Below are positions 1-64,000 of a DNA stretch of 64,000 bases, in pieces. The notes under the pieces were generated by a model. That model was given only the letters and a program-made list of their open reading frames with translations. It ran no database searches and was not told the origin of the DNA. Location of the stretch: positions 64,001 through 128,000 of the forward strand of contig CAZFHY010000005.1 of the NCBI GenBank assembly GCA_964519305.1, in the 5' to 3' direction. Position numbers and translations under genes: made by a program. This DNA is from Candidatus Undinarchaeota archaeon. GTDB lineage: Archaea; SpSt-1190; JASMDC01. How positions within the stretch are numbered: position 1 is the first letter of the stretch; the number at the start of each line of letters is the position of its first letter.

Positions 1-592
1 AGGGTACGTCCGTTGCAAGGGCCACGTCGAGCACGGCAGCCATCATCCGCTCAGGACCGCAAGCGTACACACGGTCAGCGTCTTCAAGAAAACTGTCCAT
101 CGATGCGGTGACGATGCCTGACACACCGCTGCTCCCATCGTCCGTGAATATGTGGAGCCCGCCCGTATCGTTGAACGTCTCCCTTAGGATTAACTGGTCG
201 GCCGTGCGCGCCCCTAGTAGTGTTGTCACCTCGTTCCTAGGTGCGAGCTCGCGTGCCAGGAATGCCAGTGGTGCGGCCCCCATCCCGCCGGCCACGAGCA
301 ACGTGTTCGCATCCTCCGTTAGGGTGAATCCTGTGCCGTAGGGTCCTCGGATACCGATGCTATCCCCAGCAGACCGGGCACAGAGTGATTGCGAGAACGG
401 GCCGACCGAACGCACGCAGATTGATAGAGGATCACTAGCGACAACGCTCATCGGTTTCTCGCCTTCACCCGGGACCCATACCATGGCGAACTGCCCGGGG
501 CGGACATCCCACGCAGAATCAAGTGTGAGCCGTACCGTATCAGTGCCCACCCGCTCGGTGTCCGTGACCGTTACTTTACTGGGCCTATCCAT
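1..592 (-). CDS. pyrK: Dihydroorotate dehydrogenase electron transfer subunit (3' end runs off the window)
   Basis: Not in the ORF track. Manual translation from ATG at 592 gives MDRPSKVTVTDTERVGTDTVRLTL...PGQFAMVWVPGEGEKPMS...GIRGPYGTGF...VAGGMGAAPL...YACGPERMM (FNR family). Overlaps the pyrD end. Confidence 0.9.
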   Translation of the reverse strand, partial: MDRPSKVTVTDTERVGTDTVRLTLDSAWDVRPGQFAMVWVPGEGEKPMSVVASDPLSICVRSVGPFSQSLCARSAGDSIGIRGPYGTGFTLTEDANTLLVAGGMGAAPLAFLARELAPRNEVTTLLGARTADQLILRETFNDTGGLHIFTDDGSSGVSGIVTASMDSFLEDADRVYACGPERMMAAVLDVALATDVP

Positions 593-1499
593 GGGCACCA
601 CCCACCAGGTCGGCCGCCCTTGAGAATCCGTTTGCGTCGAGGTATCCCCCGAGCTCACGATGTACCCGATCGAACACCTCTGGTCCGTGATAGGCGACAG
701 CGGTACCCAGTTGGACGGCAGAAGCGCCCGCGAGCATGAACTTGACCACGTCCTCCCCTGACACGGCTCCTCCTGAAGCGATGATGGGTATGTCGACCGC
801 TTCGTGTAGTCCGTACACCGCACGAAGGGCAACCGGAAGGATCGCGGGACCCGAGAGCCCGCCGAACTTGTTACCAAGGACCGGTCTGCGGAACCCTATG
901 TCTATATCCATGGCGGGGAGCGTGTTGATAGCGACGATCCCGTCGGCGCCGTTGGCCGCGAGGTCACGAGCCTGGTCCACAAGGGAGTGCGAGAACGGTA
1001 GCTTGACTAGCACCGGTCTTCGTGTCGCGTTCTTGGCGGCGGCGAGGATGGCGAGCAGGACATCGCGGTCCTGGGCGACGTGGATGCCCCCGTGACCGCG
1101 ACCGGCATGGGGGCATGAAGCGTTGACCTCCACAGCGTCGAAACCGTCCCCAAGTACCGTGATCACAGCGCCCACGTCCTCGGATGTGGGACCGTACACA
1201 CTGGCGATCAGCGGGACCTCGCTGGAGTCACGAGCGTCGGCAAGTTCCCTGGCGAATCCCTCGCACCCGCAGTTAGGGAGCCCCATGGCGTTGAGATAGC
1301 CCCCGGCGACCTCCACTACGTTCGGTCCCATGTAGCCGGGATTGGGCTCCCGTCCCACAGACTTAGTGACGATCGCCCCTGGCTTGTGCCGGGCCACCCG
1401 GAGGATGGCGCCCGCGGACGTGGCCAGGATGCCCGAGGCGAGCATGGTGGGGGCGACCAGCGCCCGTTCCAGCCCGATGTCAACAGTGAGATTTGCCAT
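585..1499 (-). CDS. pyrD: Dihydroorotate dehydrogenase family 1B catalytic subunit
   Basis: LASG, TKS, NAMGLPN, EVNASCPH, VKL, INTL and GGLSGPAI motifs. Confidence 0.95.
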   Translation of the reverse strand: MANLTVDIGLERALVAPTMLASGILATSAGAILRVARHKPGAIVTKSVGREPNPGYMGPNVVEVAGGYLNAMGLPNCGCEGFARELADARDSSEVPLIASVYGPTSEDVGAVITVLGDGFDAVEVNASCPHAGRGHGGIHVAQDRDVLLAILAAAKNATRRPVLVKLPFSHSLVDQARDLAANGADGIVAINTLPAMDIDIGFRRPVLGNKFGGLSGPAILPVALRAVYGLHEAVDIPIIASGGAVSGEDVVKFMLAGASAVQLGTAVAYHGPEVFDRVHRELGGYLDANGFSRAADLVGGAHG

Positions 1500-1502
1500 T
1501 GT

Positions 1503-1967
1503 CTACCCGGTGACGATGTTCTCCCCGACCTCGTTCCCCTGGAGTGTGCGCTCACAGTAGCGGCACCGTACCAGCACGGGGTCCGTTCCCTCAACAGTGA
1601 AGGACTGTCTCGGCTCTAGCCGGGTGATACATCGGGGATTGGGGCAACGGATGAGGTCCTCAACGGCCCCGGGGACGCTCAGGGTCCGCTTTTCTGCGAC
1701 CTTATAGTTGCGGATGATCGATACCGTGGCATTGGGGGCGACAAGGGCCACCTTGCTCTCCTCCTCCTGTGTAAGGATACGGTCCTCCATCTTGATTATG
1801 TCCTTTCTACCATGCTTCCCGCTGGCGAGGTTCGTACCGACCAGAAGGGTTTCCCCGTTGGCCGCCGTGAGGTCCAGCACCTTGGCGAGCACGAGGCCGT
1901 TCCCGGCCGGGACATGGTCGATCACGTAGCCGTTCGCGAGCTTCTGTACCTTCATGTCCGTGTCCAT
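1503..1967 (-). CDS. pyrI: Aspartate carbamoyltransferase regulatory chain
   Basis: GYVIDHVPAG, KDIIK, CPNPRCIT...CRYCE zinc motif. Confidence 0.97.
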   Translation of the reverse strand: MDTDMKVQKLANGYVIDHVPAGNGLVLAKVLDLTAANGETLLVGTNLASGKHGRKDIIKMEDRILTQEEESKVALVAPNATVSIIRNYKVAEKRTLSVPGAVEDLIRCPNPRCITRLEPRQSFTVEGTDPVLVRCRYCERTLQGNEVGENIVTG

Positions 1968-2899
1968 CAGGCGTCACCTCCGTTGATGAGCATCTCGAGC
2001 ACCGCCATCCGGACCGGTACTCCGTTGTAGGCCTGGTCGAAGTAAACAGCGTGGTCGGAGTGGTCCACGGATGTCTCGACCTCGTCCACACGGGGAAGCG
2101 GGTGCATGATGATGGCATCGCTCTTGAGCGAAGCGAGGGTGTCCTTAGTGATTCGATAGGAGCGCTGGAGGCGCTCGAGCTCCAAGGGATCGGCGAAGCG
2201 CTCTTTCTGTATGCGTACGACGTAGGCCGCATCCACGTCACCCAGGCTCGTCGCCGGATCGTGGGCCTCGGTGATGTTGGTCCCCCACTGCTGTCGCACC
2301 TCGTCCACCACCTCGGTGCTCATCTCCAGCCCCTTGGGCGCCACGAGGGCAACGTCCGCACCGAACATCCCCAGCGCGTAGGCCAGGGAACGGGTCGTCC
2401 GTGCATGCTTGAGGTCGCCCACGAGGGCTACCTTGAGATCGAAGGTCCCCTTGTGCTTCCAGATAGTGTAAAGGTCCAACAGGGTCTGTGTCGGGTGCTG
2501 GTTCGAGCCGTCCCCGCCGTTCACCACCGGTATGGATACGGCCTCTGACGCCAGCCGGGCCGCGCCTTCATACGGGTGACGCATGACTATAGCGTCGGCG
2601 TACTGTTCCACGGTGCGTATCGTGTCCGAGAGGGTTTCGCCCTTTTCCACTGATGTACCCTTTGGGGATGAGAACCCGGTGACCATCCCCCCCAGGCACT
2701 TCGCGGCGGTCTCGAAGCTCAGCCGTGTGCGGGTGCTCGGCTCGAAGAATAGCGATGCGATCATCCGTCCGGCGAGGCTCCGAGGGGGATCCCGCGCCTT
2801 CAGGCGCTCGTCCATGACACGCGCCCGCTCCAAGATACCCGTGACTTGGGTCTTGGAGAGGTCGCGCATGGAGATTATGTCCTTATCCAGCAGCGACAT
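1967..2899 (-). CDS. pyrB: Aspartate carbamoyltransferase catalytic chain
   Basis: FFEPSTRTRLSFE, KGETL.DT, HPTQTLLD, HPLPR motifs. Confidence 0.98.
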   Translation of the reverse strand: MSLLDKDIISMRDLSKTQVTGILERARVMDERLKARDPPRSLAGRMIASLFFEPSTRTRLSFETAAKCLGGMVTGFSSPKGTSVEKGETLSDTIRTVEQYADAIVMRHPYEGAARLASEAVSIPVVNGGDGSNQHPTQTLLDLYTIWKHKGTFDLKVALVGDLKHARTTRSLAYALGMFGADVALVAPKGLEMSTEVVDEVRQQWGTNITEAHDPATSLGDVDAAYVVRIQKERFADPLELERLQRSYRITKDTLASLKSDAIIMHPLPRVDEVETSVDHSDHAVYFDQAYNGVPVRMAVLEMLINGGDA

Positions 2900-2920
2900 G
2901 GAGGTTGGCTCTACTTCACC

Positions 2921-2930
2921 ATTTAAGTAT
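2921..2930 (-). promoter_or_regulatory. Putative TATA box of the pyr operon
   Basis: Minus strand ATACTTAAAT about 25 nt upstream of the pyrB ATG, typical archaeal spacing for a near-leaderless transcript. Confidence 0.5.
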
Positions 2931-3170
2931 CTTTACTTTACATAGGTTTTGGAGGCGAATAGGGGGTCCTGCCATGATCGCGCGGGGCCGTCCCCCCGCG
3001 CTCAACCGCGACCAAAGGTCGAGCTATCGTGTATCAATAATACAAGAGAACGCGGGCGCCCAGTCTGTCCTTTACAGCGATAGACCTCGAACAGCCCGGG
3101 GTGCGTCATCTAAAAACGGTTATACACGCTCACCGTTTAAATATCGATGCTTTGGGGTTCGGGCGCTAGC

Positions 3171-3698
3171 TCATCGAGCGGGCCGGGGACGGAGCCGTGT
3201 CGATACTAGCTCCATGGAGATCGTGTGCTCCCGAGAAGTGCGGTACGGGGAGACTGCGTCAACGGCCCACCAACCTTCGGCATTGAGCTCACGTTCCGCT
3301 CCACGTCGCTCTGCTCTGAACACGTCCACACGCAGTGAACCACAGGCAGCCTCATAGAATGTACGGTCGAGCGCGACCCGTGCTATCCCATCGATATCGG
3401 TGACCGCTGATGCGGTGGGACCTTCCAGCGCAGGTGGCGGTGTGGTCTCGCCGATGTCCGTGCGTGCGGCCCCTACCTCGTTCCGTGAGGCACACTGCAG
3501 CGCCGCTAAGGTCACAATGGCGCCGGCGGCTGGACCGCCCCCTTCATATCGTGCGGTGACTGTCACCACGCCCGCCGTGGCCCCGGCCCGGCCTCTAGGA
3601 GCAGGGATATGTGGTGTAAAGAGGATTACGATCGCTACGCACACGATGAGCACGATCAGGAGCCTGTTGGTATGGGTTAAGGGCTGTTCGTCTCCCAT
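3171..3698 (-). CDS. Hypothetical membrane-anchored protein, possible prealbumin-like (carboxypeptidase-regulatory-like) fold
   Basis: N-terminal hydrophobic helix (LLIVLIVCVAIVILF); VTVTARYEGGGPAAGAIVTL...AVTDIDGIARV pattern. Confidence 0.55.
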   Translation of the reverse strand: MGDEQPLTHTNRLLIVLIVCVAIVILFTPHIPAPRGRAGATAGVVTVTARYEGGGPAAGAIVTLAALQCASRNEVGAARTDIGETTPPPALEGPTASAVTDIDGIARVALDRTFYEAACGSLRVDVFRAERRGAERELNAEGWWAVDAVSPYRTSREHTISMELVSTRLRPRPAR

Positions 3699-3757
3699 TG
3701 TGGTCGATCAGGGTATGAACGCCCATCTTCTTATGTATTTCCACGCAGCACATCCTC

Positions 3758-4276
3758 GTGCGATCGGTCCTCTTATACTGCGAGCGACAGTGCGACCCGC
3801 GCAAGTGCACGGCCATGAAGCTAATCAGGTTCGGGCTGGCCCGAGAGGTGCGCTCGATCCCCGCTCGCTCGGTGCTCCTGGATCCCACCAGTGAGAAAGT
3901 GCTCTCCCAAGAGGACGTGGGATCGCGAACACCGGTCGTTGCCCTGGACTGCTCTTGGAACCGGGGGGTCGAGATCTTCACCGATCCACGCCTCTCGCGA
4001 CGGGGCGTGCGAAAGCGGGCTCTGCCATATCTCGTTGCCGCCAATCCAACCAATTACGGGAAACCGACCAAGCTCTCAACGGTCGAGGCACTGTGCGCGG
4101 CGCTCTTCATTCTTGGGGATAAAGAGCAAGCAAAACAGCTCATAGCCCCATTCCGGTGGGGCCATTCCTTCCTGTCACTTAACGAAAACCTTTTAAGAAG
4201 GTATTCCAAAGCAGTCTCTCCCTCGGAAATCCTGTCAATCCAGGCCGAGGTTATGAGTGATGATCATGGCGCTTGA
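3758..4276 (+). CDS. tsr3: 16S rRNA aminocarboxypropyltransferase Tsr3
   Basis: QCDPRKCTA.KL, LDCSW, RALPYLVAANPTNYGKP.KLSTVEAL, F.WGHSFL.LN motifs. Confidence 0.95.
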   Translation: MRSVLLYCERQCDPRKCTAMKLIRFGLAREVRSIPARSVLLDPTSEKVLSQEDVGSRTPVVALDCSWNRGVEIFTDPRLSRRGVRKRALPYLVAANPTNYGKPTKLSTVEALCAALFILGDKEQAKQLIAPFRWGHSFLSLNENLLRRYSKAVSPSEILSIQAEVMSDDHGA

Positions 4277-4439
4277 TCCCGTCGTAGAGCAGAGGATGTT
4301 CTCCAACGTGTTCGTCTGCATGCGGTGCAACGCCCGGAACCGCGCGGCCTCCATAAAGGTCCGCCAGGGTAAGATCCACTGCCGCAAGTGCGGATACAAT
4401 AGACTGCGAGTGAGGAAGAAGGGCTCCGGTAAGGCCTGA
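4266..4439 (+). CDS. rpl40e: 50S ribosomal protein L40e
   Basis: VCMRCNARN...CRKCGY..LR..KK zinc ribbon. Confidence 0.95.
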   Translation: MALDPVVEQRMFSNVFVCMRCNARNRAASIKVRQGKIHCRKCGYNRLRVRKKGSGKA

Positions 4440-5284
4440 TGTGGGTATTTGCCGAGGTGCTCCGTCCCGCCAACTGCCTTATGGCAGCGGCGGCCGTGCC
4501 CTTGGGGGCAGAGGTCGCCTTGGGGGCCGGAATAGGGCCCGGTGTCCTCCCAGCAGCCACGACTGTGTTCCTTATTTGCGGGGCAGGTAATGTCGTTAAT
4601 GACTACTACGATCGCGATATCGACGCGGTCAATGCTCCCGAACGCCCCATCCCCTCCGGTAGGCTCTCACCGCAGGGTGCTCAAGCGTACGCGATAATCC
4701 TCTTCCTCGCAGGTGTGGGACTGGCCGCCACCATCAACACGTACGCACTCGCTATCGCCGCTCTCGCGGCCGTCCTCCTCGCCGCCTATGCCCACAGCGG
4801 CAAGCGCATGGGCATCTGGGGCAATCTCATAGTCTCGCTCCTTGTCGGTCTTACTATCGTGTACGGTGGCGTCGCCGTCGCTGCTAATGACATCATTGCG
4901 CTACAACGCGTGGGTGTGCTCGGGATGTGCGCCCTACTTGCCAATCTCGGTCGCGAGCTGGTCAAGGACATCGAGGACCTGGAGGGCGACCTCACCGAGG
5001 ACGCCCAGAGCGTCCCGGCAGTTCACGGCCCTGAACGCGCACGCTCACTCGCCACGGCCTCCCTCAGTACGGCAATCCTGCTAGGATTCCTGCCCGTGTA
5101 CCTCGGGTTCCTCACGTCCACATACTATATCATGACCATCCTCATCGCCGATGCGCTGTTCGCCGCCGCAGCGGCCCAGCTCTTCCAGGGGCAGCTCACA
5201 AGCGACTCGGCCGGCCGTTCACAGCGGATTATAAAGTTTGGCATGTTCTGTGCTCTCATAGCGTTCCTAGTAGGTAACCGGTGA
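4439..5284 (+). CDS. Digeranylgeranylglyceryl phosphate synthase (UbiA family)
   Basis: RPANC, NDYYDRDIDAVNAPERPIPSG, RELVKDIEDLEGD motifs; multiple TM helices; adjacent to GGGPS. Confidence 0.92.
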   Translation: MWVFAEVLRPANCLMAAAAVPLGAEVALGAGIGPGVLPAATTVFLICGAGNVVNDYYDRDIDAVNAPERPIPSGRLSPQGAQAYAIILFLAGVGLAATINTYALAIAALAAVLLAAYAHSGKRMGIWGNLIVSLLVGLTIVYGGVAVAANDIIALQRVGVLGMCALLANLGRELVKDIEDLEGDLTEDAQSVPAVHGPERARSLATASLSTAILLGFLPVYLGFLTSTYYIMTILIADALFAAAAAQLFQGQLTSDSAGRSQRIIKFGMFCALIAFLVGNR

Positions 5285-5289
5285 TCATC

Positions 5290-6045
5290 ATGGCATACAA
5301 CAGATCAAAGACCGTGTACGAGCATCTTACGTCCCTCCTCCCTAAGGGGCGTTTGCACTTCACACTTATCGACCCTGCCGCTCAGTCGCCCGAGGAGGCT
5401 GCCAACACGGCGCGGGTCGCCGAAGAGGTAGGCAGCGATGTCATCCTTTTGGGCGGTTCCACCGGCGCGTCCCAGCTGCTCGACGCGACGGGTGCCGCGA
5501 TCAGAGAGGCCTGCTCTCTGCCCGTGGTGCTCTTCCCCGGCAATGTCGACGGCATCACACCCAACGCCGATGCAGTGCTCTTCATGAGCCTGCTCAACTC
5601 CATGAACCACTACTGGGTCATTGGTGCCCAGGCCTTGGGTGCACCCACGATCAAGCGGATGGGTATCGAGCCCATCCCAATGGGCTACATCGTCGTGGAG
5701 CCCGGGGGCACCGTGGGTTGGGTCGGAGAGGCCAAGCTGATGCCCCGGTCCAAGCCCGAACTGGCGGCATGCTACGCTCTTGCCGCTCAGTACATGGGTA
5801 TGCGGCTCGTGTATCTCGAGGCCGGCTCTGGCGCCGATGCTCCTATTCCCGCAGAGATGATCGCCGCTGTGCGCGGCACGATCGACATCCCCATCATCGT
5901 GGGCGGGGGTATCCGGACACCGGAGCATGCCCGGAACGTCGTGAAGGCCGGTGCTGACATCGTCGTTACAGGCACAGTGCTCGAAGAGAAGGGCGGAGCA
6001 TCCGAGACCTTCAAGCAGATCGTGGCTGCTGTCAAGGGCACCTAA
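5290..6045 (+). CDS. Geranylgeranylglyceryl phosphate synthase (group II)
   Basis: HFTLIDP, GGSTG, LFPG, FMSLLNS, YLEAGSGA, VGGGIR, VTGT motifs. Confidence 0.96.
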   Translation: MAYNRSKTVYEHLTSLLPKGRLHFTLIDPAAQSPEEAANTARVAEEVGSDVILLGGSTGASQLLDATGAAIREACSLPVVLFPGNVDGITPNADAVLFMSLLNSMNHYWVIGAQALGAPTIKRMGIEPIPMGYIVVEPGGTVGWVGEAKLMPRSKPELAACYALAAQYMGMRLVYLEAGSGADAPIPAEMIAAVRGTIDIPIIVGGGIRTPEHARNVVKAGADIVVTGTVLEEKGGASETFKQIVAAVKGT

Positions 6046-6055
6046 CGGACGAGTA

Positions 6056-6087
6056 TGACCCCGGGGGCATTGCCCCCAGGGGGGTCA
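6056..6087. repeat. GC-rich inverted repeat downstream of GGGPS (possible terminator or REP-like element)
   Basis: TGACCCC-GGGGGCA-T-TGCCCCC-AGG-GGGGTCA; a second small inverted repeat GGGTTTA...TAAACCC at 6110-6135. Confidence 0.55.
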
Positions 6088-6293
6088 GGGCTCCAGAATG
6101 TCCACATCCGGGTTTAGAATCCCTTCGGTAAACCCACAACCCATCATTCCCATGGCCGAGGATCGGGGGAGGATTATAAGGGTGAGGGTGAAGTGACCCT
6201 GTAATCTACTGGCGTTATCCTCCACCATCAATTAATTGGCCTTGTGGGGTCGCTGCCGTCATGATTTTATTGTTAGCGTCCGTCCCACCCATC

Positions 6294-7448
6294 ATGGTCG
6301 ACCTCATCGCCCTGGGTATGAACACCCGCCCGGTCGTGGAGTCGCTAATCCACGCCGGTTACAGTGTTGCCGCTGCGGACGTGTTCGGTGATGAGGACCT
6401 AAGGGATGCTGCTGAGCTCGTTGTGGCATTGAGCGACGACGAGGGTGCCTTCGACTTCGATGCAGCTCGCTTGGTCGAGCTCGCCAACGGTCTCGCCACG
6501 ACTACCGGATGCACTACCTTCTTCCCCACATCAGGATTCGACCGATGTCCGGAGGTGCTCGCAGGCCTGAAGGGCGAGGTACTGGGAACATCGCCCGAGA
6601 CCATGCGACAGGCCAAGGACGTGCGCGCGCTCAAGACAATTGGTATCCCGATCCCCCGCTCGATCTGGGTGCGGGACCAGCACCATATCGAAGAGGCCGC
6701 GGAACGGATCGGTTATCCTTGTGTGATCAAACCGCCCGTAGGCTCGGCGGGGGTGGGAGTGCGGCTCGTCCAGCATCCGAACGAGCTCCATACCCGGGAG
6801 GACTACTCTGACAGCGGTTTCCCAGAGGAGGGCATTCTCGTACAAGAGCATGTCCCCGGTGCGCCTCTGTCTGCGAGCTTCCTGGCCGATGGTCGACAAT
6901 CGCTCCTTGTGGGGACGAACCGTCAGCTATTGGGTGAGCCGTGGTTGGGTGTTGACGGTTACCAGTTCTGTGGATGCTTGTCACCAGCACCCGTGCCCGG
7001 GCAAGTGCATGAAGAACTGACCGCACTTGGCTCGGTGTTGACGTCCCGGCTAGGGCTACGTGGCTCGTTCGGGATCGACTTTGCGCTCCGTGACGGATCG
7101 CTGGTTGTGTTCGAGGTCAATCCCCGCACACAGTCGACGCTCGATACGCTCGACCGCGCCCTCGATCTTTCCATCGGTCAGCTCCATGTCGAGGCATCCC
7201 GGGAACGCCTGCCTGACGAGCTCCCACGTTCCGGGAGCGACGTCTGGGGGAAAGCGATCGTGTACGCCAGAGCGAACGGTCCGGCACCGAAGCTGTCGGA
7301 CGTGTCGGACCGCCCTGCACAGGGTACTCCGCTCGAGAAAGGCGAACCCGTGTGCACGGTCCTGGCCAAGGGTTGTTCGTTCGATGATGCACTGGCCGGG
7401 CTGCAGGAGCGTGCGGCCGAGGTCTATCGTGTGCTGGAGGAGAGCTAA
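6294..7448 (+). CDS. ATP-grasp carboligase (COG2232-like, possibly C1-carrier cofactor biosynthesis)
   Basis: DVFGDEDL, IKPPVGSAGVGV, VQEHVPG, GSFGIDF, FEVNPR, GEPVCTV motifs. Confidence 0.8.
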   Translation: MVDLIALGMNTRPVVESLIHAGYSVAAADVFGDEDLRDAAELVVALSDDEGAFDFDAARLVELANGLATTTGCTTFFPTSGFDRCPEVLAGLKGEVLGTSPETMRQAKDVRALKTIGIPIPRSIWVRDQHHIEEAAERIGYPCVIKPPVGSAGVGVRLVQHPNELHTREDYSDSGFPEEGILVQEHVPGAPLSASFLADGRQSLLVGTNRQLLGEPWLGVDGYQFCGCLSPAPVPGQVHEELTALGSVLTSRLGLRGSFGIDFALRDGSLVVFEVNPRTQSTLDTLDRALDLSIGQLHVEASRERLPDELPRSGSDVWGKAIVYARANGPAPKLSDVSDRPAQGTPLEKGEPVCTVLAKGCSFDDALAGLQERAAEVYRVLEES

Positions 7449-8587
7449 CCCTCCACCTTCACCATCCGGACCGTGTTGAACCCTACCGTAACGCGAAGAT
7501 AGCCCTTCTTGGTGAACTCCCGGTCCAGACCACGGTCGCCGGTGTCCACGCGGAGGACGGGTGTCTTCGCCAGCTTCGAGGCCGTGGCCAGTATCATAAT
7601 ACAGTCCATACCGATCGCACGGACCACCTGTGGCGAGAGCTGCTGGTTCCCTCTCCCAAGGATGAATCCCTGGGCGCCGATAGGTGTGAGGACCAGGCAC
7701 CGGGGCCGGTCAGCATGTTCCTCAAGGATGTTCAGGAGGGTCTTCTCGTCCGCGTCCTTAGCTATTATCTTCCGGTCTAGGACAACATCGATGCCCAAGA
7801 CCGTGAGACCGAGCCCTAGGCGTCTGCCCACGGCCTCCACCGTGGAGCCAGAACCCAGAATGTAGAGGGTGTCCGGATTCCGTCGCATCTCGAACACGAC
7901 CGTCATCGCCATCTCGTCCTTGAGCTCGTCCTCGTCCACGCGTTCGAATCCCATCTTCCCTGACTGGATGTAGGTGGGTTCCGCGAGCGTCCTTGCAGCA
8001 GCATGGAGCCGGACCTCGACCCGGTCGTCCCGGAACGCGTCCTCGTCCAGGTCCAGCACCTCCGCGTCCGCTCCACCCACCTGGCCATGGAGGTAGTCCC
8101 AGATTACCTGGGCACAGCTCGCGGGATGGATCCCGAACACACCCGAGTACATCTTCACGCCCGAAGGGATTCCCATCACAGGGACCTTGGTCCCCGTCAC
8201 GGACACGACGTCACGTGCCGTGCCATCTCCACCGCAGAACACGACGAACTCGACCCCATGTTCCAGGAACGCGCGGACTGCGCCCTCGGTGTCCACGGCA
8301 GTGGTGGCATCAGCGTGGTCATGGACCACTTCGATCCGGGCATCGGGGAGAGCTGATAGAGCGTCGGCGCCCATCGAGCCCGCACTGGTCACCCATTCGA
8401 TGGCCAGGGGCTTGTTCTCTGCGAGCTGTATAAGCGCGTCCATAGTCTCCCGGGCCTTGCCGGGCGCCACGGGCTCAGCACCCCGCGCCCGGGCCTCGTC
8501 CACCACACCATCGGTGCCCTTGAGCGCCACGCGTCCGCCCATTCCGGCGATGGGATTCACCACGAATCCGATGCGCCTGGGCTCCAC
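7445..8587 (-). CDS. ATP-NAD kinase/AcoX family protein
   Basis: VNPIAGMGGRVALKGTDG, GGDGTARDV, GIPSGVKMYSGVF, GRGNQQLS motifs. Confidence 0.88.
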   Translation of the reverse strand: MEPRRIGFVVNPIAGMGGRVALKGTDGVVDEARARGAEPVAPGKARETMDALIQLAENKPLAIEWVTSAGSMGADALSALPDARIEVVHDHADATTAVDTEGAVRAFLEHGVEFVVFCGGDGTARDVVSVTGTKVPVMGIPSGVKMYSGVFGIHPASCAQVIWDYLHGQVGGADAEVLDLDEDAFRDDRVEVRLHAAARTLAEPTYIQSGKMGFERVDEDELKDEMAMTVVFEMRRNPDTLYILGSGSTVEAVGRRLGLGLTVLGIDVVLDRKIIAKDADEKTLLNILEEHADRPRCLVLTPIGAQGFILGRGNQQLSPQVVRAIGMDCIMILATASKLAKTPVLRVDTGDRGLDREFTKKGYLRVTVGFNTVRMVKVEG

Positions 8588-8609
8588 TATAGCGGGCCTC
8601 CGGAAATCC

Positions 8610-9791
8610 TCAGATGATACCCAGCTTCTTACCGTTGCGCTCCAGGACCTCGAGCGCGGTGTCCAGGTCCTCGCGGGTGTGCCCGGCGTTCATCATCGTA
8701 CGGATGCGTGCCTTGTCCTTGGCCACCATGGGGAACACGATGGGAAGGGCGAACACACCGTCGGCGATGATGGCGTCCGACAGGGCCTTGGCGTTCTTCG
8801 ACTCGCCCACGATGACAGGTGTGATGGCCGTGTCCGAGTGACCGCAGTCGAAACCCATGGCCTCGAGCTGGGCCTTGAAGTAGCGGATGTTCTCCCACAG
8901 GACCTTGTGGTGCTGAGGTTCATCTTCCAGCACCGATATGGCCGCATCGCAGGCGGCCGCAACGGCCGGTGGATGCGATCCGGAGAGCAGCCATGTGCGC
9001 GACTTGTTCAGAGCGAAGTTCTTCAGGTCCTGTGTGCCCGATACATAGCCACCGACGACACCGAACGCCTTTGAGAAGGTCCCCATCTCCACGTCGACCC
9101 TCCCTTCGAGACCGAAATGAGAGACTATGCCGCGACCGCCCTCGCCGATAACGCCCTCACCATGGGCGTCGTCCACGTAGGTCATGGCGCCGTACTCCTC
9201 GGCAAGCTTGACTATGTTGTCCATGGGAGCTATGTCGCCGTCCATGGAGAACACACCGTCCGTGATGATGAGGATGCGCTTGAAGTCCTTGTCAGCGTCC
9301 TTGAGCACCCGTGCCAGGTCCGTCATGTCGTTGTGGGCGTACACGCCCTTGTTGGCCTTGGAAAGACGGACGCCATCGATGATGCTGCCATGATTGAGCT
9401 CGTCGGAGATGATTATGTCGCCGGCCCCCACGAGCTGGGGGATGAGACCTGCATTGGCCGCGAACCCGGTCTGATACACCAAGGCCGCCTCGACGTCCTT
9501 GAACCGGGCCAGATGCGCCTCCAGTGCTTCATGGATGTCCATGTTCCCGGCGATGGCCCGCACGGAGCCCGAACCGGCACCGTGGGTCTTGACCGCGTCA
9601 ATGGCCGCCTGCTTTATCTTCGGATGGTTGGAGAGGTTGAGGTAGTTGTTCGAGCAGAGCATGATGACATCGCGGCCATCGATGGTGCACCGGGGGGTGC
9701 TCGGCCCTTGTAGGACCTTGAGCCTCCAGTCGAGGTTCTCGTTGACCAGTCGTTCATACTCCTGTTTCAGGAATGCTTTAGAGTCGCGCAT
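8610..9791 (-). CDS. kbl: Glycine C-acetyltransferase (2-amino-3-ketobutyrate CoA ligase)
   Basis: SNNYL, NHGSIIDG, DGVFSMDGD, DDAHG, GTFSKAFG motifs; directly downstream of tdh. Confidence 0.93.
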   Translation of the reverse strand: MRDSKAFLKQEYERLVNENLDWRLKVLQGPSTPRCTIDGRDVIMLCSNNYLNLSNHPKIKQAAIDAVKTHGAGSGSVRAIAGNMDIHEALEAHLARFKDVEAALVYQTGFAANAGLIPQLVGAGDIIISDELNHGSIIDGVRLSKANKGVYAHNDMTDLARVLKDADKDFKRILIITDGVFSMDGDIAPMDNIVKLAEEYGAMTYVDDAHGEGVIGEGGRGIVSHFGLEGRVDVEMGTFSKAFGVVGGYVSGTQDLKNFALNKSRTWLLSGSHPPAVAAACDAAISVLEDEPQHHKVLWENIRYFKAQLEAMGFDCGHSDTAITPVIVGESKNAKALSDAIIADGVFALPIVFPMVAKDKARIRTMMNAGHTREDLDTALEVLERNGKKLGII

Positions 9792-9829
9792 GGCTCCTTC
9801 CTCCGTGTCGTGATGACCGTGACGGCGAT

Positions 9830-10885
9830 TCACTCCAGGGACAGCACTACTTTTCCGCTCTGTCCGGAGCGCATAATCTCCATACCCTTCTTGAAGTCCT
9901 CGAAGGGCAGGTTATGAGTGATGATGGTGGACAGATCCTCGCAGAGCGAGGGTATGTTTAGGAGGTTCTTGGTGATCTGCCAGGTCTTGAATATGCGGCG
10001 ACCGGTGATACCGACCATCGTGATGCCCTTGAATACCACCTGATCGGTTATATCGATCGGGATCGGTTCCTTGTACACACCGAGGATAGCGAAGTGGCCA
10101 CCCTTCTTCAGGATCTGTAGACCTGTGTTGAAGGCATGGGCGTTACCGGACATCTCCAGAACTACATCGACACCCGCACCGTTCGTACGTTCGAGGATCT
10201 CCTTCTCCACATCCTGCTTGGAGGCGAGGAAGGTCTTGTAGGCGCCCACCTTCTTGGCGAGCTTGGCCCGATACTTGTTGTCCCCCTCGACGACGTAGAT
10301 CTCCGAAGCACCACAGGCCTTGCACACGGCCGTGGCCATGAGCCCGATGGGGCCTGCTCCAAGGATCGCTACTGATTGTCCCGAGACGTTCGTGGAGAAT
10401 ACAGTGTGCACGGCGTTGCCCAGCGGATCCTGCACGGAGCAGAACTCGGGGGGCAGTGTGGGATCGTTGACCCACACGTTGCGGGCCGGGATGCAGCAGT
10501 ACTCAGCGAAGATCCCGGTGCGGTCCACACCGAATATCTCCACGTTGTCACATATGTGGGCCCGGCCTGACTGGCACATCTCGCACCGGTCGTCCACGAT
10601 GTGGCACTCGCCGGATACGCGGTCTCCCACCTTGACGCTGGTGACAGCAGAACCTACCTCGACTATCTCGCCCGCGAACTCGTGTCCATAGATGAGCGGG
10701 GTCTTGATACGGCCCTGTGCCCACGAGTCCCAATTGAATATATGGACGTCAGTACCGCAGATGGACACGCACTTGTTCCTGATGAGCACATCAGTGGGGC
10801 CTGGTTTAGGGATGTCCACCTCTACGATCTCGGTCCCGTCGTACTCCGGCCGGACCTTCATGACAGCGCGCATCTTACCTTCCAT
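9830..10885 (-). CDS. tdh: L-threonine 3-dehydrogenase
   Basis: SICGTDVHI..WD.WAQ.RIK.P...GHEF, DPLGNAVHT, GAGPIG, GITGRR.F.TW, SGKVVL motifs. Confidence 0.95.
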   Translation of the reverse strand: MEGKMRAVMKVRPEYDGTEIVEVDIPKPGPTDVLIRNKCVSICGTDVHIFNWDSWAQGRIKTPLIYGHEFAGEIVEVGSAVTSVKVGDRVSGECHIVDDRCEMCQSGRAHICDNVEIFGVDRTGIFAEYCCIPARNVWVNDPTLPPEFCSVQDPLGNAVHTVFSTNVSGQSVAILGAGPIGLMATAVCKACGASEIYVVEGDNKYRAKLAKKVGAYKTFLASKQDVEKEILERTNGAGVDVVLEMSGNAHAFNTGLQILKKGGHFAILGVYKEPIPIDITDQVVFKGITMVGITGRRIFKTWQITKNLLNIPSLCEDLSTIITHNLPFEDFKKGMEIMRSGQSGKVVLSLE

Positions 10886-11022
10886 GGTAACGACCCGTAC
10901 CCGTCCTGGGGCAGGGGGCGAGAACTGCAAGTGATTTAAAAACGTGATGGTGCGCCCTGTGCCACGGTCACAGGGTGCGGAGGTCGCCAGCGATGCGGGA
11001 GAGACGGCCTTAGGAAGGAATG

Positions 11023-11262
11023 TCAACCGCCAGCGACGATGGGGTATAGCACTACCTCGTCCCCATCCTTTAGCACACGGTCGAATGATGTCTTCTCCTT
11101 GTTCACGAACACGAGCATCACCATCCCGTCCTCGACCCCGTTCGAGTTCGCAAGTTCGCGCACGGTGGTCCCAGCGGGGACATCACGGTGCATGGGCGGT
11201 TTGACGAACCGTGTGAGCGTGCCCACGGCCCGGAGAGCGATGGAGATCGTGTCGTCGGCCAT
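11023..11262 (-). CDS. MoaD/ThiS family ubiquitin-like sulfur carrier (SAMP-like)
   Basis: 79 aa beta-grasp pattern ending VFVN...LKDGDEVVLYPIVAGG; TATA-like TTTTAAT about 26 nt upstream. Confidence 0.9.
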   Translation of the reverse strand: MADDTISIALRAVGTLTRFVKPPMHRDVPAGTTVRELANSNGVEDGMVMLVFVNKEKTSFDRVLKDGDEVVLYPIVAGG

Positions 11263-11377
11263 CGTGGTCACATCCACGGTCGAGCAGGATTAAAACACTT
11301 TGGGTTAACGGGCACCGGGCTCTTGGCCGTTCGGATCCGCATACAAAGAGACCAATCTCTATCTAATGTGTGAAATG

Positions 11378-11451
11378 AGCCCCCGACGCGATTCGAACGC
11401 GCGACCTGCTGATTACGAATCAGCCGCTCTGACCAGCTGAGCTACGGAGGC
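11378..11451 (-). tRNA. tRNA-Thr (anticodon CGT), intronless, CCA not fully encoded
   Basis: Reverse complement GCCTCCG TA GCTC AGCTGGTCA GAGC G GCTGA TTCGTAA TCAGC AGGTC GCGCG TTCGAAT CGCGT CGGGGGC T folds as a canonical cloverleaf. Confidence 0.97.
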
Positions 11452-12453
11452 CTGTGGTCTGAGGAGGGCATCGACGGCCTCGACAAGGCGGCCGATCAGC
11501 GCCTCCCGTTCGTAGTACGCGATGTCAACCTTTTTAAGCTCGATGGTGACGCTCGGCACGTCGAGTCGATCGTACCGCGGGCCCTTTAGCAGGAGCGGTG
11601 AGCGCAGGTCCGTGAGTAGGCCGAGTTCCAAGGAGCGCTTGTATACCCACTCCGGGGACAGCACACCCTCGCTCAGGTCGAGACCGACACCTATACCTCG
11701 TCGCCGCGAATGGACCAGCTGGCTGTACCCTTCCAGGTCGCTCTTGAGCTGATCGGCCGTCTCCACCAGGTCCTGATAGGTCCGGGGCGCCTCTTCCAAG
11801 GCCACCAACATCCCGGCGACTGTCACAGGATCGGGTGCGGCCAAGGAGAGGGCGAACTGTGCCGATTCCAAGAGCTCCTCGCTATCAGCGGCGATGAATC
11901 CTCCGGAAAGGAGGTTGGCCACTGTGGCGGGGCCGGTGGAACAGACCACGACGTCCGCGTGGCGTCCAGCGTCCTTTCGTCCCAGCACACCTGTGATATC
12001 CTCGATGACCCGTACACCCTTGTCACGGCAGAGGTTAGCGATATGGCGATCGTCGTTCTCCGCAAGGAATCCGGAAGAGGCACTGTAGATGAGGGTCTTG
12101 GGCGCCTTCATGTCCAGGTTCTTCTTCAGGAGGTCGAGGTCGAGGTGACCCTGGTCCGTCTCGAGAGCTTGGGTTTCCAGCCCCAGCACCTTTGGATGGG
12201 TCCTGAACGCGATCCAGCCGCCCGTATCTGGCAGCATCACGGGACCTGGGGCAACGAAGAGCGCTGCGAAGATGGCGCCGTTCCCGCTCGATACGGGGCG
12301 GACATAGGCCTTCCCCGTCATCCGTGATACCTTGGCCACAAGCTCCTTGGTCGCGCCAGCGTCCTTGGATGAAGTGTAGTCCTTACCAAGACCCACGGCT
12401 GCCGCGGACATGGCCTTGCGCACTTTGATGCTCGGCGACCTGTGCTTGAACAT
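11413..12453 (-). CDS. PLP-dependent transferase fold-type I protein of unknown function (archaeal family)
   Basis: VSSGNGAIFAAL, LPDTGGW, VIEDITG.LG, ADVVVCSTG...N..SGGFI motifs; stop codon lies inside the tRNA. Confidence 0.75.
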   Translation of the reverse strand: MFKHRSPSIKVRKAMSAAAVGLGKDYTSSKDAGATKELVAKVSRMTGKAYVRPVSSGNGAIFAALFVAPGPVMLPDTGGWIAFRTHPKVLGLETQALETDQGHLDLDLLKKNLDMKAPKTLIYSASSGFLAENDDRHIANLCRDKGVRVIEDITGVLGRKDAGRHADVVVCSTGPATVANLLSGGFIAADSEELLESAQFALSLAAPDPVTVAGMLVALEEAPRTYQDLVETADQLKSDLEGYSQLVHSRRRGIGVGLDLSEGVLSPEWVYKRSLELGLLTDLRSPLLLKGPRYDRLDVPSVTIELKKVDIAYYEREALIGRLVEAVDALLRPQASVAQLVRAADS

Positions 12454-12578
12454 CGCAGGCCTCAACCCGCCGCCAAACCTTATAATGATTTCCCGCGTGC
12501 CAAAGATTCGCACGATTTAGCCCCGCCGAAACATTTTTAACCACCTAGGGGAGCCTGCCGCGACAGGTGTAGGTATCA

Positions 12579-13808
12579 ATGGTCGGATATGATCTTGAGA
12601 GCGATGGCTCCTCCGCTGCCGAGGCTGCGGACGGGTACGTCGTTAATGATGATTTGAACAAAGGTGATGTGAGCAAGGTCATGTTGCTCGGAGGGCTGTT
12701 CGCTGCCGGGTATGCGCTCACCGCGCTCCTGGACCGGGATCCCGAAGTGTCCGAACAAAAGGTGGAGGAGAAAGGCTTCGACTACTCCTCGCTCAAGGAG
12801 GATGGTTCCTGGGAAGAGCTCGACGTCGTCGTGGACAACAACGGTTACGCGGAGCTCACCGAGACCACCGGCTACCTCGCGGTCACCGAGGAGATGGAAG
12901 AGGTCGCTGCGCAGCTTGAGGAGGACACCGTGCTAGAGACCGTCGTGGCCGATGCCGAGTACGTCAAGGAGCATATCGGTATGAACGGCTACTATGTGGG
13001 CATCTACAATGTCAACGTCCCCGAGACGGCCGCCGAGACCTTCCAGGACGGTACCGGGGTGTGCGCCGAGCATGCGAACCTCTTCACAGCAATCGCCCGA
13101 GAGCAGGGCATACCTGCCGTCATCCGTACCGGCATATCCCGCGGTGTGGGGCATGCCTGGGCCGAGGTCCCCGTCCAGACCGAAGAGGGTGTGCAGTACC
13201 TGATCGTGGACCCGACCAACAACTACATCGGACCCTATTCGGAGAACTACATCCATTCCTTCGATGCCGGGCACCCGTTCAGTCAGCTCAGTGACGCTCT
13301 GGCAATCACGGGCAACATCAAGGATTACGACTCCATGGGCAAGCTCCTCCTTTACGATCACGAGAATATGCCTGACATAGCTGAGGCCTTGAAGGACCCT
13401 GGCGCCCATATGGACGAGATCCGCGAGGCCATCGCTCAGGCCCGGATCGAGGTTGCCCCCGAGGACGCTGAGAGCTTAGAGCTACTCGGTGAGTACGGCC
13501 AGTACGTCCGCAATGGTGTACAGTTCGGTGGGCTGGGACTTGTGTCCTACGGTGTGAGCTCATTCACCCACAAGCGCAAGATGTCCATCGGCGGAGCGCT
13601 AAAGGCCGTGGCCATCGGCATCGCCGGCGGTACCGTGGCGACCGCGTCCTCGCTCATCTTCGGGCTGGGCCAGTACATGGGCATTGCTGGTAACATCGGC
13701 GCCATATACGGCGGGTCCAACACCGAGAAGACCAAGGCGGAGCTGGCGGCCGAGCAGTCGGCAAGCTGCCTTGCCAGCGAGGAGCACCTCTTCCGCGAAG
13801 AGGAGTGA
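12579..13808 (+). CDS. Membrane-associated transglutaminase-like (Cys-His-Asp) protein
   Basis: G.GVCAEHANLF.A..R..GIPA, HAWAEV, VDPT triad motifs; N- and C-terminal hydrophobic segments. Confidence 0.85.
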   Translation: MVGYDLESDGSSAAEAADGYVVNDDLNKGDVSKVMLLGGLFAAGYALTALLDRDPEVSEQKVEEKGFDYSSLKEDGSWEELDVVVDNNGYAELTETTGYLAVTEEMEEVAAQLEEDTVLETVVADAEYVKEHIGMNGYYVGIYNVNVPETAAETFQDGTGVCAEHANLFTAIAREQGIPAVIRTGISRGVGHAWAEVPVQTEEGVQYLIVDPTNNYIGPYSENYIHSFDAGHPFSQLSDALAITGNIKDYDSMGKLLLYDHENMPDIAEALKDPGAHMDEIREAIAQARIEVAPEDAESLELLGEYGQYVRNGVQFGGLGLVSYGVSSFTHKRKMSIGGALKAVAIGIAGGTVATASSLIFGLGQYMGIAGNIGAIYGGSNTEKTKAELAAEQSASCLASEEHLFREEE

Positions 13809-15059
13809 TCAGCGGCCCTCTGTCACGTACCGGGCGGCCCGGGCAACGGCGGCCATCTCTGGCTCGCCCAGCGGCGGGTGCACGGGCAGATGGACCAGCT
13901 CCCGGGCCAGTACCTCGGCCGTCGGGCACCTTCCTGAGGCGCCACCGAACATCGGAAGGGACCCACATGCCATCATAGGGGTCGCCCGCGTATCCACGCC
14001 ATGCCGGAGCATCCGCTTCATGAAACCGGCGCGGTCCTTAACACGGCTGCAGTACCCATGGTAGGCGTGCTCTGCGTTCCGGGGCGCACCCGGGAGAGTG
14101 AGCGCCGGTATGTCGGCGAGCTCGCGGTCGAGCGCGTGGGCGTTCGCCCGGCGCCGGGATAGCTCATCGTCGAGGTGGTCAAGCCCACTAAGGCCCTTGA
14201 TGGCCTGGACATTGGTTAGACTACCCCGGGAACCGGGGGGCAGGGTCTTTAGCAGAAGCTCCTCCTCGGCAAAAGGATCGGTGGCCGCAGAGCCTGAGAG
14301 CGATGCAAAAGCAGAGGAAAGGGCCAGTGCGGGGAAAACGGACAGACTGAAAAGGGGTTGACGGGTAAGAGCCCAGACGGCGGTGTCCTTGATCACCGCC
14401 TTTGTGATCCGTGTCCTCGAAGGTCGCTGTTCTTTTGCCAACACCTCGCGGACGGCGTGGGCGATAGCACCGTCGTCCGTGGTGATGATGCCCCCCCCGA
14501 AGGCCATGGGGGTCTTGCCGGTCGCCATCGAGAATACTGAAGCCATCCCCTGGGTACCGACCTTGCGGCCCTTGTACCGTGCACCAGTGGCATGGGCACT
14601 GTCCTCGATCATCACTAGACCATGGTCCTCGGCCAGGTCACCCAGCGCCGCCATGTCGCACGGGCATCCATAGAGATGAGTTGGGACGATCGCTCTCGTC
14701 CTCGGTGTGACCGCGTCAGCCACTGCAGTGGGATCTAGCGTGTAGGTCTCCGGCGACACGTCCGCGAACCGCACGGCAGCAGACCACATAGCTACGTTTG
14801 GCATGACAGGGATGGTGAGGGCCGGTAATATCACCTCGTCCTTTCGTGATAGCCCCAATGCCTCCATCAGCAACTGAAAAGCGTACCGACCCGATGCCAC
14901 TGCAATGGCGTGCTCTACGTGAAGGTACTGGGCGAAGGCCTCCTCGAAGCGCGCCACCTCTTCGCCTTCCATAAAGGAGGAGAATGGGATCGAGGTCACC
15001 GCCCGTAACGCCTCGGCAAGGGTCATGCTCACACCCTGACGAGGGATTGGAAGGACCAT
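13809..15059 (-). CDS. DegT/DnrJ/EryC1/StrS family aminotransferase
   Basis: FEEAFA.Y, VASG..A, PTHLYG.PCDM, IEDSAHA.G, FS...GK...GGG motifs. Confidence 0.92.
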   Translation of the reverse strand: MVLPIPRQGVSMTLAEALRAVTSIPFSSFMEGEEVARFEEAFAQYLHVEHAIAVASGRYAFQLLMEALGLSRKDEVILPALTIPVMPNVAMWSAAVRFADVSPETYTLDPTAVADAVTPRTRAIVPTHLYGCPCDMAALGDLAEDHGLVMIEDSAHATGARYKGRKVGTQGMASVFSMATGKTPMAFGGGIITTDDGAIAHAVREVLAKEQRPSRTRITKAVIKDTAVWALTRQPLFSLSVFPALALSSAFASLSGSAATDPFAEEELLLKTLPPGSRGSLTNVQAIKGLSGLDHLDDELSRRRANAHALDRELADIPALTLPGAPRNAEHAYHGYCSRVKDRAGFMKRMLRHGVDTRATPMMACGSLPMFGGASGRCPTAEVLARELVHLPVHPPLGEPEMAAVARAARYVTEGR

Positions 15060-15118
15060 CTGCTCGATGGCGCGCTACCAAACTTTTAATCCGTTTGGGC
15101 GATCGAGCGGGACCCGGT

Positions 15119-16072
15119 TCAGGATGCGCTGATTATCCTGTACGTTGCCGTGCCGTTCAGTATCCGCACTATCGCCGCTTGGCCAGGTGTGTCCGAGCCA
15201 TCAAGTAGGGTCCAGGGATGGCCGGGTGCCGCGTTGAGCAGGAGCTGAGCTACCGGCGTGTCCGGTGGTACTTCTTCTCCCCCCGGCGTTTCTGCACGTC
15301 CACCAGCCTCATGGATATGGCCGAACACGTGGAGGGTGAACCCGCCCTGTTCGAACACCTCATTGAGACGCTGATCGCCGACATGGGCCCCGTCGGTGAT
15401 CTGGTCAATCCCGCCCTCCCGCACTGACCGGGGTGGGCCGTGTGTGAGAAGGAGACGTGGTACTGGAAGGTCCTTGGCCCGACGCACCGCTGATCCGTAT
15501 TCCTCGTCACCTATAAGGCGACCAGTGGCCGGGATGAAGCGCTGGTCGTGATAACCGCCCAGTGCCACGATGGAAACATCATCCAGCCGGGCCACAGGTA
15601 CACGGACCATGTCCACTAGGTTCGGATTGGCTTTCATCATGCGGGTCAGGACCGCATCGTATACCTGCATCTGCTCGTGGTTCCCGGGGATGGTCAGCAC
15701 GAGCATGCTGGTCGTCAGGAACGGTGTGAGCACCCGTTCCATCTCCGCATCGTCCGGCCCCGGATCTCGGTAATGATCACAGATATCGCCGCACACAAGC
15801 ACGATGTCAACACCAGCGTCCTTGAACCGGGCTGCCAGGGCCGCTGCGGCGGTCCCGTTCCCGTGCAGATCGCAAGCCACACCGACGACTGCGAGGCCAT
15901 CATCGTCGCGGTCATCCTGGACGAGGGTTCCCTGGACGAACCTGTAAGGATGTCCTCCGATAGTGAATTTCCCGTCCTTGGGCGGCGTACTCTCCTCGGG
16001 GCCCGAGGAGAAGCAACCGCAGAGGAACAGGCTCAGGACAATTATCGCCAAATAGCGGTCTGGTGGGGACAT
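15119..16072 (-). CDS. Calcineurin-like metallophosphoesterase, predicted lipoprotein
   Basis: Lipobox-like LCGC after a hydrophobic stretch; DLHG, GD, PGNHE, THGPP, GHIHE motifs. Confidence 0.9.
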   Translation of the reverse strand: MSPPDRYLAIIVLSLFLCGCFSSGPEESTPPKDGKFTIGGHPYRFVQGTLVQDDRDDDGLAVVGVACDLHGNGTAAAALAARFKDAGVDIVLVCGDICDHYRDPGPDDAEMERVLTPFLTTSMLVLTIPGNHEQMQVYDAVLTRMMKANPNLVDMVRVPVARLDDVSIVALGGYHDQRFIPATGRLIGDEEYGSAVRRAKDLPVPRLLLTHGPPRSVREGGIDQITDGAHVGDQRLNEVFEQGGFTLHVFGHIHEAGGRAETPGGEEVPPDTPVAQLLLNAAPGHPWTLLDGSDTPGQAAIVRILNGTATYRIISAS

Positions 16073-16092
16073 GGTCTCCCCCCGAGGTCCTC

Positions 16093-16656
16093 TCAGGACG
16101 TCTCGCTTGGCTGGAGCATCCGCCCGGCCCGGACCATGAAGGCCGTGTTCGTGGACTTGACGTACTCGTACTCGTGCACCGTGTCAAGGAACTCGGCGAA
16201 GTCCAACATGGACCCGCAGTCGATGGATGCCAGAAGGTCATGTTCCCCGGTGACCACGTACGCCCGCGCGACCTGTGGAACTTTCTTGAGCCGTGATGCG
16301 AGGGGTTTGGTCATTCCTGTCCGGACGTTGATAGAAACGGTGGCGATGAGATGGGATTTGAGCATCTGCTTCTGGTCGTCATCCGAGGGTTCGATGAACT
16401 TAAAGGTCGACGGCTCCTTCACGACCTCCTTCACAACAGAGGACCGGGAGCGGGTGACCCACGGGAAGTTCGTTAGGCGGTCGAGCACCTTGGTGAGCTG
16501 CCAGATGCTCTGGCACCGCACCTCGACCAGGTAGTCGTACGGTCCGGTGACAGCGAGCACCGCGGCGCAGTGCTCCTGCTCCTTGAGGAGGTCCACGGTC
16601 TCGCGGAGGGAATTGTAGTTCCCCATTAGCTCCACGAACGCGACGACCTCTCCCAT
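16093..16656 (-). CDS. Tandem Lrp/AsnC ligand-binding (RAM) domain protein without HTH
   Basis: Two copies of the RAM signature: AVTGPYDYLVEV and YVVTGEHDLLASI...VKSTNT. Confidence 0.8.
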   Translation of the reverse strand: MGEVVAFVELMGNYNSLRETVDLLKEQEHCAAVLAVTGPYDYLVEVRCQSIWQLTKVLDRLTNFPWVTRSRSSVVKEVVKEPSTFKFIEPSDDDQKQMLKSHLIATVSINVRTGMTKPLASRLKKVPQVARAYVVTGEHDLLASIDCGSMLDFAEFLDTVHEYEYVKSTNTAFMVRAGRMLQPSETS

Positions 16657-16807
16657 AGCTGCCTTTGCTCAATCGACAGCCATGATTAATAAGGGTATCG
16701 CACAAGGGGTCCAAACCCCATGTTCCCCCGGATTGGACCCGTGTTCGGGGGCGTTTTTACGATATCTTTTTAAAGGGGAAACAAAACTCACATCCCCGGG
16801 GTACGGA

Positions 16808-16927
16808 ATGCACGTTGACGTAATCCTATCAGAGGAGCTTCGTGAGGGTATGGACCTCGCTCAGCTCCCCGAGGTCCACGGACCAGCAAACGAGCCCGAT
16901 TATGGGGAGTTCGCCTCCCTGTTCTAG
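16808..16927 (+). CDS. Possible 39-aa acidic small protein
   Basis: MHVDVILSEELREGMDLAQLPEVHGPANEPDYGEFASLF; sits in an intergenic gap downstream of TATA-like TTTTTAAA (~16766-16773). Confidence 0.3.
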   Translation: MHVDVILSEELREGMDLAQLPEVHGPANEPDYGEFASLF

Positions 16928-16993
16928 GGCCGCTGACACAATCCCTCAGGCGCCAGCGAACGATTTTTAACGTTGAACGCTGTCTTGGATAAT

Positions 16994-17986
16994 GTGGACA
17001 CCATTCGCTGGGCTGAAGGATTGGTCGAACTGGTCGACCAGCGACGGCTCCCCTTCGAACGTTGCACACTCAAATGCACGACCGTCGAGGAGCTCGCTCT
17101 CGCTATAGAGTGTATGGCCGTGCGCGGGGCACCGGCCATCGGTGTCGCGGCCGCATTCGGTATGGCCTTGGCTGCTCGCGAGGACGATTCCCGCAAGGCC
17201 CTTGCTAGCGCACGAGAACGCCTACTGCGGACTCGCCCCACGGCGGTCAACATTGCCTGGGGTCTACAGCGAGTAGAGAACGCGGTCCACGATGTGCCCG
17301 AGAATGAGATCGCTGCGGTGGCACTGGCGGAAGCGCAACGGATCCTTGAGGAGGATATCGCCCGCAATCGCGCCCTGGGACGTCATGGTGCCGCCCTGCT
17401 CGATGACGGTGATACGGTGCTCACCCACTGCAATGCCGGGGCACTGGCCACCGGGGGGTACGGTACGGCCCTGGGGGTCATCCGGGCTGCGGTCGAGGCA
17501 GGGAAGCGTATCGACGTGGTCGCTGACGAGACCCGTCCCAGGCTCCAGGGTGCGCGGCTCACCATGTTCGAGCTGATGGAGGAGGGGATCCCAGCGAGGC
17601 TCCTTCCGGACGGAGCTTCCGGCCTTCTCATGCGTCGCGGGATGGTCCAGAAGGTGGTAGTGGGCGCTGACCGGATCGCTGCCAACGGCGACGTAGCAAA
17701 CAAGGTCGGGACCTACATGGCCGCCCTTGCCGCCCATGACAACGGTATCCCCTTCTACGTGGCAGCCCCCACATCGACAATCGATCCGGACACGCCTTCC
17801 GCTGAGGACATCATCATCGAGGAACGTGATGAGGAAGAGGTGCTCAAGGTGCTGGGCACGCCCATTGCACCACCCGGCGCTCGCGCCTACAACTTCGCCT
17901 TCGATGTAACACCCGCACGATTGATCACGGCCATCATCACCGAGCGGGGTGTGTATCCTCCAAGCGAAATCCTCAGATCGCTTTAA
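16994..17986 (+). CDS. mtnA: S-methyl-5-thioribose-1-phosphate isomerase
   Basis: DQRRLP, VRGAPAIG, TRPTAVN, THCNAGALAT..YGTALG, ETRP.LQGARLT, GADRI..NGD.ANKVGTY. GTG at 16994 preferred because TTTTTAA lies about 25 nt upstream. Confidence 0.95.
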   Translation: MDTIRWAEGLVELVDQRRLPFERCTLKCTTVEELALAIECMAVRGAPAIGVAAAFGMALAAREDDSRKALASARERLLRTRPTAVNIAWGLQRVENAVHDVPENEIAAVALAEAQRILEEDIARNRALGRHGAALLDDGDTVLTHCNAGALATGGYGTALGVIRAAVEAGKRIDVVADETRPRLQGARLTMFELMEEGIPARLLPDGASGLLMRRGMVQKVVVGADRIAANGDVANKVGTYMAALAAHDNGIPFYVAAPTSTIDPDTPSAEDIIIEERDEEEVLKVLGTPIAPPGARAYNFAFDVTPARLITAIITERGVYPPSEILRSL

Positions 17987-18051
17987 TAATGAAAGTGCGG
18001 ACCGGCCCACGAGGGTCGAAGATAAAAATGAATCGACCGTGAAACATTGAC

Positions 18052-18864
18052 ATGGTCGACAAGCTGCTCGCTGAGATGAACCGTCTGGCAGACGCTGGAG
18101 AGGTGTTCGCAGTGGCCACCATCACAGCATCAGAGGGCTCCAGCCCCCGTCACATCGGCAGCAAGATGATCGTGCGCGCTGACGGTTCCATCGTCGGGAG
18201 CGTCGGCGGTGGTGCGGTAGAAAAGTTCATCCATAGCAAAACCAAGCGGCTGATGAAGCACCGTGTCACGGAAACGATCGATGTCGACCTCTCGAAGCTG
18301 GGAATGATATGTGGCGGGAAGGTTACGGTGTTCATCGAGACCCATGGCCCGGTAATCAGACTCGTCATCTGCGGCGGCGGCCACATCGGCATTGCCCTCG
18401 CAGACATGGGTGACAAGATGGGGATCCCCATTTGGGTGGCGGATGACCGGCCCGAGTTCTGCAACGAGGAGCGGTTCCCCCAGGCCGAGCGGCTCTTCTG
18501 CGGCCCGTACCCAGAGACAATTCCGACCATACCCCTTGATCCCATGTGCGCTGTCGTGATCGTCACGCACGGTCATGTCCACGACTACACCTGTCTCAGG
18601 ACCGCTGTAGAGTCCGATGCAAGGTACATAGGTATGATCGGGAGCAGGAACAAGGTCGGAGCTGCGCTCAAGCGCCTGCGCAGCGATGGTGTTTCCGAGG
18701 AGGCAATCGCGAATGTGCGTGCTCCTGTCGGTCTTGACGTTGGTGCTGAGTCGCCCTACGAGATCACGGTCGCGATCCTTGCCGAAATGCTGAACGTCTT
18801 CAGAGGCGGTACCGGTCGTCCGATGCGTGATACCGTTCCCGAAGAAGGGATGAAAAAGAAGTAA
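18052..18864 (+). CDS. xdhC: XdhC/CoxI family molybdenum cofactor maturation protein
   Basis: GSSPR..G.KM, GSVGGG.VE, MICGG, GGGHI, DDRPEF, YIGMIGSR.K, PVGLD.GA.SP.EI motifs. Confidence 0.92.
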   Translation: MVDKLLAEMNRLADAGEVFAVATITASEGSSPRHIGSKMIVRADGSIVGSVGGGAVEKFIHSKTKRLMKHRVTETIDVDLSKLGMICGGKVTVFIETHGPVIRLVICGGGHIGIALADMGDKMGIPIWVADDRPEFCNEERFPQAERLFCGPYPETIPTIPLDPMCAVVIVTHGHVHDYTCLRTAVESDARYIGMIGSRNKVGAALKRLRSDGVSEEAIANVRAPVGLDVGAESPYEITVAILAEMLNVFRGGTGRPMRDTVPEEGMKKK

Positions 18865-18970
18865 CGATACAAACTGTATTAATCTCCGGATTGTCGAGAC
18901 CCTATCGATTCGAATCCTGCACCATAGGCGCAACTCTTTTATCCTTTGATTCAGCGCCAGTAACAATAGT

Positions 18971-20689
18971 ATGGGGTTGGAATCCTCCTTAGACCAAGGA
19001 GTTGTACTCGGACTGGTGGACAGTCAGAACGACTGCGGTGCCTGTATCGTGAAGGATGGAACCCTTCTAGCGGCCGTCAATGAAGAGCGTCTTACAAAAA
19101 GGAAACTGAAGGGAGGATTCCCGCGACTGTCCCTTCATGAAGTGCTCGAAATATCGGACCTCGATTACGCCGATGTGGATGTCATCGCACTTGGGGGCAT
19201 CATGACACCCCCCCCATACGCACGTCTTATCCGCGTGCTCCAGTCCATGGAGAACGGGGTTCGTGCATCCTATTCAGGGGGGTTACTTCCTTTCCTTTCC
19301 GATCTCGTCCAGGACCGCTTTGGGCTTAACATCATCGATCCTAGATCAAGGAGCGGACGTATCCTCTCCAAGGCAGTCCCCGCCCTATTACGAAAGGACC
19401 TCCCACGACCGATCAGGGACCGGCCAATTATCCCTGTCGACCACCACGTGGCCCATATCGCGGGGGCCTATTTCCTGTCGGGACAGGATCATGTCTTGGG
19501 CATCACTGCCGACGGTCTGGGGGACGGTTACTCGCTGACAGTGAACCGTTGTGAGGACGGTCATATCGAGCGGCTCGATACTATGGACGGGATGGACTCA
19601 TTCGGACAGTTCTATTCCGCCGTAACCCAATGGCTGGGCTTCCTCCCCCACCGCCATGAAGGCAAGACCTTGGGCCTTGCAGCTCATGGCGACTGGACGG
19701 TTGTCGACGTACCATTCCCCTTCACGGAATCGGGTACCTATATGGGCCGATGGGGATGGGCCGGGATACCTGACCTCGAGCGTAAGTTCGAAGGATATCG
19801 TCGCGAGGACGTCGCCGCCTGGGTACAGCACCACATCGAAGAACGGATGACCGAACTCGTGGTCGATTGGATTGAGCACACGGGCCTGTCACATCTCGCA
19901 CTGTCCGGCGGAGTGTTCGCAAACGTCCGGCTCAACCAGCGGCTCTGGGAGATCGAGGACGTTGACTCCATATACGTGCTCCCTCACATGGGCGATGGGG
20001 GACTTGCCGTGGGTGCAGCCCTCGCGTGTGCTCGTCCCCTGCCGGAGCGTCTGGACAATCTCTTCTTAGGTAAGGAGTACAGTGAGAAGGAGTTGCGGTC
20101 AGCTCTCGAACGGGAAAAAACCACGTACCATCGTCCCCCGGACCTGGAACGGGAGATGGTTCGACTTCTCGCTGATGGAAAGGTGGTCGGGCGGTTCCGT
20201 GGGCGGGCTGAATGGGGTCCTCGGTCGCTCGGGAACCGTAGTATCCTGGTACAGGCCACTGACGTAGCTGTGCTCGATTGGTTAAACGACCGTCTCAATC
20301 GATCAGAGTTCATGCCGTTCGCGCCGCTAGTGCTCGAGGAACGTGTAGAACAGTGCTTCGGTGATATCACTGGCGCCGAGCTCCCGGCGACCACTATGAC
20401 CATCACCCTGAACTGCACACCTTGGATGCGGAAGCACTGTCCCGGTGTCGTGCACGTTGATGGGACTGCGAGGCCCCAGATCGTCTCCGCGAAGACCGCA
20501 CCCCGGCTCCACCGATTGCTAAGGCTCTACGAGGAGGAGACGGATCTCCCCGCCCTGATCAACACGAGCTTCAACCTTCATGAGACCCCCATGGTGTACG
20601 GCCCTGCAGATGCGGTGCGCACCTTCAAGGAGGGGGCCGTCGATTACTTGGCCATTGGGCCCTACCTGACTACGTCTTCAACAGAGTAG
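18971..20689 (+). CDS. O-carbamoyltransferase, NodU/CmcH/TobZ family
   Basis: AVNEERL...K, DHH.AH, DGLGD, HEGK.LGLAA.G, SGGVFANV, EWGPRSLGNRS, FMPFAP, HVDGTARPQ, NTSFN motifs. Confidence 0.93.
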   Translation: MGLESSLDQGVVLGLVDSQNDCGACIVKDGTLLAAVNEERLTKRKLKGGFPRLSLHEVLEISDLDYADVDVIALGGIMTPPPYARLIRVLQSMENGVRASYSGGLLPFLSDLVQDRFGLNIIDPRSRSGRILSKAVPALLRKDLPRPIRDRPIIPVDHHVAHIAGAYFLSGQDHVLGITADGLGDGYSLTVNRCEDGHIERLDTMDGMDSFGQFYSAVTQWLGFLPHRHEGKTLGLAAHGDWTVVDVPFPFTESGTYMGRWGWAGIPDLERKFEGYRREDVAAWVQHHIEERMTELVVDWIEHTGLSHLALSGGVFANVRLNQRLWEIEDVDSIYVLPHMGDGGLAVGAALACARPLPERLDNLFLGKEYSEKELRSALEREKTTYHRPPDLEREMVRLLADGKVVGRFRGRAEWGPRSLGNRSILVQATDVAVLDWLNDRLNRSEFMPFAPLVLEERVEQCFGDITGAELPATTMTITLNCTPWMRKHCPGVVHVDGTARPQIVSAKTAPRLHRLLRLYEEETDLPALINTSFNLHETPMVYGPADAVRTFKEGAVDYLAIGPYLTTSSTE

Positions 20690-20726
20690 ACAGTAATTCA
20701 AACGCGATTCATAGTGAGCACCCCCG

Positions 20727-22298
20727 TCATAAGGACGGGATCAGATGACTTGATGCGAGAGGCGCATAGAATGTCATGTTCGCTCCAGGAACTCCGATCG
20801 CTTCCATCTCGACAAGGGAGTAGCCCTGTTCTTGGAGGACGATCATCACGTGCTCCATGTCGGGCTCAAGAGCCCCGCTCACATTACGACCCAGTCGCAC
20901 ACATTCGCCCGAACTGATAATCTCTCGGACAAGAGAGGGATTGTCCAGTATAGCACTTGCGGGGATAGCCTTGGCAACTCTGAATGCCATGTACAGAGCG
21001 GGTTCCTCAGAGATCATGTAGCAGTCGTCATCGAACGGCCAGCGGTTGGCCAGCCTTGTAGCTAGTGCATTCCAAGACGATGAATCGGGCGCCTCCTCGC
21101 CCCGAGCAAGGGTGTCCAGCGGGCTATACGCGAAAAGGAGGCAAATCATCAAGATTACTAGTTCATGGACACCGATTCGCTCCTTGAGCTGCCGAGCACC
21201 GAGTCCTGCTAAAAGGAACAGAGGTACAAAGGTAATGATGAATAGACGGTCCTGACCCTCGGAGAGCCATGCGTTGTAGAACAGGAAGAATACGAGGAAC
21301 CAGGCCCCAAGAGCGAGCACATGACCGCGCTCGTTCCGATCCGCTAACAGGAGGGCTGCCAGAACGAGTAGCTCGGCGGCGAGAGTTAGATAGAACCCTA
21401 TGGCAACTTTGAACATATATTGAATCGATTGGTTCCACAGAAGGTCGCTCGTGTACACTACGTTCTTGGGGTGGCCTGCCTGCAGGCCCACGGTAGCGGG
21501 ATAGACAATGGCTGCAATTGCCAAGGGAAGGAGTGCGAACCGCCAGTGGCGCCACGGTGGCCATACTCCTTCTGCGTAAAAGAGCAGTATCAAGGGAACG
21601 ACGAGCAGGGGGTACTCTACCCTAGCGAGGAGGCTGATGCCGAAGGCCAGGGCGCATGCAGCCAAGAGCCACGGCTCGTTTGAGCGCGCATAGAGTATAG
21701 CGAGGTACACTGTAAGGAGGACAAGGACCAGAGCGAAAACATTGTTGGCGGCGGTGGCGCTCCAAATCAGGTTGACAGGATTCACGGCCAGAAATCCAGC
21801 GGCTAGGAATCCTGCCCAGTCCCCGAATAGCAGACGTCCAACTAGGAACATGAGAACGACGGCTACCATCCCACAGAGGATTGAGAGCCAGATGGCCGTC
21901 CCGCTCCCCACACCGACAAGAGAGAAGGCAAATGCGACCGCCGTTGGCCAGGCGGGCATGTCCGTCAGGGGACGGCAGGTCATTTCGTCCGGACCCACGT
22001 ACCAGCAGTCCACTAATCCCGTTCCCAGGGTGAGGTTCCGTGCCCATGCCATGAACCAGTACTCGTCAATCACTTCACGATGGAAGTGGCCGACATGTAA
22101 GGTGACAAGGAACAAGAAAAGACCGAGCGTACAGAGTAGTGCAATCCGGGTCTGTCGTGAGCTCGAGTGCAAATCGTCGACAATATAGCGTCGGCACCGC
22201 ATAAGGGCGAGTACGAGGAGCGAGCCCAGCAACAGGCATACTGTTGGTGCCCCATGAGCGAGGAAAGCCTCTGTCGATAGTACCGAGGGTGCGGCCAT
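20727..22298 (-). CDS. GT-C fold integral membrane glycosyltransferase (ArnT/PMT-like)
   Basis: DE motif in the first luminal loop (VIDEYWF...ARNL), P.WP motif, about 12 hydrophobic segments. Confidence 0.75.
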   Translation of the reverse strand: MAAPSVLSTEAFLAHGAPTVCLLLGSLLVLALMRCRRYIVDDLHSSSRQTRIALLCTLGLFLFLVTLHVGHFHREVIDEYWFMAWARNLTLGTGLVDCWYVGPDEMTCRPLTDMPAWPTAVAFAFSLVGVGSGTAIWLSILCGMVAVVLMFLVGRLLFGDWAGFLAAGFLAVNPVNLIWSATAANNVFALVLVLLTVYLAILYARSNEPWLLAACALAFGISLLARVEYPLLVVPLILLFYAEGVWPPWRHWRFALLPLAIAAIVYPATVGLQAGHPKNVVYTSDLLWNQSIQYMFKVAIGFYLTLAAELLVLAALLLADRNERGHVLALGAWFLVFFLFYNAWLSEGQDRLFIITFVPLFLLAGLGARQLKERIGVHELVILMICLLFAYSPLDTLARGEEAPDSSSWNALATRLANRWPFDDDCYMISEEPALYMAFRVAKAIPASAILDNPSLVREIISSGECVRLGRNVSGALEPDMEHVMIVLQEQGYSLVEMEAIGVPGANMTFYAPLASSHLIPSL

Positions 22299-22435
22299 AT
22301 CATGTCCTCCCTGAATGCCCGGAACCGGTCATGCAATCTCTCCCCCGGACGGTCCTTTCAACTGCAGGAGCCGTCCCGTACTGCATCAGCAGAGGAGCGT
22401 AATACATATATCCCTTGACGGGACGGGGCGCGCCT

Positions 22436-23821
22436 TCATGTGGTGAACCGATCATGGATGGCCTGCGCAGCCTTTCGTCCGGCGATGATGGCCTTAACCA
22501 CCGTGGAACCGCCATGGACAACGTCGCCACCGGCGAACACCCGATCATTGGCTGTGGCCCCGGTCTCCTCGTCAGCATCGAGATGGCCCCATTTCCCCCG
22601 GGGCTCGACACCCGGGAGCGCCTCGCGCACCCCTGCAGCGGGGGTCTGGCCTATGGCCATGATTACCGTGTCCACGTCCGTGGTGAACTCGGAGCCCTCG
22701 ATGGGCACGGGCCGTGGTCGGCCGGAGCGGTCCAGATCTCCGAGCTCCATGCGGATACACTCCACGCCGGTAACGCGATCATTCTCCCCGAGGACCCGGA
22801 CAGGATTCGTGAGGAACAAGATCTCCACCCCTTCCTCGCGTACCTGGGCGAGCTCGTTGGGCGTGGCAGGCATCTGTTCCTCTCCACGTCTGTAGAAGAG
22901 GATGACCCTGTCAGCACCCTGACGCCTGGCCACGCGCAGGGAGTCCATGGCCACGTTCCCGCCACCGACCACTGCGACGGTCCCGACCATGGGTGGCACC
23001 TTGATGTCCTTCACGCCCGCATCCGCGAGGTTGGCGGCAACGAGCACGTCGAGGGCTGTGTACACACCCTCAAGCTCTTCGCCAGGGATGCCCATGGTAT
23101 AGGGCTCGGTCTCCCCCGTGGCCACGAACACCGCGTCAAATGACGCGAGGTCGTCGTTCGTGAGGTCCTTCCCCAGCCGGCGTCCGGTCTCGAAGCGTAC
23201 GCCCAGCTTTCGGAGGGGCTCCACCTCTTTCTCCACCACGTCGTTGGGGAGTCGGTATCCGGGAATCCCATAGACCAGTAGCCCCCCGAGAAGGGGTTGT
23301 GCCTCGAACACCGTGACGGTATGGCCGAGGATGGCGAGCTCCCTGGCACAGGCAAGGCCCGCGGGACCGGATCCGATGACGGCCACGGTACGCCCCGTGG
23401 ACGTACCAGCTGATGATGGCGCCTGCCATCCGCGGTCGGCGGCGAAGCGCTCCAGCGCCCCGATGCGCACGGGATCAAATTTCTTGCCCAGCACGCACGA
23501 ACCCTCGCACTGGTCCTCGTGGGGGCACACCCGTGAACAGAAAGCGGGGAAGATGTTGTGGTCCCGGACGATGGTAAAGGCATCGTCGAACCGGCCTTCA
23601 CTGATGGCGAGCACCATGGCAGGGATGTCGTTGTTGGCGGGGCAACCTGTCCTGCAGACAGGATCCTTGCACTGTAGACAGCGCTCCGCCTCGGCACGGG
23701 CCTCCTCTTCGGAGTACCCGAGCTCGACCTCCCGATAGTCACTGATGCGATCACGAGGAGAGGCTTTCCGCATGGGGACGCTCTCCTTGCGTAGCTTCTT
23801 CGCAGGCGTTTTTTCGGACAT
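22436..23821 (-). CDS. GltD/SudA/NfnB-like NADPH-dependent Fe-S flavoprotein
   Basis: EAERCLQCKDP.C..GCP, CSRVCP.E.QCE..C, GSGPAG, YGIP.YRLP, GGGNVAMD, YRR, AGGD motifs. Confidence 0.93.
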   Translation of the reverse strand: MSEKTPAKKLRKESVPMRKASPRDRISDYREVELGYSEEEARAEAERCLQCKDPVCRTGCPANNDIPAMVLAISEGRFDDAFTIVRDHNIFPAFCSRVCPHEDQCEGSCVLGKKFDPVRIGALERFAADRGWQAPSSAGTSTGRTVAVIGSGPAGLACARELAILGHTVTVFEAQPLLGGLLVYGIPGYRLPNDVVEKEVEPLRKLGVRFETGRRLGKDLTNDDLASFDAVFVATGETEPYTMGIPGEELEGVYTALDVLVAANLADAGVKDIKVPPMVGTVAVVGGGNVAMDSLRVARRQGADRVILFYRRGEEQMPATPNELAQVREEGVEILFLTNPVRVLGENDRVTGVECIRMELGDLDRSGRPRPVPIEGSEFTTDVDTVIMAIGQTPAAGVREALPGVEPRGKWGHLDADEETGATANDRVFAGGDVVHGGSTVVKAIIAGRKAAQAIHDRFTT

Positions 23822-23899
23822 GGTGCAGACCTCGGGCGCTAGGCGAGAAAGGTATATTTTAAGAGGATATATGTCGGGGCGCGACAGGGCCGCGACCAT

Positions 23900-25144
23900 T
23901 CACGGCCAGATACCCCGCTGCTCCTGCGCGTCCACGAGGCGGCCGACGGCGAGGACATAGGCGGCCGTCCTTAGGTCCACACTGTGCTCTTCGGCCATGG
24001 CCAGCACCTCGTCATACGCCTTGAGCATGAGGTCGCGCAACTGCACGTTGATCTCGTCCTCGCTCCAGAAGAAGGAGGACGTGTCCTGCACCCATTCGAA
24101 GTAGGAGAGGGTCACCCCTCCGGCGCTGGCCAGAATGTCCGGTAGGACGACCACGCCGCGCTTCTGTAACCCCTCGGCAGCCCTGGAGGTCACAGAGGCG
24201 TTGGCTGCCTCTACCACGATCCGGGCCTTGACACTCGCTTCGTTCCTGCTGGTCACTGTCAGTTCCCGGGCGGCAGAAACGAGCACGTCCACATCCAATG
24301 CCATGATCTCCTTATCCGTCATGTCCCTGACTCCAGGGAATCCTTTGACAGCACCCTTTACAGCCGTCCACTCCCTGAGGGCAGGAATGTCAAGCCCGTC
24401 ACCATCGTACACGCCACCATGTCGGTCCGATACGGCGACCACTGTGCAGCCTTTTCGCGTCAAGTGGTGGGCGACGTTGCTCCCCACGTTCCCGAAACCG
24501 ATAACGGCCACGGTGGCCCCCTTGAGTGGAATGCCGGCATGTTTCAGTGCTTGCCGCGTCACGAACATCACGCCACGCCCGGTCGCGTCCTTCCGTCCTT
24601 TCGTACCACCGACCTCCACCGGTTTCCCCGTGACTACACCGGTTATGGTGTGCCCCTGCATAGTACTGTAGGTGTCCATTATCCAGCTCATAACCCGCTG
24701 GTCGGTGCCGCGTCCGGGGGCCGGGATATCCTTCTTCGGACCGATGAAAGGGGCGATCATATAGGTATAGCGCCGAGTGACTCGCTCGAGCTCCTCAGCG
24801 GAAAGTTCCTCGGGATCACAATCCACGGCACCGTGCGCACCACCCCACGGGAAGTTCATGACGGCGCACTTCAGGCTCATTATGGCGGCGATGGATCTGA
24901 TTATGTCGGGATCTGCACCAGGATCGAAGCGCACACCACCCTTGAATGGACCCCTGGAGTTGTAGTACTGGATACGGTAGCCAGTGAACACCTTGATAGT
25001 ATCATCATCCATTACGAGTGGGACGGCGACCTTAATCTCGCGACGCGAGTGGCGTAGCCGCTCCACCTTCTCATTAGGGAGGCCGAGTATCTCTGCTGCC
25101 TTCTCGATATCCCGAAATACTTCATGAAAATAGCATGAACCCAT
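23900..25144 (-). CDS. Glutamate dehydrogenase-like protein, probably a catalytically inactive (regulatory) paralog
   Basis: Full-length GDH fold, but GGAHGA replaces GGAKGG and PAPGRGT replaces PAPDV.T. Confidence 0.85.
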   Translation of the reverse strand: MGSCYFHEVFRDIEKAAEILGLPNEKVERLRHSRREIKVAVPLVMDDDTIKVFTGYRIQYYNSRGPFKGGVRFDPGADPDIIRSIAAIMSLKCAVMNFPWGGAHGAVDCDPEELSAEELERVTRRYTYMIAPFIGPKKDIPAPGRGTDQRVMSWIMDTYSTMQGHTITGVVTGKPVEVGGTKGRKDATGRGVMFVTRQALKHAGIPLKGATVAVIGFGNVGSNVAHHLTRKGCTVVAVSDRHGGVYDGDGLDIPALREWTAVKGAVKGFPGVRDMTDKEIMALDVDVLVSAARELTVTSRNEASVKARIVVEAANASVTSRAAEGLQKRGVVVLPDILASAGGVTLSYFEWVQDTSSFFWSEDEINVQLRDLMLKAYDEVLAMAEEHSVDLRTAAYVLAVGRLVDAQEQRGIWP

Positions 25145-25170
25145 GGCCCGTCCCAGTTCGGGCGTGGCCC

Positions 25171-25186
25171 ATATAATTTATATATA
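25171..25186 (-). promoter_or_regulatory. Putative TATA box of the second gdh gene
   Basis: Pure A/T run TATATATAAATTATAT, 27-42 nt upstream of the ATG. Confidence 0.6.
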
Positions 25187-25260
25187 CCGTGGCAATGGGC
25201 CTCATTGAGATTCCCCTGTGTAATCCTTTCGGGGGGAGTGGGACCTCTGCTAATAGAAGG

Positions 25261-25318
25261 GAGGGCACCCCCGACCCAGACTCGGCTTGAACCGGTGACG
25301 TGGGCCCGGGGTACCCTC
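25261..25318 (-). terminator. Long stem-loop downstream of gdhA (terminator or stabilising hairpin)
   Basis: Minus strand GAGGGTACCCCGGGCCCA...TGGGTCGGGGGTGCCCTC, 17 of 18 positions paired including two G-U, followed by CCTTCT. Confidence 0.5.
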
Positions 25319-25350
25319 ACATGCAGGTAATCCTGTTCTGAATTCTCTCC

Positions 25351-26634
25351 TTAGGGGAAGATACCGCGCATGGTGATGGCATCGGCCACACGCTTCAGTG
25401 CCAGACAGTAGGCGCCGATGCGCATGTCCACCTTGTACTTCTCCGAGAGCTTCACCACATCCGCAAAGGAGTCGACCATGACGCCCCGCAGCTTCACGTT
25501 GACATCGTGCTCGGTCCAGAAGTGGGCCTGGAGGTCCTGCACCCACTCGAAGTACGAGACGGTAACACCACCGGCGTTGGCCAGGATGTCAGGGACCACG
25601 AAGATACCCTTCTTGAAGAGTACCTCGTCGGCCTCAGGCGTGGTGGGGCCATTGGCACCCTCCACGATTATCTTGGCCTTGATCTTGTCGGCGTTCTCCT
25701 TGGTGATCTGGTTCTCCAGAGCGGCCGGGATGAGCACGTCCACAGGTAGTTCGAGGAGCTTCTTGGTGGCCGCGGCCGGCCCCTCGATCCACTCACACGC
25801 GGGCTGCTCCTTCTCGAATCCCTTGAGCAGATGGTCGTCCTTCTCATTGACGTAGGCGAAGGCCTTCTCGATGTCGACGCCGTCCGGATTGAATATACCG
25901 CCAGATGCGTCGGAGATCGCCACGATCTTCGAGCCCTTCTGTTGCATGAACAGGGCGGCATGGTTCCCCACGTTACCGAAGCCCTGTACCGCGCAGGTAG
26001 CACCCTCGATCGGGATGTTCTTGTGCTTGAGCGCTTCCCTGGCCACGAACATCACACCACGACCAGTAGCCTCGTTCCGACCCTTGGAACCACCGAGGGA
26101 GATGGGCTTCCCCGTTACAACACCGGGTACGGAGTAGCCCTGGAACATCGAGTAGGTGTCCATGAACCAGGCCATGGTCTGGGCGTTCGTGAACACATCG
26201 GGAGCCGGGATGTCCTTCTCGGGGCCGATTAACGGAAGGATCATGTAAGCGTAACGACGGGTGAGGCGCTCCAACTCCTTTTCCGACATTGAGGGGGGGT
26301 CACAGATGACACCTCCCTTCGCCCCACCGTAGGGGATGTTGACAACTGCGCACTTCCAGGTCATCCAGGCCGCCAGCGCCCGCACCTCGTCGAGGTCGAC
26401 GTCGGGGTGGTAGCGGATGCCGCCCTTGGTGGGTCCTCGTGCATAATTGTACTGGACTCGGTAGCCCTGGAAAACCCTGACTTCACCGTTGTCCATCTTG
26501 ATCGGCATGGAGACAGCCAGTTCCCGCTGGGGGTGCTTGAGTATTCCCACTACACCCTTGTCTAGCTTCAGTATCTCGTTTGCCTTGTCTATCTGCTTGA
26601 TAACGTTCTCGAACGGATTGATCTTGTGTGCCAT
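25351..26634 (-). CDS. gdhA: Glutamate dehydrogenase
   Basis: GPTKGGIRYHP, MTWKCA, PYGGAKGG, DIPAPDV.T, TGKP...GGS.GR.EATGRG, QGFGNVG, EGANGP, SYFEWVQ all intact. Confidence 0.97.
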   Translation of the reverse strand: MAHKINPFENVIKQIDKANEILKLDKGVVGILKHPQRELAVSMPIKMDNGEVRVFQGYRVQYNYARGPTKGGIRYHPDVDLDEVRALAAWMTWKCAVVNIPYGGAKGGVICDPPSMSEKELERLTRRYAYMILPLIGPEKDIPAPDVFTNAQTMAWFMDTYSMFQGYSVPGVVTGKPISLGGSKGRNEATGRGVMFVAREALKHKNIPIEGATCAVQGFGNVGNHAALFMQQKGSKIVAISDASGGIFNPDGVDIEKAFAYVNEKDDHLLKGFEKEQPACEWIEGPAAATKKLLELPVDVLIPAALENQITKENADKIKAKIIVEGANGPTTPEADEVLFKKGIFVVPDILANAGGVTVSYFEWVQDLQAHFWTEHDVNVKLRGVMVDSFADVVKLSEKYKVDMRIGAYCLALKRVADAITMRGIFP

Positions 26635-26806
26635 TTTAGTACCCTCGAACCGCGTGCGCACAACAAAGTTCGTCTTATAAACTATTCGCACCGGGCGTGT
26701 TAGTGTGCTGCCATAGCCCAAGGTAGCACACCTCATGATATGAGGGCCACTCGGACGGGCTTCGGAGGTTTTTTAAAACTAACCAGCGGGTGATTTGAGC
26801 GGTAGC

Positions 26807-27130
26807 ATGGCCAGAGATGTCATAGGGAAGGTGCTTGAAGCAGAGGCCGATGCGGAGCAGGTCCTAAAAGAAGGACGGGACAGTTCGCAGCGCATCCTCG
26901 CCGAGGCCAATAAGGATCGTGACGAACAGGTCGCGAAAGCTCGTGAGGCTGCGCACAAGGAGGGCGAGGCCCTCTTGGCCAGGACTCGAGATGAGGCTGA
27001 GGCTGAGGGGAAGCGCATCCTCGATGAGGGGCGCACAGAAGCGGAGCGCATCCAGAAAGAGGCGACCAAAAAGGTCGCCGTCGCCGCTGCCGCCGTGGTT
27101 AAGGCCGTCGTGGGGAATGAGCGTGTTTAG
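26807..27130 (+). CDS. atpH: A1Ao ATP synthase subunit H (peripheral stalk)
   Basis: E/A/K-rich coiled coil; first gene of the operon; TATA-like TTTTTTAAAA at about 26769-26778. Confidence 0.85.
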   Translation: MARDVIGKVLEAEADAEQVLKEGRDSSQRILAEANKDRDEQVAKAREAAHKEGEALLARTRDEAEAEGKRILDEGRTEAERIQKEATKKVAVAAAAVVKAVVGNERV

Positions 27131-29066
27131 ACCCTCCCCCATGAAGCGTGTTACTGTGGTGGGACCCATCCAGCATCGTCTCCCGCTCTTACGAGCATTC
27201 TATAAAGAGGGCTCGATCTCGCTCATCCGCTGCGAAGTGGAGGGTGCCGAACCGGCCGGCATCACCGACGGTTCACGGGCCGCATCATCCCTTCACATGA
27301 AGGCGTCACGCATCCGGGATCTCCTCTGTTCCAGGGGCGCCAGCAACATCATAGAGATGTTCATGGGCGTACAACCGCGGTTCACCAAGACCCTGACGTC
27401 TGATGAGGAAGTGGCCCGGATCGAGGAGTCCGTGAAGCTAGTCGCCGAGCTCGAGGAGCGGATCCGTGATATCGAGGGAGGCCGCTCCGAGGTCCGCACC
27501 CAGCAGGAGGCCCTGGAAGAGCACCGGAATCGCACAGAGCTCTGGAACCTTTTCGGGGTCGAAGGTGGGAGCTGGACCCTATTGGAGATCGTTATCGGGA
27601 CCACCTCCGAGCCTGACCGTGTGGAGGAAGAGCTGGCCGAAGGGCCGGACACGCTCCATTGGGAATCGCAAGAACGGGACCATGGAAGTCATGCGTACTG
27701 TGTCCTCGCCCCAAGAGGCACAGAGATCCTCCGGCGGCTCAAGCTCACCGGACTCGAGCCCGTACCTCAGCCAGGCCCGATCCCTGATGTGACCGATGAG
27801 GACCTTGCACGTCGTGAGCAGGAACTCGTTGACGAGCTGGCGATGCTCGCTAAGGAGCATGGAGAGGCGCTAGAGGTGCTCGTGGAGCTGCTCGGGTTCG
27901 AGCGCGAGCAGTTGGACGGGGAGGGCCTTACGAGATCCACCAAGCGTACCTTCGTCCTCGATTTCTGGACACCCGCCAGCCACTTGGACAGCGTCGAGAC
28001 CGTGGCACACAAGATATGCGGCGACGCGGTCATCGTGGAAGCCACGGACCCCGAGGGCGATGAAGCCCCTGTGCTCCTTGACAATCCGCCCATTCTCAAA
28101 TCCTTCGAACTGCTTACCAAGACCTACGGTCTACCTACCTACACATCGACCGACCCCACCATCATCTTTGCGATATTCTTCCCGCTGTTCTTCGGTTTCA
28201 TGCTCAACGACTTCATCTACGGCCTGGCGCTACTGGCCGTTGTGTTCCATCTCAGGAAGCGGGTGTCCCAACCGAAAGGGGCCCGGGAACTGTTCGGGGT
28301 GCTCACGGCATGCGCCCTCGTCACGCTCGTTATAGGCGTCATCATGGGCAGCTTCTTCGGCGACCTCATCGAGTGTACTGCAAAGCATGGGGAGCACGAG
28401 GGACTGCAGTGGCCAGCCATCGATGTCGGCCCCACGAACTACCCCGACTTCCCGGTCCCTTATTGCTACAAACCCGCCTATCCGGGAATGGCCAACGCCG
28501 AGACCCTTCTCTACCTCTCGTTCTTAATGGGGCTCATGCACATCAACCTCGGTATCCTGGTGGGACTGGCCGACGGTATCCGCAACCGCGACTGGAAGCG
28601 ACTGATAACGGAGCAGGGTTTCTGGCTACTTGTGGAGGCCGGGATCGTCTCCGCGCTGTTAGGAGCCACATACATCGGCCTCGGGCTCGTCGCCCTCGCC
28701 CTGTTGGGCTTCATGGTCGGCGAGGGACCCAACCTTCCCATCGCGTCGTTCTCACGCTTCTTCGATGTCACCGGTTTCTTTGGTCGGGTGCTCTCCTATG
28801 GGCGCCTCCTGGCCATCAGTCTTTCCGGTGCCGGTATCGCCATGGTAGTTAACATGCTCGCGGGCATCCTGGGAGGCATCTCGATACTCCTCGGGATCCC
28901 GTTCCTCCTACTGGGGCACGGTGCGGCATTCCTCTCGGCCGCCTTCGGCTCCTTCGTCCATGCTCTCAGGCTCCATTATGTTGAGCACTTCAGCGCCTAT
29001 TACGAAGGAGGGGGCTCTGCGTTCGCCCCGTTCGGTCCACGGCGCGTGTGTACAGAGGTGAAATAG
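27117..29066 (+). CDS. atpI: A1Ao ATP synthase subunit I (a)
   Basis: F.P..MK, YGLP.Y...DPT, FFGFML.D..YG, LSY.RLLA, HALRLHYVE.F..YYEGGG..F.PF motifs. Confidence 0.95.
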   Translation: MSVFRPSPMKRVTVVGPIQHRLPLLRAFYKEGSISLIRCEVEGAEPAGITDGSRAASSLHMKASRIRDLLCSRGASNIIEMFMGVQPRFTKTLTSDEEVARIEESVKLVAELEERIRDIEGGRSEVRTQQEALEEHRNRTELWNLFGVEGGSWTLLEIVIGTTSEPDRVEEELAEGPDTLHWESQERDHGSHAYCVLAPRGTEILRRLKLTGLEPVPQPGPIPDVTDEDLARREQELVDELAMLAKEHGEALEVLVELLGFEREQLDGEGLTRSTKRTFVLDFWTPASHLDSVETVAHKICGDAVIVEATDPEGDEAPVLLDNPPILKSFELLTKTYGLPTYTSTDPTIIFAIFFPLFFGFMLNDFIYGLALLAVVFHLRKRVSQPKGARELFGVLTACALVTLVIGVIMGSFFGDLIECTAKHGEHEGLQWPAIDVGPTNYPDFPVPYCYKPAYPGMANAETLLYLSFLMGLMHINLGILVGLADGIRNRDWKRLITEQGFWLLVEAGIVSALLGATYIGLGLVALALLGFMVGEGPNLPIASFSRFFDVTGFFGRVLSYGRLLAISLSGAGIAMVVNMLAGILGGISILLGIPFLLLGHGAAFLSAAFGSFVHALRLHYVEHFSAYYEGGGSAFAPFGPRRVCTEVK

Positions 29067-29068
29067 AC

Positions 29069-29341
29069 ATGCCACTCACAGATACTGCGCTCATATACGC
29101 CGTCGCCATGACCGGTGTCGGCACGGCCCTGGCCCTCGGATTGGCGGCCCTCGGTTCCGGCATCGGCCAGAGCATCACGGCCTCCGCTGCCACCCGTGTC
29201 GTTGAGAAGCGGGAGGAGACCATGGGCAAGATGATCGTGCTCTCGGCGCTGCCCGAGAACCAGGCCATCCTTGGGCTCATCGTCGCCCTGTTCCTCCTAT
29301 TCCGCGTCATGTTACCGCTGCTCGCGGTGGGGGTGCAGTGA
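29069..29341 (+). CDS. atpK: A1Ao ATP synthase subunit K (c), copy 1 with a variant ion site
   Basis: Single-hairpin proteolipid; GLAALGSGIGQ...LPENQAILG. Confidence 0.9.
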   Translation: MPLTDTALIYAVAMTGVGTALALGLAALGSGIGQSITASAATRVVEKREETMGKMIVLSALPENQAILGLIVALFLLFRVMLPLLAVGVQ

Positions 29342-29414
29342 CATGAGCGGTCACATCATGATGAACGATCGTAACGAATGCGGGCCTAGGACCCGCGAAA
29401 TTAGGTGAATAACT

Positions 29415-29696
29415 ATGGTAGACGTACTAAGCAACGAGCTGATAATGTATGCCATCGGCCTGTCCAGCATCGGTGCTGGTCTGGCGATCGGCGCGGCAGC
29501 CCTTGGATCGGGTATCGGCCAGGGTATCGCCACGGCGTCCGCTGCTGGCGTCGTGGGAGAGAAGGAAGAGACAATGGGTAAGATGATCGTGTTCGCGGCT
29601 ATCCCCGAGACACAGGCTATCTACGGCCTCATCGTCGCCCTGTTCATCCTCTTCCGGGTCATCTTCCCGCTGTTGACAGCGGCAGGCGTCCAGTAG
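29415..29696 (+). CDS. atpK: A1Ao ATP synthase subunit K (c), copy 2 with a Na+-type motif
   Basis: GSGIGQG...IPETQAIYG; AGGTGA Shine-Dalgarno upstream. Confidence 0.95.
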   Translation: MVDVLSNELIMYAIGLSSIGAGLAIGAAALGSGIGQGIATASAAGVVGEKEETMGKMIVFAAIPETQAIYGLIVALFILFRVIFPLLTAAGVQ

Positions 29697-29703
29697 AACG
29701 GCC

Positions 29704-30330
29704 ATGGGAGCTAAAGAACTGCTCACATGGGTGAAGAGGACCTCCTCTGAGGAGGCTGAGACCGTCGTGACCGAGGCCGAGCGCAAGGCCATCGACATCC
29801 GCGCAGAGGGTGTAGCAGAGTGTGAAAATGTCACCCTCGTTATGCGCGGTGAGTACGAGCGTAAGTCTGGCCAGGAGCGTCTGCGCATCCTTGCTAGCCA
29901 GCGAGTGCTCGCTCGTCGAGCGGTCATGGAGCAGAAGGAGGTACTGATCGAGAAGGTCTTTGACGAGGCACAGAACGCCCTCATCGGCCTTGCCGACAGG
30001 CCCGAGTACACCGACATCCTGGTCCGCCTTGTGGTGGAAGGGGCCGCGGCCCTTGGTGGCGGTTCGCTCGTAGCCCTTGTGCGGCAGGAGGACCTCGGTA
30101 TCCTCCGGCCACGGCTTCCGAACATCCAGACGGCGGTGAGCAAGGCGACCGGACACGACACATCCATCACCGTTCAGGAGGCGGATCGCGCCATCACCGG
30201 TGGCGTCGTGGTCGCCTCGGAGGACGGTACGCGACGGGTGGACAACACCCTGCAGGCACGGATGGACGCCATGGACGAGGAGCTTCGCACGGTAGCTGCC
30301 CGCGAGCTCTTCGGTAACAGGGAGGGCTAA
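29704..30330 (+). CDS. atpE: A1Ao ATP synthase subunit E
   Basis: Coiled-coil N-terminus; GGVVV.S.DG...VDNTL.AR...LF C-terminus. Confidence 0.92.
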   Translation: MGAKELLTWVKRTSSEEAETVVTEAERKAIDIRAEGVAECENVTLVMRGEYERKSGQERLRILASQRVLARRAVMEQKEVLIEKVFDEAQNALIGLADRPEYTDILVRLVVEGAAALGGGSLVALVRQEDLGILRPRLPNIQTAVSKATGHDTSITVQEADRAITGGVVVASEDGTRRVDNTLQARMDAMDEELRTVAARELFGNREG

Positions 30331-31448
30331 TGGAACCATCCTCCGTCGTCCTCTTCAGCCTGGCCCTAGGCTTCCTGGGAGGGTTCGCGATAGCGCTAGT
30401 AGCAGCTCTCGGGAACGTCCGGGTCGTCCGGGCCGCGGCCTACGCCTATACCACGGCCCGGCTGCGGGTAATCAGGGGCATCGCCCTCTCCCCCCGTCGA
30501 TGGGAGGAGCTGTTAAGGGCGGGCTCGCTCCAGGACATGGCGCCCGCTCTGGACGGTACAATCTACGGTCCAGCCCTCATGCCCGTGCTTGCGCGCGGAG
30601 ATGTCGACGGAGCGGACCATACCCTGGACCGGGAACTGGCACGCCTTGAAGTGCGTGCTCTGGACCTAGTGCCGGTGAAGGACCGTCAGTTCGGACGGCT
30701 GCTCGGGCTGCGTCTGGATATCGCCAGCATCCGCCGTGTCATACGCGGCATCCATGCCGGACGTACTGCGGACGAACTCGAAAACATCCATCCTGCCCCC
30801 ACATGGGGCCGGCGGGACGCCCATTACTATGAGTTGATGGCGCGGGCATCCACAGTGGAGGAGGCTGTGATCAGGCTCAGTCACGAGCTCGACATCTCCC
30901 TTGATGCGGCACTGGACTCCTACAAAGAGAACGGCAATCTCCATGCGCTCGAACTGGCGCTCGACGCAGTATGGTTCGATGCCATGGACCACGCGATACT
31001 ACCTGGCGCGGACATGGCCCTCGTGACCATCGTGGAAGAGATGGCGGACGTAGAGAACCTCAAGATGGCCCTGCGCGCGGCTAACCGTGGTGCTGAACCC
31101 CCCGCGTCCTTGCCAGGGGGCGGGCTCTCGGCCGATGTGCTGGAGAAGGCCGCCCGGGCCGATTCGCTTGATGTGTTCGCCGCAGCGCTCGAGGGATCCA
31201 TCTACGGGCCCATGCTCGTGGAGGCGTTGTCCAGCGGGACCGGCGCACCTGGGATGGAGGCTGCACTGGACCGACACATCCTCGCACTTGCTCGGACCAC
31301 GTTCCAAGGCTCACCCTTCGGCCTAGAGGCGATACTTGCCTTCATGCTGGAGCGGGAGTACGAGGCACGGAACCTCCGCGCCGTGATCAGGGGCAAGGCC
31401 GCCAATATGGATCAGAGCACCATAAAAGAGCTCATGGTGGTGGTATGA
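30330..31448 (+). CDS. atpC: A1Ao ATP synthase subunit C
   Basis: YAY..AR, T.Y, D..N, PFG......F....E.E..NLR....GK motifs; operon position. Confidence 0.92.
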   Translation: MEPSSVVLFSLALGFLGGFAIALVAALGNVRVVRAAAYAYTTARLRVIRGIALSPRRWEELLRAGSLQDMAPALDGTIYGPALMPVLARGDVDGADHTLDRELARLEVRALDLVPVKDRQFGRLLGLRLDIASIRRVIRGIHAGRTADELENIHPAPTWGRRDAHYYELMARASTVEEAVIRLSHELDISLDAALDSYKENGNLHALELALDAVWFDAMDHAILPGADMALVTIVEEMADVENLKMALRAANRGAEPPASLPGGGLSADVLEKAARADSLDVFAAALEGSIYGPMLVEALSSGTGAPGMEAALDRHILALARTTFQGSPFGLEAILAFMLEREYEARNLRAVIRGKAANMDQSTIKELMVVV

Positions 31449-31449
31449 G

Positions 31450-31755
31450 ATGCGAATAGGAGTAGTCGGCGACCTGCAGACGGTTACGGGCTTCCGCCTG
31501 GCCGGTGTGAGGGTCGCACAGGAGATCGTCGCAGAGGACGACACTGACTGGGGGTCCGTGGCAGAGGCCCTCAAAAAGGCCGAGGTAGCTCTTGTCATCG
31601 CTACGGAGGCATCGGCGGAGCACCTCGTGCCCCGCCTATCAAAGGAGATCATGCTCATCGAGGTACCCGACGCCTCAGGGCCACGACCGCGTGAGGAGAG
31701 CATCGCTCAGGAGCTCGCGCGCAGGGCCACCGGAGTCGGGATAAAGGAGGAATAA
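31450..31755 (+). CDS. atpF: A1Ao ATP synthase subunit F
   Basis: [16 protein letters not shown]...RRATGV. Confidence 0.95.
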
Positions 31756-31757
31756 TC

Positions 31758-33518
31758 GTGATATCAGGAAAGATCATTAAAATCGCCGGACCCGTTGTCG
31801 TCGCTGACGGGCTCAAGGGTGTGAGGATGTACGAGGTCGTCCACGTTGGTGCAGAGCACCTGGTGGGCGAGGTCATCCAGATCATCGGTGAATCGGCCGT
31901 CATCCAGGTGTACGAAGAGACAGCGGGTATCGCACCCGGTGACGAGGTCGTGGCCACGGGCGCTCCACTCTCGGTGGATCTGGGTCCGGGGCTGTTGAGT
32001 ACCATCTACGACGGTGTCCAACGACCTCTGCGGGTCATCCAGAAAGATACGGGGACCCCGTTCCTTCACCGCGGTGTCACCGCCTCGGCTCTCGACCGGG
32101 AACGTAAATGGAAGTTCACGCCCGAACTGAAGAAAGGGGACGCGGTCAGCGGTGGCGAGGTCGTGGGCACCATCCCCGAGACCGCCGTGGTCACACACCG
32201 GGTGCTCGTACCTCCCGGGCTGAGCGGTAAGGTCGCAAAGGTGTCTCCCGTCGGAGAGTACAACGTGGACGAAGTCCTCGCTGTTGTTGAGACAAAGGAC
32301 GGCAAAGTGGAGGTCACCGCTGCACAGAAGTGGCCGGTGCGCACCCCACGTCCCAACTCGAAGAAGCTCGATCCATCCATCCCCCTACTCACAGGCCAGC
32401 GAATCCTCGACACGTTCTTCCCTATGGCCAAGGGCGGTACAGGTGCTATCCCGGGCGGCTTCGGAACGGGAAAGACCGTCACCCAACAGCAGCTGGCCAA
32501 GTGGGCCGACGCCGACATCGTCATCTACATCGGTTGTGGCGAGCGCGGGAACGAGATGACGGAAGTGCTCGACACATTCCCTGAGCTCGAGGACCCCAAG
32601 TCGGGAAAGCCCCTCATGGAGCGGACAATCATCATCGCTAACACCTCCAACATGCCCGTAGCGGCCCGCGAGGCATCGGTGTATACCGGTATGACCCTCG
32701 CCGAGTACTATCGCGACATGGGCTACTCGGTCGCTATCATGGCCGACTCCACCTCCCGGTGGGCAGAGGCCATGCGCGAGATCTCGGGACGTCTGGAGGA
32801 GATGCCTGGCGAGGAGGGCTACCCCGCCTACCTCCCCACACGTCTTGCTCAGTTCTACGAGCGGGCCGGCCGGGTCACGACCCTCGGTGGTTCTGAGGGA
32901 TCGGTGTCGGTCGTCGGTGCGGTCTCGCCGCCCGGTGGCGACTTCTCCGAGCCTGTGACCCAAGGGACCCTGCGAGTGGTCAAGGTGTTCTGGGCACTGG
33001 ACAAGTCCCTGGCCTCCCGCCGCCACTTCCCTGCCATAGGATGGCTCGACTCCTATTCGCTCTACCTTGACTCGGTCACCGATTGGTACGTCTCCAACGC
33101 CGGCGAGGGCTGGCGCGCGGCCCGCGACCGGTCCATGGCGCTCCTGCAGAAGGAGCAGTCGCTCCAGGAGATCGTCCAGCTCGTGGGACCCGATGCATTA
33201 CCAGAGAGCGAGCGTCTGGTTCTTGAGGTCACCCGGATCATCCGGGAGGACTTCCTGCAGCAGAACGCCTACCATCCTGAGGACTCGTTCTGCCCTATCG
33301 CCAAGCAGGTCGCCATGCTCCAGATCGCTCTGGCGTTCTACGATATGGCCATAAAAGCGCTAGAGACCGGCGTGTCGGTGGAACGGATCGCGACTATGAA
33401 GATCAAGGACCGCATCGCTCGGCTCAAGGAGGCGAAGAACACGACCTTCGAGGACACTGAGAACAAGGTGATGAAGGATATGCGCGAGGAGTTCGCGACC
33501 CTTGGAGGTGATGAATGA
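31758..33518 (+). CDS. atpA: A1Ao ATP synthase subunit A (no intein)
   Basis: PGGFGTGKT Walker [35 protein letters not shown] motifs. Confidence 0.98.
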
Positions 33519-34924
33519 TGTCGAAGGCGAGCAAACAAGTGGAATACTCCACCATTGGAGAGATCACGGGGCCCCTCCTCATCGTCAACGGTGTGCGGGG
33601 CGTGGCCTACGGTGAACTGGTGGAGATCGATACGCCCACTGGTGAGCGGCGCAAGGGCCAGGTACTGGAAGCGCGCTCGGACGCTGCTGTAGTGCAGGTG
33701 TTCGAGGGAACACGCGACCTGGATGCAAAGGCCACACGAGTGCGGTTCATCGGCGAGACCATGAAGGTGGGCCTGTCACCCGACATAGTCGGCCGTGTGT
33801 TCGACGGGACTGGAAGACCCATCGACGGGGGTCCCCCCATCATCCCTGAGACCAAGGAGGACATAAACGGTGCCCCGATCAATCCGACGGCCCGGGAGTT
33901 CCCTCAGGAGTTCATCCAGACAGGGATCTCGGCCATCGACTGCATGAACACACTGGTCCGCGGTCAGAAGCTCCCACTATTCTCCGAGGCAGGACTGCCT
34001 CATAACGAACTGGCCGCTCAGATCGCACGCCAGGCACGAGTGCCCGGTGAGGAAGAGGCATTCGCCGTGGTCTTCTGCGCTATGGGGATCACCAATGAGG
34101 AGGCCCAGTTCTTCATGAAGGACTTCGAACGGACCGGTGCCATCGAGCGGATCGTGGCCTTCATGAACCTCGCAGATGATCCTGCCATCGAGCGCATCAT
34201 CACACCCCGCATCGCGCTGACCGCAGCAGAGTACCTTGCCTACGAGCAGGATATGCACGTACTGGTCATCCGTACGGACATGACAAATTATTGTGAGGCG
34301 CTGCGTGAGATAGCTGCTGCCCGTAACGAGATCCCGGGTCGGCGCGGCTATCCCGGTTACATGTACACGGACCTGGCCATGACCTATGAACGGGCCGGGC
34401 GCATCCGGGGCCGGAAAGGCTCTGTAACCCAGATCCCGATCCTCACCATGCCTCAGGGGGACATCTCCCACCCTATCCCAGATCTTACGGGATACATCAC
34501 CGAAGGTCAGATCGTGCTCTCCAAGGAACTGCACCGCAAGGGCATCTATCCGCCCATCGACGTGCTCCCCTCCCTCTCGCGTCTCATGGACGAGGGTATC
34601 GGTAAGGACCGGACCCGCGAGGACCATAAAGGAGTGTCGGACCAGTCGTATGCGGCTTATGCCGAAGGTCGCGACCTTCGCGACCTTGTGGCGGTCGTTG
34701 GCGAGGAGGCCCTCACCTCTCGTGACAAGAGCTTCCTGCGCTTCGCGGACGGATTCGAGGGCAAGTTCGTCACCCAGCGGCGGGATGAGAACCGCACGAT
34801 CGAGCGGACGCTCACCATCGGCTGGGACCTTCTTGCGGGATTGCCCGAGAACGAGCTGAAGAAGATACCACTGGACCAGATCGCCAAGTTCCGGCCCAAG
34901 GGAGCGGAGGACGAGCAGGAGTAG
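33515..34924 (+). CDS. atpB: A1Ao ATP synthase subunit B
   Basis: [46 protein letters not shown] motifs. Confidence 0.98.
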
Positions 34925-34930
34925 TACGAT

Positions 34931-35575
34931 ATGGCGCGGCCCCTGAAAGCGACCCGGATGGAGCTACTGGCAGTCCGCAAGCGCATCACTCTGGCGCGGA
35001 AGGGGCACAAGCTCCTGAAAGAGAAGCGGGATGCTCTGATCGGGGAGTTCTTCAGTATCATCAAAGAACTCACAGCGCTCCGGGAACGGGTGGAGTCGGT
35101 CCTTGCCGATGCCCACCTGCAGCTCGGCGGTGCCATGGCCATCCATGGGCGGGAGTCCGTCGGTTCGGCAGCGCTCGCGGTATCCCGGGAGCTAGAGCTT
35201 AGAGCGGGATGGCGTCACATCATGGGCGTGCGGGTCCCCATCCTTGAGATCCTGGGGGGTACTCGGAAGACGGCCGAGGAGCGCGGGTATGGCTACATCG
35301 GTACATCTGCCCGGCTGGACACCGCCGTGGAGCGCTTCGAGGAGGCGCTGGGACTTGTCGTGGAGCTCGCCGAGGTGGAGCTCGGTGCTCGCGCGCTGGC
35401 CGAGGAGATCAACCGTACCAAGCGCAAGGTCAACGCCCTGGAGCGGGTGCTCATACCACGGATCGAGGGCGAGGCACGCCGCATCGAGATGTCCCTGGAG
35501 GAGATGGAGCGCGAGAACTTCGCTAGGCTCAAGACCATAAAACGGCGCATGGAACAGGCCGAGGCCGAAGCGTAG
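34931..35575 (+). CDS. atpD: A1Ao ATP synthase subunit D
   Basis: TRMELL, GHKLLK.KRDAL, TKRKVNALE...IP, ERENF.RLK motifs. Confidence 0.96.
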   Translation: MARPLKATRMELLAVRKRITLARKGHKLLKEKRDALIGEFFSIIKELTALRERVESVLADAHLQLGGAMAIHGRESVGSAALAVSRELELRAGWRHIMGVRVPILEILGGTRKTAEERGYGYIGTSARLDTAVERFEEALGLVVELAEVELGARALAEEINRTKRKVNALERVLIPRIEGEARRIEMSLEEMERENFARLKTIKRRMEQAEAEA

Positions 35576-35703
35576 GTCACATATCGACTTCCCGGGATAT
35601 ACTCTGTCCGATACTTCTGCGATCATCGTGGGCGGACCGGCACTCGAGGGTCAACCTTTTATTGTTGATAATGGGATAGCGGTCAAACGGTTCGGTTGAT
35701 ACT

Positions 35704-36705
35704 ATGGCTGATAATGTTGGAGTCGCTGTCGTTGGCGTCGGTTTCGTTGGGGGACAGGCACACGTCCCCGCTTTCAAGAAGATCGAGGGCTCGAACCTCG
35801 TGGCCATTTGCGATATCGCAGAGGACCGGGTGAAGCCCCTCGCAAAGAAGTACGATGTACCGTACTACCTTGACTATGACAAGCTCCTGGAGGACGACAA
35901 GGTCGAGGCCGTGATGCTTTCGCTCCCGACCCCCCTACATTACGACATGACCATGAAGGCCATCAAGAAGGGGAAGCACGTCCTCTGTGAGATGCCGATC
36001 GCCGCGACCATCGAGCAGACGAAGGAGCTAGGTAAGGCCGCGGAAGAGGCGGGGGTCGTCCTGATGCCCAACCTCAACTTCCGGTTCGCACCCATCTACG
36101 CGAAAATCAAGGAGATGATCAAGGCCGGAAAGATTGGAAAGCCCATCGCCTTCCACTTCCGTGAGTTCATCCCAGCACCGGCATTGGCGGAGCAGTGGCC
36201 CCCCAGTTCCTGGGCCTGGAATCTTGAAAAGAGCGGGGGATATCCCGACTTCACCTTATCGGTCTGGTCTCTCGATATGTTCCGATGGTTGTTCGACAGC
36301 GAGATCGAGAGCGTTGAATGGATGCCCAGCTACCCTAAACTCGAGGTGGCAGGAGGAATCACCGGCTACAACACAATGGGCGTCATCAGGCTCTCCAACG
36401 GGATCGTGGGCAACCTGCACTACGGTGCCACCACAAACACCGCGGCCGCCGTCAGTCGGTTCGAGGTGTACGGGGACAACACTAACGTGGTCCACGCCAT
36501 CGATACCAATAAGGTCATCCTCTACGGATCCGAACCGGAGCGACAGGAATGGGACCTTGCGGTACGGGGTACGAGGGTGTGGGGGCATCGGCAGACGGAC
36601 GCACACTTCATCCAGTCCATCCTCAAAGGTAAGGTGCCCGATATCACTCTCGAGGACGCTATCAAGGTGCAGGAAATCGCGGGCAAGATCGTGGATACGT
36701 CATAG
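35704..36705 (+). CDS. Gfo/Idh/MocA family oxidoreductase
   Basis: VGVGFVG...H, PT.LH, GKHVLCEMP, NFRF.P motifs. Confidence 0.9.
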   Translation: MADNVGVAVVGVGFVGGQAHVPAFKKIEGSNLVAICDIAEDRVKPLAKKYDVPYYLDYDKLLEDDKVEAVMLSLPTPLHYDMTMKAIKKGKHVLCEMPIAATIEQTKELGKAAEEAGVVLMPNLNFRFAPIYAKIKEMIKAGKIGKPIAFHFREFIPAPALAEQWPPSSWAWNLEKSGGYPDFTLSVWSLDMFRWLFDSEIESVEWMPSYPKLEVAGGITGYNTMGVIRLSNGIVGNLHYGATTNTAAAVSRFEVYGDNTNVVHAIDTNKVILYGSEPERQEWDLAVRGTRVWGHRQTDAHFIQSILKGKVPDITLEDAIKVQEIAGKIVDTS

Positions 36706-36851
36706 ACGTCACCAGGCGTGCGTGGCCGGTCCAGATAATAATTGGTAGTCTGCGTCCGGACTTAGTGTTTCAACTATAGGTGGGTTCCTGAGGGCCATAT
36801 ACGGACTAGGATCTCGAAGCATCAGGGCCATGAATATAACAATCGTAAAGC

Positions 36852-36900
36852 CATAACACTGTTATGATAAACATGTGCGCCGCAGCCTAGATATATTAAC
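36852..36900 (+). promoter_or_regulatory. Candidate operator palindrome plus TATA box of the cdh/fwd cluster
   Basis: Perfect inverted repeat CATAACA-C-TGTTATG (36852-36866) followed by ATATATTAA (36891-36899). Confidence 0.5.
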
Positions 36901-36966
36901 ATTTGCCCCTTTCCCAAACGTATACGGGAGAGATTTTTCCCGGCAACGGACGGGGGTGCACTCGGA

Positions 36967-39270
36967 ATGAGCGAGAAAGAAGAAGAAACCAAGACAGAAC
37001 TCCCTGACATGGGTCTCGGCAACATCCAGATCAATATCGGCGATCTCATCGAGGATTGGGAGGAGGAGGAAGGGCCGACGCCGTTCCCCAGCCTCGAATC
37101 CCTTCGCGAATGGGACCTCAAGTTATTGAAGAGGTACAAGCCGTTCTATATGCCTGCGTGCGATATGTGCTGCCTATGCACCATGGGGAAGTGCGACCTC
37201 CATGGGAAGAAAGGTGCGTGCGGCATCAAGGCCGACGCCCAGCAGGGGCGTATCGTCCTCATCGCCTGTTGCATCGGTACTGCAGCCCATCTGGCCCACG
37301 GCCGTCATCTTCTCAACGTGCTCCTCGAGCGGAAGGGGGCGAACACTAAGATCGACATGGGTGGACAGATCGCTATAGAAGCTCCCCTGACCAGGCTAAT
37401 CACCGGGATCAAGCCACAAAGGCTCGGGGATTTCAGGAAGGTGCTCGATTACTGTGAGGAACAGGTCCTCCACGCACTTTCCGCCACCCACACGGGGCAG
37501 GAAGGTGACGCCCTCGACTTCAACTCCAAAGCGTTCCATGTCAGCATGATCGATAATCTGGCCAAGGAAGTGGCCGACATCATCCAGATCATCGGGTTCG
37601 ACATGCCTAAGGGTGATTCCGAGGCACCTTTGGTGGACATCGGCATGGGCTCGCTCGATCCAAAGAAGCCGGTAATCCTCCTCATAGGCCACAACCTCGT
37701 GTCCGGGACCGATATATCCGACTACCTGGACAAGAACAACCTCTACGACAGCGTAGAGCTCGCGGGCATATGCTGCACCTCCCACGACGTCACACGACAC
37801 GACCACCGTGCAAAGGTCATCGGCCCCCTCTCCATGCAGCTGCGGTTCCTCAAGATGGGCGTCGCTGATGTCATCGTCATTGATGAGCAGTGCGTCCGCA
37901 CAGATGTCCTGGAGCATGCCAAGGAGACCGACACACCCTTGCTCGCAACATCCAACAAGGCCTGCTCGGGCCTCCCGGACCTTTCCAAGGAGGAGCCGGC
38001 GGTCATCATCGACAAGCTCAAGAGCGGTGAGCTCCCGGGCGCGTTCATCCCCGACTTCGCCAAGGTGGGCGAGGTGGCCGTGGAGCTGGCCCGGTACAAG
38101 TACGAACAGAGGAAGGACAAGAAGAACCGGTACCTCAAGTTCGATGTGAAGACCCTCGCTAGCAACTGCACGCAATGTCAGTTGTGTCAGCGTAACTGTC
38201 ACTTCAACAAGGATGTTCCCGCGGCCATGAAGAAGGCCGCCGAGGGGGACCTTACTGAACTCGCCAGGTTCTTTGACGAGTGTACAGGCTGCGGTAAGTG
38301 CGAGAGCGCGTGCAGCAAGGGTCTGCCCATCACCGAGATGGTGCTGGCCGCCGCTAAGGACAAGGTCGCGAACCAGCGGTCGAAGATGCGTATCGGGAGC
38401 GGACCCGTGCAAGACGTGCAGATCCGGACCGTGGGCCAGCCCATCGTGTTCGGGGAGATCCCAGGCATCATAGCGCTGGTGGGATGCCCCAACCACGAGG
38501 GCGGTAGCGCTAACGTCACGATCGCCGAGGAGTTCCTCAAGCGCAACTACATCGTGGTCGTATCCGGCTGCGCCGCTATGGATATCGCCCTCTACTCTGA
38601 CCTGTACGAGCAGTACCCGGGCGTCTTCGACAAGGGCGGCCTGGTCAACGTGGGCTCGTGTGTGGCGAACGCGCACATCCTCGGTGCTGCCGCGAAGGTG
38701 GCCGCCATCTTCGCCCACAGGAAGCTCAGGGCGAACTATGAGGAGATCGCCGATTACATCCTCAACCGTCTGGGGGCCGTGGGCATAGCCTGGGGTGCAT
38801 ACAGCCAGAAGGCAGCATCCATCGCTACGGGTGTGAACCGGATGGGCATCCCCGTGATCGTCGGGCCCCAGGGCAACATCTACCGACGCCTGATGCTCGG
38901 GGACACTGAGGATCCCGAGCGGTGGACGGTCTACAATGCTCGTGACGGCGAGGAGGTCCAGATCGATCCGTGCCCGGAGCATCTCCTGTACGTTGCTGAG
39001 ACCGTGGAGGAGACCATCGTGATGGCGTGCAAGCTCTGTATCCGGCCGAACGACACCGCCAAGGGTCGCCAGATCAAGCTCTCGCACTACATCGACCTTT
39101 CACAGAAGTACCTTGACCGGTTCCCGGACGACATCGACAAGTTCGTCCGCACCGAGCAGGACATCCCGCTCACCTACCGTGAACAGATGCTCAAGACGCT
39201 GAAGAAGAAAGGGTGGACGCGGAAGAAGACGGTCGATCCGACACTGCTGAAAAGGCTGGTGAGGGGGTGA
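36967..39270 (+). CDS. cdhA: CO dehydrogenase/acetyl-CoA synthase alpha subunit
   Basis: CDMCCLCTMGKC, GHN, GICCT, DEQC, GC, SGC and GSCV.N C-cluster ligands; two extra CxxCxxCxxxC motifs. Confidence 0.98.
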   Translation: MSEKEEETKTELPDMGLGNIQINIGDLIEDWEEEEGPTPFPSLESLREWDLKLLKRYKPFYMPACDMCCLCTMGKCDLHGKKGACGIKADAQQGRIVLIACCIGTAAHLAHGRHLLNVLLERKGANTKIDMGGQIAIEAPLTRLITGIKPQRLGDFRKVLDYCEEQVLHALSATHTGQEGDALDFNSKAFHVSMIDNLAKEVADIIQIIGFDMPKGDSEAPLVDIGMGSLDPKKPVILLIGHNLVSGTDISDYLDKNNLYDSVELAGICCTSHDVTRHDHRAKVIGPLSMQLRFLKMGVADVIVIDEQCVRTDVLEHAKETDTPLLATSNKACSGLPDLSKEEPAVIIDKLKSGELPGAFIPDFAKVGEVAVELARYKYEQRKDKKNRYLKFDVKTLASNCTQCQLCQRNCHFNKDVPAAMKKAAEGDLTELARFFDECTGCGKCESACSKGLPITEMVLAAAKDKVANQRSKMRIGSGPVQDVQIRTVGQPIVFGEIPGIIALVGCPNHEGGSANVTIAEEFLKRNYIVVVSGCAAMDIALYSDLYEQYPGVFDKGGLVNVGSCVANAHILGAAAKVAAIFAHRKLRANYEEIADYILNRLGAVGIAWGAYSQKAASIATGVNRMGIPVIVGPQGNIYRRLMLGDTEDPERWTVYNARDGEEVQIDPCPEHLLYVAETVEETIVMACKLCIRPNDTAKGRQIKLSHYIDLSQKYLDRFPDDIDKFVRTEQDIPLTYREQMLKTLKKKGWTRKKTVDPTLLKRLVRG

Positions 39271-39821
39271 TGGCCGTGGACAAGAAGACACAGGTCAAGG
39301 ACCCGTCATCTAAAACCTACAAACCGATCACGCGTGTCGTACAATCGGTGGAGGCCTGGAACCTCGGGAACGTCCCGGGGTCGAAACGGGCACGCCCGCT
39401 GAACGAGAAGATGGCGGGCGCGCTACTGAACAAGAAGGTCGTCATGCTCATCGGTGCACACACTGATGAAGAGCTTGCGAAAAAGCTCGTCAAGACAGCG
39501 GCGAAGCGCAAGAACGTGAAGCTGATTGGTGTGGGGAGCGGCTACAAGATCCTAAAGGGCCTTTCCAAGAAGGAGCCCGAGTACGAGGCGAACCTCTACG
39601 CATACCTTGCGCGTCTCAAGGACGATGATGATGTCCAAGTGGTGTTCATCATCGGGTTCCCGTACTACATGACATCAGCGGCATATAGTCACCTTAAGCA
39701 CTTCTCGAAGAAAATTTCGGTCAACCTCTCGCGGTTCGGCCAACCAAACGCTACCTATTCACTCGCTAACATGAGCGAAAAGAGCTGGAGAAAAATGATA
39801 GACACGATCTTGGAGGGATGA
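39270..39821 (+). CDS. cdhB: CO dehydrogenase/acetyl-CoA synthase epsilon subunit
   Basis: NVPG.K.A, G..YY.....S.LKHF, QPNA.YS..N motifs; lies between cdhA and cdhC. Confidence 0.9.
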   Translation: MAVDKKTQVKDPSSKTYKPITRVVQSVEAWNLGNVPGSKRARPLNEKMAGALLNKKVVMLIGAHTDEELAKKLVKTAAKRKNVKLIGVGSGYKILKGLSKKEPEYEANLYAYLARLKDDDDVQVVFIIGFPYYMTSAAYSHLKHFSKKISVNLSRFGQPNATYSLANMSEKSWRKMIDTILEG

Positions 39822-39824
39822 TGA

Positions 39825-41252
39825 ATGTTCGAGGACATACCAGTTGAAGTGGGGATCGTCCACGAGGGAGAGCGGATCAGGCAACAACAGATGCACGTTG
39901 AGTTCGGTGGCCCGAAGGTCCCGAACAAGTTCGAGCTGGTCCAGATGAAAGATCCAAAGGAGGTCAAGGACGGGAAGGTGACCGTCGTCGGGAAGGACCT
40001 GGCCGATTTCAAGGTCGGTTCGAGAACTTCCTTCGCGCTCATCTTGCACACCGCCGGAAAGAAGATGGAGAAGGACTTGGAGCCCGTGCTCGAGCGGAGG
40101 ATCCACGACTTCTTCAACTACATCCAGGGCGTGATGCACCTGAACCAGCGCTACGACATCTGGATCAGGGTCAACAAGGACGACGTGAAGAAGGGCCTCA
40201 CCCTGGAGCATCTCGGTAAGATCACGATCCAGCTGATGAAGCAGGAGTTCAAGTTCATCGAGAAGATGGAGGCTTTCATCTACACCGATGAGAAGGAGAT
40301 CGAGTCGAAGATCGCCAACGCACGCGACATCTACGAAGCGCGTGATGCCCGGGCGCGGACACTGACGGACGACGAAGTGGACGAGTTCTATGGTTGTATC
40401 CTCTGCCAGTCCTTCGCACCCATCCATATCTGTGTAGTCACTCCCGAGCGGATGGCCCTGTGCGGTGCCATTTCGTGGTTCGATGCACGTGCCAGTGCGC
40501 GGATCGATCCTGAGGGCCCAAACTTCGTGATCGAGAAGGGTGAAGTTCTGGACGCGGACAAGGGACAATATTCTGGTGTGGACGAGGCCGTTGACGAGAA
40601 GTCGGGCGGCGTCACCAAAGAGATCTACCTGCACTCCATGTTCGGACTGCCCCACACATCATGCGGCTGCTTCGAGGCAATCGTGTTCTACATCCCGGAG
40701 ATCGACGGCGTCGGTCTCGTCAACCGGGAGTACATGGAGACATGTGTTAACGGTCTGAAGTTCTCCCAAATGGCTGAACAGACCGGTGGTGGCGAACAGA
40801 CCGAGGGATTCCTGGGGACGGCAGTCGAGTACTTCCGGTCCAAGAAGTTCCTCAAGGGTGATGGCGGGTGGACCCGGGTCGCCTGGATGCCCAAGGTGGT
40901 CTACGATGCCATCGGGGACTACATCCCCGAGGAGTTCAAGGACAAGATCGCTACCGAGGACGTCAAGAACCTCAAGGATCTGAAATCGTTCCTCGAGGAG
41001 AAGGAGCACCCTCTCGCTCAGGCATGGATGAAGCCGGCTGAGGAGGAGGCTCCGGTCGAAGCCCCCGCTCCAGCAGCGACCGAGATCGCGCCGGTGGCCG
41101 CCGCGCCGGGCGCGCTCATGCAGGTCCCGGCCGGTGCGCCCGTCATGACACTTCCTGCAGCGACCGTCCCGGCCGGTGGTGGTTTCAAGATCACCTTCAA
41201 GAACGCCAGGATCTACGCTGACAAGGTCATCATCCAAAAGGTGAAGGAGTAG
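39825..41252 (+). CDS. cdhC: Acetyl-CoA synthase beta subunit
   Basis: FYGC.LCQSFAP.H.C..TP.R...CGA, HTSCGCFE A-cluster motifs; Ala/Pro linker and C-terminal F.I.FKNA.I module. Confidence 0.98.
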   Translation: MFEDIPVEVGIVHEGERIRQQQMHVEFGGPKVPNKFELVQMKDPKEVKDGKVTVVGKDLADFKVGSRTSFALILHTAGKKMEKDLEPVLERRIHDFFNYIQGVMHLNQRYDIWIRVNKDDVKKGLTLEHLGKITIQLMKQEFKFIEKMEAFIYTDEKEIESKIANARDIYEARDARARTLTDDEVDEFYGCILCQSFAPIHICVVTPERMALCGAISWFDARASARIDPEGPNFVIEKGEVLDADKGQYSGVDEAVDEKSGGVTKEIYLHSMFGLPHTSCGCFEAIVFYIPEIDGVGLVNREYMETCVNGLKFSQMAEQTGGGEQTEGFLGTAVEYFRSKKFLKGDGGWTRVAWMPKVVYDAIGDYIPEEFKDKIATEDVKNLKDLKSFLEEKEHPLAQAWMKPAEEEAPVEAPAPAATEIAPVAAAPGALMQVPAGAPVMTLPAATVPAGGGFKITFKNARIYADKVIIQKVKE

Positions 41253-41267
41253 GACGGGTGACTGCTC

Positions 41268-42020
41268 GTGATCATCGCGGTCTCAGGTAAAGGCGGTACG
41301 GGCAAGACGTTCGTCGCCAGCGTACTGGTCACACAGCTACGCAAGACGTTCCCTGAGGCGGCAATCCTTGCCGTCGATGCCGATCCGGACGCCAACCTGG
41401 CTTTCGCCCTCGGTCTCGAGATGTCCCGCTCCATAGGGGATGTCCGTGAGCAGTTGCTGGCCGAGAAGGACAAGCTCGCCCCCAGCGTTACGAAGCGTGA
41501 GTGGTTGGACGGCCAGGTCTTCGAGGTTACAATCGAGGGGCCGAACTGTGACCTGCTCATCATGGGCAGGCCGGAGGGACGGGGGTGCTACTGCTCGGTC
41601 AACCATCTGCTGAGGAACATCATCGACAGTGCAAAGGACAGCTATGACCACGTTGTGATCGATGCCGAGGCCGGGCTCGAGCACCTGAGCAGGACGACGA
41701 CCAGGGATGTCGATACCTTGGTCGTGGTCACGGACCAATCCCTGAACTCCCTCAAGACCGCCTGTTCGATTCGCACGATGTCCAATGACCTGAAGCTCAA
41801 TGTCGGTAAGCTACTCGTCGTCGGGAACAAGATCCGTGATGGACAGGCTGATTTATTCCAATCAAAAGCCCAGGAAATGGGTCTCGATATCGACGCTATC
41901 GTCCCGTTCGACGAACACGTGACCGAGCTCGACCTAGAGGGCCGCCCCGTGGCGTCGCTCAAGGAAGGGTCGCCCGCCCTTGCGGCCGTCACTGAACTGG
42001 GAAACAGTATCTTTTCATGA
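41268..42020 (+). CDS. cooC: CooC/AcsF-type nickel insertion ATPase
   Basis: GKGGTGKT, DADPD.NL, MGRPEG.GCYC, D.EAGLEHLSR motifs. Confidence 0.95.
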   Translation: MIIAVSGKGGTGKTFVASVLVTQLRKTFPEAAILAVDADPDANLAFALGLEMSRSIGDVREQLLAEKDKLAPSVTKREWLDGQVFEVTIEGPNCDLLIMGRPEGRGCYCSVNHLLRNIIDSAKDSYDHVVIDAEAGLEHLSRTTTRDVDTLVVVTDQSLNSLKTACSIRTMSNDLKLNVGKLLVVGNKIRDGQADLFQSKAQEMGLDIDAIVPFDEHVTELDLEGRPVASLKEGSPALAAVTELGNSIFS

Positions 42021-42035
42021 TAGGTAGTGATCACC

Positions 42036-43256
42036 ATGGCAGAAGAGAAGAAGGATACAAAGAACGGAGCAGTTACGATCTCTGACCTGATGTCAAAGGT
42101 CAAGCGGCTGGAACTGGAGAACGTGTCCATCGAGGCCGATGAGCTCGTGCTCGAGCTCACACCGGCCCTGACGCAGGTCCTTGTCCAGATGATGGGCGGA
42201 GCGGGCCCGGGGATGGCCGGTGCACCGGGTGCCCCTCCCAAGAAGGTCGGGCCTTTCAAGTTCGAGACCCCCATCGCGGAATGGAAGCAGGACATCCTAG
42301 AGCTCACTATCGGAGCGACGAAGGAGGATGGTGGTACGAGGGACTACAGCGTCGTCATCGGTGGCCAGAAGACCATGCCCTTCTACACCTTCGAGGCGAA
42401 GGTCCCGAACATGCCTGTGTTCTCCTATGATATCTTCGACATGGAGCTCAAGCTCCCCAAGGCCGTGCGAATGTACTATGATGGCGTAATGGACAGCCCT
42501 GTCGAATGGGCGAAGACGGCCATCGAGCGGTACAATGCCAAGATGATCACGCTCCATCTTATCTCCACCGATCCCATCAACGGGAAGGACACATCACCAG
42601 AGGACGCAGCGGCGCTCATCGAGGATATGCTCAAAGAGATCAAGGTCCCGATGATCATCTCAGGCTCAGGGAACAGAAAGAAGGACCCGCCTGTGCTGGT
42701 AAAGGCCGCTGAAGCGGCCTCAGGGGAACGGGTGCTCCTGTCAGCGGCGCTCAACGATAATTACCAATCCATAGCTCCGGCGGTAATAGAGCACAATCAC
42801 GCGGTGCTCGCCCTGGCCACCATGGACCCTGCCGCTCAGAAGACACTGACCCGAGGTCTGGTCGTCGAGGGTGTCCCACGGAACAGCATCGTCATGGACA
42901 CGTTCACCGGCTCCCTGGGCTACGGCGTGGAGTACACCATCACCACCATGGAGCGGATCCGTCAGATGGCGTTCCGCGGTGACAAGGACCTCAACTATCC
43001 GATACTCTCGGGGACCTCCAATGCGTGGGCCGCCAGGGAGGCCTGGCGTAAGAACGACGAGTGGGGCGAGAAGCTTTACCGCGGCCCGTTATGGGAGGCG
43101 ACAACCGGGTTAATGGCATTGCTCTCCGGTGCGGACATATTCATGATGCTTCACCCCGGCGCGATCGATGCTCTAAGATCGATCGCCGAGCAGCTCCTCA
43201 TCGAAGAGGACGACTCGAAGCCGATGAAACCCGAGCAATGGATCAAGGGGGTATGA
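42036..43256 (+). CDS. cdhD: Corrinoid Fe-S protein small (delta) subunit
   Basis: IGAT..DGGTR, HLISTDP, GSGN..KDP, LGYG.EY, NAWAAREAW, MLHP motifs. Confidence 0.96.
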   Translation: MAEEKKDTKNGAVTISDLMSKVKRLELENVSIEADELVLELTPALTQVLVQMMGGAGPGMAGAPGAPPKKVGPFKFETPIAEWKQDILELTIGATKEDGGTRDYSVVIGGQKTMPFYTFEAKVPNMPVFSYDIFDMELKLPKAVRMYYDGVMDSPVEWAKTAIERYNAKMITLHLISTDPINGKDTSPEDAAALIEDMLKEIKVPMIISGSGNRKKDPPVLVKAAEAASGERVLLSAALNDNYQSIAPAVIEHNHAVLALATMDPAAQKTLTRGLVVEGVPRNSIVMDTFTGSLGYGVEYTITTMERIRQMAFRGDKDLNYPILSGTSNAWAAREAWRKNDEWGEKLYRGPLWEATTGLMALLSGADIFMMLHPGAIDALRSIAEQLLIEEDDSKPMKPEQWIKGV

Positions 43257-43260
43257 AAGG

Positions 43261-44664
43261 ATGCCACGACTTACACCTATGATGATCTACAAGTATCTCC
43301 CTGGCAGGAACTGCGAGGCCTGCGGCGAGGAATCGTGCATGGCCCTGGCCCTGAAGCTGATCCAGCGGGAGAAAACCCCCGAGAGCTGCGCCAGCATGAC
43401 CGATATGGAGCGCTTGGTGCTCGTTGACATCCTTACTCCGCCCATCAGGGAGATAACCATCGGTAGCGGTGCGACCGCCATCAAGCTCGGTGGTGAGGAG
43501 GTGCTCTATCGGCACGAGCTCAAGTACTTCAATCCGACGGCCATCGCCATTGATATAGCCGACACTATGGACGAGAAGACCATCAAGGAGCGCATCGAAT
43601 TCATCAACACCTTCTCCATAGAAAGGCTCGGCGTCATCCTGAACCTGGACATGGTCGCCATCCGGTGCGCATCGGATGATCCGGCCAAGTTCAAGACCGC
43701 CATCGAGCTCACAATGAAAGAGACGGACAAGTCGCTCATGCTCTGCACGGTCGATCCGAAGTTGATGGAGGAGGGGCTCAAGCTCCTCAAGGGGAAGAAC
43801 CCGGTCATGTACACTGCGACGGCCAAGAACTTCGACGCTTTCGTGTCCCTTGCCAAGACCTACGATGCCACCCTGGTGCTCTACTCGAAGAGCCCATCGA
43901 AGCTGGGGACCATGGTACGGAAGGCTGAGGCCGCAGGGCTCACGCGACTTGTGCTCGATCCCGCGACAGGCATCACCGGTAAGGCGCTGGGGAACTCGAT
44001 CAACCGGATGGTCAAGGAACGCAGGGCCGCTATCGAGAACGGCGTCAAGGAGCTGGGTTATCCCACCCTAACGATCCCGAGCGCCGTGGGACTTACAGAG
44101 GAGGACCCCGTACAGGCCTCGTTCATGGAGACCCTTGTAGCGAGCATACACCTGGACAGGTTCGCGGACATGATCGTGCTCAGTTCGGTGGAGCCTTGGT
44201 CGGTCCTTCCGCTCCTCACCCTCCGCCAGAACATCTACACGGACCCGAGGACGGAGCCGACGGTCAAGGCCGAGCTGTACAAGATCGGCGATCCCGACGA
44301 GCATTCACCCGTCATCCTCACGGTGAACTTCTCTTTAACCTACTTCACAGTGGAGGGCGACCTCCGACGGTCCGGGGTATCTGCCTGGCTCATCGTGCTC
44401 GACACCAACGGATTCGCCGTGGACACGGCAGTTGCAGCGAACACCATGAGCGCGGACGATGTCAAGAAGTTCATCGACGACTTCAAGGTGGAGGAGAAGG
44501 TCAAGCACCGCAAGATGCTGATCCCGGCGCTGGCCGCACAGTTACGGGGCGATCTCGAGGACACGACCGGCTGGGAGATCTTCGTGGCAGGACGGGACTC
44601 GTCAGAGATCGCAGGATTCCTGAAGGACAAGTGGGAATGGAGGGACTCGGTATGGAAAGGGTGA
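43261..44664 (+). CDS. cdhE: Corrinoid Fe-S protein large (gamma) subunit
   Basis: LP..NC..CG..SCMA.A, GGEEVLYRHE, RQNIYTDP, T.NFSLTYFTV..D motifs. Confidence 0.97.
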   Translation: MPRLTPMMIYKYLPGRNCEACGEESCMALALKLIQREKTPESCASMTDMERLVLVDILTPPIREITIGSGATAIKLGGEEVLYRHELKYFNPTAIAIDIADTMDEKTIKERIEFINTFSIERLGVILNLDMVAIRCASDDPAKFKTAIELTMKETDKSLMLCTVDPKLMEEGLKLLKGKNPVMYTATAKNFDAFVSLAKTYDATLVLYSKSPSKLGTMVRKAEAAGLTRLVLDPATGITGKALGNSINRMVKERRAAIENGVKELGYPTLTIPSAVGLTEEDPVQASFMETLVASIHLDRFADMIVLSSVEPWSVLPLLTLRQNIYTDPRTEPTVKAELYKIGDPDEHSPVILTVNFSLTYFTVEGDLRRSGVSAWLIVLDTNGFAVDTAVAANTMSADDVKKFIDDFKVEEKVKHRKMLIPALAAQLRGDLEDTTGWEIFVAGRDSSEIAGFLKDKWEWRDSVWKG

Positions 44665-45491
44665 AGATCGGGATTATCAAGACTGGCAACATAGGTATCT
44701 CACCGCTCATCGACCTCGTGCTTGACGAGCGAGCGGACCGGGAGGACCTCACGTTCATAGCACGGACATCGGGACCCAAGATGGACCCTGAGAGCTCACA
44801 GGAGGTGGCCGCGTCCCTTATCGCCGATAAACCGGACCTGGTCCTGTACTCGACACCGAACGCCGCTATCGCTGGCCCCAAGGTGGTGCGTAAGCTTCTT
44901 TCCGAAGCGGGCATCCCGAGCATCGTGTTCAGCGACGGACCAGCGGCACGCGCGAAGGAGGACTTCGAGGCCGAAGGACTGGGGTACGTCCTGATCAAGG
45001 GCGACCCCCTCATCGGGGCCCGACGAGAGTTCCTGGACCCCACCGAGATGGCCTTGTTCAACTCCGACATCATCCGCGTCCTCTCCGGGACGGGCGTGGT
45101 CCGGCACATCGTCGAACTGCTGGACACAGCTATCGAGCGGATCAAGAGCGGCACGCTCGGGTCCGACGACCTGCCACGGATAGTCATCACAGCACGCACC
45201 GTGGCCAAGATGGGATACTACCAGAACCCCTATGCGCTCGCCAAGGCAATGGCCGCCTATCGCATGGCCGAGAACGTGGCCGCAATCGACTTCGAGGCAT
45301 GCTTCAAGCTCAAGGAGGAACGAGATTACGTTCTGATGGCGGCCACCGCTCACGAAGTACTGGCCGCGGCCGCACGTCTGGTCGACGAGGCACGGGAGAT
45401 CGAGAAAGGCAACGACACCGTGCTGAGGACATCGCATTCCAAGAGCGGCAAGGTGACCGAACGGTCCGGACTGCTCGAGGGGGCGGACTGA
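44652..45491 (+). CDS. mtd: F420-dependent methylene-H4MPT dehydrogenase
   Basis: KIGIIK.GNIG, LDERADRED, SG.KM.P, D..IGARREFLDPTEMALFN.D, NPYA.AKA.AA, ARE.EK..D.V.R motifs. Confidence 0.97.
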   Translation: MERVKIGIIKTGNIGISPLIDLVLDERADREDLTFIARTSGPKMDPESSQEVAASLIADKPDLVLYSTPNAAIAGPKVVRKLLSEAGIPSIVFSDGPAARAKEDFEAEGLGYVLIKGDPLIGARREFLDPTEMALFNSDIIRVLSGTGVVRHIVELLDTAIERIKSGTLGSDDLPRIVITARTVAKMGYYQNPYALAKAMAAYRMAENVAAIDFEACFKLKEERDYVLMAATAHEVLAAAARLVDEAREIEKGNDTVLRTSHSKSGKVTERSGLLEGAD

Positions 45492-45493
45492 CC

Positions 45494-46357
45494 GTGATCA
45501 TCGAGGACACATTCTCCGAAGTGTTCGGCACCAAGTGCGGGCGGTTCCTAGTGACCGCTTCGAACGAGCGGTGGGCACGCATCGCCGCCCAATCGGCCGT
45601 GGGATTCGCTACGTCAATCATCTTCTGTCCCGCAGAGGCAGGTATCGACACGTTCGTCGAGTCAGGGCCCGACGGTCGACCAGGATATGTGGTGATGATC
45701 ACCCACCCAAGCGGAAAAGTGCTGAAAGAACAGCTTTTGGAGCGGATCGGTCAATGCGTCCTCACGGCGCCTACGACGGCCTGCTTCAACCTCATCGAAT
45801 CGGAGGAACCCTATCCCATTGGCAAGATGATGAACTACTTCGGTGACGGTTATGGGACGGCGCTCGAACGGTGGGGGCGAAAGCTCTACTCGATCCCTAT
45901 CATGGGAGGAGACTTCCTTATCGAGGAGTCCTTCGGGTACGCGAAAGGGTACTCGGGCAACCTCTGGATCATGGTCAATGATGCTGAGAAGGGTCTTGCT
46001 GCGTGCGAGCGTGTCATCGAGCGGATCAGTGGGATGGAGGGGATCATTGCACCCTTCCCGGGCGGCATCTGCTCGTCCGGATCGAAGGTCGGTTCCATAA
46101 AGTACAAGTTCCTCAAAGCATCCACCAATCACGAATATTGCCCCACGATCAAAGACAATGTGGATGCCACGAAAGTCCCCGAGAACGTGGTGGGCATCTA
46201 CGAGTTCATCTTCAATGCGGTCGACCTCGATACTCTGACGAAGGGCTTCAAGAGCGCGGTGGACGTGCTCGCTGACGCCGAGGGGATTGAACGCATCTCG
46301 GCAGGTAACTACGGGGGCAAGCTCGGGCCCGAGAAGATCTACCTACGGGAGCTCTGA
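45494..46357 (+). CDS. ftr: Formylmethanofuran:H4MPT formyltransferase
   Basis: IEDTF.E.F, GFATS.I.CP.EAGID, PDGRPG, RIGQCVLT.PTTA.F, SGSKVGS, STN...CPT, AGNYGGKLG motifs. Confidence 0.97.
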   Translation: MIIEDTFSEVFGTKCGRFLVTASNERWARIAAQSAVGFATSIIFCPAEAGIDTFVESGPDGRPGYVVMITHPSGKVLKEQLLERIGQCVLTAPTTACFNLIESEEPYPIGKMMNYFGDGYGTALERWGRKLYSIPIMGGDFLIEESFGYAKGYSGNLWIMVNDAEKGLAACERVIERISGMEGIIAPFPGGICSSGSKVGSIKYKFLKASTNHEYCPTIKDNVDATKVPENVVGIYEFIFNAVDLDTLTKGFKSAVDVLADAEGIERISAGNYGGKLGPEKIYLREL

Positions 46358-46382
46358 CCAATACATAGGACGGTGATGCCAA

Positions 46383-46841
46383 ATGGTACGTGCGATGGAT
46401 TTCTACAATCTCCTGCCCAAGACGAACTGCGAGAAGTGCCCGCAGAAATCGTGCATGGCGTTCGCTATGGCGCTCCTGAAGAACGAGGCGAAGCTGGAGG
46501 ATTGCCTTCCAGTGACGGCCGAGGATTTCCAGGAGAACAGGGAGAAGCTCTTAGAGCTCCTTGAGACCATCAAGGATGCTGAGGCCTCAGGCCTGATCGT
46601 GCATGAGGAGCTCTGTGACGGATGCGGCAACTGTCTCGTGGCATGCCCCGTCAACGTCGTCGATCCAAAAGCTGCTGGGGGGAAGGGGCCCGACACCGAC
46701 GAGGTCATCATGAAGGTCATCAACGGTCGCATCAAGATCATCAATCTAGAGGTATGCCGCCGCGTATCGGGCGAGGTGGCCACACGAACGTGCCGGGTAT
46801 GCGGAGAGGCCTGCCCCAAGAAGGCGTTCGAGTTCATCTGA
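46383..46841 (+). CDS. fwdG: Formylmethanofuran dehydrogenase subunit G (N-terminal Fe-S domain plus 2[4Fe-4S])
   Basis: LLPKTNC.KC...SCMAFA; GL.VHEELC.GCGNC.VACPVN...GGKGP. Confidence 0.85.
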   Translation: MVRAMDFYNLLPKTNCEKCPQKSCMAFAMALLKNEAKLEDCLPVTAEDFQENREKLLELLETIKDAEASGLIVHEELCDGCGNCLVACPVNVVDPKAAGGKGPDTDEVIMKVINGRIKIINLEVCRRVSGEVATRTCRVCGEACPKKAFEFI

Positions 46842-46851
46842 GGTAATCATT

Positions 46852-47262
46852 ATGGGATTCCTTATCCTAGCACCACCGATAAAATGCACCCTGGTCACGG
46901 TTCGGACCGCGCGGCAGGGTGAGGCCATGGAAATGGGTAAGCTCACCCAGGAGTACCAGGAAGAGTGCTCCACCGTCCTCATGGACGAGGATGATATGAA
47001 ACGGCTCCGCGTCAAGGAGGACTCCATCGTGAAGGTCACGACCAAGACGGGCTCAGTCGAGCTCAGGGTACGACCGGTCACGAACTCTCCGGGCGTCATC
47101 GCTGTACCGCTCGGCCCGTGGGCGAACTCGCTCATCCCATCCGACACATCTCATACCGGGATGCCGTCGTACAAAGGGATCCCGGCCGAGGTGTCCGCGT
47201 CCATGGGACAGGCGATCACGAGTCTTGACAGACTGCTCGGTGATCTGTACGGGGGTGCCTGA
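46852..47262 (+). CDS. fwdD: Formylmethanofuran dehydrogenase subunit D
   Basis: T.RT..QG...E.GK...Y, P.GPWAN.L....T..TGMP.YKG motifs. Confidence 0.95.
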   Translation: MGFLILAPPIKCTLVTVRTARQGEAMEMGKLTQEYQEECSTVLMDEDDMKRLRVKEDSIVKVTTKTGSVELRVRPVTNSPGVIAVPLGPWANSLIPSDTSHTGMPSYKGIPAEVSASMGQAITSLDRLLGDLYGGA

Positions 47263-47263
47263 G

Positions 47264-48631
47264 ATGGCCGAGGAGGAGAAGGTCACGAACATCAAGCCCG
47301 ATCTCACTGATGTCACTGACGTCACGTGCCCGTTCTGCGGCAACCTCTGCGACGACATCCATATCAAGAGGACGGGCGACGACGAGGCCGAGGTCCATCA
47401 CGCGTGCGGTGTTGGATACTACAAGTTCAAGAAGTTCATCACCAAGGGGGCACCTAGGAAGAACCTGCTCAGAAAGAAGAGCGGTGACAAGAAGGCCTCT
47501 GACGACACGTTCAAGGAGGCCAAGCTGGACGCGTGCATCGACAAGGCGGCCGAGCTGCTCATCGCCGCCAAGAAACCGGTGCTCTTCGGCTGGGCATCCA
47601 CATCGGTGGAGGCGATCCGGGAAGGTATCGCCCTTTCTGAGGAGGTCGGCGGTATTATCGACCAGACCACTTCGGTCTGTCATGGCCCCTCCACACTAGC
47701 TGTCCAGGACGTGGGCATCTCTTCGTGCACCCTCGGGACGGTCCTCAACCATGCGGACCTCATCATCTACTGGGGATGCAATCCCTCCGAGGCCCACCTG
47801 CGGCACATGAGTAGATATACAGTCTACCCCAGGGGTGCCTTCAGGGAGAAGGGACGCCAGGACCGGGAGGTCGTGGTCGTCGACGTCAGGGAGACCTCGT
47901 CCACGAGTGTCGCCACCCAGTTCATCAAGGTGGACCCGAACACGGACTACGAACTGGTCCACGCGCTCAGGCTCGCCATGAAGGGCGAGGAGCTACCGGA
48001 CGAGATACCTGGGACCGGTGTCACCAAGAAGCAGGTCATGAAGCTCGCCCAAAGGCTCAAGCGCTCCAAGTTCTGCGCGTTCTTCTTCGGTCTCGGGCTG
48101 ACCATGACACGCGGAAGGCACCGGAACATCGATGCCATCCTCTCTCTGGGTGCCGAGCTCAACAAGGACACGAAGGTCGTCATCCGGCCCATGAGGGGAC
48201 ACTACAACGTCGCTGGCGCTGCTGAAGTGTTCACCTGGCAGACGGGGTACCCGTACGCTGTGGACCTCACGAGGGGGTATGCCAGATACAATCCTGGCGA
48301 GACCTCGCTGGTCGACCTCTTGGTACGGGATGATGCTGACTGCCTGTTCATCGTCGCGTCCGATCCGGTCGCGCACTTACCGAAGGAGGCCGCACGACGG
48401 TTCGGCAATCTGCCTGTTATCGTCATCGATCCTCACGCTACCATCACTTCGAAGTTCGCCGACGTCTACTTCCCGTGCGCGGTCACGGGTGTCGAATCCG
48501 AGGGCACCGCCTATAGGATGGACGGGGTCCCGATTAAGCTGAAGAAGGTCATCGACAGTGACCTGCCATCTGACACGGAGATCGTCGCCAATATCCTTGA
48601 ACGTGTCAAGAAGAAGAGAGGGGGTAAGTAG
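47264..48631 (+). CDS. fwdB: Formylmethanofuran dehydrogenase subunit B (Cys form)
   Basis: CPFCGNLCDD, SVCHGPS, WGCNP..AH.RHMSRY, PMRGHYNV motifs. Confidence 0.97.
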   Translation: MAEEEKVTNIKPDLTDVTDVTCPFCGNLCDDIHIKRTGDDEAEVHHACGVGYYKFKKFITKGAPRKNLLRKKSGDKKASDDTFKEAKLDACIDKAAELLIAAKKPVLFGWASTSVEAIREGIALSEEVGGIIDQTTSVCHGPSTLAVQDVGISSCTLGTVLNHADLIIYWGCNPSEAHLRHMSRYTVYPRGAFREKGRQDREVVVVDVRETSSTSVATQFIKVDPNTDYELVHALRLAMKGEELPDEIPGTGVTKKQVMKLAQRLKRSKFCAFFFGLGLTMTRGRHRNIDAILSLGAELNKDTKVVIRPMRGHYNVAGAAEVFTWQTGYPYAVDLTRGYARYNPGETSLVDLLVRDDADCLFIVASDPVAHLPKEAARRFGNLPVIVIDPHATITSKFADVYFPCAVTGVESEGTAYRMDGVPIKLKKVIDSDLPSDTEIVANILERVKKKRGGK

Positions 48632-48632
48632 G

Positions 48633-50309
48633 ATGGGACTGATACTCAAGAACGGTATAGTCTTCGATCCCAAGAACGGGATCCGCGGCGAGAAGATGGA
48701 CCTATTCATCAAGGACGGGAAGATAGTCGCTGAGAAAGACCTCGGAAAGAAGTCCGATACTATCGACCTAGTAGGTAAGGTCGTGTTCCCGGGCGGCGTC
48801 GACATCCATGCTCATATCGCCGGCTCGAAGGTGAACAGCGGTCGGCTCTTCCGACCAGAGGACAGCCGGATGCGCACCGTCCCGAGAACGAACGTCACAC
48901 GGGCCGGGTCAGGCTTCTCCGTACCTACCACGTACCTTACCGGGTATACATACTCGGAGATGGGCTACACCACGGTCATCGAGCCCGCGGTCCCGCCGCT
49001 GAAGGCCAGGCACACTCACGAGGAGTTCCACGATATCCCCATGCTCGACAAGACCGGGCTCCTACTCCTGGGCAACAACCATCAGGTCATCGAGTACCTC
49101 AAGGCCGGTGACCTCGACCGGTGCAGGGAGTGGGTCGCTTGGATGCTCTTGGCCACAAAGTGCTATGGTATCAAGTGCGTGAACCCGGGTGGTACGGCCA
49201 GCTGGGCGTGGGGCAAGAACGTGGAAGGCCTCGACGATCCCTGCACGTACTTCGAGGTAACGCCGCGGGAGATCATCCGTGGGCTCGTGGACATCAACGA
49301 GAACCTCGGTCTCCCTCATGCGGTCCATCTGCACTGCAACAACCTCGGCGCACCCGGTAACTATACGACCGCTATCGAGACAATCGACGCCGTCAAGGAC
49401 CTCAAGAACAAGGAACGGTCCGTCCTGCACCTCACCCACCTGCAGTTCAACGGGTATGGTGGCGACTCCTGGAAGACGTTCGAGTCCAAGGGGGTCGAGC
49501 TCGCCGAGAAGATAGACAAGACCCCGAACATCACGGTGGACACGGGGAACGTCTGCTTCGAGCCCACGACGACCATGACGGCCGACGGGCCCTTCGAGTT
49601 CCATCTCCACCGGCTCAGCAAGCAGAAATGGGTCAACTTCGACGTGGAGCTAGAGGCGGGTACCGGGATCGTGCCCTACGAGTACAAGAAGAACGTCAGC
49701 GTGAACGCGGTCCAGTGGGCCGTCGGTCTCGAGATGGTCCTTGCGCTAAAGGACCTCACGAAGATACACCTGACCACGGACCATCCGAACGGTGGCCCCT
49801 TCACGTGCTATGCAGAGATGATCGCGTGGCTCATGTCCAAGAAGGCCAGGGCCGAGACGATAGCAACGCTCCACGACGCTGTGAAGAGCAGGGCTGCGAT
49901 CTCAGACTTGGACCGTGAACTTGACCTCTTCGATATCTGTCTGATCACGCGCGGAACCGCACAGACCCTCGGTCTCGCGAACAAGGGTCATCTTGGTATC
50001 GGTGCCGACGCGGACGTCGCCGTGTACGACATCGGTGTCGAGGAGAAGGACGGGGCCAAGATCGAGCGTGCTTTCAGGCATTGTGCCTACACCATCAAGG
50101 GCGGAGAACTCGCGGTCAAGGACGGGAAGGTCGTCAATTCCGTTACGGGAAAGACGCTCTGGATCGACACGAAGCCGAAGGTGGACGCCATCGAGAAGGA
50201 CCTGAGAAAGCGGTTCGAAGCATATTACTCCGTATCGCTCGATAACTACCCCGTCGATATGAGCTATCTGGGGGAGAGCGAGATGGTCATGAAGAGGTGT
50301 AAGAAATGA
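48633..50309 (+). CDS. fwdA: Formylmethanofuran dehydrogenase subunit A
   Basis: DIHAHIAG.KVN.GR..RPED, K.VNPGG, HLHCNNLG, THLQF, TTDHPNGGPF motifs. Confidence 0.97.
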   Translation: MGLILKNGIVFDPKNGIRGEKMDLFIKDGKIVAEKDLGKKSDTIDLVGKVVFPGGVDIHAHIAGSKVNSGRLFRPEDSRMRTVPRTNVTRAGSGFSVPTTYLTGYTYSEMGYTTVIEPAVPPLKARHTHEEFHDIPMLDKTGLLLLGNNHQVIEYLKAGDLDRCREWVAWMLLATKCYGIKCVNPGGTASWAWGKNVEGLDDPCTYFEVTPREIIRGLVDINENLGLPHAVHLHCNNLGAPGNYTTAIETIDAVKDLKNKERSVLHLTHLQFNGYGGDSWKTFESKGVELAEKIDKTPNITVDTGNVCFEPTTTMTADGPFEFHLHRLSKQKWVNFDVELEAGTGIVPYEYKKNVSVNAVQWAVGLEMVLALKDLTKIHLTTDHPNGGPFTCYAEMIAWLMSKKARAETIATLHDAVKSRAAISDLDRELDLFDICLITRGTAQTLGLANKGHLGIGADADVAVYDIGVEEKDGAKIERAFRHCAYTIKGGELAVKDGKVVNSVTGKTLWIDTKPKVDAIEKDLRKRFEAYYSVSLDNYPVDMSYLGESEMVMKRCKK

Positions 50310-51082
50310 AGATCATCCTGCGGTCCAAGAACAAGGTCGACAAAATCAATGTCGAGGTCGATGGGATCAACCACCAGCTCTTCGGGATGGCCCTTGCCCA
50401 GATCAAGAAGGTAACCGTCCACCAAGGGAACCAGCAATGCTCATTGGGTGACTTCTTCGATGTGAGCATCGAGGATGCGAAGGGTAAAGGCCGACTGATC
50501 GTGCTCGAAGGCGACGACCTGGGCAGGTTCAAGCGCATCGGCGAGGCCCTCGAAGAGGGTGAGGTCCAGGTGAACGGGGATTGCGGTATGTACTGCGGTT
50601 ACCTTATGTCGGGCGGTAGGATCGTTGTGGAGGGTAACTGCGACGCGTTCTGTGGCATGGACATGACCGGTGGCGAGCTCGTCGTCAAGGGCAATGCATC
50701 GGACTACCTGGGCGCGGCCTACCGCGGTGAGTCCGCGGGCATGAAGGGTGGCAAGATCACCGTGCACGGGAACGCAGGTGTCGAGGTGGGCAGCAGGCTC
50801 GCCGGCGGCATGATCGTCATCAAGGGTGACACTGACCTGTTCACTGGGATCCACATGAAGAAGGGGCTCATCGTCATCGAGGGCACGGCCGGTCTACGAG
50901 TCGGCGCCCAGATGACCGGCGGGACTATCGTTCTCTCTAAGGGAGAGCTTCTGCCCGGGTTCAAGGAAGGTGAACCTGTCAAGGATCCCGATATCGAGGG
51001 CGAGGGATTCAGCGGGGACTACAGAACGTTCGCCGGAGACCTCGTTGAGAACGGAAAGGGGACAGTCCTCCTCAAGGATTGA
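50306..51082 (+). CDS. fwdC: Formylmethanofuran dehydrogenase subunit C
   Basis: GXGXG beta-helix repeats; G.AYRG...GMKGG motif. Confidence 0.96.
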   Translation: MKIILRSKNKVDKINVEVDGINHQLFGMALAQIKKVTVHQGNQQCSLGDFFDVSIEDAKGKGRLIVLEGDDLGRFKRIGEALEEGEVQVNGDCGMYCGYLMSGGRIVVEGNCDAFCGMDMTGGELVVKGNASDYLGAAYRGESAGMKGGKITVHGNAGVEVGSRLAGGMIVIKGDTDLFTGIHMKKGLIVIEGTAGLRVGAQMTGGTIVLSKGELLPGFKEGEPVKDPDIEGEGFSGDYRTFAGDLVENGKGTVLLKD

Positions 51083-51109
51083 TCCGTAGTAATGTAGCGA
51101 GGGGTGACC

Positions 51110-52525
51110 ATGGGAACGAACGACGATATCCTAAAGGAGCTACTAGAGACGGAGCGGCTGAAGTTCTGTTTCCAGTGCGGTGTCTGCACCGCGAGCTGCC
51201 CGATGATGGAGCTGCTCCCTCATCACTATAACCCCCGGAGCCTTCTCCAAGGGCTTCCGTTCGATCCTGAGAAGGTCATGAACGGCAAGGCCATCTGGTT
51301 GTGCGCCTGGTGCTATCGATGTCACCAGCGATGCCCCCAGGGACTGAAGGTGCCCGAGCTCCTTCTGCAGATGAAGGATGCTGCGGCCGAGAGGGGGAAC
51401 CTTGAGGCGTTCAAGGAAGCCCTCGACATCATCAAGAACGAGATGCCCCTGCCCGCGATCTGCACGTACATCTGCTTCAATCCACTTCACGGCCACGTGG
51501 AAAAACCACAGGTCGTCGAAGCTCTCAAGGGTTTCATATCCGAGTATGAACAAATGATCAAAGGGGAAGAACCGCCCCCCATCACACATGACGAGAAGAT
51601 CGCCATCGTCGGTTCCGGTCCTGCAGGGCTCACGGCTGCCTGGGAGCTTGCCGGGAATGGGTATCCCGTCACTATCTTCGAGTGCCTGCCCGAGGCCGGG
51701 GGCATGCCGAGAAGGTGCATACCTGAGTTCAGGCTGCCCTCGAAGGCGCTCGACGCCGACATCCAGCGGATCGAGAACCGGGGTGTGGACATCAGGACTG
51801 GGACCAAATCACCTGAGATCGACGACCTCCTAGAGGAGGGCTATCAGGCGGTGTTCGTCGCCACGGGCCTCCATATGAGCAGAAGGATCGGTATCAAGGG
51901 CGAGGACCTGGAAGGGGTCTACGATGTCCTCGACTTCCTCAGCGGGACGAAAACGGGAACACGGTTCGAGCTCGGGGACAAGGTCGTGGTCATCGGAGGA
52001 GGCAATGTGGCCATGGACGGTGCCCGGGCCGCATTGCGGCTCGGTGCCAAGGAGGTCCATATCGTCTGCGGTGAGTCGCGGGAGGAGATGCCTGCGTTCG
52101 AGCCCGAGATCGAGGAGGCCGTTGAAGAGGGCGTTATCCTCCATCCGGGATGGATGCCCACGCGGATCATTGAGAATGAAGGACGATGTACGGGCGTGGA
52201 GAGCCTGAAGTGTCTGTCGGTGTTCGATCCCAAGGGATTATTCTGCCCGAAGGTCGAGGCCGGAACAGAGTCCGTCGTGGAGGGTGATTCCATTATCGTC
52301 GCCATCGGGATGGGATTGGATCCCGGGGTTCTCAGGGCGTTCAAGCTCGCGGGAAGGGGCACCATCATCGCGGACCCGTTCAGTATGGAGTCGAGCCAGC
52401 CCGGTGTGTTCGCCGGTGGGGACGCCGTGTCGGGACCCGCCTCAGCAATGGAGGCGATCATTGCCGGAAAGCGGGCCGCCACATCGATCGACATGTATCT
52501 CACGGGCAGAGCGGAGGGGAGCTGA
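51110..52525 (+). CDS. Fusion of an HdrC-like 2[4Fe-4S] domain and a GltD/NfnB-type FAD/NAD(P)H oxidoreductase
   Basis: N-terminus CFQCGVCTASCP...YNPR...IWLCAWCYRCHQRCPQG (HdrC signature); then PLPAIC..IC, GSGPAG, IPEFRLP, GGGNVAMD, AGGDAVSGP. Confidence 0.88.
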   Translation: MGTNDDILKELLETERLKFCFQCGVCTASCPMMELLPHHYNPRSLLQGLPFDPEKVMNGKAIWLCAWCYRCHQRCPQGLKVPELLLQMKDAAAERGNLEAFKEALDIIKNEMPLPAICTYICFNPLHGHVEKPQVVEALKGFISEYEQMIKGEEPPPITHDEKIAIVGSGPAGLTAAWELAGNGYPVTIFECLPEAGGMPRRCIPEFRLPSKALDADIQRIENRGVDIRTGTKSPEIDDLLEEGYQAVFVATGLHMSRRIGIKGEDLEGVYDVLDFLSGTKTGTRFELGDKVVVIGGGNVAMDGARAALRLGAKEVHIVCGESREEMPAFEPEIEEAVEEGVILHPGWMPTRIIENEGRCTGVESLKCLSVFDPKGLFCPKVEAGTESVVEGDSIIVAIGMGLDPGVLRAFKLAGRGTIIADPFSMESSQPGVFAGGDAVSGPASAMEAIIAGKRAATSIDMYLTGRAEGS

Positions 52526-52529
52526 TACC

Positions 52530-54971
52530 ATGGTGAAAGGAAAAGCTAGCAAGAAGGCATCAGAGTCCTCCAGTGATGACAGCGAGATACGTGTCGGTGT
52601 GTACGTTTGTCATTGCGGTCTGAACATCGCCGGATCGGTCGACTGCGTGGATGTCGCCAAGTTCGCGGCCACGCTACCGAACGTCGTCGTCGCGAAGGAC
52701 AACAAGTACTGCTGCTCGGACCCTGGGCAGGAGGAGATCAAGAAGGACATAAAGGAGCAGAGATTGAACAGGGTCGTTGTCGCATCCTGCACACCACGCC
52801 TCCATGAGCCCACCTTCCGGAATGCCTGCGAGGATGCAGGACTGAACAAGTACCTGTTCGAGATGGCCAACATCCGGGACCACTGCAGCTGGGTCCACCT
52901 CTATGAGAAGGAGAAGGGTACCCAGAAGGCAAAGGACCTGGTCCGGATGGCCGTGTCCAAGGTCTCCCTGCTCAAGCCCCAGGTGGAGCTCGAAGTGCCC
53001 GTGATAAGGAAGACCCTTGTCGTCGGCGGCGGAGTCGCCGGGCTCCAGGCCGCATTGGACCTCGGTAACGCGGGATACCAGGTATATCTCGTTGAGAAGG
53101 AACCGAGCATCGGGGGCAGAATGGCCCAGATCGATAAGACATTCCCTACTCTGGACTGCTCCATCTGCATCCTTGCACCGGTGATGTCCGACGTCGGTCG
53201 TCACCCGAACATCGAGCTAATGGCCAACAGCGAGGTCGTGAACGTCGCAGGGTACATCGGGAACTTCACGGTGACGGTCAAGAAGAAGCCGTGGTACGTC
53301 GTTGAGTGCAACAGCTGTGGCGACTGCGCCAAGGTCTGCCCGGTCCAGGTCCCCAACAAGTTCGACGCCAACTTCGCCCCACGCAAGGCCATCTACACGC
53401 CCTTCGCCCAGGCCGTCCCATCGTGCTACATCGTCGACATGGACCACTGCATCAGATGTCATGAGTGCGTCAAGGCGTGCAAGGCCTCGGGTGCAGGGGC
53501 CATCGACCTCAGGCAGGAGCCCGAGGAGGTCGAGATCGAGGTGGGCACAGTCATCATCGCCACCGGTGCGGACGTGTACGATCCCTCAGCGTTGAAAGCG
53601 TACGGGTACGGACGGTTCCCGAACGTCATCAGCGCTCTGGAGTTCGAGCGTATGATCAATGCCGGGGGACCTTCCGGCGGCCACCTTATCCGGCCCAGCG
53701 ACCGCGAGATCCCGAAGTCGGTAGCGTTCGTCCAGTGCGTAGGATCGCGCTCTGAGAAGTGCGGCCAGCCGTACTGCAGCAGCGTCTGTTGCATGAACAC
53801 GCTCAAGGACGCCCTGCTCATCAAGGAGCACTGGCCTGACACCAAGATCTACGTGTTCTACGTGGACATGCGTTGCTTCGGCAAGGGGTACGAGGACCTC
53901 TACCGAAGGGCGAAAGCTGCGGGCGTGGTGTTCATCCGCGGACTGCCCGCCGAGATCTTCGAGCGCAAGGGAGGTGACCTGCGTATGGTCGGGGAGAACA
54001 CCCTGCAGAAGGAGCTGTTCAACATCGAGTGCGAGATGGCTATCCTTTCCATTGGTCTGAAACCGGGAGAGGACGCCGATACGATCCAACGTCTCTTCAA
54101 CCTCTCTAGGACCGCGGACGGATTCTTCATGGAGGCGCACCCCCAGCTCAAGCCAGTGGACGCACCCACCGGGGGGATCTTCTTCGCCGGATGCGCCGAG
54201 TCGCCAAAGGCCATCAAGGACAGCGTGACCCAGGCCGGCGCGGCCGCGGCCCATGCGAACATCCTCATGGCAAGGGGGAAGGTGACCGTGGAGGCCATCA
54301 CGCCACAGTTGATCGAGGAGAAGTGCAGGGGCTGTGGCCTCTGCGCCAAGGTCTGCCCCTATAACGCCATCGCATTCGACAAGGAGACGAAGAAAATTTC
54401 AATCATCGAGGCCGCGTGTCATGGCTGCGGTACCTGTGGTGCGGAATGCCCCACGAACGCCCTTGTCATGCGCCACTTCACCGACGAGCAGATTTTCTCA
54501 CAGATCGACGCGGCCACCGCGGAGAACGCTGACAAGAAGATCGTCGCGTTCTGCTGCAACTGGTGCTCCTACGCAGGCGCGGACTTCGCTGGTGTGAGCC
54601 GCATGCAGTACCCGCCCAGCGTGCGCATCATACGGATGATGTGCTCGGGGAGGATGGCCACGAAGTTCATCGAGCGGGCCTTCGCACGAGGGGCCGCTAC
54701 GGTGCTCGTCTCGGGCTGTCACATCGGCGACTGCCACTACATAGACGCCAACCACTATGCCAAGAAACGTGTGGAGCGCTTCTGGAAGCGGATGGACAAG
54801 CTTGGCCTTGACAAGGACCGGTTGCACCTGGGATGGTTCTCTGCTGCCGAGGGAGAGCGGTTCTCCAACAAGATCAAGGAAATGGACGCCATCGTTGGGA
54901 AGGTGACGAAGGCTGAGCTGGACAAGACGAAGAAAGCCTTCGAGAAAGCCCTAGGGGGTGGTGACCGATGA
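52530..54971 (+). CDS. hdrA: Heterodisulfide reductase subunit A fused to MvhD
   Basis: GVYVCHCG.NIAG, ASCTPR.HE.TF, ANIR..CSWVH, GGGVAG, DKTFPT.DCS.CIL, QCVGSR, YCSSVCCM; C-terminal FCCNWCSYAGAD.AG..R.QYP...CSGR...GCHIGDCHY (MvhD). Confidence 0.97.
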   Translation: MVKGKASKKASESSSDDSEIRVGVYVCHCGLNIAGSVDCVDVAKFAATLPNVVVAKDNKYCCSDPGQEEIKKDIKEQRLNRVVVASCTPRLHEPTFRNACEDAGLNKYLFEMANIRDHCSWVHLYEKEKGTQKAKDLVRMAVSKVSLLKPQVELEVPVIRKTLVVGGGVAGLQAALDLGNAGYQVYLVEKEPSIGGRMAQIDKTFPTLDCSICILAPVMSDVGRHPNIELMANSEVVNVAGYIGNFTVTVKKKPWYVVECNSCGDCAKVCPVQVPNKFDANFAPRKAIYTPFAQAVPSCYIVDMDHCIRCHECVKACKASGAGAIDLRQEPEEVEIEVGTVIIATGADVYDPSALKAYGYGRFPNVISALEFERMINAGGPSGGHLIRPSDREIPKSVAFVQCVGSRSEKCGQPYCSSVCCMNTLKDALLIKEHWPDTKIYVFYVDMRCFGKGYEDLYRRAKAAGVVFIRGLPAEIFERKGGDLRMVGENTLQKELFNIECEMAILSIGLKPGEDADTIQRLFNLSRTADGFFMEAHPQLKPVDAPTGGIFFAGCAESPKAIKDSVTQAGAAAAHANILMARGKVTVEAITPQLIEEKCRGCGLCAKVCPYNAIAFDKETKKISIIEAACHGCGTCGAECPTNALVMRHFTDEQIFSQIDAATAENADKKIVAFCCNWCSYAGADFAGVSRMQYPPSVRIIRMMCSGRMATKFIERAFARGAATVLVSGCHIGDCHYIDANHYAKKRVERFWKRMDKLGLDKDRLHLGWFSAAEGERFSNKIKEMDAIVGKVTKAELDKTKKAFEKALGGGDR

Positions 54972-56698
54972 GGTGCATGTTGAACACGGGCAGAACGGTC
55001 GGCCAGGGCATGGCCTTAGAGGTCGGCAAGACATCGGCGGAGTACTACGATGAAGTGGCCGTGGCGTTCATGAACGGGGACGACATGGATGACCTGGGGA
55101 TCGCGGAGAACGCGCCCGTCAAGGCCTCTTCGGGCTCAGGTTCTGTCGTTGTCCGGGCAAGAAAGGGTCAGCTAGATCGCGGCAACGTGTTCATCCCCGT
55201 GGGCCCTTGGGCGAACGCCCTCATCGGTGGTGATACCGGGGGTACTGGTATGCCACGGTTCAAGGGCATGTGGATCGAACTATCCAAGACCGAGGACGGG
55301 CCAACATCACTCAACGACCTTCTCCCGAGCAAGGATGAGATCGTCCAAGCTCCCGACCAGTCCCCTCCCCCCACATCTTCCGATGAGGACGAGCGATCGA
55401 TCGTCACGGACGTGGTCTGTCCATTCTGCGGTTGTCTGTGCGACGACGTGGAGCTCGTGATGACAAAGGGGAAGATCACTGACATCGAGATCGGGTGCGA
55501 CATCACCAGGAGCAGGTTCGTCAACTGGGACCGTGACCGGGCGAAGGCCGCGGTGAGGAAGAAGGGAAAGCTCGTGGAAGTACCCCTCAAGGAGGCTTTG
55601 GACAAGGCCGCCGATATCCTGAAGGGAGCGGACTTCCCATTGATCTACGGACTCAGTTCCACCGAGGTCGACGCTCAGCGGCGTGCCATCGAGCTCGCCG
55701 AGCTGCTCGGAGCGACCATCGACAACACATCCTCCGTATGCCATGGACCGACCGTGGTGGCCGCCCAGGACGTCGGCGTGTCAAAATGCACGCTCGGTGA
55801 GGTACGGAACCGGGCGGACCTGGTGATCTACTGGGGATGCAACCCCGCCGAAGCCCATATCAGGCACATCACACGCTATTCGGGGACACCCGAGGGCATG
55901 TACTCTCCTGATGGAAGGGATGATCGCACAATCGTCCACGTGGACGTAAGGGAGACAAAGACCTCCCAGGTGGATCCCCGATGGAAGTACACCTACCAGC
56001 TGGCGGACCAGTTCATCAAGGTCCGGCAGGGCCAGGACTATGAACTCCTGTCCGCGCTTCGGGCCACGCTCAAAGGGCACGATGTGGGTGACGTTGCAGG
56101 CGTCCCGGCCAGCGCCATCAAGGAGCTGGCCGACCGGATGAAGAGCTGTAAGTTCGGTATCATCTTCTTCGGTCTGGGGCTTACCATGTCCGATGGACGT
56201 CACATGAACGTCAATGCGGCCTTGCGCCTTGTCAGGGACCTGAACGACCATACGAAGTTCACCATCCTCCCCATGCGAGGCCATTACAACGTGACGGGGA
56301 TCAACGCGGTCATGACGTGGACCACAGGCTATCCCTTCGCCGTCAACCTATCACGAGGCTACCCGGTGTACAATCCGGGAGAGTTCTCGGCCGTTGACAT
56401 GCTGGCCCGTAAGGAGTGCGATGCCGCGTTAATCATCGCATCTGACCCCGCCGCTAACTTCCCACGGGAAGCGGTCGAACACCTGTCGAAGATACCCACG
56501 ATCGTCATCGATCCGAAGCTCAACCTCACCTCGCCCATCGCCGATGTCCTGATCCCTTCAGCGATCGCCGGTATCGAATGCGAGGGGACCGCCTACAGAA
56601 TGGACGGCATCCCCATCAGGCTCCGAAAGGTGGTCGAGTCCGACCAGCTGCCTGATAAGGTCGTCCTTGAAAAGCTCATCGAGAGGGTGAGACCATGA
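54968..56698 (+). CDS. fwdB: Formylmethanofuran dehydrogenase D::B fusion (second set)
   Basis: N-terminal D domain (TGRT..QG...E.GK, P.GPWAN, TGMP.FKG); Pro/Ser/Asp linker; B domain (CPFCGCLCDD, SVCHGPT, PMRGHYNV). Confidence 0.95.
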   Translation: MRCMLNTGRTVGQGMALEVGKTSAEYYDEVAVAFMNGDDMDDLGIAENAPVKASSGSGSVVVRARKGQLDRGNVFIPVGPWANALIGGDTGGTGMPRFKGMWIELSKTEDGPTSLNDLLPSKDEIVQAPDQSPPPTSSDEDERSIVTDVVCPFCGCLCDDVELVMTKGKITDIEIGCDITRSRFVNWDRDRAKAAVRKKGKLVEVPLKEALDKAADILKGADFPLIYGLSSTEVDAQRRAIELAELLGATIDNTSSVCHGPTVVAAQDVGVSKCTLGEVRNRADLVIYWGCNPAEAHIRHITRYSGTPEGMYSPDGRDDRTIVHVDVRETKTSQVDPRWKYTYQLADQFIKVRQGQDYELLSALRATLKGHDVGDVAGVPASAIKELADRMKSCKFGIIFFGLGLTMSDGRHMNVNAALRLVRDLNDHTKFTILPMRGHYNVTGINAVMTWTTGYPFAVNLSRGYPVYNPGEFSAVDMLARKECDAALIIASDPAANFPREAVEHLSKIPTIVIDPKLNLTSPIADVLIPSAIAGIECEGTAYRMDGIPIRLRKVVESDQLPDKVVLEKLIERVRP

Positions 56699-58314
56699 GC
56701 CTGATCATAGAGAACGGCACCGTCTACGATCCCGCGAACGGGATCGACGGGGAACGGATGGACATCTTCATCAAGGACGGAAAGATCGTCGAGGAAGCGA
56801 AGGGAAAGGTCATCGATGCCACGGGCCTCATCGTCCTCCCGGGCGGTATGGACATACATACCCACATCGCTGGAGGGAAGGTGAACCTTGGCCGGCTGTT
56901 CAGACCGGAGGACCATCGCAAGGATCCTGTGCCGAGGACCGCGGTCTCGCGTGCGGGGACGGGATACTCGGTCCCGACGACCTACGTGACAGGGTACCGT
57001 TACGCGACCATGGGATACACCACGGTGATGGAACCGGCGATCACCCCGCTCTCGGCCCGTCACACGCACGAGGAGCTGGTCGACACACCCATCCTGGACA
57101 AGGCGGGCTACACCCTCCTTGGTAACAACCACTTCGTCATGCACTACATCAAGGAGGGGGACCGGGAGAATCTCAAGAACACCGTTGCCTGGTTCCTGGG
57201 TGCGTCGAAGGGGTACGCCGTGAAACTTGTGAATCCCGGTGGTGTGGAGAACTGGAAGTGGGGCCGTGACGTGGAGAGCCTCGACGATCCAGTGGACAAC
57301 TACGAGGTCACACCACGGGAGGTGCTCGCAGGTCTCGCCAGAGCGAACGAGGAGCTGGGCCTCCCTCATCCCATCCACGTGCACGCCAACAATCTGGGCA
57401 TGCCCGGTAACTATGAGACCACCATCAAGACCATCGACGCCGTCAAGGAGCGTCTCCATCTCACTCACCTGCAGTTCCAGGCGTACACCGGCGAGGGATG
57501 GAAGGACTTCGGTTCCGGGATGGCCGAAATCGCGAAGCTGATCAACAAGCGCGACAACGTGACCTGCGACATGGGACAGGTGATTTTCGACGACACTACC
57601 ACCATGACCGCTGATGGTCCGGCACAGCACCATCTGTACAAGCTGACGAAGAACAAGTGGTTCAACGCGGACGTCGAGATGGAGACGGGGGCCGGCATAG
57701 TCCCGTACAGGTACTTGGAGAGGAATCCGGTCAACGCAGTGCAGTGGGCCATCGGGCTCGAGGTCGCGCTCATGATCACGGATCCCTGGAAGGTAAGCCT
57801 CACGACCGACCACCCCAACGGCGGTCCTTTCTACCACTACCCGAAAATCATCTCTTGGTTGATGAGCAAGAAGGAGCGAGAGACCACCCTTGGTACGATC
57901 CACAAGGCCGCGGCCGCCAGGGCGGCACTGGCGAGCCTTGACAGGGAGTACTCGCTCTATGAGATCGCAGTGATAACGCGAGCGGCCACTGCCAAGGCTC
58001 TCGGGCTAACAGGGAAGGGGCATCTGGGTGTCGGGGCCGACGCGGACCTGGCCATCTACCGTTTCTCAGAGGACGATATCGAGGGCTCGTTCAAACGCAC
58101 GGTCTACACGATCAAGGACGGAAAGATCGTCGTGAAGAACGGGGCCGTGGTCGACACGCCCGAGGGCAGGACCTATTGGATAGATGCTGGTGGTGAGCTC
58201 ACCGACGAGGACCGTCAGGTGTTCACGAAGTACTACACGATGACACCGGATAACTACCCCGTGCAGGCCGAGTATCTGCCACGAGGGGAAGCTGTTCGAA
58301 CCGGAGGGAGCTAA
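56695..58314 (+). CDS. fwdA: Formylmethanofuran dehydrogenase subunit A (second copy)
   Basis: DIHTHIAG.KVN.GR, KLVNPGG, HVHANNLG, THLQF, TTDHPNGGPF motifs. Confidence 0.97.
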   Translation: MSLIIENGTVYDPANGIDGERMDIFIKDGKIVEEAKGKVIDATGLIVLPGGMDIHTHIAGGKVNLGRLFRPEDHRKDPVPRTAVSRAGTGYSVPTTYVTGYRYATMGYTTVMEPAITPLSARHTHEELVDTPILDKAGYTLLGNNHFVMHYIKEGDRENLKNTVAWFLGASKGYAVKLVNPGGVENWKWGRDVESLDDPVDNYEVTPREVLAGLARANEELGLPHPIHVHANNLGMPGNYETTIKTIDAVKERLHLTHLQFQAYTGEGWKDFGSGMAEIAKLINKRDNVTCDMGQVIFDDTTTMTADGPAQHHLYKLTKNKWFNADVEMETGAGIVPYRYLERNPVNAVQWAIGLEVALMITDPWKVSLTTDHPNGGPFYHYPKIISWLMSKKERETTLGTIHKAAAARAALASLDREYSLYEIAVITRAATAKALGLTGKGHLGVGADADLAIYRFSEDDIEGSFKRTVYTIKDGKIVVKNGAVVDTPEGRTYWIDAGGELTDEDRQVFTKYYTMTPDNYPVQAEYLPRGEAVRTGGS

Positions 58315-58315
58315 G

Positions 58316-59125
58316 ATGGTCGTTCTCAAACCCAAGACCGAGTTCACGGTACCTGTCGAGGCAGAATGTATATCGCCCGATGTCTTCGCTGCACGGCCTG
58401 CAAAGGAGCTGGGAAAGCTCGAAGTGCTGTGGGGGAACAAGCTCAAGCCGCTGAGTGAGCTGTTCGAGATCGATCCATCAGGCAAGCTGGACGAGATCGT
58501 CATCGAGGGCGATGTCAGCGCCGTCAAGCACATCGGAGCACGGATGACCACGGGCCTGATAACCATCCACGGGAACGTCGGGATGCACCTCGGCAGAGAG
58601 ATGGACGGCGGCAGGATCATCGTCCACGGGGATGTCGGGGACTGGCTCGGCGCCGAGATGAAGGACGGCACCATCCAGGTCACTGGAAACGCTGGCCACC
58701 TAGCCGGAGCCGGCTACCGGGGCTCGAAGTCCGGTATGGCGGGCGGCACCATCATCATCGAAGGGAATGCTGGCGATGAGGTCGGGGAGCTGATGTGCGG
58801 CGGTACGATCGCCGTCGCTGGCGATCTGGGGACCTTCGCGGGGACGCTCATGACCGGTGGGACCATCGTGTGCCTCGGTGCTCTTGGCGGGCGGGCTGGG
58901 GGTGCGATGGAAGGTGGTACCATCATCGCCCTCACAACACCGCGGCTGCTCCCCACGTTCATCACACAGGGAGCCGATCGCCCTGCCCACGTAGGGGAGC
59001 TCCTGCAGCAGCTTAAGGGCAACGGATTCCCGCTCGCAGAGGAGCATATCGGAGCGCTCTTTGACAGGTACGAAGGTGATATTGCAGGTAAGGGAAAGGG
59101 CGAGGTCCTCGTCAGGATAGGATGA
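58316..59125 (+). CDS. fwdC: Formylmethanofuran dehydrogenase subunit C (second copy)
   Basis: VP.EAECISPD.FA, GXGXG repeats, GAGYRGS..GM.GG motif. Confidence 0.96.
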   Translation: MVVLKPKTEFTVPVEAECISPDVFAARPAKELGKLEVLWGNKLKPLSELFEIDPSGKLDEIVIEGDVSAVKHIGARMTTGLITIHGNVGMHLGREMDGGRIIVHGDVGDWLGAEMKDGTIQVTGNAGHLAGAGYRGSKSGMAGGTIIIEGNAGDEVGELMCGGTIAVAGDLGTFAGTLMTGGTIVCLGALGGRAGGAMEGGTIIALTTPRLLPTFITQGADRPAHVGELLQQLKGNGFPLAEEHIGALFDRYEGDIAGKGKGEVLVRIG

Positions 59126-59146
59126 CATACCAGGAAGGTTCTCATT

Positions 59147-60076
59147 ATGGGACTCAACGAAAGCAGCCTCGGGCTCGTCGAGCAATTGAAGGAAAGGTGC
59201 CCTACGCAGACCCTCGACTGTGGCGCCACGGTGATCGACTGCGGTGTGTCATGGAAAGGGAGCGTTCAGGCAGGGCTATTGTTCGCCAAGATCACCTTAG
59301 GAGGGCTGGCCGAGGTCCAGCTGTCAACCAGAAACGAGAAGGACCTGACCTACCCCGTGGTCGAGGTCCGCACCGACCACCCGACGACGGCCACCATCGC
59401 CTCGCAGATGGCAGGATGGCAGGTTGTCGCCGGGAAGTTCTTCGGCATGGGATCAGGTCCGGCCAGGGCGCTGGCCCTTAAACCCAAGGACGTTTACGAG
59501 GCCATCGACCACCAGCGCGAGGACGATGATGTTGCGGTACTATGCCTTGAGTCGAGTTCGCTCCCGAGCGATGATATTGCGAGGACCGTTGCCAAGGAGT
59601 GTGGTATCAAACCGCGGGACGTTCACCTTCTCGTGGCGCGGACGGACAGTATTACCTCATCGGTCCAGCTGGCAAGTCGGACGCTCGAGATGGGTACGTT
59701 CCGGATGCTCGACGTGCTCAAGTTCGACGTGCGGAAGGTCGTCTCGGCCTTCGGTGTTGCTCCGTTGGCACCCGTGTACAAGGGACTTGCTGCCATGGGG
59801 GCCACAAACGATGCCCTCATCTACGGGGGCGACAACCTGTACTTCATCGACGGCTTCAGTCAAGAGCTAACCGACAAGGTCGTCTCCGAGGGGTCCAAGA
59901 GCTACGGCAAGCGGTTCGAGCAGTTGTTCAAGGAGGCCGGGAAGGACTTCTATAAGATGGACCACGATATATTCGCCCCTGCCAAGGTAACGGTCAACGA
60001 CCTTGCTGCAGGGAGGGTGTATTGCGCCGGACACATCAACCTTGACGTGCTCCGAAAGGTGTTCGCTCAGTCTTGA
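59147..60076 (+). CDS. mch: Methenyl-H4MPT cyclohydrolase
   Basis: GATVIDCGV, LGGL, SQ.AGW, MGSGPARALA.KP, MG.TND...YGG, DFYK.D...FAPA motifs. Confidence 0.97.
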   Translation: MGLNESSLGLVEQLKERCPTQTLDCGATVIDCGVSWKGSVQAGLLFAKITLGGLAEVQLSTRNEKDLTYPVVEVRTDHPTTATIASQMAGWQVVAGKFFGMGSGPARALALKPKDVYEAIDHQREDDDVAVLCLESSSLPSDDIARTVAKECGIKPRDVHLLVARTDSITSSVQLASRTLEMGTFRMLDVLKFDVRKVVSAFGVAPLAPVYKGLAAMGATNDALIYGGDNLYFIDGFSQELTDKVVSEGSKSYGKRFEQLFKEAGKDFYKMDHDIFAPAKVTVNDLAAGRVYCAGHINLDVLRKVFAQS

Positions 60077-60197
60077 GGTCGTAAGAAACACAAAGGACAG
60101 GTATTTGAACCACGGGGTATAACTATTGTTATCTATCTTTACGGCCAAGTCAGGATTTAAGTCATTTACACAGCCCGTGCACGAAGGAGAGATCATC

Positions 60198-60446
60198 ATG
60201 TTGGACAAATGCCCTGGAGCGGAAAAACTAAGGCGCCCTTCCATCATCTTAAAGAGCTGTCCCGAGTGTGGTGAGGAGATTGAACTGTTCACTACGGACG
60301 CCAAGATGGACTGTCCGGAGTGCGGTTTCACAGTGTACAATGATGCGATGTCCTGTGTCCAATGGTGCAAGTACGCCAAGGAGTGCGTTGGGGACGAGAT
60401 CTACGAAGAGATGATGAAGAGGCTCGAACAGAAAGCCACAGAGTGA
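60198..60446 (+). CDS. Small Cys-rich metal-binding (zinc-ribbon-like) protein
   Basis: CPG, CPECG.E.E.F, CPECG, SCVQWCKYAKEC; 8 Cys in 82 aa; SD-like AGGAG and TTTAAG upstream. Confidence 0.8.
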   Translation: MLDKCPGAEKLRRPSIILKSCPECGEEIELFTTDAKMDCPECGFTVYNDAMSCVQWCKYAKECVGDEIYEEMMKRLEQKATE

Positions 60447-60492
60447 TGCCCCGATAACTGGATAGGACGCCCGATCCTTACTCGAAAGCCAG

Positions 60493-62664
60493 TTACTTCT
60501 TCTTCGAGGTCCTCTTCTTCTTGGGCGCTGCCTTCTTTGCTACCGCTTTCTTCTTGGTGGATTTCTTGGGGGCGGCCTTCTTCTTGGGCGCCGCTTTCTT
60601 CTTGGTTGCCGCCTTCTTCTTGGTGGGTTTCTTTGCGGGAGCCTTCTTCTTCGCAGCAGGAGCTTTCTCCTTGACAGGAGGTGCCGGTAAGGGCTCGGTC
60701 TCCTTCTCGCGCGCCTTCTCAGGTTCGGCTTCTGGTGCCTCCTTCTCTTCTGATGGGGGCGCTTCTGCTTCTTCCTCGGCCGATTCTCCCATGGTCTTAA
60801 TCTTGACCTTGGGTTCGAACGCCCCGGGGGGAGCGACGACGACGACCTCTGACCCGGGCTCCTCCTCCGCACGACGTTCAGGTCCGCTGGAGAGCTGGGT
60901 GTAGGTGATTATGAGGATAAGGGCAAGAACACCAAGGAGCAATGCCGAAGAGTCCCCCTTGTCGGTCGGGGTCTCGGGCTCGGCGGAAGGTGCAGGTGTC
61001 TGTGTAGGGAGCTCGATGTCGTCAGAATCCGTCGTGGTCGGTGTGCTTGTAGGCGTATCGGAAGTGGGCTCGGGCGTAGCCTCGATGGGCTCGACCGGCG
61101 TTGGTGTGGGCGGCGGGGGCGTGGGTGTCGGACAGGCGTCAAAACATGCCGACTCATCAGGGCACCACGTCTGGCCTTTACCGCAGCAATGGCCATCGGC
61201 ACAAATACCTGGGCACTCGGCATGCGCCAAGCACTCATCTCCGGTCTCCAGTGTACCGGCTATGTAGCATGTCCCGCCAACGCACTTGAGCCCTTCAACA
61301 CACTCCTCGTCCACGGTGCATGCCTCGCTCCGTTGAACAGTGGCCGGCTGGACGCATGTACCCACACATAGACCGCTTGCACACTGACGCTCGCAGGTGC
61401 AGGAGGTCCCGTCAGGTTGTGCGGGGAGCACGCATGCTTTAGCCTCTGCGCACCAGAACCGATCGCCTGGACAACATGTGCCCTCCACGCATACAAGGTG
61501 GTCACACTGCTCATTGCACACGCAGGAGTCGCCCTCACCGAGGATGTGCAGACCCTCGACACATTGTTCATTACAGAGCACACGACCCGGTTCGCATGTG
61601 TAGAGCTCATCGAAGATCGTAGCGTTCCCGTACGATATGCTCATGAGAGCGCTATCGATACCTAACTCGCACCGCGTCCCAGTCTCAGGACCACAGTCCC
61701 ACGAACCCTTCTCACGCATCTGGTCCGCATGCCCGAGGAACTCGGGCTTGAACTCACCGGCCTTGAGGTAAGCCTGGATGAGCACGGCCTGGTTCTGGCC
61801 GAGCCCGCACTTCCAGCCGGTGTCGGGGCCACAGTCCCGCGATCCGGTTGCGATAAGCTCGTCGATCCAGGTCAGGAGGGTTTCGTTGTGCAGATGTTCG
61901 ACCACGTGAACATAGGCATAAGTGAGCCACGCGGCCGAGACGGCATCGTTGCACCGCCAGCCTGTGTTCGGGCCGCACTCGGACGCGCCCTTGCGGAACA
62001 TCCCCTCTAGAGCCTCGAAATAGCTAGCCTCGCCGGTGAGCTCGTAAAGACGAGCGTAGCCCAGCATGTACGGTCCCTGTGAGTAGCCGAACTTGCATTG
62101 CCAGCCCGCCCTGGGGCCGCACTCGAGCGAGCCCTCATCACCGAGCTCCCGGGCCATCGCGAGGTCCTGCTCACGGCCAAGTACCTTGTAGGCCGTTGTG
62201 TAGGACAAGATCGTGAAACCCTGCATCTTACCATCACGACATCGAGCACCGAACTTACCACCGCAGTCCGTGGAGCCGGAATCGGCCAGACTCTCTAGAC
62301 CCTCTTTGAACTCGGTGAGGTTGGTGGCCTCGTAGGCCGCCGCGTACCCCAGCATCATCCATGTCTGAGGCCAGGCAGTACCACAGTTCCAGCCAGTGTG
62401 CTGTCCGCAGTCCGACGTTCCCATCGCGTGCAGTTCCTGCATGGCATTGAGATATGCCTCTTCACCCGTTTCCCTGTAGCGAAGGGCGTTGGCGAATATC
62501 AAGCTACCCATCGATTCACCGGTCTGACACTTCCATGTGGTCTTGGGTCCGCACTCTCGTGCACCCTCCAACAGGAAGTCGTCGGATGTAACCTCAATGG
62601 CGGTTGTCAGTGCGAGCACGCACACCAAGGCTATGACAGTAAACAGCCGGGAATCCGGGACCAT
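60493..62664 (-). CDS. Modular secreted/membrane protein: 7 Cys-loop helical repeats, Cys-rich modules, PT linker, TM helix, H1-like tail
   Basis: Signal-like N-terminus; seven GxxE/DCG-x5-C-like repeats; about 30 Cys in the next ~160 aa; PTPTPPPPTPTP; ALLLGVLALILIITY; K/A/P tail; TTTATAA about 25 nt upstream. Confidence 0.85.
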   Translation of the reverse strand: MVPDSRLFTVIALVCVLALTTAIEVTSDDFLLEGARECGPKTTWKCQTGESMGSLIFANALRYRETGEEAYLNAMQELHAMGTSDCGQHTGWNCGTAWPQTWMMLGYAAAYEATNLTEFKEGLESLADSGSTDCGGKFGARCRDGKMQGFTILSYTTAYKVLGREQDLAMARELGDEGSLECGPRAGWQCKFGYSQGPYMLGYARLYELTGEASYFEALEGMFRKGASECGPNTGWRCNDAVSAAWLTYAYVHVVEHLHNETLLTWIDELIATGSRDCGPDTGWKCGLGQNQAVLIQAYLKAGEFKPEFLGHADQMREKGSWDCGPETGTRCELGIDSALMSISYGNATIFDELYTCEPGRVLCNEQCVEGLHILGEGDSCVCNEQCDHLVCVEGTCCPGDRFWCAEAKACVLPAQPDGTSCTCERQCASGLCVGTCVQPATVQRSEACTVDEECVEGLKCVGGTCYIAGTLETGDECLAHAECPGICADGHCCGKGQTWCPDESACFDACPTPTPPPPTPTPVEPIEATPEPTSDTPTSTPTTTDSDDIELPTQTPAPSAEPETPTDKGDSSALLLGVLALILIITYTQLSSGPERRAEEEPGSEVVVVAPPGAFEPKVKIKTMGESAEEEAEAPPSEEKEAPEAEPEKAREKETEPLPAPPVKEKAPAAKKKAPAKKPTKKKAATKKKAAPKKKAAPKKSTKKKAVAKKAAPKKKRTSKKK
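60496..60675 (-). repeat. Low-complexity coding repeat (KKKAAP-type units)
   Basis: Repeated gccttcttcttgg-like units encoding KKKAPAKK/KKKAAT/KKKAAP. Confidence 0.85.
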
Positions 62665-62703
62665 GGAGGTCTCACTCCGGTCAAAACCTTATAAAGGGAA
62701 CCC

Positions 62704-63321
62704 TCAGAGCACCCGTTCGATCTCCTCACGAGAGTACCCGAACTCCTTCATGGTGCTTCTTATCTCGTCGTCGGTGTGTCCTTTAGCACGACATTCTTCC
62801 ACGTACTCATGTGCCTCATCCATGGATTCGTCATCCTCCCCTGCATGGCGGCTGCGCCAGCGCAGTGCCACGACCGCTAGCATCAGGCCCGTGATGATGA
62901 GGACGATCAATGTTCTATAGGGTGCGAGCACGGCGACGACGCACGTCCCCCAGGGTAACATAAAGGGAAGAGAGGAGCACAGATCCCATGCCTTGCCCGT
63001 GTCCCGCCCGGCCACGACTGCGGCCGTGTCGATAAGGCACCAATCACGCCATGATGTGTTGTTTATGAGCCGGCAGGTCCCCATGGCGGTCTGGACGTTG
63101 GTCCTCGCGAGCACGGGAGCCACTTCAGCCAAACACTCGTCCAACCACACATCGTCCGACAAGGTAAGACACATGTCCACCCTCCCCTCTGGTGGAGCCC
63201 TTATACGATAGCAATGCTCCTGTTCCAGTCCGGGAGTTAGAAGGGTACAGTCGTCCACGCCCTGTGCTGTGGCTAGAACGACGAGCATGAAGATGGTGAT
63301 GAGCGTGCGAACACAGGACAT
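62704..63321 (-). CDS. Hypothetical single-pass membrane protein with Cys-paired helical repeats
   Basis: Signal-like N-terminus; C..[LI]....W...C repeated three times; TM helix; C-terminal Y...C..KG....EI...M...GY...EI module. Confidence 0.75.
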   Translation of the reverse strand: MSCVRTLITIFMLVVLATAQGVDDCTLLTPGLEQEHCYRIRAPPEGRVDMCLTLSDDVWLDECLAEVAPVLARTNVQTAMGTCRLINNTSWRDWCLIDTAAVVAGRDTGKAWDLCSSLPFMLPWGTCVVAVLAPYRTLIVLIITGLMLAVVALRWRSRHAGEDDESMDEAHEYVEECRAKGHTDDEIRSTMKEFGYSREEIERVL

Positions 63322-63393
63322 CGGCCACCCATGAAGGTGACTCACTTTATATCGTTGTCGATTATTTACCAATAATTGAGTAATTACTAATAA

Positions 63394-63894
<501 letters not shown>

Positions 63895-63906
63895 TGAGGG
63901 ATAATC

Positions 63907-64000
63907 ATGACAAAAGGATCAATTCGTCTCGGCATCGTTGCCGCGGAGTTCAACTACGACATCGTGTACGCTATGATGGAGCTGGCCAAGGAACATGCCA
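63907..64000 (+). CDS. ribH: 6,7-dimethyl-8-ribityllumazine synthase (5' part only)
   Basis: MTKGSIRLGIVAAEFNYDIVYAMMELAKEHA; follows ribC. Confidence 0.92.
   Translation, partial: MTKGSIRLGIVAAEFNYDIVYAMMELAKEHA

Follow-up and report, generated by a model that had tools for sequence, protein, structure and literature searches.

A compact Wood-Ljungdahl gene cluster with a putative NADP(H)-coupled Fwd-Hdr module in a non-methanogenic archaeon

A 64-kb stretch of DNA (here called the window) from an uncultured marine archaeon, tentatively placed near Undinarchaeia, contains nearly the whole CO2-to-acetyl-CoA pathway in one 23-kb string, in an organism that, judging from its genes, makes no methane. 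Within the string lies an unusual electron-splitting module that appears to employ NADP(H) in the role that heterodisulfide has in methanogens.

Layout and recurrence of the cluster

Positions 36967-60076 of the window, located on contig C5, hold 19 genes over ~23 kb, all on the + strand. The order runs cdhA-B-C, cooC, cdhD-E, mtd, ftr, a small FeS protein and fwdDBAC, followed by an HdrC-like::NfnB-like flavoprotein gene, hdrA::mvhD, fwdD::B-A-C and, closing the string, mch. The features are listed below.

26919..35575, +: A-type ATP synthase operon (subunits I, C, F, A, B, and D recognized), directly upstream on the same strand and outside the 19-gene unit
36706..36966, +: upstream intergenic region of 261 nt, the only long gap on the strand; candidate archaeal promoter
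~36889-36901, +: TATA-like box TAGATATATTAAC, kept in the sister species; putative promoter element
36967..39270, +: cdhA, ACDS/CODH alpha subunit (TIGR00314, 1116.7 bits versus a cut-off of 781; PF03063)
39270..39821, +: cdhB, divergent ACDS epsilon subunit (PF02552, 46.8 bits); start overlaps the cdhA stop
39825..41252, +: cdhC, ACDS beta subunit, acetyl-CoA synthase (TIGR00316, 627.5 bits)
41268..42020, +: cooC/acsF-type Ni-insertion ATPase, a MinD/ParA-type P-loop protein (PF01656, PF13614); the name cooC is putative, from its context within the cdh set
42027..43256, +: cdhD, ACDS delta subunit (TIGR00381, 405.8 bits)
43261..44664, +: cdhE, ACDS gamma (corrinoid FeS) subunit (NF003195, 546.6 bits)
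44652..45491, +: mtd (NF002162, 359.9 bits versus a cut-off of 297); the start is one of several candidates
45494..46357, +: ftr, formyl-MFR:H4MPT formyltransferase (NF002554, 360.5 bits)
46383..46841, +: 152-aa FeS protein with a PF04060 "FeS" domain and two [4Fe-4S] clusters, resembling RnfB and the CdhE N terminus; by its position, possibly the subunit through which electrons enter the first Fwd set
46852..51082, +: first Fwd set, comprising fwdD 46852-47262 (NF042908), fwdB 47264-48631 (TIGR03129, 539 bits), fwdA 48633-50309 (TIGR03121, 771 bits) and fwdC 50306-51082 (TIGR03122, 237 bits)
51110..52525, +: HdrC-like::NfnB/GltD-like FeS flavoprotein, 471 aa; alternative GTG start at 51104
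52530..54971, +: hdrA::mvhD fusion, 813 aa, type Ia or "HdrA2" form (NF040770, 1207 bits versus a cut-off of 1100)
54968..59125, +: second Fwd set, comprising fwdD::fwdB 54968-56698 (NF042908 and TIGR03129, 559 bits, in one ORF), fwdA 56695-58314 (TIGR03121, 798 bits) and fwdC 58316-59125 (TIGR03122, 258 bits)
59147..60076, +: mch, methenyl-H4MPT cyclohydrolase (TIGR03120, 349.7 bits)
60198..60446, +: 82-aa Cys-rich (zinc-ribbon-like) ORF, 121 nt 3' of the cluster, 94% identical at the same place in the sister species and with no match in a Pfam search; perhaps a 20th gene, perhaps a unit of its own

Upstream of cdhA, AT-rich boxes are located at 36733, 36830, 36862, and 36888. The box at 36889-36901 and the leader are conserved relative to the sister species, whereas the remainder of the spacer has diverged; the region also contains a ribosome-binding motif, GGGGGTG.

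All 19 ORFs were named by Pfam and NCBIfam profiles, in agreement with the initial annotation, and its description of 19 co-oriented, tightly spaced genes from cdh to mch is confirmed by these profiles and by the junctions, every one of which measures -4 to +27 nt given start codons that were picked by eye next to GGAGG/GGTG-like motifs. Start/stop overlaps of 4 nt occur at four of the 18 junctions, and another four have gaps of 1 to 2 nt; neither T5 runs nor AT-rich intergenic stretches were found inside the cluster. Fwd, Ftr, Mch, and Mtd all score above NCBIfam equivalog or subfamily cut-offs. The five-subunit ACDS (CdhABCDE) is complete, with CdhB passing only the Pfam cut-off and not that of NCBIfam (TIGR00315, 59.9 bits versus 101.2). 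The cdh and mch genes are single copy; outside the cluster, the genome has mtd-ftr once more and a further fwd set, its third, which is split. The 19 genes appear to form an operon-like unit, for which we infer cotranscription; the sequence fits the single transcript proposed in the initial annotation, although promoters within coding sequence may exist.

The sister species (G001) shows the same order over the part compared, with 15 of the 19 genes complete and parts of cdhC and hdrA; its proteins are 72 to 94% identical to those of the host cluster, and its mtd and ftr sit where the order predicts, on the same contig. The block mtd-ftr-HdrC::NfnB-hdrA::mvhD-fwdD::B-A-C recurs in two probable Bathyarchaeia (G056 and G119), with HdrA 74 to 76% identical; there it stands alone, with cdh 6.8 kb away on the opposite strand. 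The named homologs of the flavoprotein come from Bathyarchaeota. Among 40 sampled mtd loci, hdrA::mvhD adjoins fwd in 4, representing three families besides the host's own. In bacteria, MvhD-(HdrC::GltD-like)-HdrA sets were detected in 4 of 61 loci, and fused forms of 900 to 1150 aa (GltD/NfnB-like plus HdrA) occur in other archaea. The expectation that the pathway genes are usually scattered is borne out, given that in 25 of the 40 loci mtd is the only pathway gene and none has the full set. As for the proposal of a single ~23-kb superoperon, the layout stands but is less singular than suggested: partial superclusters are present in other non-methanogenic archaea, so that the host cluster represents a recurring layout in its most compact form.

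The HdrC-like flavoprotein and HdrA::MvhD

What had been annotated as an Hdr module does include HdrA::MvhD, but it has no HdrB, and its first gene encodes an HdrC-like::NfnB-like fusion. Residues 19 to 662 of HdrA::MvhD match HdrA (5odc_A, E 4e-246), and residues 668 to 785 match MvhD (5odc_D); in these alignments, the full HdrA domain set and MvhD are present in one polypeptide. The flavoprotein, a separate gene 4 nt away, matches HdrC over residues 13 to 133 (5odc_C, E 6.5e-17), an N-terminal assignment also made by PF13183/PF13534, and NfnB-like chains over residues 100 to 469 (4ylf_B, 2.2e-59; 8oh5_C; 9bov_A). All of the 18 homologs compared retain its two CxxCxxCxxxCP motifs, GxGxxG and GGGNVAMD without change. 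By sequence, then, the neighbor of HdrA::MvhD is an HdrC-like di-cluster domain fused to an NfnB/GltD-like NAD(P)H flavoprotein, an identification new to this analysis. A Pfam search for HdrB detected no CCG domain in any of the 19 cluster proteins; CCG proteins are encoded on contigs C21, C4, and C31. NCBIfam profiles identified no FwdF/MvhB-type polyferredoxin and no donor module (Mvh or Fdh) among the 19 genes.

In structure prediction, the HdrC-like domain (residues 1 to 140) docks on HdrA (residues 1 to 665) with an ipSAE of 0.65, compared with 0.00 for the best of three controls; among solved complexes, 116 of 157 attain this ipSAE mark, versus 2 of 215 mismatched pairs. Three runs share 100% of the contacts, the pLDDT of the partner is at least 74, and the predicted interface crosses both cluster motifs. 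HdrA-HdrC being an already solved pair, this result indicates likeness only.

On balance, we lean toward a Fwd-Hdr supercomplex that is coupled to NADP(H), not to heterodisulfide, within the operon-like Wood-Ljungdahl unit of a non-methanogen, with the reductive direction favored. The cluster would supply the archaeal (methanofuran/H4MPT) pathway except for the step from methylene- to methyl-H4MPT, which MetV-MetF, encoded on another contig, would catalyze in trans. HdrA::MvhD and the HdrC-like::NfnB-like protein would constitute a flavin-based electron-bifurcation module, placed between the two Fwd sets and docked on Fwd by analogy with Hdr in methanogens, where Mvh/Fdh-Hdr-Fwd supercomplexes form. 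The HdrC-like domain would occupy the HdrC site of HdrA and pass electrons to the NfnB-like FAD, with NADP+/NADPH presumably replacing CoM-S-S-CoB/HdrB. The low-potential branch would feed Fwd directly, or drain it when reversed, and a mid-potential partner encoded outside the cluster would dock at the MvhD domain; candidates are an MvhD-containing group-3 [NiFe] hydrogenase cluster (C13) and a lone FrhB-like protein (C16). NADPH could be the donor instead of the high-potential acceptor, and bifurcation may take place at the NfnB-like FAD itself, so that the electron path is not readable from homology alone.

Methylene reduction, host metabolism and direction

A Pfam scan of the 35 further ORFs of the window found none of mer, metF, mtr, or mcr, as had been reported; the matches that genome-wide searches gave for these families are all on other contigs. 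For the missing methylene reductase, the initial annotation offered two places, elsewhere in the genome or as the partner of HdrA::MvhD. The former agrees with a genome profile search, which located a metV-metF pair at C17:66954-68530, and with F420-dependent Mer (TIGR03555), for which there was no match even at E 1e-3 in the 99.83%-complete genome or in the sister genome. The latter is not supported: the conserved neighbor of HdrA::MvhD is the NAD(P)H flavoprotein, and metVF are unlinked to hdr, their neighbors encoding a YgjP-like peptidase, a helicase, and proteins of unknown function. We regard it as improbable that HdrA::MvhD works with MetFV, as in the MetFV-HdrABC-MvhD complex of Moorella, in a scheme where NAD(P)H enters via the NfnB-like subunit, the high-potential electron goes to methylene-H4MPT and the low-potential one to Fwd. 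All the Moorella-type parts (MetF, MetV, HdrA, HdrB, HdrC, and MvhD) do occur somewhere in the genome, and the energetics would fit, with the electrons of NAD(P)H, near -320 mV, divided between about -530 and -200 mV (potentials from PMC5861303, in part). Furthermore, the idea is raised for ANME-1 archaea (PMC9012536, in part), in which MetF is likewise used in the absence of Mer and HdrA bears an NfnB-like insertion. However, metVF lie on another contig among unrelated genes, and the Moorella Hdr has a closer counterpart on C21, where hdrC-hdrB-hdrA::mvhD form an operon of their own. In a further genome (G174), hdrA::mvhD adjoins fwd, whereas a true Mer (500 bits) is next to MetF, distant from that cluster. 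The two probable Bathyarchaeia also speak against MetFV as the module partner: both carry the same block with neither MetF nor Mer above cut-off (no MetF match; Mer family at most 99 bits versus 349).

McrA (PF02249) had no match in the host genome at its 99.83% completeness, nor in G001, G056, G119, G174, or G033, and searches of the host for MtrA and MtrH gave two MtrH homologs and one MtrA. The view that the host is not an ordinary methanogen is in line with these results, and its status as a non-methanogen is supported at the level of gene content. The genome encodes CofH (441 bits) with a CofG-like neighbor, NAD(P)-linked hydrogenases, hydrogenases on C13 that include the group-3 [NiFe] cluster with MvhD, and RnfD/G/E-like genes with ApbE. 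Searches of the genome for a complex-I/Ech type module (PF00346), heme-copper oxidase (COX1), sulfite reductase (NIR_SIR), and multiheme cytochromes (ORFs with at least three CxxCH motifs) were negative. For an acetate-forming enzyme, the only candidates were Acd-like matches with low scores of 48 and 27 bits. We favor the reductive direction, in which CO2 would serve as a sink for electrons or a source of carbon and acetyl-CoA would be the product, on account of the NAD(P)-linked hydrogenases, the genes of the Rnf type, and the adjacent ATP synthase, together with the absence of the respiratory modules searched.

ACDS, Mtd, Mch, Ftr, and Fwd are all reversible enzymes, and little H2 is available in seawater to drive the reductive direction; if H2 is the donor, its very low level there would make NADP+-coupled CO2 reduction unfavorable, as estimated from standard potentials. 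The cluster might instead oxidize acetyl-CoA or methyl groups to CO2, which we consider rather unlikely; in that case, the module would confurcate the low-potential electrons of formyl-MFR oxidation and those of a second donor onto NADP+ or release them as H2 or formate to a partner organism. Methyl groups could come from the MtrH/MtrA-type methyltransferases, and the [NiFe] hydrogenases could release H2, but Mcr and the respiratory systems searched for are missing, and a syntrophic partner is pure conjecture. Still less probable is an assembly of several abutting transcription units, built by successive insertions and with promoters inside upstream coding sequence, in which the Hdr/NfnB-like pair would act independently as an Nfn-like NADPH:ferredoxin hub instead of being a physical part of Fwd. 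The stand-alone mtd-ftr-module-fwd block of G056 and G119 fits such modularity; against it, the 4-nt overlaps and 1- to 2-nt gaps are typical of translational coupling, the order is retained in the sister species at 72 to 94% protein identity, and hdrA::mvhD abuts fwd genes in four families.

Comparison with known systems

The preferred reading, a Fwd-Hdr module coupled to NADP(H), has a close parallel in the electron-bifurcating Mvh/Fdh-HdrABC-Fwd(Fmd) supercomplexes of methanogens (PDB 7bkb and 9sw2-9sw6; PMC12054007, in part), and an mvhD-hdrABC-fwdABCDFG cluster is described for Methanocella conradii (PMC12054007, in part). As in these systems, a full-length HdrA with MvhD adjoins fwd, and an HdrC-type domain is predicted to dock on HdrA. 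Unlike them, the host cluster has no HdrB and hence no heterodisulfide site; HdrC is fused to the NfnB-like NAD(P)H flavoprotein and MvhD to HdrA; the FwdF/MvhB polyferredoxin, the Hdr-Fwd connector in the solved supercomplexes, is missing along with hydrogenase and Fdh; and the host lacks Mcr.

A GltD/NfnB-like domain is inserted in HdrA in HdrL of Desulfobacterium autotrophicum (PMC2702500, in part), in type III HdrA (PMC12054007, in part), and in HdrA9-11 of ANME-1 (PMC9012536, in part). All three likewise combine HdrA chemistry with an NAD(P)H site of the NfnB/GltD type and have MvhD nearby, whereas in the host, the NAD(P)H flavoprotein is a gene of its own, fused to an HdrC-like domain and situated inside fwd clusters of non-methanogenic archaea. 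The C-terminal 370 residues of this protein align with NfnB-type chains of NfnAB/Stn transhydrogenases (4ylf_B, 5jca_L, 8oh5_C, and 9n5u_A), but the N-terminal Fer4_20 is replaced by the HdrC-like domain, and no NfnA-like gene is adjacent.

With Moorella thermoacetica MetFV-HdrABC-MvhD (PMC5861303, in part), the host shares an Hdr-type module in a Wood-Ljungdahl organism without heterodisulfide and the presence of MetF and MetV in the genome; it differs in having metVF on C17, hdrCBA::mvhD on C21, and a module that adjoins Fwd in a cluster devoid of HdrB. The enzyme set, with Mer replaced by MetF, is that of MetF-using ANME-1 (PMC9012536, in part), and the host has no Mcr. Termite-gut Bathyarchaeia also have an H4MPT-type pathway from which Mer is missing (PMC7886697, in part). 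Unlike these systems, the host joins the carbonyl and methyl branches in one co-oriented 19-gene string.

Gene content and boundaries of the cluster

Genes were identified by a six-frame ORF listing followed by Pfam and NCBIfam scans, which together delineate 19 consecutive genes on the + strand at 36967-60076:

Genes 1-6, + strand: cdhA (alpha), cdhB (epsilon), cdhC (beta), a CooC-type P-loop ATPase, cdhD (delta), cdhE (gamma)
Genes 7-9, + strand: mtd, ftr, a 152-aa FeS protein (PF04060 domain plus two [4Fe-4S] motifs)
Genes 10-13, + strand: fwdD, fwdB, fwdA, fwdC
Genes 14-15, + strand: a 471-aa FeS flavoprotein (51110-52525), hdrA::mvhD (52530-54971)
Genes 16-19, + strand: a fwdD::fwdB fusion, fwdA, fwdC, mch

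The cdhB product is divergent and scores over the Pfam cut-off only. Start codons were set at the in-frame codon beside a GGAGG- or GGTG-like motif, consistent with the start of the family model. On these starts, all junctions fall between -4 and +27 nt, with 4-nt ATGA- or GTGA-type overlaps at four of them and gaps of 1-2 nt at four more. Therefore, the initial annotation, which described 19 co-oriented genes with overlaps or gaps of less than 30 nt, is right gene for gene.

The sole long gap on the + strand is the 261 nt 5' of cdhA, which contain four AT-rich boxes in a genome with 60% G+C. Aligned with the sister species (G001), this spacer is mostly diverged; the parts kept are a block, TA(G/T)ATATATTAAC, at 36889-36901, the leader after it, and the ribosome-binding motif. 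The block resembles an archaeal TATA box located about 70 nt before the start codon and is a candidate promoter. Within the gene string, no run of five or more T was found on the + strand. The only AT-rich 10-mers are three within the cdhB and hdrA coding regions and a fourth, at 46844, across the junction before fwdD; at 10 nt, this junction is too short for a promoter. Scans with bacterial models, which are unsuited to archaea, yielded chance-level counts and were set aside (8 sigma-70 promoter-like sites versus 5.1 expected; 8 intrinsic-terminator-like sites versus 11.6 expected). A search for sequencing runs on this DNA listed 13, from four studies, and none of them is recorded as RNA; the 19 genes stand as a putative co-transcribed unit. 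Downstream of the string, an 82-aa Cys-rich ORF that is 94% identical in the sister species follows after 121 nt and is itself followed by a convergent gene. A 723-aa protein encoded at 60493-62664 (- strand) matches no Pfam family over threshold, a GH88 match at 22.8 bits being a weak hint; paralogues of it lie on contigs C13, C1 and C22 of the host genome, and it is 90% identical in the sister species.

Directly 5' of the cluster, also on the + strand, lies the one A-type ATP synthase operon of the host genome (26919-35575). AtpA and AtpB are 59-66% identical and AtpD 43% identical to their counterparts in the sister species (locus L169, G001:C84, 5955-9753), compared with 72-94% for the flanking GFO gene and the pathway genes and 94% for EF-2. 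AtpA is single in each of the two genomes. The ATP synthase looks to have been replaced in place in one of these two congeneric species.

The flavoprotein-HdrA::MvhD module and the methylene step

Between the two Fwd (formylmethanofuran dehydrogenase) sets, the gene before hdrA::mvhD encodes more than a simple small subunit of glutamate synthase. Its product matches HdrC of the solved Mvh-Hdr complexes over residues 13-133 (5odc_C, E 6.5e-17) and NfnB-type NADPH flavoproteins over residues 100-469 (Thermotoga maritima NfnB, 4ylf_B, 2.2e-59), with further matches to the NfnB-like parts of 8oh5_C, 9bov_A and 9n5u_A. Across 18 aligned homologues, no variation occurs in either CxxCxxCxxxCP motif, in the FAD-binding GxGxxG or in GGGNVAMD, the second dinucleotide-fold motif. 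In the next protein, the HdrA part aligns over its full length with Methanothermobacter wolfeii HdrA (E 4e-246), and the tail aligns with MvhD; the protein exceeds the NCBIfam cut-off for the MvhD-fused "HdrA2" form, which corresponds to type Ia in the HdrA classification of PMC12054007. No HdrB-type CCG domain was detected by the Pfam scan in any of the 19 proteins. Elsewhere in the window, a canonical GltD/NfnB-type gene (Fer4_20 plus Pyr_redox_2) adjoins two glutamate-dehydrogenase-family genes (22436-25144 and 25351-26736, - strand); its product is a paralogue of the cluster flavoprotein (34% identity) that keeps the usual N-terminal domain.

Complex prediction was performed for HdrA residues 1-665 and residues 1-140 of the flavoprotein, containing the HdrC-like domain, alongside three controls. 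The predicted docking scored an ipSAE of 0.65, a mark reached by 116 of 157 solved complexes and 2 of 215 mismatched pairs, versus 0.00 for the best control. The runs share 100% of contacts, the pLDDT of the partner is at least 74, and the predicted interface passes through both cluster-binding loops. The HdrC-like domain thus modeled still looks docking-competent as an HdrC; because HdrA-HdrC complexes have already been solved, this result is a measure of likeness, not proof of binding.

For the methylene-H4MPT reductase missing from the cluster, the initial annotation offered two possibilities: that it is encoded elsewhere, or that it is the unknown partner of HdrA::MvhD, by analogy with the MetFV-HdrABC-MvhD complex of acetogens. 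The former agrees with the host genome (G000), where F420-dependent Mer has no match even at E 1e-3 and the one MetF match, on contig C17, has a MetV-type gene (PF12225) directly upstream; the neighbors of this metV-metF pair are unrelated to redox metabolism. Evidence against the latter comes from G056 and G119, two genomes of one family that have the same module with neither MetF nor Mer over the cut-off. Apart from the sister species, these are the only genomes among the 401 archaeal ones sampled with full-length relatives of the flavoprotein at 49% identity or higher. Both possess the block mtd-ftr-flavoprotein-hdrA::mvhD-fwdD::B-fwdA-fwdC, in the order of window genes 7, 8 and 14-18, and their HdrA is 74-76% identical to that of the window. 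McrA and MetF have no match in either genome, and the Mer model retrieves weak luciferase-family matches only (at most 99 bits versus a cut-off of 349). Co-occurrence with MetF was accordingly rejected as support for a MetFV partnership. Both genomes are nearly complete and carry cdh, mtd, ftr and fwd in addition to the Hdr/NfnB-like module. The methylene-H4MPT step in these two genomes is not accounted for by any gene matched.

A search of a wider protein database retrieved 1180 relatives of the flavoprotein at E 1e-60 or better. Among the best 120 listed, three have an organism in the source name, and as all of these are Bathyarchaeota or "Bathyarchaeaceae", the family of G056 and G119 is probably Bathyarchaeia. 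Of 61 bacterial loci, 4 place a full-length relative, at 34-37% identity, between MvhD and an HdrA-like gene; these loci belong to Desulfobaccales, Syntrophobacterales, a "Deltaproteobacteria" MAG and a Chloroflexota MAG. The common element of the module settings is a ferredoxin-level enzyme rather than a methylene reductase. These comparative data speak against MetFV as the likely partner: since the module is found in probable Bathyarchaeia that lack both Mer and MetF matches, its function would be tied to Fwd and NADP(H), not to the methylene step. Overall, the interpretation given with the initial annotation is upheld in part.

Host metabolism and electron balance

The host genome comprises 3.63 Mb in 42 contigs, with the window on C5, and is 99.83% complete with 4.29% contamination; G+C is even across contigs (0.54-0.65 per contig). 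No match to McrA was found in it. A second hdr locus, hdrC-hdrB-hdrA::mvhD (G000:C21:6565-10467), is present in this host without Mcr; its HdrA is only 37% identical to that of the window. HdrB/C-like and HdrD-like genes are located on C4 and C31. The cdh genes and mch are single-copy. A second mtd-ftr pair (G000:C1:29982-32400), 45% and 44% identical to the window copies, adjoins the gene for a CTP-dependent riboflavin kinase; the third fwd set is divided between C3:131941-133610 (fwdD, fwdB) and C1:156768-159244 (fwdA, fwdC). CofH was identified at 441 bits. Two MtrH genes, one beside MtrA and a MetE-like (Meth_synt_2) gene and the other beside DUF2114, possibly act in methionine synthesis or in methyl transfer that depends on methyl-H4MPT, in either case with no membrane Mtr complex. 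Two [NiFe] hydrogenase clusters are present, both on C13. These loci are as follows:

G000:C26:2207-4778: MtrA, MtrH, MetE-like gene
G000:C9:29537-31781: MtrH, DUF2114
G000:C13:69222-82334, + strand: first hydrogenase cluster, with HdrA-like, HdrA-N::NuoE-like, NuoF-like, 2Fe-2S/4Fe-4S protein, MvhD, FeS protein, sulfhydrogenase beta- and gamma-like, second MvhD-like stretch, [NiFe] small and large subunits
G000:C13:101192-105053: second hydrogenase, four-subunit, sulfhydrogenase-like/group-3b-like

The first of the hydrogenase clusters is a candidate for a bifurcating hydrogenase of the Hdr type, linked to NAD(P). On C10, RnfD lies together with an FMN-binding RnfG-like gene, an Rnf-Nqr subunit and ApbE. 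Searches of the host genome detected no complex-I/Ech/Mbh large subunit, haem-copper oxidase, sulfite-reductase domain or ORF with three or more CxxCH motifs, and ADP-forming acetyl-CoA synthetase gave weak matches only. Together, these results describe an archaeon that is no methanogen, apparently does not respire and links its hydrogen metabolism to NAD(P); the simplest reading of the pathway in such a host is a route that reduces CO2 to acetyl-CoA.

In the solved Mvh-Hdr and Fdh-Hdr-Fmd complexes, mid-potential electrons pass from MvhD to the HdrA flavin; the high-potential electron reaches HdrB via the HdrC clusters, and the low-potential electron travels via the HdrA ferredoxin domains to ferredoxin or directly to Fwd/Fmd. 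Structures 5odc, 7bkb and 9sw6 are among the matches of HdrA::MvhD, and the two complexes are described in PMC12054007. In the module analyzed here, the NfnB-like FAD and NADP+ would take the place of HdrB and the heterodisulfide, and Fwd, the genes of which lie on both sides of the module, would sit on the low-potential arm. By our arithmetic with standard potentials, H2 or formate as the donor (about -420 mV) balances when split into about -320 mV and about -520 mV, and NADPH or F420H2 as the donor requires a more positive third acceptor. Some of these potentials are quoted in PMC5861303. The 19 genes of the cluster include no donor gene; candidates are the C13 hydrogenase cluster with its own MvhD and a lone FrhB-like gene on C16. 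The reading preferred here, an Hdr-Fwd module coupled to NADP(H) in place of the heterodisulfide, has roughly equal chances of being right or wrong because the cluster lacks the FwdF/MvhB polyferredoxin and NADPH may be the donor instead.

A broader proposal is offered tentatively and is, as a whole, somewhat doubtful: HdrA::MvhD, the HdrC::NfnB-like flavoprotein and Fwd might constitute a heterodisulfide-independent, NADP-coupled bifurcating CO2 reductase. With it, non-methanogenic archaea that use the H4MPT pathway (this lineage and Bathyarchaeia) would acquire or discharge the -530 mV electrons of the formyl-methanofuran step; here it would belong to an "acetyl-CoA pathway cassette", complete and transferable, of a large-genome lineage filed with the tiny-genome Undinarchaeia.

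Genome taxonomy places the host in a two-species genus, alone in its family, within a class shared with Undinarchaeia-like genomes of 0.6-1.2 Mb. The two species have genomes of 3.6-3.8 Mb and bear the rank labels Undinarchaeia/Undinarchaeales; the NCBI title of the sister MAG is "Candidatus Undinarchaeales archaeon". Raw protein identities favor no group, EF-2 being 52-56% identical to same-class genomes versus 58-59% to two Mtd-bearing families. Two single-gene trees conflict on the placement. A quick EF-2 tree (30 rows, 2 of them wrong ORF picks) recovers the two species as sister to a same-class family, f4 (SH-aLRT 92), whereas a quick aIF5B tree (37 rows, after 5 of 42 were dropped for a missing G-domain motif) places them outside a 97%-supported clade of same-class families, grouped weakly (80) with three other small-genome families. 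A recent reconciliation study infers that this pathway was lost before Undinarchaeota and DPANN cluster 2 arose (PMC13473441). A genuine branching of the host with Undinarchaeia would make it a relative of free-living size bearing a pathway whose loss is placed, in that study, before the origin of the group; given this inferred early loss, a 3.6-Mb genome that retains the whole pathway would matter once well placed.

Recurrence of the layout and relation to known systems

Mtd was found in 114 of the 401 sampled genomes. To define its surroundings, 40 mtd loci, from one genome per family (32 families) plus eight more large genomes, were searched up to 10 kb on each side with the 19 proteins. 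In 25 loci mtd stands alone, some of these contigs being short, and in the other 15 at least one more pathway gene is present. The cdh genes occur beside mtd in two loci, hdrA::mvhD adjoins fwd genes in four, and none of the 40 contains all 19 genes together. In G056, a cdh operon lies 6.8 kb past the methyl-branch block on the opposite strand. In G174, another sampled archaeal genome, cdh, ftr, mtd, fwdD/B, hdrA::mvhD, fwdA/C, mch and an ATP synthase gene are contained within about 35 kb on mixed strands, with a true Mer beside MetF away from this cluster. The sister species keeps the window gene order over the whole fetched part of the cluster. The window thus presents the tightest case of a tendency to cluster these genes that recurs among non-methanogenic archaea, and not an isolated invention.

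Sediments commonly hold non-methanogenic archaea that fix CO2 by the methanogen-type pathway, and these are now appearing in sea water as well. The cluster bears on how such archaea drive the very low-potential first step without a heterodisulfide and on what substitutes for Mer, and it provides a compact, complete gene set for testing, either as 19 genes or as a 5-gene core (flavoprotein, HdrA::MvhD and Fwd).

Full-text searches of openly available articles, main text only, found no published account of this superoperon; the searches likewise yielded no description of fwd clusters in which HdrA::MvhD is accompanied by an HdrC::NfnB-like subunit as a separate protein, and no paper on a large-genome Undinarchaeia relative with this pathway. 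Related arrangements are on record. For ANME-1, PMC9012536 discusses the replacement of Mer by MetF and HdrA forms with NfnB-like insertions, and the absence of Mer from some Bathyarchaeia is noted in PMC7886697. HdrL, an HdrA/glutamate-synthase-like fusion adjoining MvhD, is defined for Desulfobacterium autotrophicum in PMC2702500, and HdrA types and methanogen hdr-fwd clusters are covered in PMC12054007. The known kinds represented here are the archaeal Wood-Ljungdahl pathway in which MetF stands in for Mer and the Hdr module beside Fwd; the features worth pursuing are the NADP(H)-type substitute for HdrBC in an Hdr-Fwd setting and the cassette-like completeness of the operon.

Follow-up and report, generated by a model that had tools for sequence, protein, structure and literature searches.

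Several described systems join a pyridine-nucleotide flavoprotein to an Hdr-type bifurcating flavoprotein. NfnB/GltD-type modules linked to HdrA are in print for HdrL (Desulfobacterium/Syntrophobacter), HdrA9-11 (ANME-1) and type III HdrA (PMC2702500, PMC5947623, PMC9012536, PMC12054007); according to the accessible parts of these papers, the HdrA polypeptide itself carries the NAD(P)H module, within an inserted ferredoxin domain, MvhD is encoded nearby, and this ferredoxin domain constitutes the low-potential arm (PMC12054007). A second relative is HdrA2B2C2 of Methanosarcina acetivorans, an F420H2-/ferredoxin-dependent heterodisulfide reductase in which an HdrA2 with a fused MvhD has an HdrC-type di-cluster neighbour, and in which, in the accessible part of the report, HdrA2 alone catalysed Fdx-dependent F420 reduction (PMC5296606). 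The locus compared here with these systems lies in a 64,000-nucleotide stretch of a Candidatus Undinarchaeota genome (the window), where an HdrC::NfnB-like fusion gene and an HdrA2::MvhD gene sit in an operon-like string with Fd- and F420-dependent C1 enzymes:

36967..44664, forward strand: cdhA, cdhB, cdhC, a cooC-like gene, cdhD and cdhE (CODH/ACS), upstream of the pair in the same orientation (NCBIfam, Pfam)
44661-45491, forward strand: mtd, F420-dependent (PF01993, 365 bits)
45299-46357, forward strand: ORF of ftr, with the family match from about residue 66 (TIGR03119, 344 bits)
46383..46841, forward strand: 152-aa Fe-S protein, CdhE/RnfB-type N-terminal cluster domain plus ferredoxin (partial NCBIfam matches)
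46852..51082, forward strand: first fwd set, with fwdD 46852-47262, fwdB 47225-48631, fwdA 48558-50309 and fwdC 50306-51082 (NCBIfam TIGR03129, TIGR03121, TIGR03122, NF042908)
51110..52525, forward strand: HdrC::NfnB-like fusion gene, 471 aa, P0001 (translation, Pfam, NCBIfam, PDB matches, AF2, Foldseek)
51158..51346, forward strand: HdrC-type 2x[4Fe-4S] domain of the fusion, residues 17-79, eight Cys in two CxxCxxCxxxCP motifs (Fer4_8, Fer4_17, 5odc_C match)
51407..52516, forward strand: NfnB/GltD-like FAD and NAD(P)(H) module of the fusion, residues 100-469 (Pfam, NCBIfam, PDB matches)
52530..54971, forward strand: HdrA2::MvhD, 813 aa (NCBIfam NF040770, FlpD domain)
54540..54896, forward strand: MvhD ([2Fe-2S]) domain fused to the C-terminus of HdrA, PF02662 at residues 671-789 (C5:118540-118896 in the whole-genome search)
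54968..59125, forward strand: second fwd set, with fused fwdD-B 54968-56698, fwdA 56695-58314 and fwdC 58316-59125 (NCBIfam)
59147..60076, forward strand: mch (PF02289, 354.6 bits)

An initial sequence-only reading had described the fusion as an HdrC-type double CxxCxxCxxxCP domain running into a GltD/NfnB-type module, and the Pfam domain scan and the matches to solved structures bear this out. In the translation, the eight cysteines (C20-x2-C23-x2-C26-x3-C30-P and C65-x2-C68-x2-C71-x3-C75-P) are followed, in order, by PLPAIC118TYIC122, IAIVGSGPAGL (GxGxxG, FAD), VIGGGNVAMD (GxGxxA) and GVFAGGDA; none of the 30 aligned homologues departs from the eight cysteines, the FAD motif or the GxGxxA motif. 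Fer4_8 matches residues 17-79 with 39.9 bits (cut-off 27), Fer4_17 matches the protein with 37.5 bits (cut-off 22.2), and Pyr_redox_2 matches residues 163-450 with 107.6 bits. Among solved structures, residues 16-110 match the HdrC chain 5odc_C with an E-value of 1.5e-17, against 3e-4 for the next best PDB family, and the match extends to about residue 124 of the 184 in HdrC. The domain carries the two cysteine motifs of the HdrC family (TIGR03290/NF041779) but gives no full-length match, the C-terminal part included: TIGR03290 scores 65.7 bits (cut-off 160) and is covered at positions 2-87 of 144. HdrC is normally encoded with HdrB, and the CCG domain is absent from the window. The identity to the HdrC of the same genome is 30%.

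The rest of the fusion, residues 100-469, matches NfnABC, Stn and NfnB chains with E-values of 1e-73 to 1e-51, and the best Foldseek matches of the AF2 model of the fusion (pLDDT 86.4, pTM 0.88) are NfnI, NfnABC, NfnB and StnC (E 3.6e-36 to 5jca_L). The module shares the FAD and NAD(P) motifs of the NfnAB, NfnABC and StnABC transhydrogenases (4ylf, 5jca, 9bov, 9n5u, 8oh5), which are its best sequence and fold matches; unlike in these enzymes, the N-terminal two-cluster domain is replaced, YRR is missing, no NfnA/PyrK-like partner adjoins, and the partner is HdrA2::MvhD. Indeed, the genes beside the fusion are fwdC and hdrA2, with neither an NfnA/PyrK-like nor a GltB partner gene. The Rossmann motifs (GxGxxG, GxGxxA) and the fold of the NfnB/GltD small-subunit family are present, but Fer4_20 with its two [4Fe-4S] clusters is not recovered (21.8 bits against a cut-off of 25.8), and C118 and C122 are the sole remnants of the second cysteine group of this domain, in agreement with the earlier remark that the GltD N-terminal Fe-S domain was mostly lost apart from PLPAIC..IC. 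By comparison, Fer4_20 reaches 131 bits in a canonical GltD-like paralogue encoded elsewhere in the window (22436-23899, minus strand). Relatives of the fusion carry the public names ‘glutamate synthase beta subunit-like’ or ‘FAD-dependent oxidoreductase’.

The second gene of the pair is an HdrA2: it scores 1207.7 bits with NF040770 (cut-off 1100), has an FlpD domain (PF02662) at residues 671-789 with 159.5 bits, and keeps the FAD-flanking Glu and Lys. These two residues (E373 and K426) lie in ALEFERM and CCMNTLK, both of which had been noticed in the sequence, and are invariant in 33 of 33 aligned HdrA sequences, as are Cys403/416/420/421; all 33 sequences align with no insertion. The TGA stop of the fusion ends at 52525, and the ATG of HdrA::MvhD follows at 52530 after a 4-nt spacer, while its end (54971) overlaps by 4 nt the fused fwdD-B gene with its ATG at 54968; the coordinates thus uphold the spacing and overlap first reported.

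The arrangement differs from that of HdrL and type III HdrA in that here there are two separate genes, divided by a stop codon and the spacer. Moreover, a single 1498-aa HdrL-like ORF at locus L021, the only one of its kind scanned, has a Fer4_20 match of 67.9 bits and neither Fer4_8 nor Fer4_17 listed at E 1e-5; judged from this example, the HdrL-type module keeps the canonical GltD Fe-S domain, whereas the window's module has only a degenerate one, with an HdrC-type domain in its place. With this replacement, the NAD(P) site would come to lie on the arm that otherwise runs to HdrB. Compared with HdrA2B2C2 of M. acetivorans, no HdrB adjoins the pair, the host lacks McrA, and the HdrC module loses its C-terminal part and runs into an NfnB-like flavoprotein. 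The published HdrL, HdrA9-11 and type III HdrA, although wired differently from the HdrC::NfnB gene, make the joining of NfnB/GltD to Hdr as such less unprecedented than had been implied.

The possibility that the fusion was an assembly chimera is ruled out, since the exact protein is present on 12 contigs and the metagenome scan returned 474 relatives. Among the best 80 loci of these relatives, on which the pairing and neighbour counts are based, an HdrA2::MvhD gene of at least 60% identity lies within 400 bp of the fusion in 72 (59 downstream on the same strand, 12 divergent upstream and 1 upstream on the same strand). Split HdrA-like genes lie downstream in 3 of the 80, and each of the 5 loci without an adjacent HdrA gene lies within 150 bp of the downstream contig end, so that no locus of the 80 speaks against the pairing. 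A sister genome (L007) has the same synteny as the window. The remaining flanks change: a 2-oxoacid:ferredoxin oxidoreductase operon adjoins the pair in about 24 of the 80 loci, polyferredoxin-type genes in about 17-24 and cdh genes in 2, and neither an HdrB-like protein among the recurrent neighbour clusters nor a conserved third-partner gene beside the pair was found in the 80 loci. Judged by these sequences, the HdrC::NfnB and HdrA2::MvhD pair is widespread among environmental archaeal contigs and has been overlooked, its function being a predicted one.

A complex of HdrA::MvhD with fusion residues 1-160 was modelled with an ipSAE of 0.66, against 0.00 for the best of 3 controls; with this scoring, 58 of 80 solved complexes pass the mark, as do 2 of 110 mismatched pairs. 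Contacts agree between runs to at least 93%, the partner pLDDT is at least 72, and the modelled interface (HdrA 403-411, 445-446, 471-475 and 487-496 with fusion 16-29, 33-44 and 74-78) adjoins the invariant HdrA cysteines. The HdrC-like domain may therefore dock at the HdrC position on HdrA, and it is from this model that we infer physical binding. However, HdrA-HdrC complexes have already been solved (5odc, 7bkb, 8rvu), so the model may pass by likeness, that is, by memory of HdrABC structures. Another explanation would be a free-standing NfnB/SudA-like ferredoxin:NAD(P) oxidoreductase, co-regulated with HdrA2 without binding to it, as the NfnB-like fold found by Foldseek and the public naming of the relatives might suggest. 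We consider this very unlikely in view of the pairing in 72 of 80 loci across changing flanks with commonly short gaps, the specifically HdrC-type rather than generic ferredoxin character of the replacing domain (as seen in its E-values), the complex model that passed its controls, and the lack of an adjoining NfnA/PyrK-like partner gene.

The reading that we favour, and hold to be probable, is that the products of the pair form an HdrB-independent Hdr-type flavin/Fe-S complex of two subunits, which couples the HdrA flavin to NAD(P)(H). The HdrC-like di-cluster domain would dock on HdrA2::MvhD as HdrC does in HdrABC, and a putative wire would run from the HdrA flavin region through the HdrC-like clusters to the FAD of the NfnB-like module. 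If this FAD exchanges hydride with NAD(P)(H), as predicted, then NAD(P) would take the branch held by CoM-S-S-CoB in methanogens. The low-potential branch would be ferredoxin or nearby ferredoxin-dependent enzymes, the candidates in the window being Fwd and CODH/ACS, and in most relatives 2-oxoacid:ferredoxin oxidoreductase. The mid-potential partner would act at the HdrA flavin or at the MvhD domain; F420(H2) is the most likely, given the ferredoxin-dependent F420 reduction described for HdrA2 of M. acetivorans alone, and H2 via MvhAG is the alternative. Overall, such a complex would run an Nfn-like reaction close to equilibrium (for example, Fd(red) + NAD(P)H <-> 2 F420H2), whose direction cannot be read from sequence. 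With NADPH as the partner, the thermodynamic drive from F420H2 would be about zero.

The nucleotide site itself calls for caution. The YRR motif after beta-2 of the NADPH domain has a role in 2'-phosphate binding; it is present in 5 of 5 aligned solved NADP-type homologues and in 66 of 71 relatives for which this position could be located (CxES in 4, YKR in 1; in 6 further relatives, outside these 71, it was not located), but the window's fusion has IVCGES there, so that the pyridine-nucleotide binding or specificity of this copy is uncertain. The initial proposal of an HdrC wire ending in an NAD(P)(H) site is accordingly supported by the architecture, the pairing and the docking model, but weakened by the missing YRR.

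It might also be that the complex is a linear, non-bifurcating oxidoreductase, for example, F420H2:NAD(P)+ or ferredoxin:NAD(P)+, with the HdrA flavin doing no more than switch between one- and two-electron carriers. The FAD of GltD and DPD, homologous to the NfnB-type FAD, does not bifurcate, and the third partner is not encoded beside the pair; the Fd:F420 oxidoreductase activity of HdrA2 alone, as given in the accessible part of PMC5296606, also fits such an enzyme. Yet HdrA keeps its full Cys clusters, the invariant Glu and Lys of the bifurcating FAD and the fused MvhD, and a linear enzyme would not need two extra routes of electron entry or exit, which makes this explanation quite unlikely and is consistent with a predicted bifurcation.

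The absence of hdrB, mvhAG, fdhB and fwdF had been noted for the window; it holds there, but not genome-wide for hdrB and mvhAG. In the genome, which is 99.83% complete, the CCG (HdrB) domain occurs only on contigs C21, C4 and C31, NiFe hydrogenase and a PyrK/FlxA-like gene only on C13, and FrhB/FdhB only on C16 and C13, whereas FwdF (NF042909) has no match at the cut-off (best 46.6 bits against 375). An hdrC-hdrB on C21 (TIGR03288, 338.9 bits, cut-off 345.15) lies beside a second hdrA::mvhD, and C13 carries mvhD-mvhG-mvhA with a third hdrA. The C21 hdrC-hdrB could, in principle, serve the window's HdrA, and its presence would allow NAD(P)H to be the mid-potential donor rather than the acceptor branch, feeding the HdrA flavin through the HdrC-like wire, with some disulfide reduced by the C21 HdrBC, or a partner via the MvhD domain, as acceptor. 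This resembles the Flx-Hdr and HdrL proposals, and NAD(P)H is the donor in what is accessible of the published HdrL, type III HdrA and Flx-Hdr schemes. We find it unlikely: the C21 hdrCB has its own adjoining hdrA::mvhD, only 35% identical to the window's HdrA, and no HdrB-like cluster recurs beside the 80 loci. Furthermore, the NADH module of Flx-Hdr enters via the MvhD-like FlxD and not via HdrC, whereas the NfnB-like module here is modelled at the HdrC position.

The place of the HdrB-independent complex in metabolism can be approached from its neighbours. As in the Fdh/Mvh-Hdr-Fmd/Fwd supercomplexes of methanogens (7bkb), hdrA stands among fwd genes in a tightly spaced string with ends that overlap or nearly abut; unlike there, no FwdF/FmdF scores above the cut-off in the genome, the cluster has no HdrB, Mcr is absent, and conservation of the Fwd linkage does not extend beyond this genus. 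Cross-matching with the sister locus L007 gives 33-56% identity between the two fwd sets. Electrons may enter Fwd through the 152-aa Fe-S protein encoded just upstream of fwdD, a protein with counterparts of 92% identity in L007 and L080. Among the 80 metagenome loci, Fwd lies beside the pair only in L080 (an 89%-identical relative), with the other flanks elsewhere; the module is therefore not Fwd-specific, and the earlier idea of a repurposed Hdr-Fwd complex does not stand as a general role. That the archaeon need not make methane is corroborated by the absence of McrA from the genome, which also yielded no Mer and encodes Mtd (two copies), CofE and MetF.

The recurrence of the pair in many environmental archaeal contigs suggests an undescribed link between bifurcation and NAD(P)H in place of the methanogen disulfide. 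More tentatively, and with considerable doubt on our part, the pair might be the heterodisulfide-free bifurcating engine of Mcr-less H4MPT Wood-Ljungdahl archaea (for example, this lineage and Bathyarchaeia). NAD(P)+ would then be the high-potential acceptor and F420H2 or H2 the donor, and low-potential electrons would be used for CO2 reduction to formyl-methanofuran or for reductive carboxylation. If so, low-potential electrons would pass to formyl-methanofuran via the flanking Fwd sets here and would drive carboxylation by 2-oxoacid:ferredoxin oxidoreductase in most relatives, which would explain the persistence of Hdr homologues in archaea without CoM-S-S-CoB.

The host genome (3.63 Mb, 99.83% complete) carries on the plus strand of the window, between about 36.9 kb and 60.1 kb, a string of genes that are separated by short gaps or overlap:

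36967-44664, + strand: cdhA, cdhB, cdhC, a cooC-like gene, cdhD and cdhE
44661-45491, + strand: mtd, encoding an F420-dependent Mtd
ending at 46357, + strand: ftr
46383-46841, + strand: 152-aa Fe-S protein with a CdhE/RnfB-type N-terminal cluster domain and a ferredoxin part
46852-51082, + strand: fwdD, fwdB, fwdA and fwdC
51110-52525, + strand: HdrC::NfnB-like fusion (471 aa)
52530-54971, + strand: HdrA2::MvhD (813 aa)
54968-59125, + strand: fused fwdD-B, fwdA and fwdC
59147-60076, + strand: mch

The stop codon of the fusion gene is separated from the ATG of hdrA by only 4 nt, and the stop codon of hdrA overlaps the ATG of the next gene. The gene for the 152-aa Fe-S protein separates ftr from fwdD; the protein, which shows 92% conservation in the sister genome, may be a stand-in for FwdG or FwdF, the latter having no match over the cut-off in the genome. 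Near the end of the string, a 723-aa ORF on the minus strand (60493-62664) gave no Pfam match at E 1e-5.

The fusion protein begins with an HdrC-type part in which both CxxCxxCxxxCP motifs are complete (C20 to C30-P and C65 to C75-P); these are followed by PLPAIC118TYIC122, a GxGxxG FAD motif, a GxGxxA dinucleotide motif and GVFAGGDA. Solved HdrC chains match residues 16-110 with E-values of 1.5e-17 to 1e-12, the second-best family, the Fe-S subunits of fumarate reductase, reaching only 3e-4. This match ends near residue 124 of the 184 residues of HdrC; the fusion thus lacks the remaining, C-terminal portion of HdrC, and it scores 65.7 bits on the HdrC model TIGR03290 (cut-off 160). Residues 100-469 match the chains of NfnABC, StnC, NfnB and NfnI with E-values of 1e-73 to 1e-51, and an AlphaFold2 model built with 30 homologues (pLDDT 86.4, pTM 0.88) returned the same Nfn/Stn proteins in a fold search. 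For Fer4_20, the Fe-S domain of the GltD type, the fusion reaches 21.8 bits, which is under the cut-off, in contrast to the 131 bits reached by a canonical GltD-like paralogue that lies 28 kb further upstream; moreover, the alignment with NfnB shows that the fusion lacks the later cysteines of the second cysteine group. The sequence-only reading, which had described an HdrC-type domain running into an NfnB/GltD module whose GltD Fe-S domain is mostly gone, was therefore accurate.

Two side observations concern the GltD-like genes of the window. The canonical GltD/NfnB-like gene that supplied this contrast is on the minus strand and adjoins two genes for glutamate/leucine-type dehydrogenases (22436-26736). 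One match (L076) seemed to put a TGA in frame within the second GltD-like gene; this reading was rejected, as the match overruns the terminal stop and the 487-aa ORF is uninterrupted.

The dinucleotide domain of the fusion differs from that of most relatives at one site. After beta-2, all five aligned solved homologues have YRR, the two arginines of which bind the 2'-phosphate of NADPH, whereas the protein of the window has CGE (within IVCGES). Among the 71 of 77 relatives from metagenome loci in which the site could be located, 66 have YRR, one has YKR and four, including the relative with 89% identity, have CxES. Judged from this substitution, the copy in the window may prefer NADH or may bind its dinucleotide in a different manner.

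Could the fusion be an assembly chimera? The identical 471-aa protein occurs on 12 contigs from 4 sources, and the gene order is wholly kept both in the same-genus genome and in a metagenome contig (L080) with an 89%-identical fusion. These observations, together with 474 relatives in metagenomes, led us to reject a chimera and to take the fusion as genuine. 'Candidatus Undinarchaeales archaeon' is the public label of the sister genome and also the organism name given for the 89% relative. A protein search listed 120 clusters with 46-54% identity and the same architecture of Fer4_8/Fer4_17 plus Pyr_redox_2; only three of those listed (P0015, P0096 and P0117) bear an organism name, in each case Bathyarchaeota. 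The only full-length match among the 40 other archaeal genomes sampled was in the same-genus genome.

A metagenome scan with the family-specific peptides WLCAWCY and CG[IKV]CTASCP yielded 596 stretches, of which 474 encode the fusion relatives, and pairing was counted in the best 80 of these 474. At 72 of the 80 loci, an HdrA2::MvhD gene (at least 60%, typically around 70%, identical to that of the window) is no more than 400 bp away from the fusion. At 59 of these loci it follows the fusion on the same strand, at 12 it lies upstream in divergent orientation, and at one it precedes the fusion on the same strand. At three loci (L114, L117 and L125), split HdrA-like genes lie immediately 3' of the fusion and constitute a second manner of pairing it with Hdr flavoproteins; the pieces, 40-52% identical, correspond in order to HdrA residues 180-590, 21-253 and 344-787. 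At the other five, the contig ends within 150 bp 3' of the fusion, so these loci are uninformative. None of the best 80 loci contradicts the pairing.

The flanks of the pair are more variable. About 24 of the 80 loci go on with genes for a small ferredoxin and for a 2-oxoacid:ferredoxin oxidoreductase (alpha, beta and gamma subunits); some 17-24 have a Fer4_11 protein of 260 aa upstream, a polyferredoxin of 303 aa downstream, or both; and cdhA or cdhC is nearby in two. The conserved unit is thus the two-gene pair itself, and its company is that of ferredoxin-dependent, low-potential enzymes in general. The position between two Fwd gene sets is a lineage-specific setting rather than what defines the module, since Fwd genes lie beside the pair at only one of the 80 loci, that of the 89% relative.

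The partner protein scores 1207.7 bits on the curated HdrA2 model (cut-off 1100) and has an MvhD domain at its C-terminus. An alignment of 33 HdrA sequences shows no variation in the cysteine groups of three domains (N-terminal, inserted-ferredoxin and C-terminal ferredoxin), in C403, C416, C420 and C421, in the Glu of ALEFERM or in the Lys of CCMNTLK. A complex was modelled from HdrA::MvhD (33-row alignment) and residues 1-160 of the fusion (30-row alignment). The model scored 0.66, the top of three controls scoring 0.00, and so passed a mark that solved complexes attain in 58 of 80 cases and mismatched pairs in 2 of 110; contact agreement between runs was at least 93%, and the pLDDT of the partner was at least 72. 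The predicted interface involves, on the fusion side, residues 16-29, 33-44 and 74-78 around the cluster ligated by C20, C23, C26 and C75 and, on the HdrA side, residues 403-411, 414, 445-446, 471-475 and 487-496, beside the invariant Cys403/416/420/421. Since HdrABC complexes have been solved, this pass may reflect likeness to them. The HdrC-like domain retains the look of a docking-competent HdrC, its actual binding being a prediction.

The module had been called 'HdrB-less', and this holds for the window; genome-wide, however, it does not, because contig C21 encodes an hdrC (218 aa) and an hdrB (290 aa; TIGR03288 338.9 bits, cut-off 345.15). Directly 3' of these lies a second hdrA::mvhD (808 aa; C21:6565-10467), the HdrA of which is 35% identical to that of the window and, with 721 bits, falls short of the cut-off of the HdrA2 model. 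A third HdrA (665 aa), 48% identical to that of the window, is on contig C13. Of the three Hdr-type modules of the organism, only that of the window lacks HdrB; the remaining two CCG proteins of the genome are GlpC and a TfrB-like protein. The string on C13 (69200-82350) comprises hdrA, an HdrA-N/NuoE-like fusion (447 aa), NuoF-like and NuoG-like genes, mvhD, two Fe-S proteins (Flx-like), a PyrK/FlxA-like gene, a second mvhD, mvhG and mvhA, and is possibly an NADH- and H2-linked Hdr super-module.

A genome-wide search did not find McrA or Mer. The genome does encode two Mtd (one in the window), CofE, one MetF-type reductase (on C17) and, despite the absence of McrA, two MtrA homologues (C9:31826-32302 and C26:4152-4598; 163.8 and 156.5 bits). 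The host (3.6 Mb) and its sister (3.8 Mb) are filed in one class with 15 genomes of 0.6-1.2 Mb. For a genome of this size that encodes a Wood-Ljungdahl pathway, such DPANN-sized company points either to a misplacement or to an interesting free-living relative.

How does this pair relate to known systems? In Flx-Hdr, the NAD(P)H module enters elsewhere than on the HdrB arm. The proposals made for HdrL and type III HdrA likewise have it enter elsewhere. NfnB/GltD joined to HdrA is already in print as HdrL of Desulfobacterium autotrophicum and Syntrophobacter, as HdrA9-11 of ANME-1, with an NfnB-like insertion of roughly 500 aa in the ferredoxin domain, and as the 'type III HdrA' of ANME-1 and Bathyarchaeota. 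The fusion might then simply be an HdrL, and fusion residues 20-466 do apparently align, in tblastn, within bacterial HdrA-like ORFs; however, the apparent N-terminal match is due to the first cysteine motif of HdrA's own inserted ferredoxin domain. In the one HdrL-like ORF checked (L021, from a Syntrophobacterales MAG), which is a single 1498-aa polypeptide, Pfam finds in the insert a canonical Fer4_20 (67.9 bits) and no HdrC-type domain, and identity with HdrL was rejected. The TGA of this ORF was taken as a stop rather than selenocysteine, the read-through after the first TGA being unlike protein. The NfnB-like module is inside the HdrA polypeptide in HdrL and type III HdrA, whereas in the window it has its own gene, and an HdrC-type domain stands in place of the GltD Fe-S domain; this replacement would connect the NAD(P) module to the bifurcating flavin through another arm of HdrA.

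A search of article texts in the literature turned up no account of a separate HdrC::NfnB/GltD gene with HdrA2::MvhD as its partner. The neighbour gene could be listed in the gene-cluster tables of PMC12054007 or in Table S3 of PMC11697101. In one passage, a Bathyarchaeia study lists 'MvhD/hdrA' beside 'MvhB' and does not mention such a fusion neighbour.

The domain architecture, the recurring gene pair and the invariant ligands are direct observations, and the rest of the mechanism is inferred. The topology argues that the NAD(P) site occupies the arm which in methanogens leads to HdrB, in agreement with the proposal of the sequence-only reading. The observation made in that reading is confirmed, and its interpretation is supported in part. 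We consider it fairly probable that the pair forms an HdrB-independent Hdr-type complex with an NAD(P) site on that arm; any specific set of substrates is less probable. If NAD(P)+ were the high-potential acceptor, the donor would have to be more reducing than NAD(P)+. F420H2 would be one candidate, since HdrA2 of M. acetivorans alone is described as coupling ferredoxin and F420 (PMC5296606) and the window encodes an F420-dependent Mtd; H2, via MvhAG, would be another. On the low-potential arm, the partner would be ferredoxin, Fwd, CODH or POR. The potentials of F420 (about -340 to -360 mV), NAD (about -320 mV) and ferredoxin (about -450 to -500 mV) would put the reaction near equilibrium, like that of Nfn, and confurcation, Fd(red) + NAD(P)H -> 2 F420H2, might be possible.

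The proposed complex belongs among the NAD(P)-linked Hdr-type complexes, a known kind, as a variant, and the difference in arm makes HdrL and type III HdrA a natural comparison for the re-wiring of Hdr-type bifurcation. Its main interest lies in a compact pair that recurs across hundreds of environmental contigs and is routinely mis-annotated. The public annotation of the relatives is usually just 'glutamate synthase beta-like' or 'FAD-dependent oxidoreductase'. The pair is therefore probably overlooked when the metabolism of Bathyarchaeia-type acetogens is reconstructed. The role of Hdr homologues in archaea without methyl-coenzyme M reductase is an acknowledged question: their conservation is termed 'puzzling' in PMC10667645, and an unidentified disulfide is invoked in PMC9723716. 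The pair bears on this question of Hdr function in Mcr-less archaea, to which the module offers a testable answer: a pyridine-nucleotide site in place of the disulfide branch.
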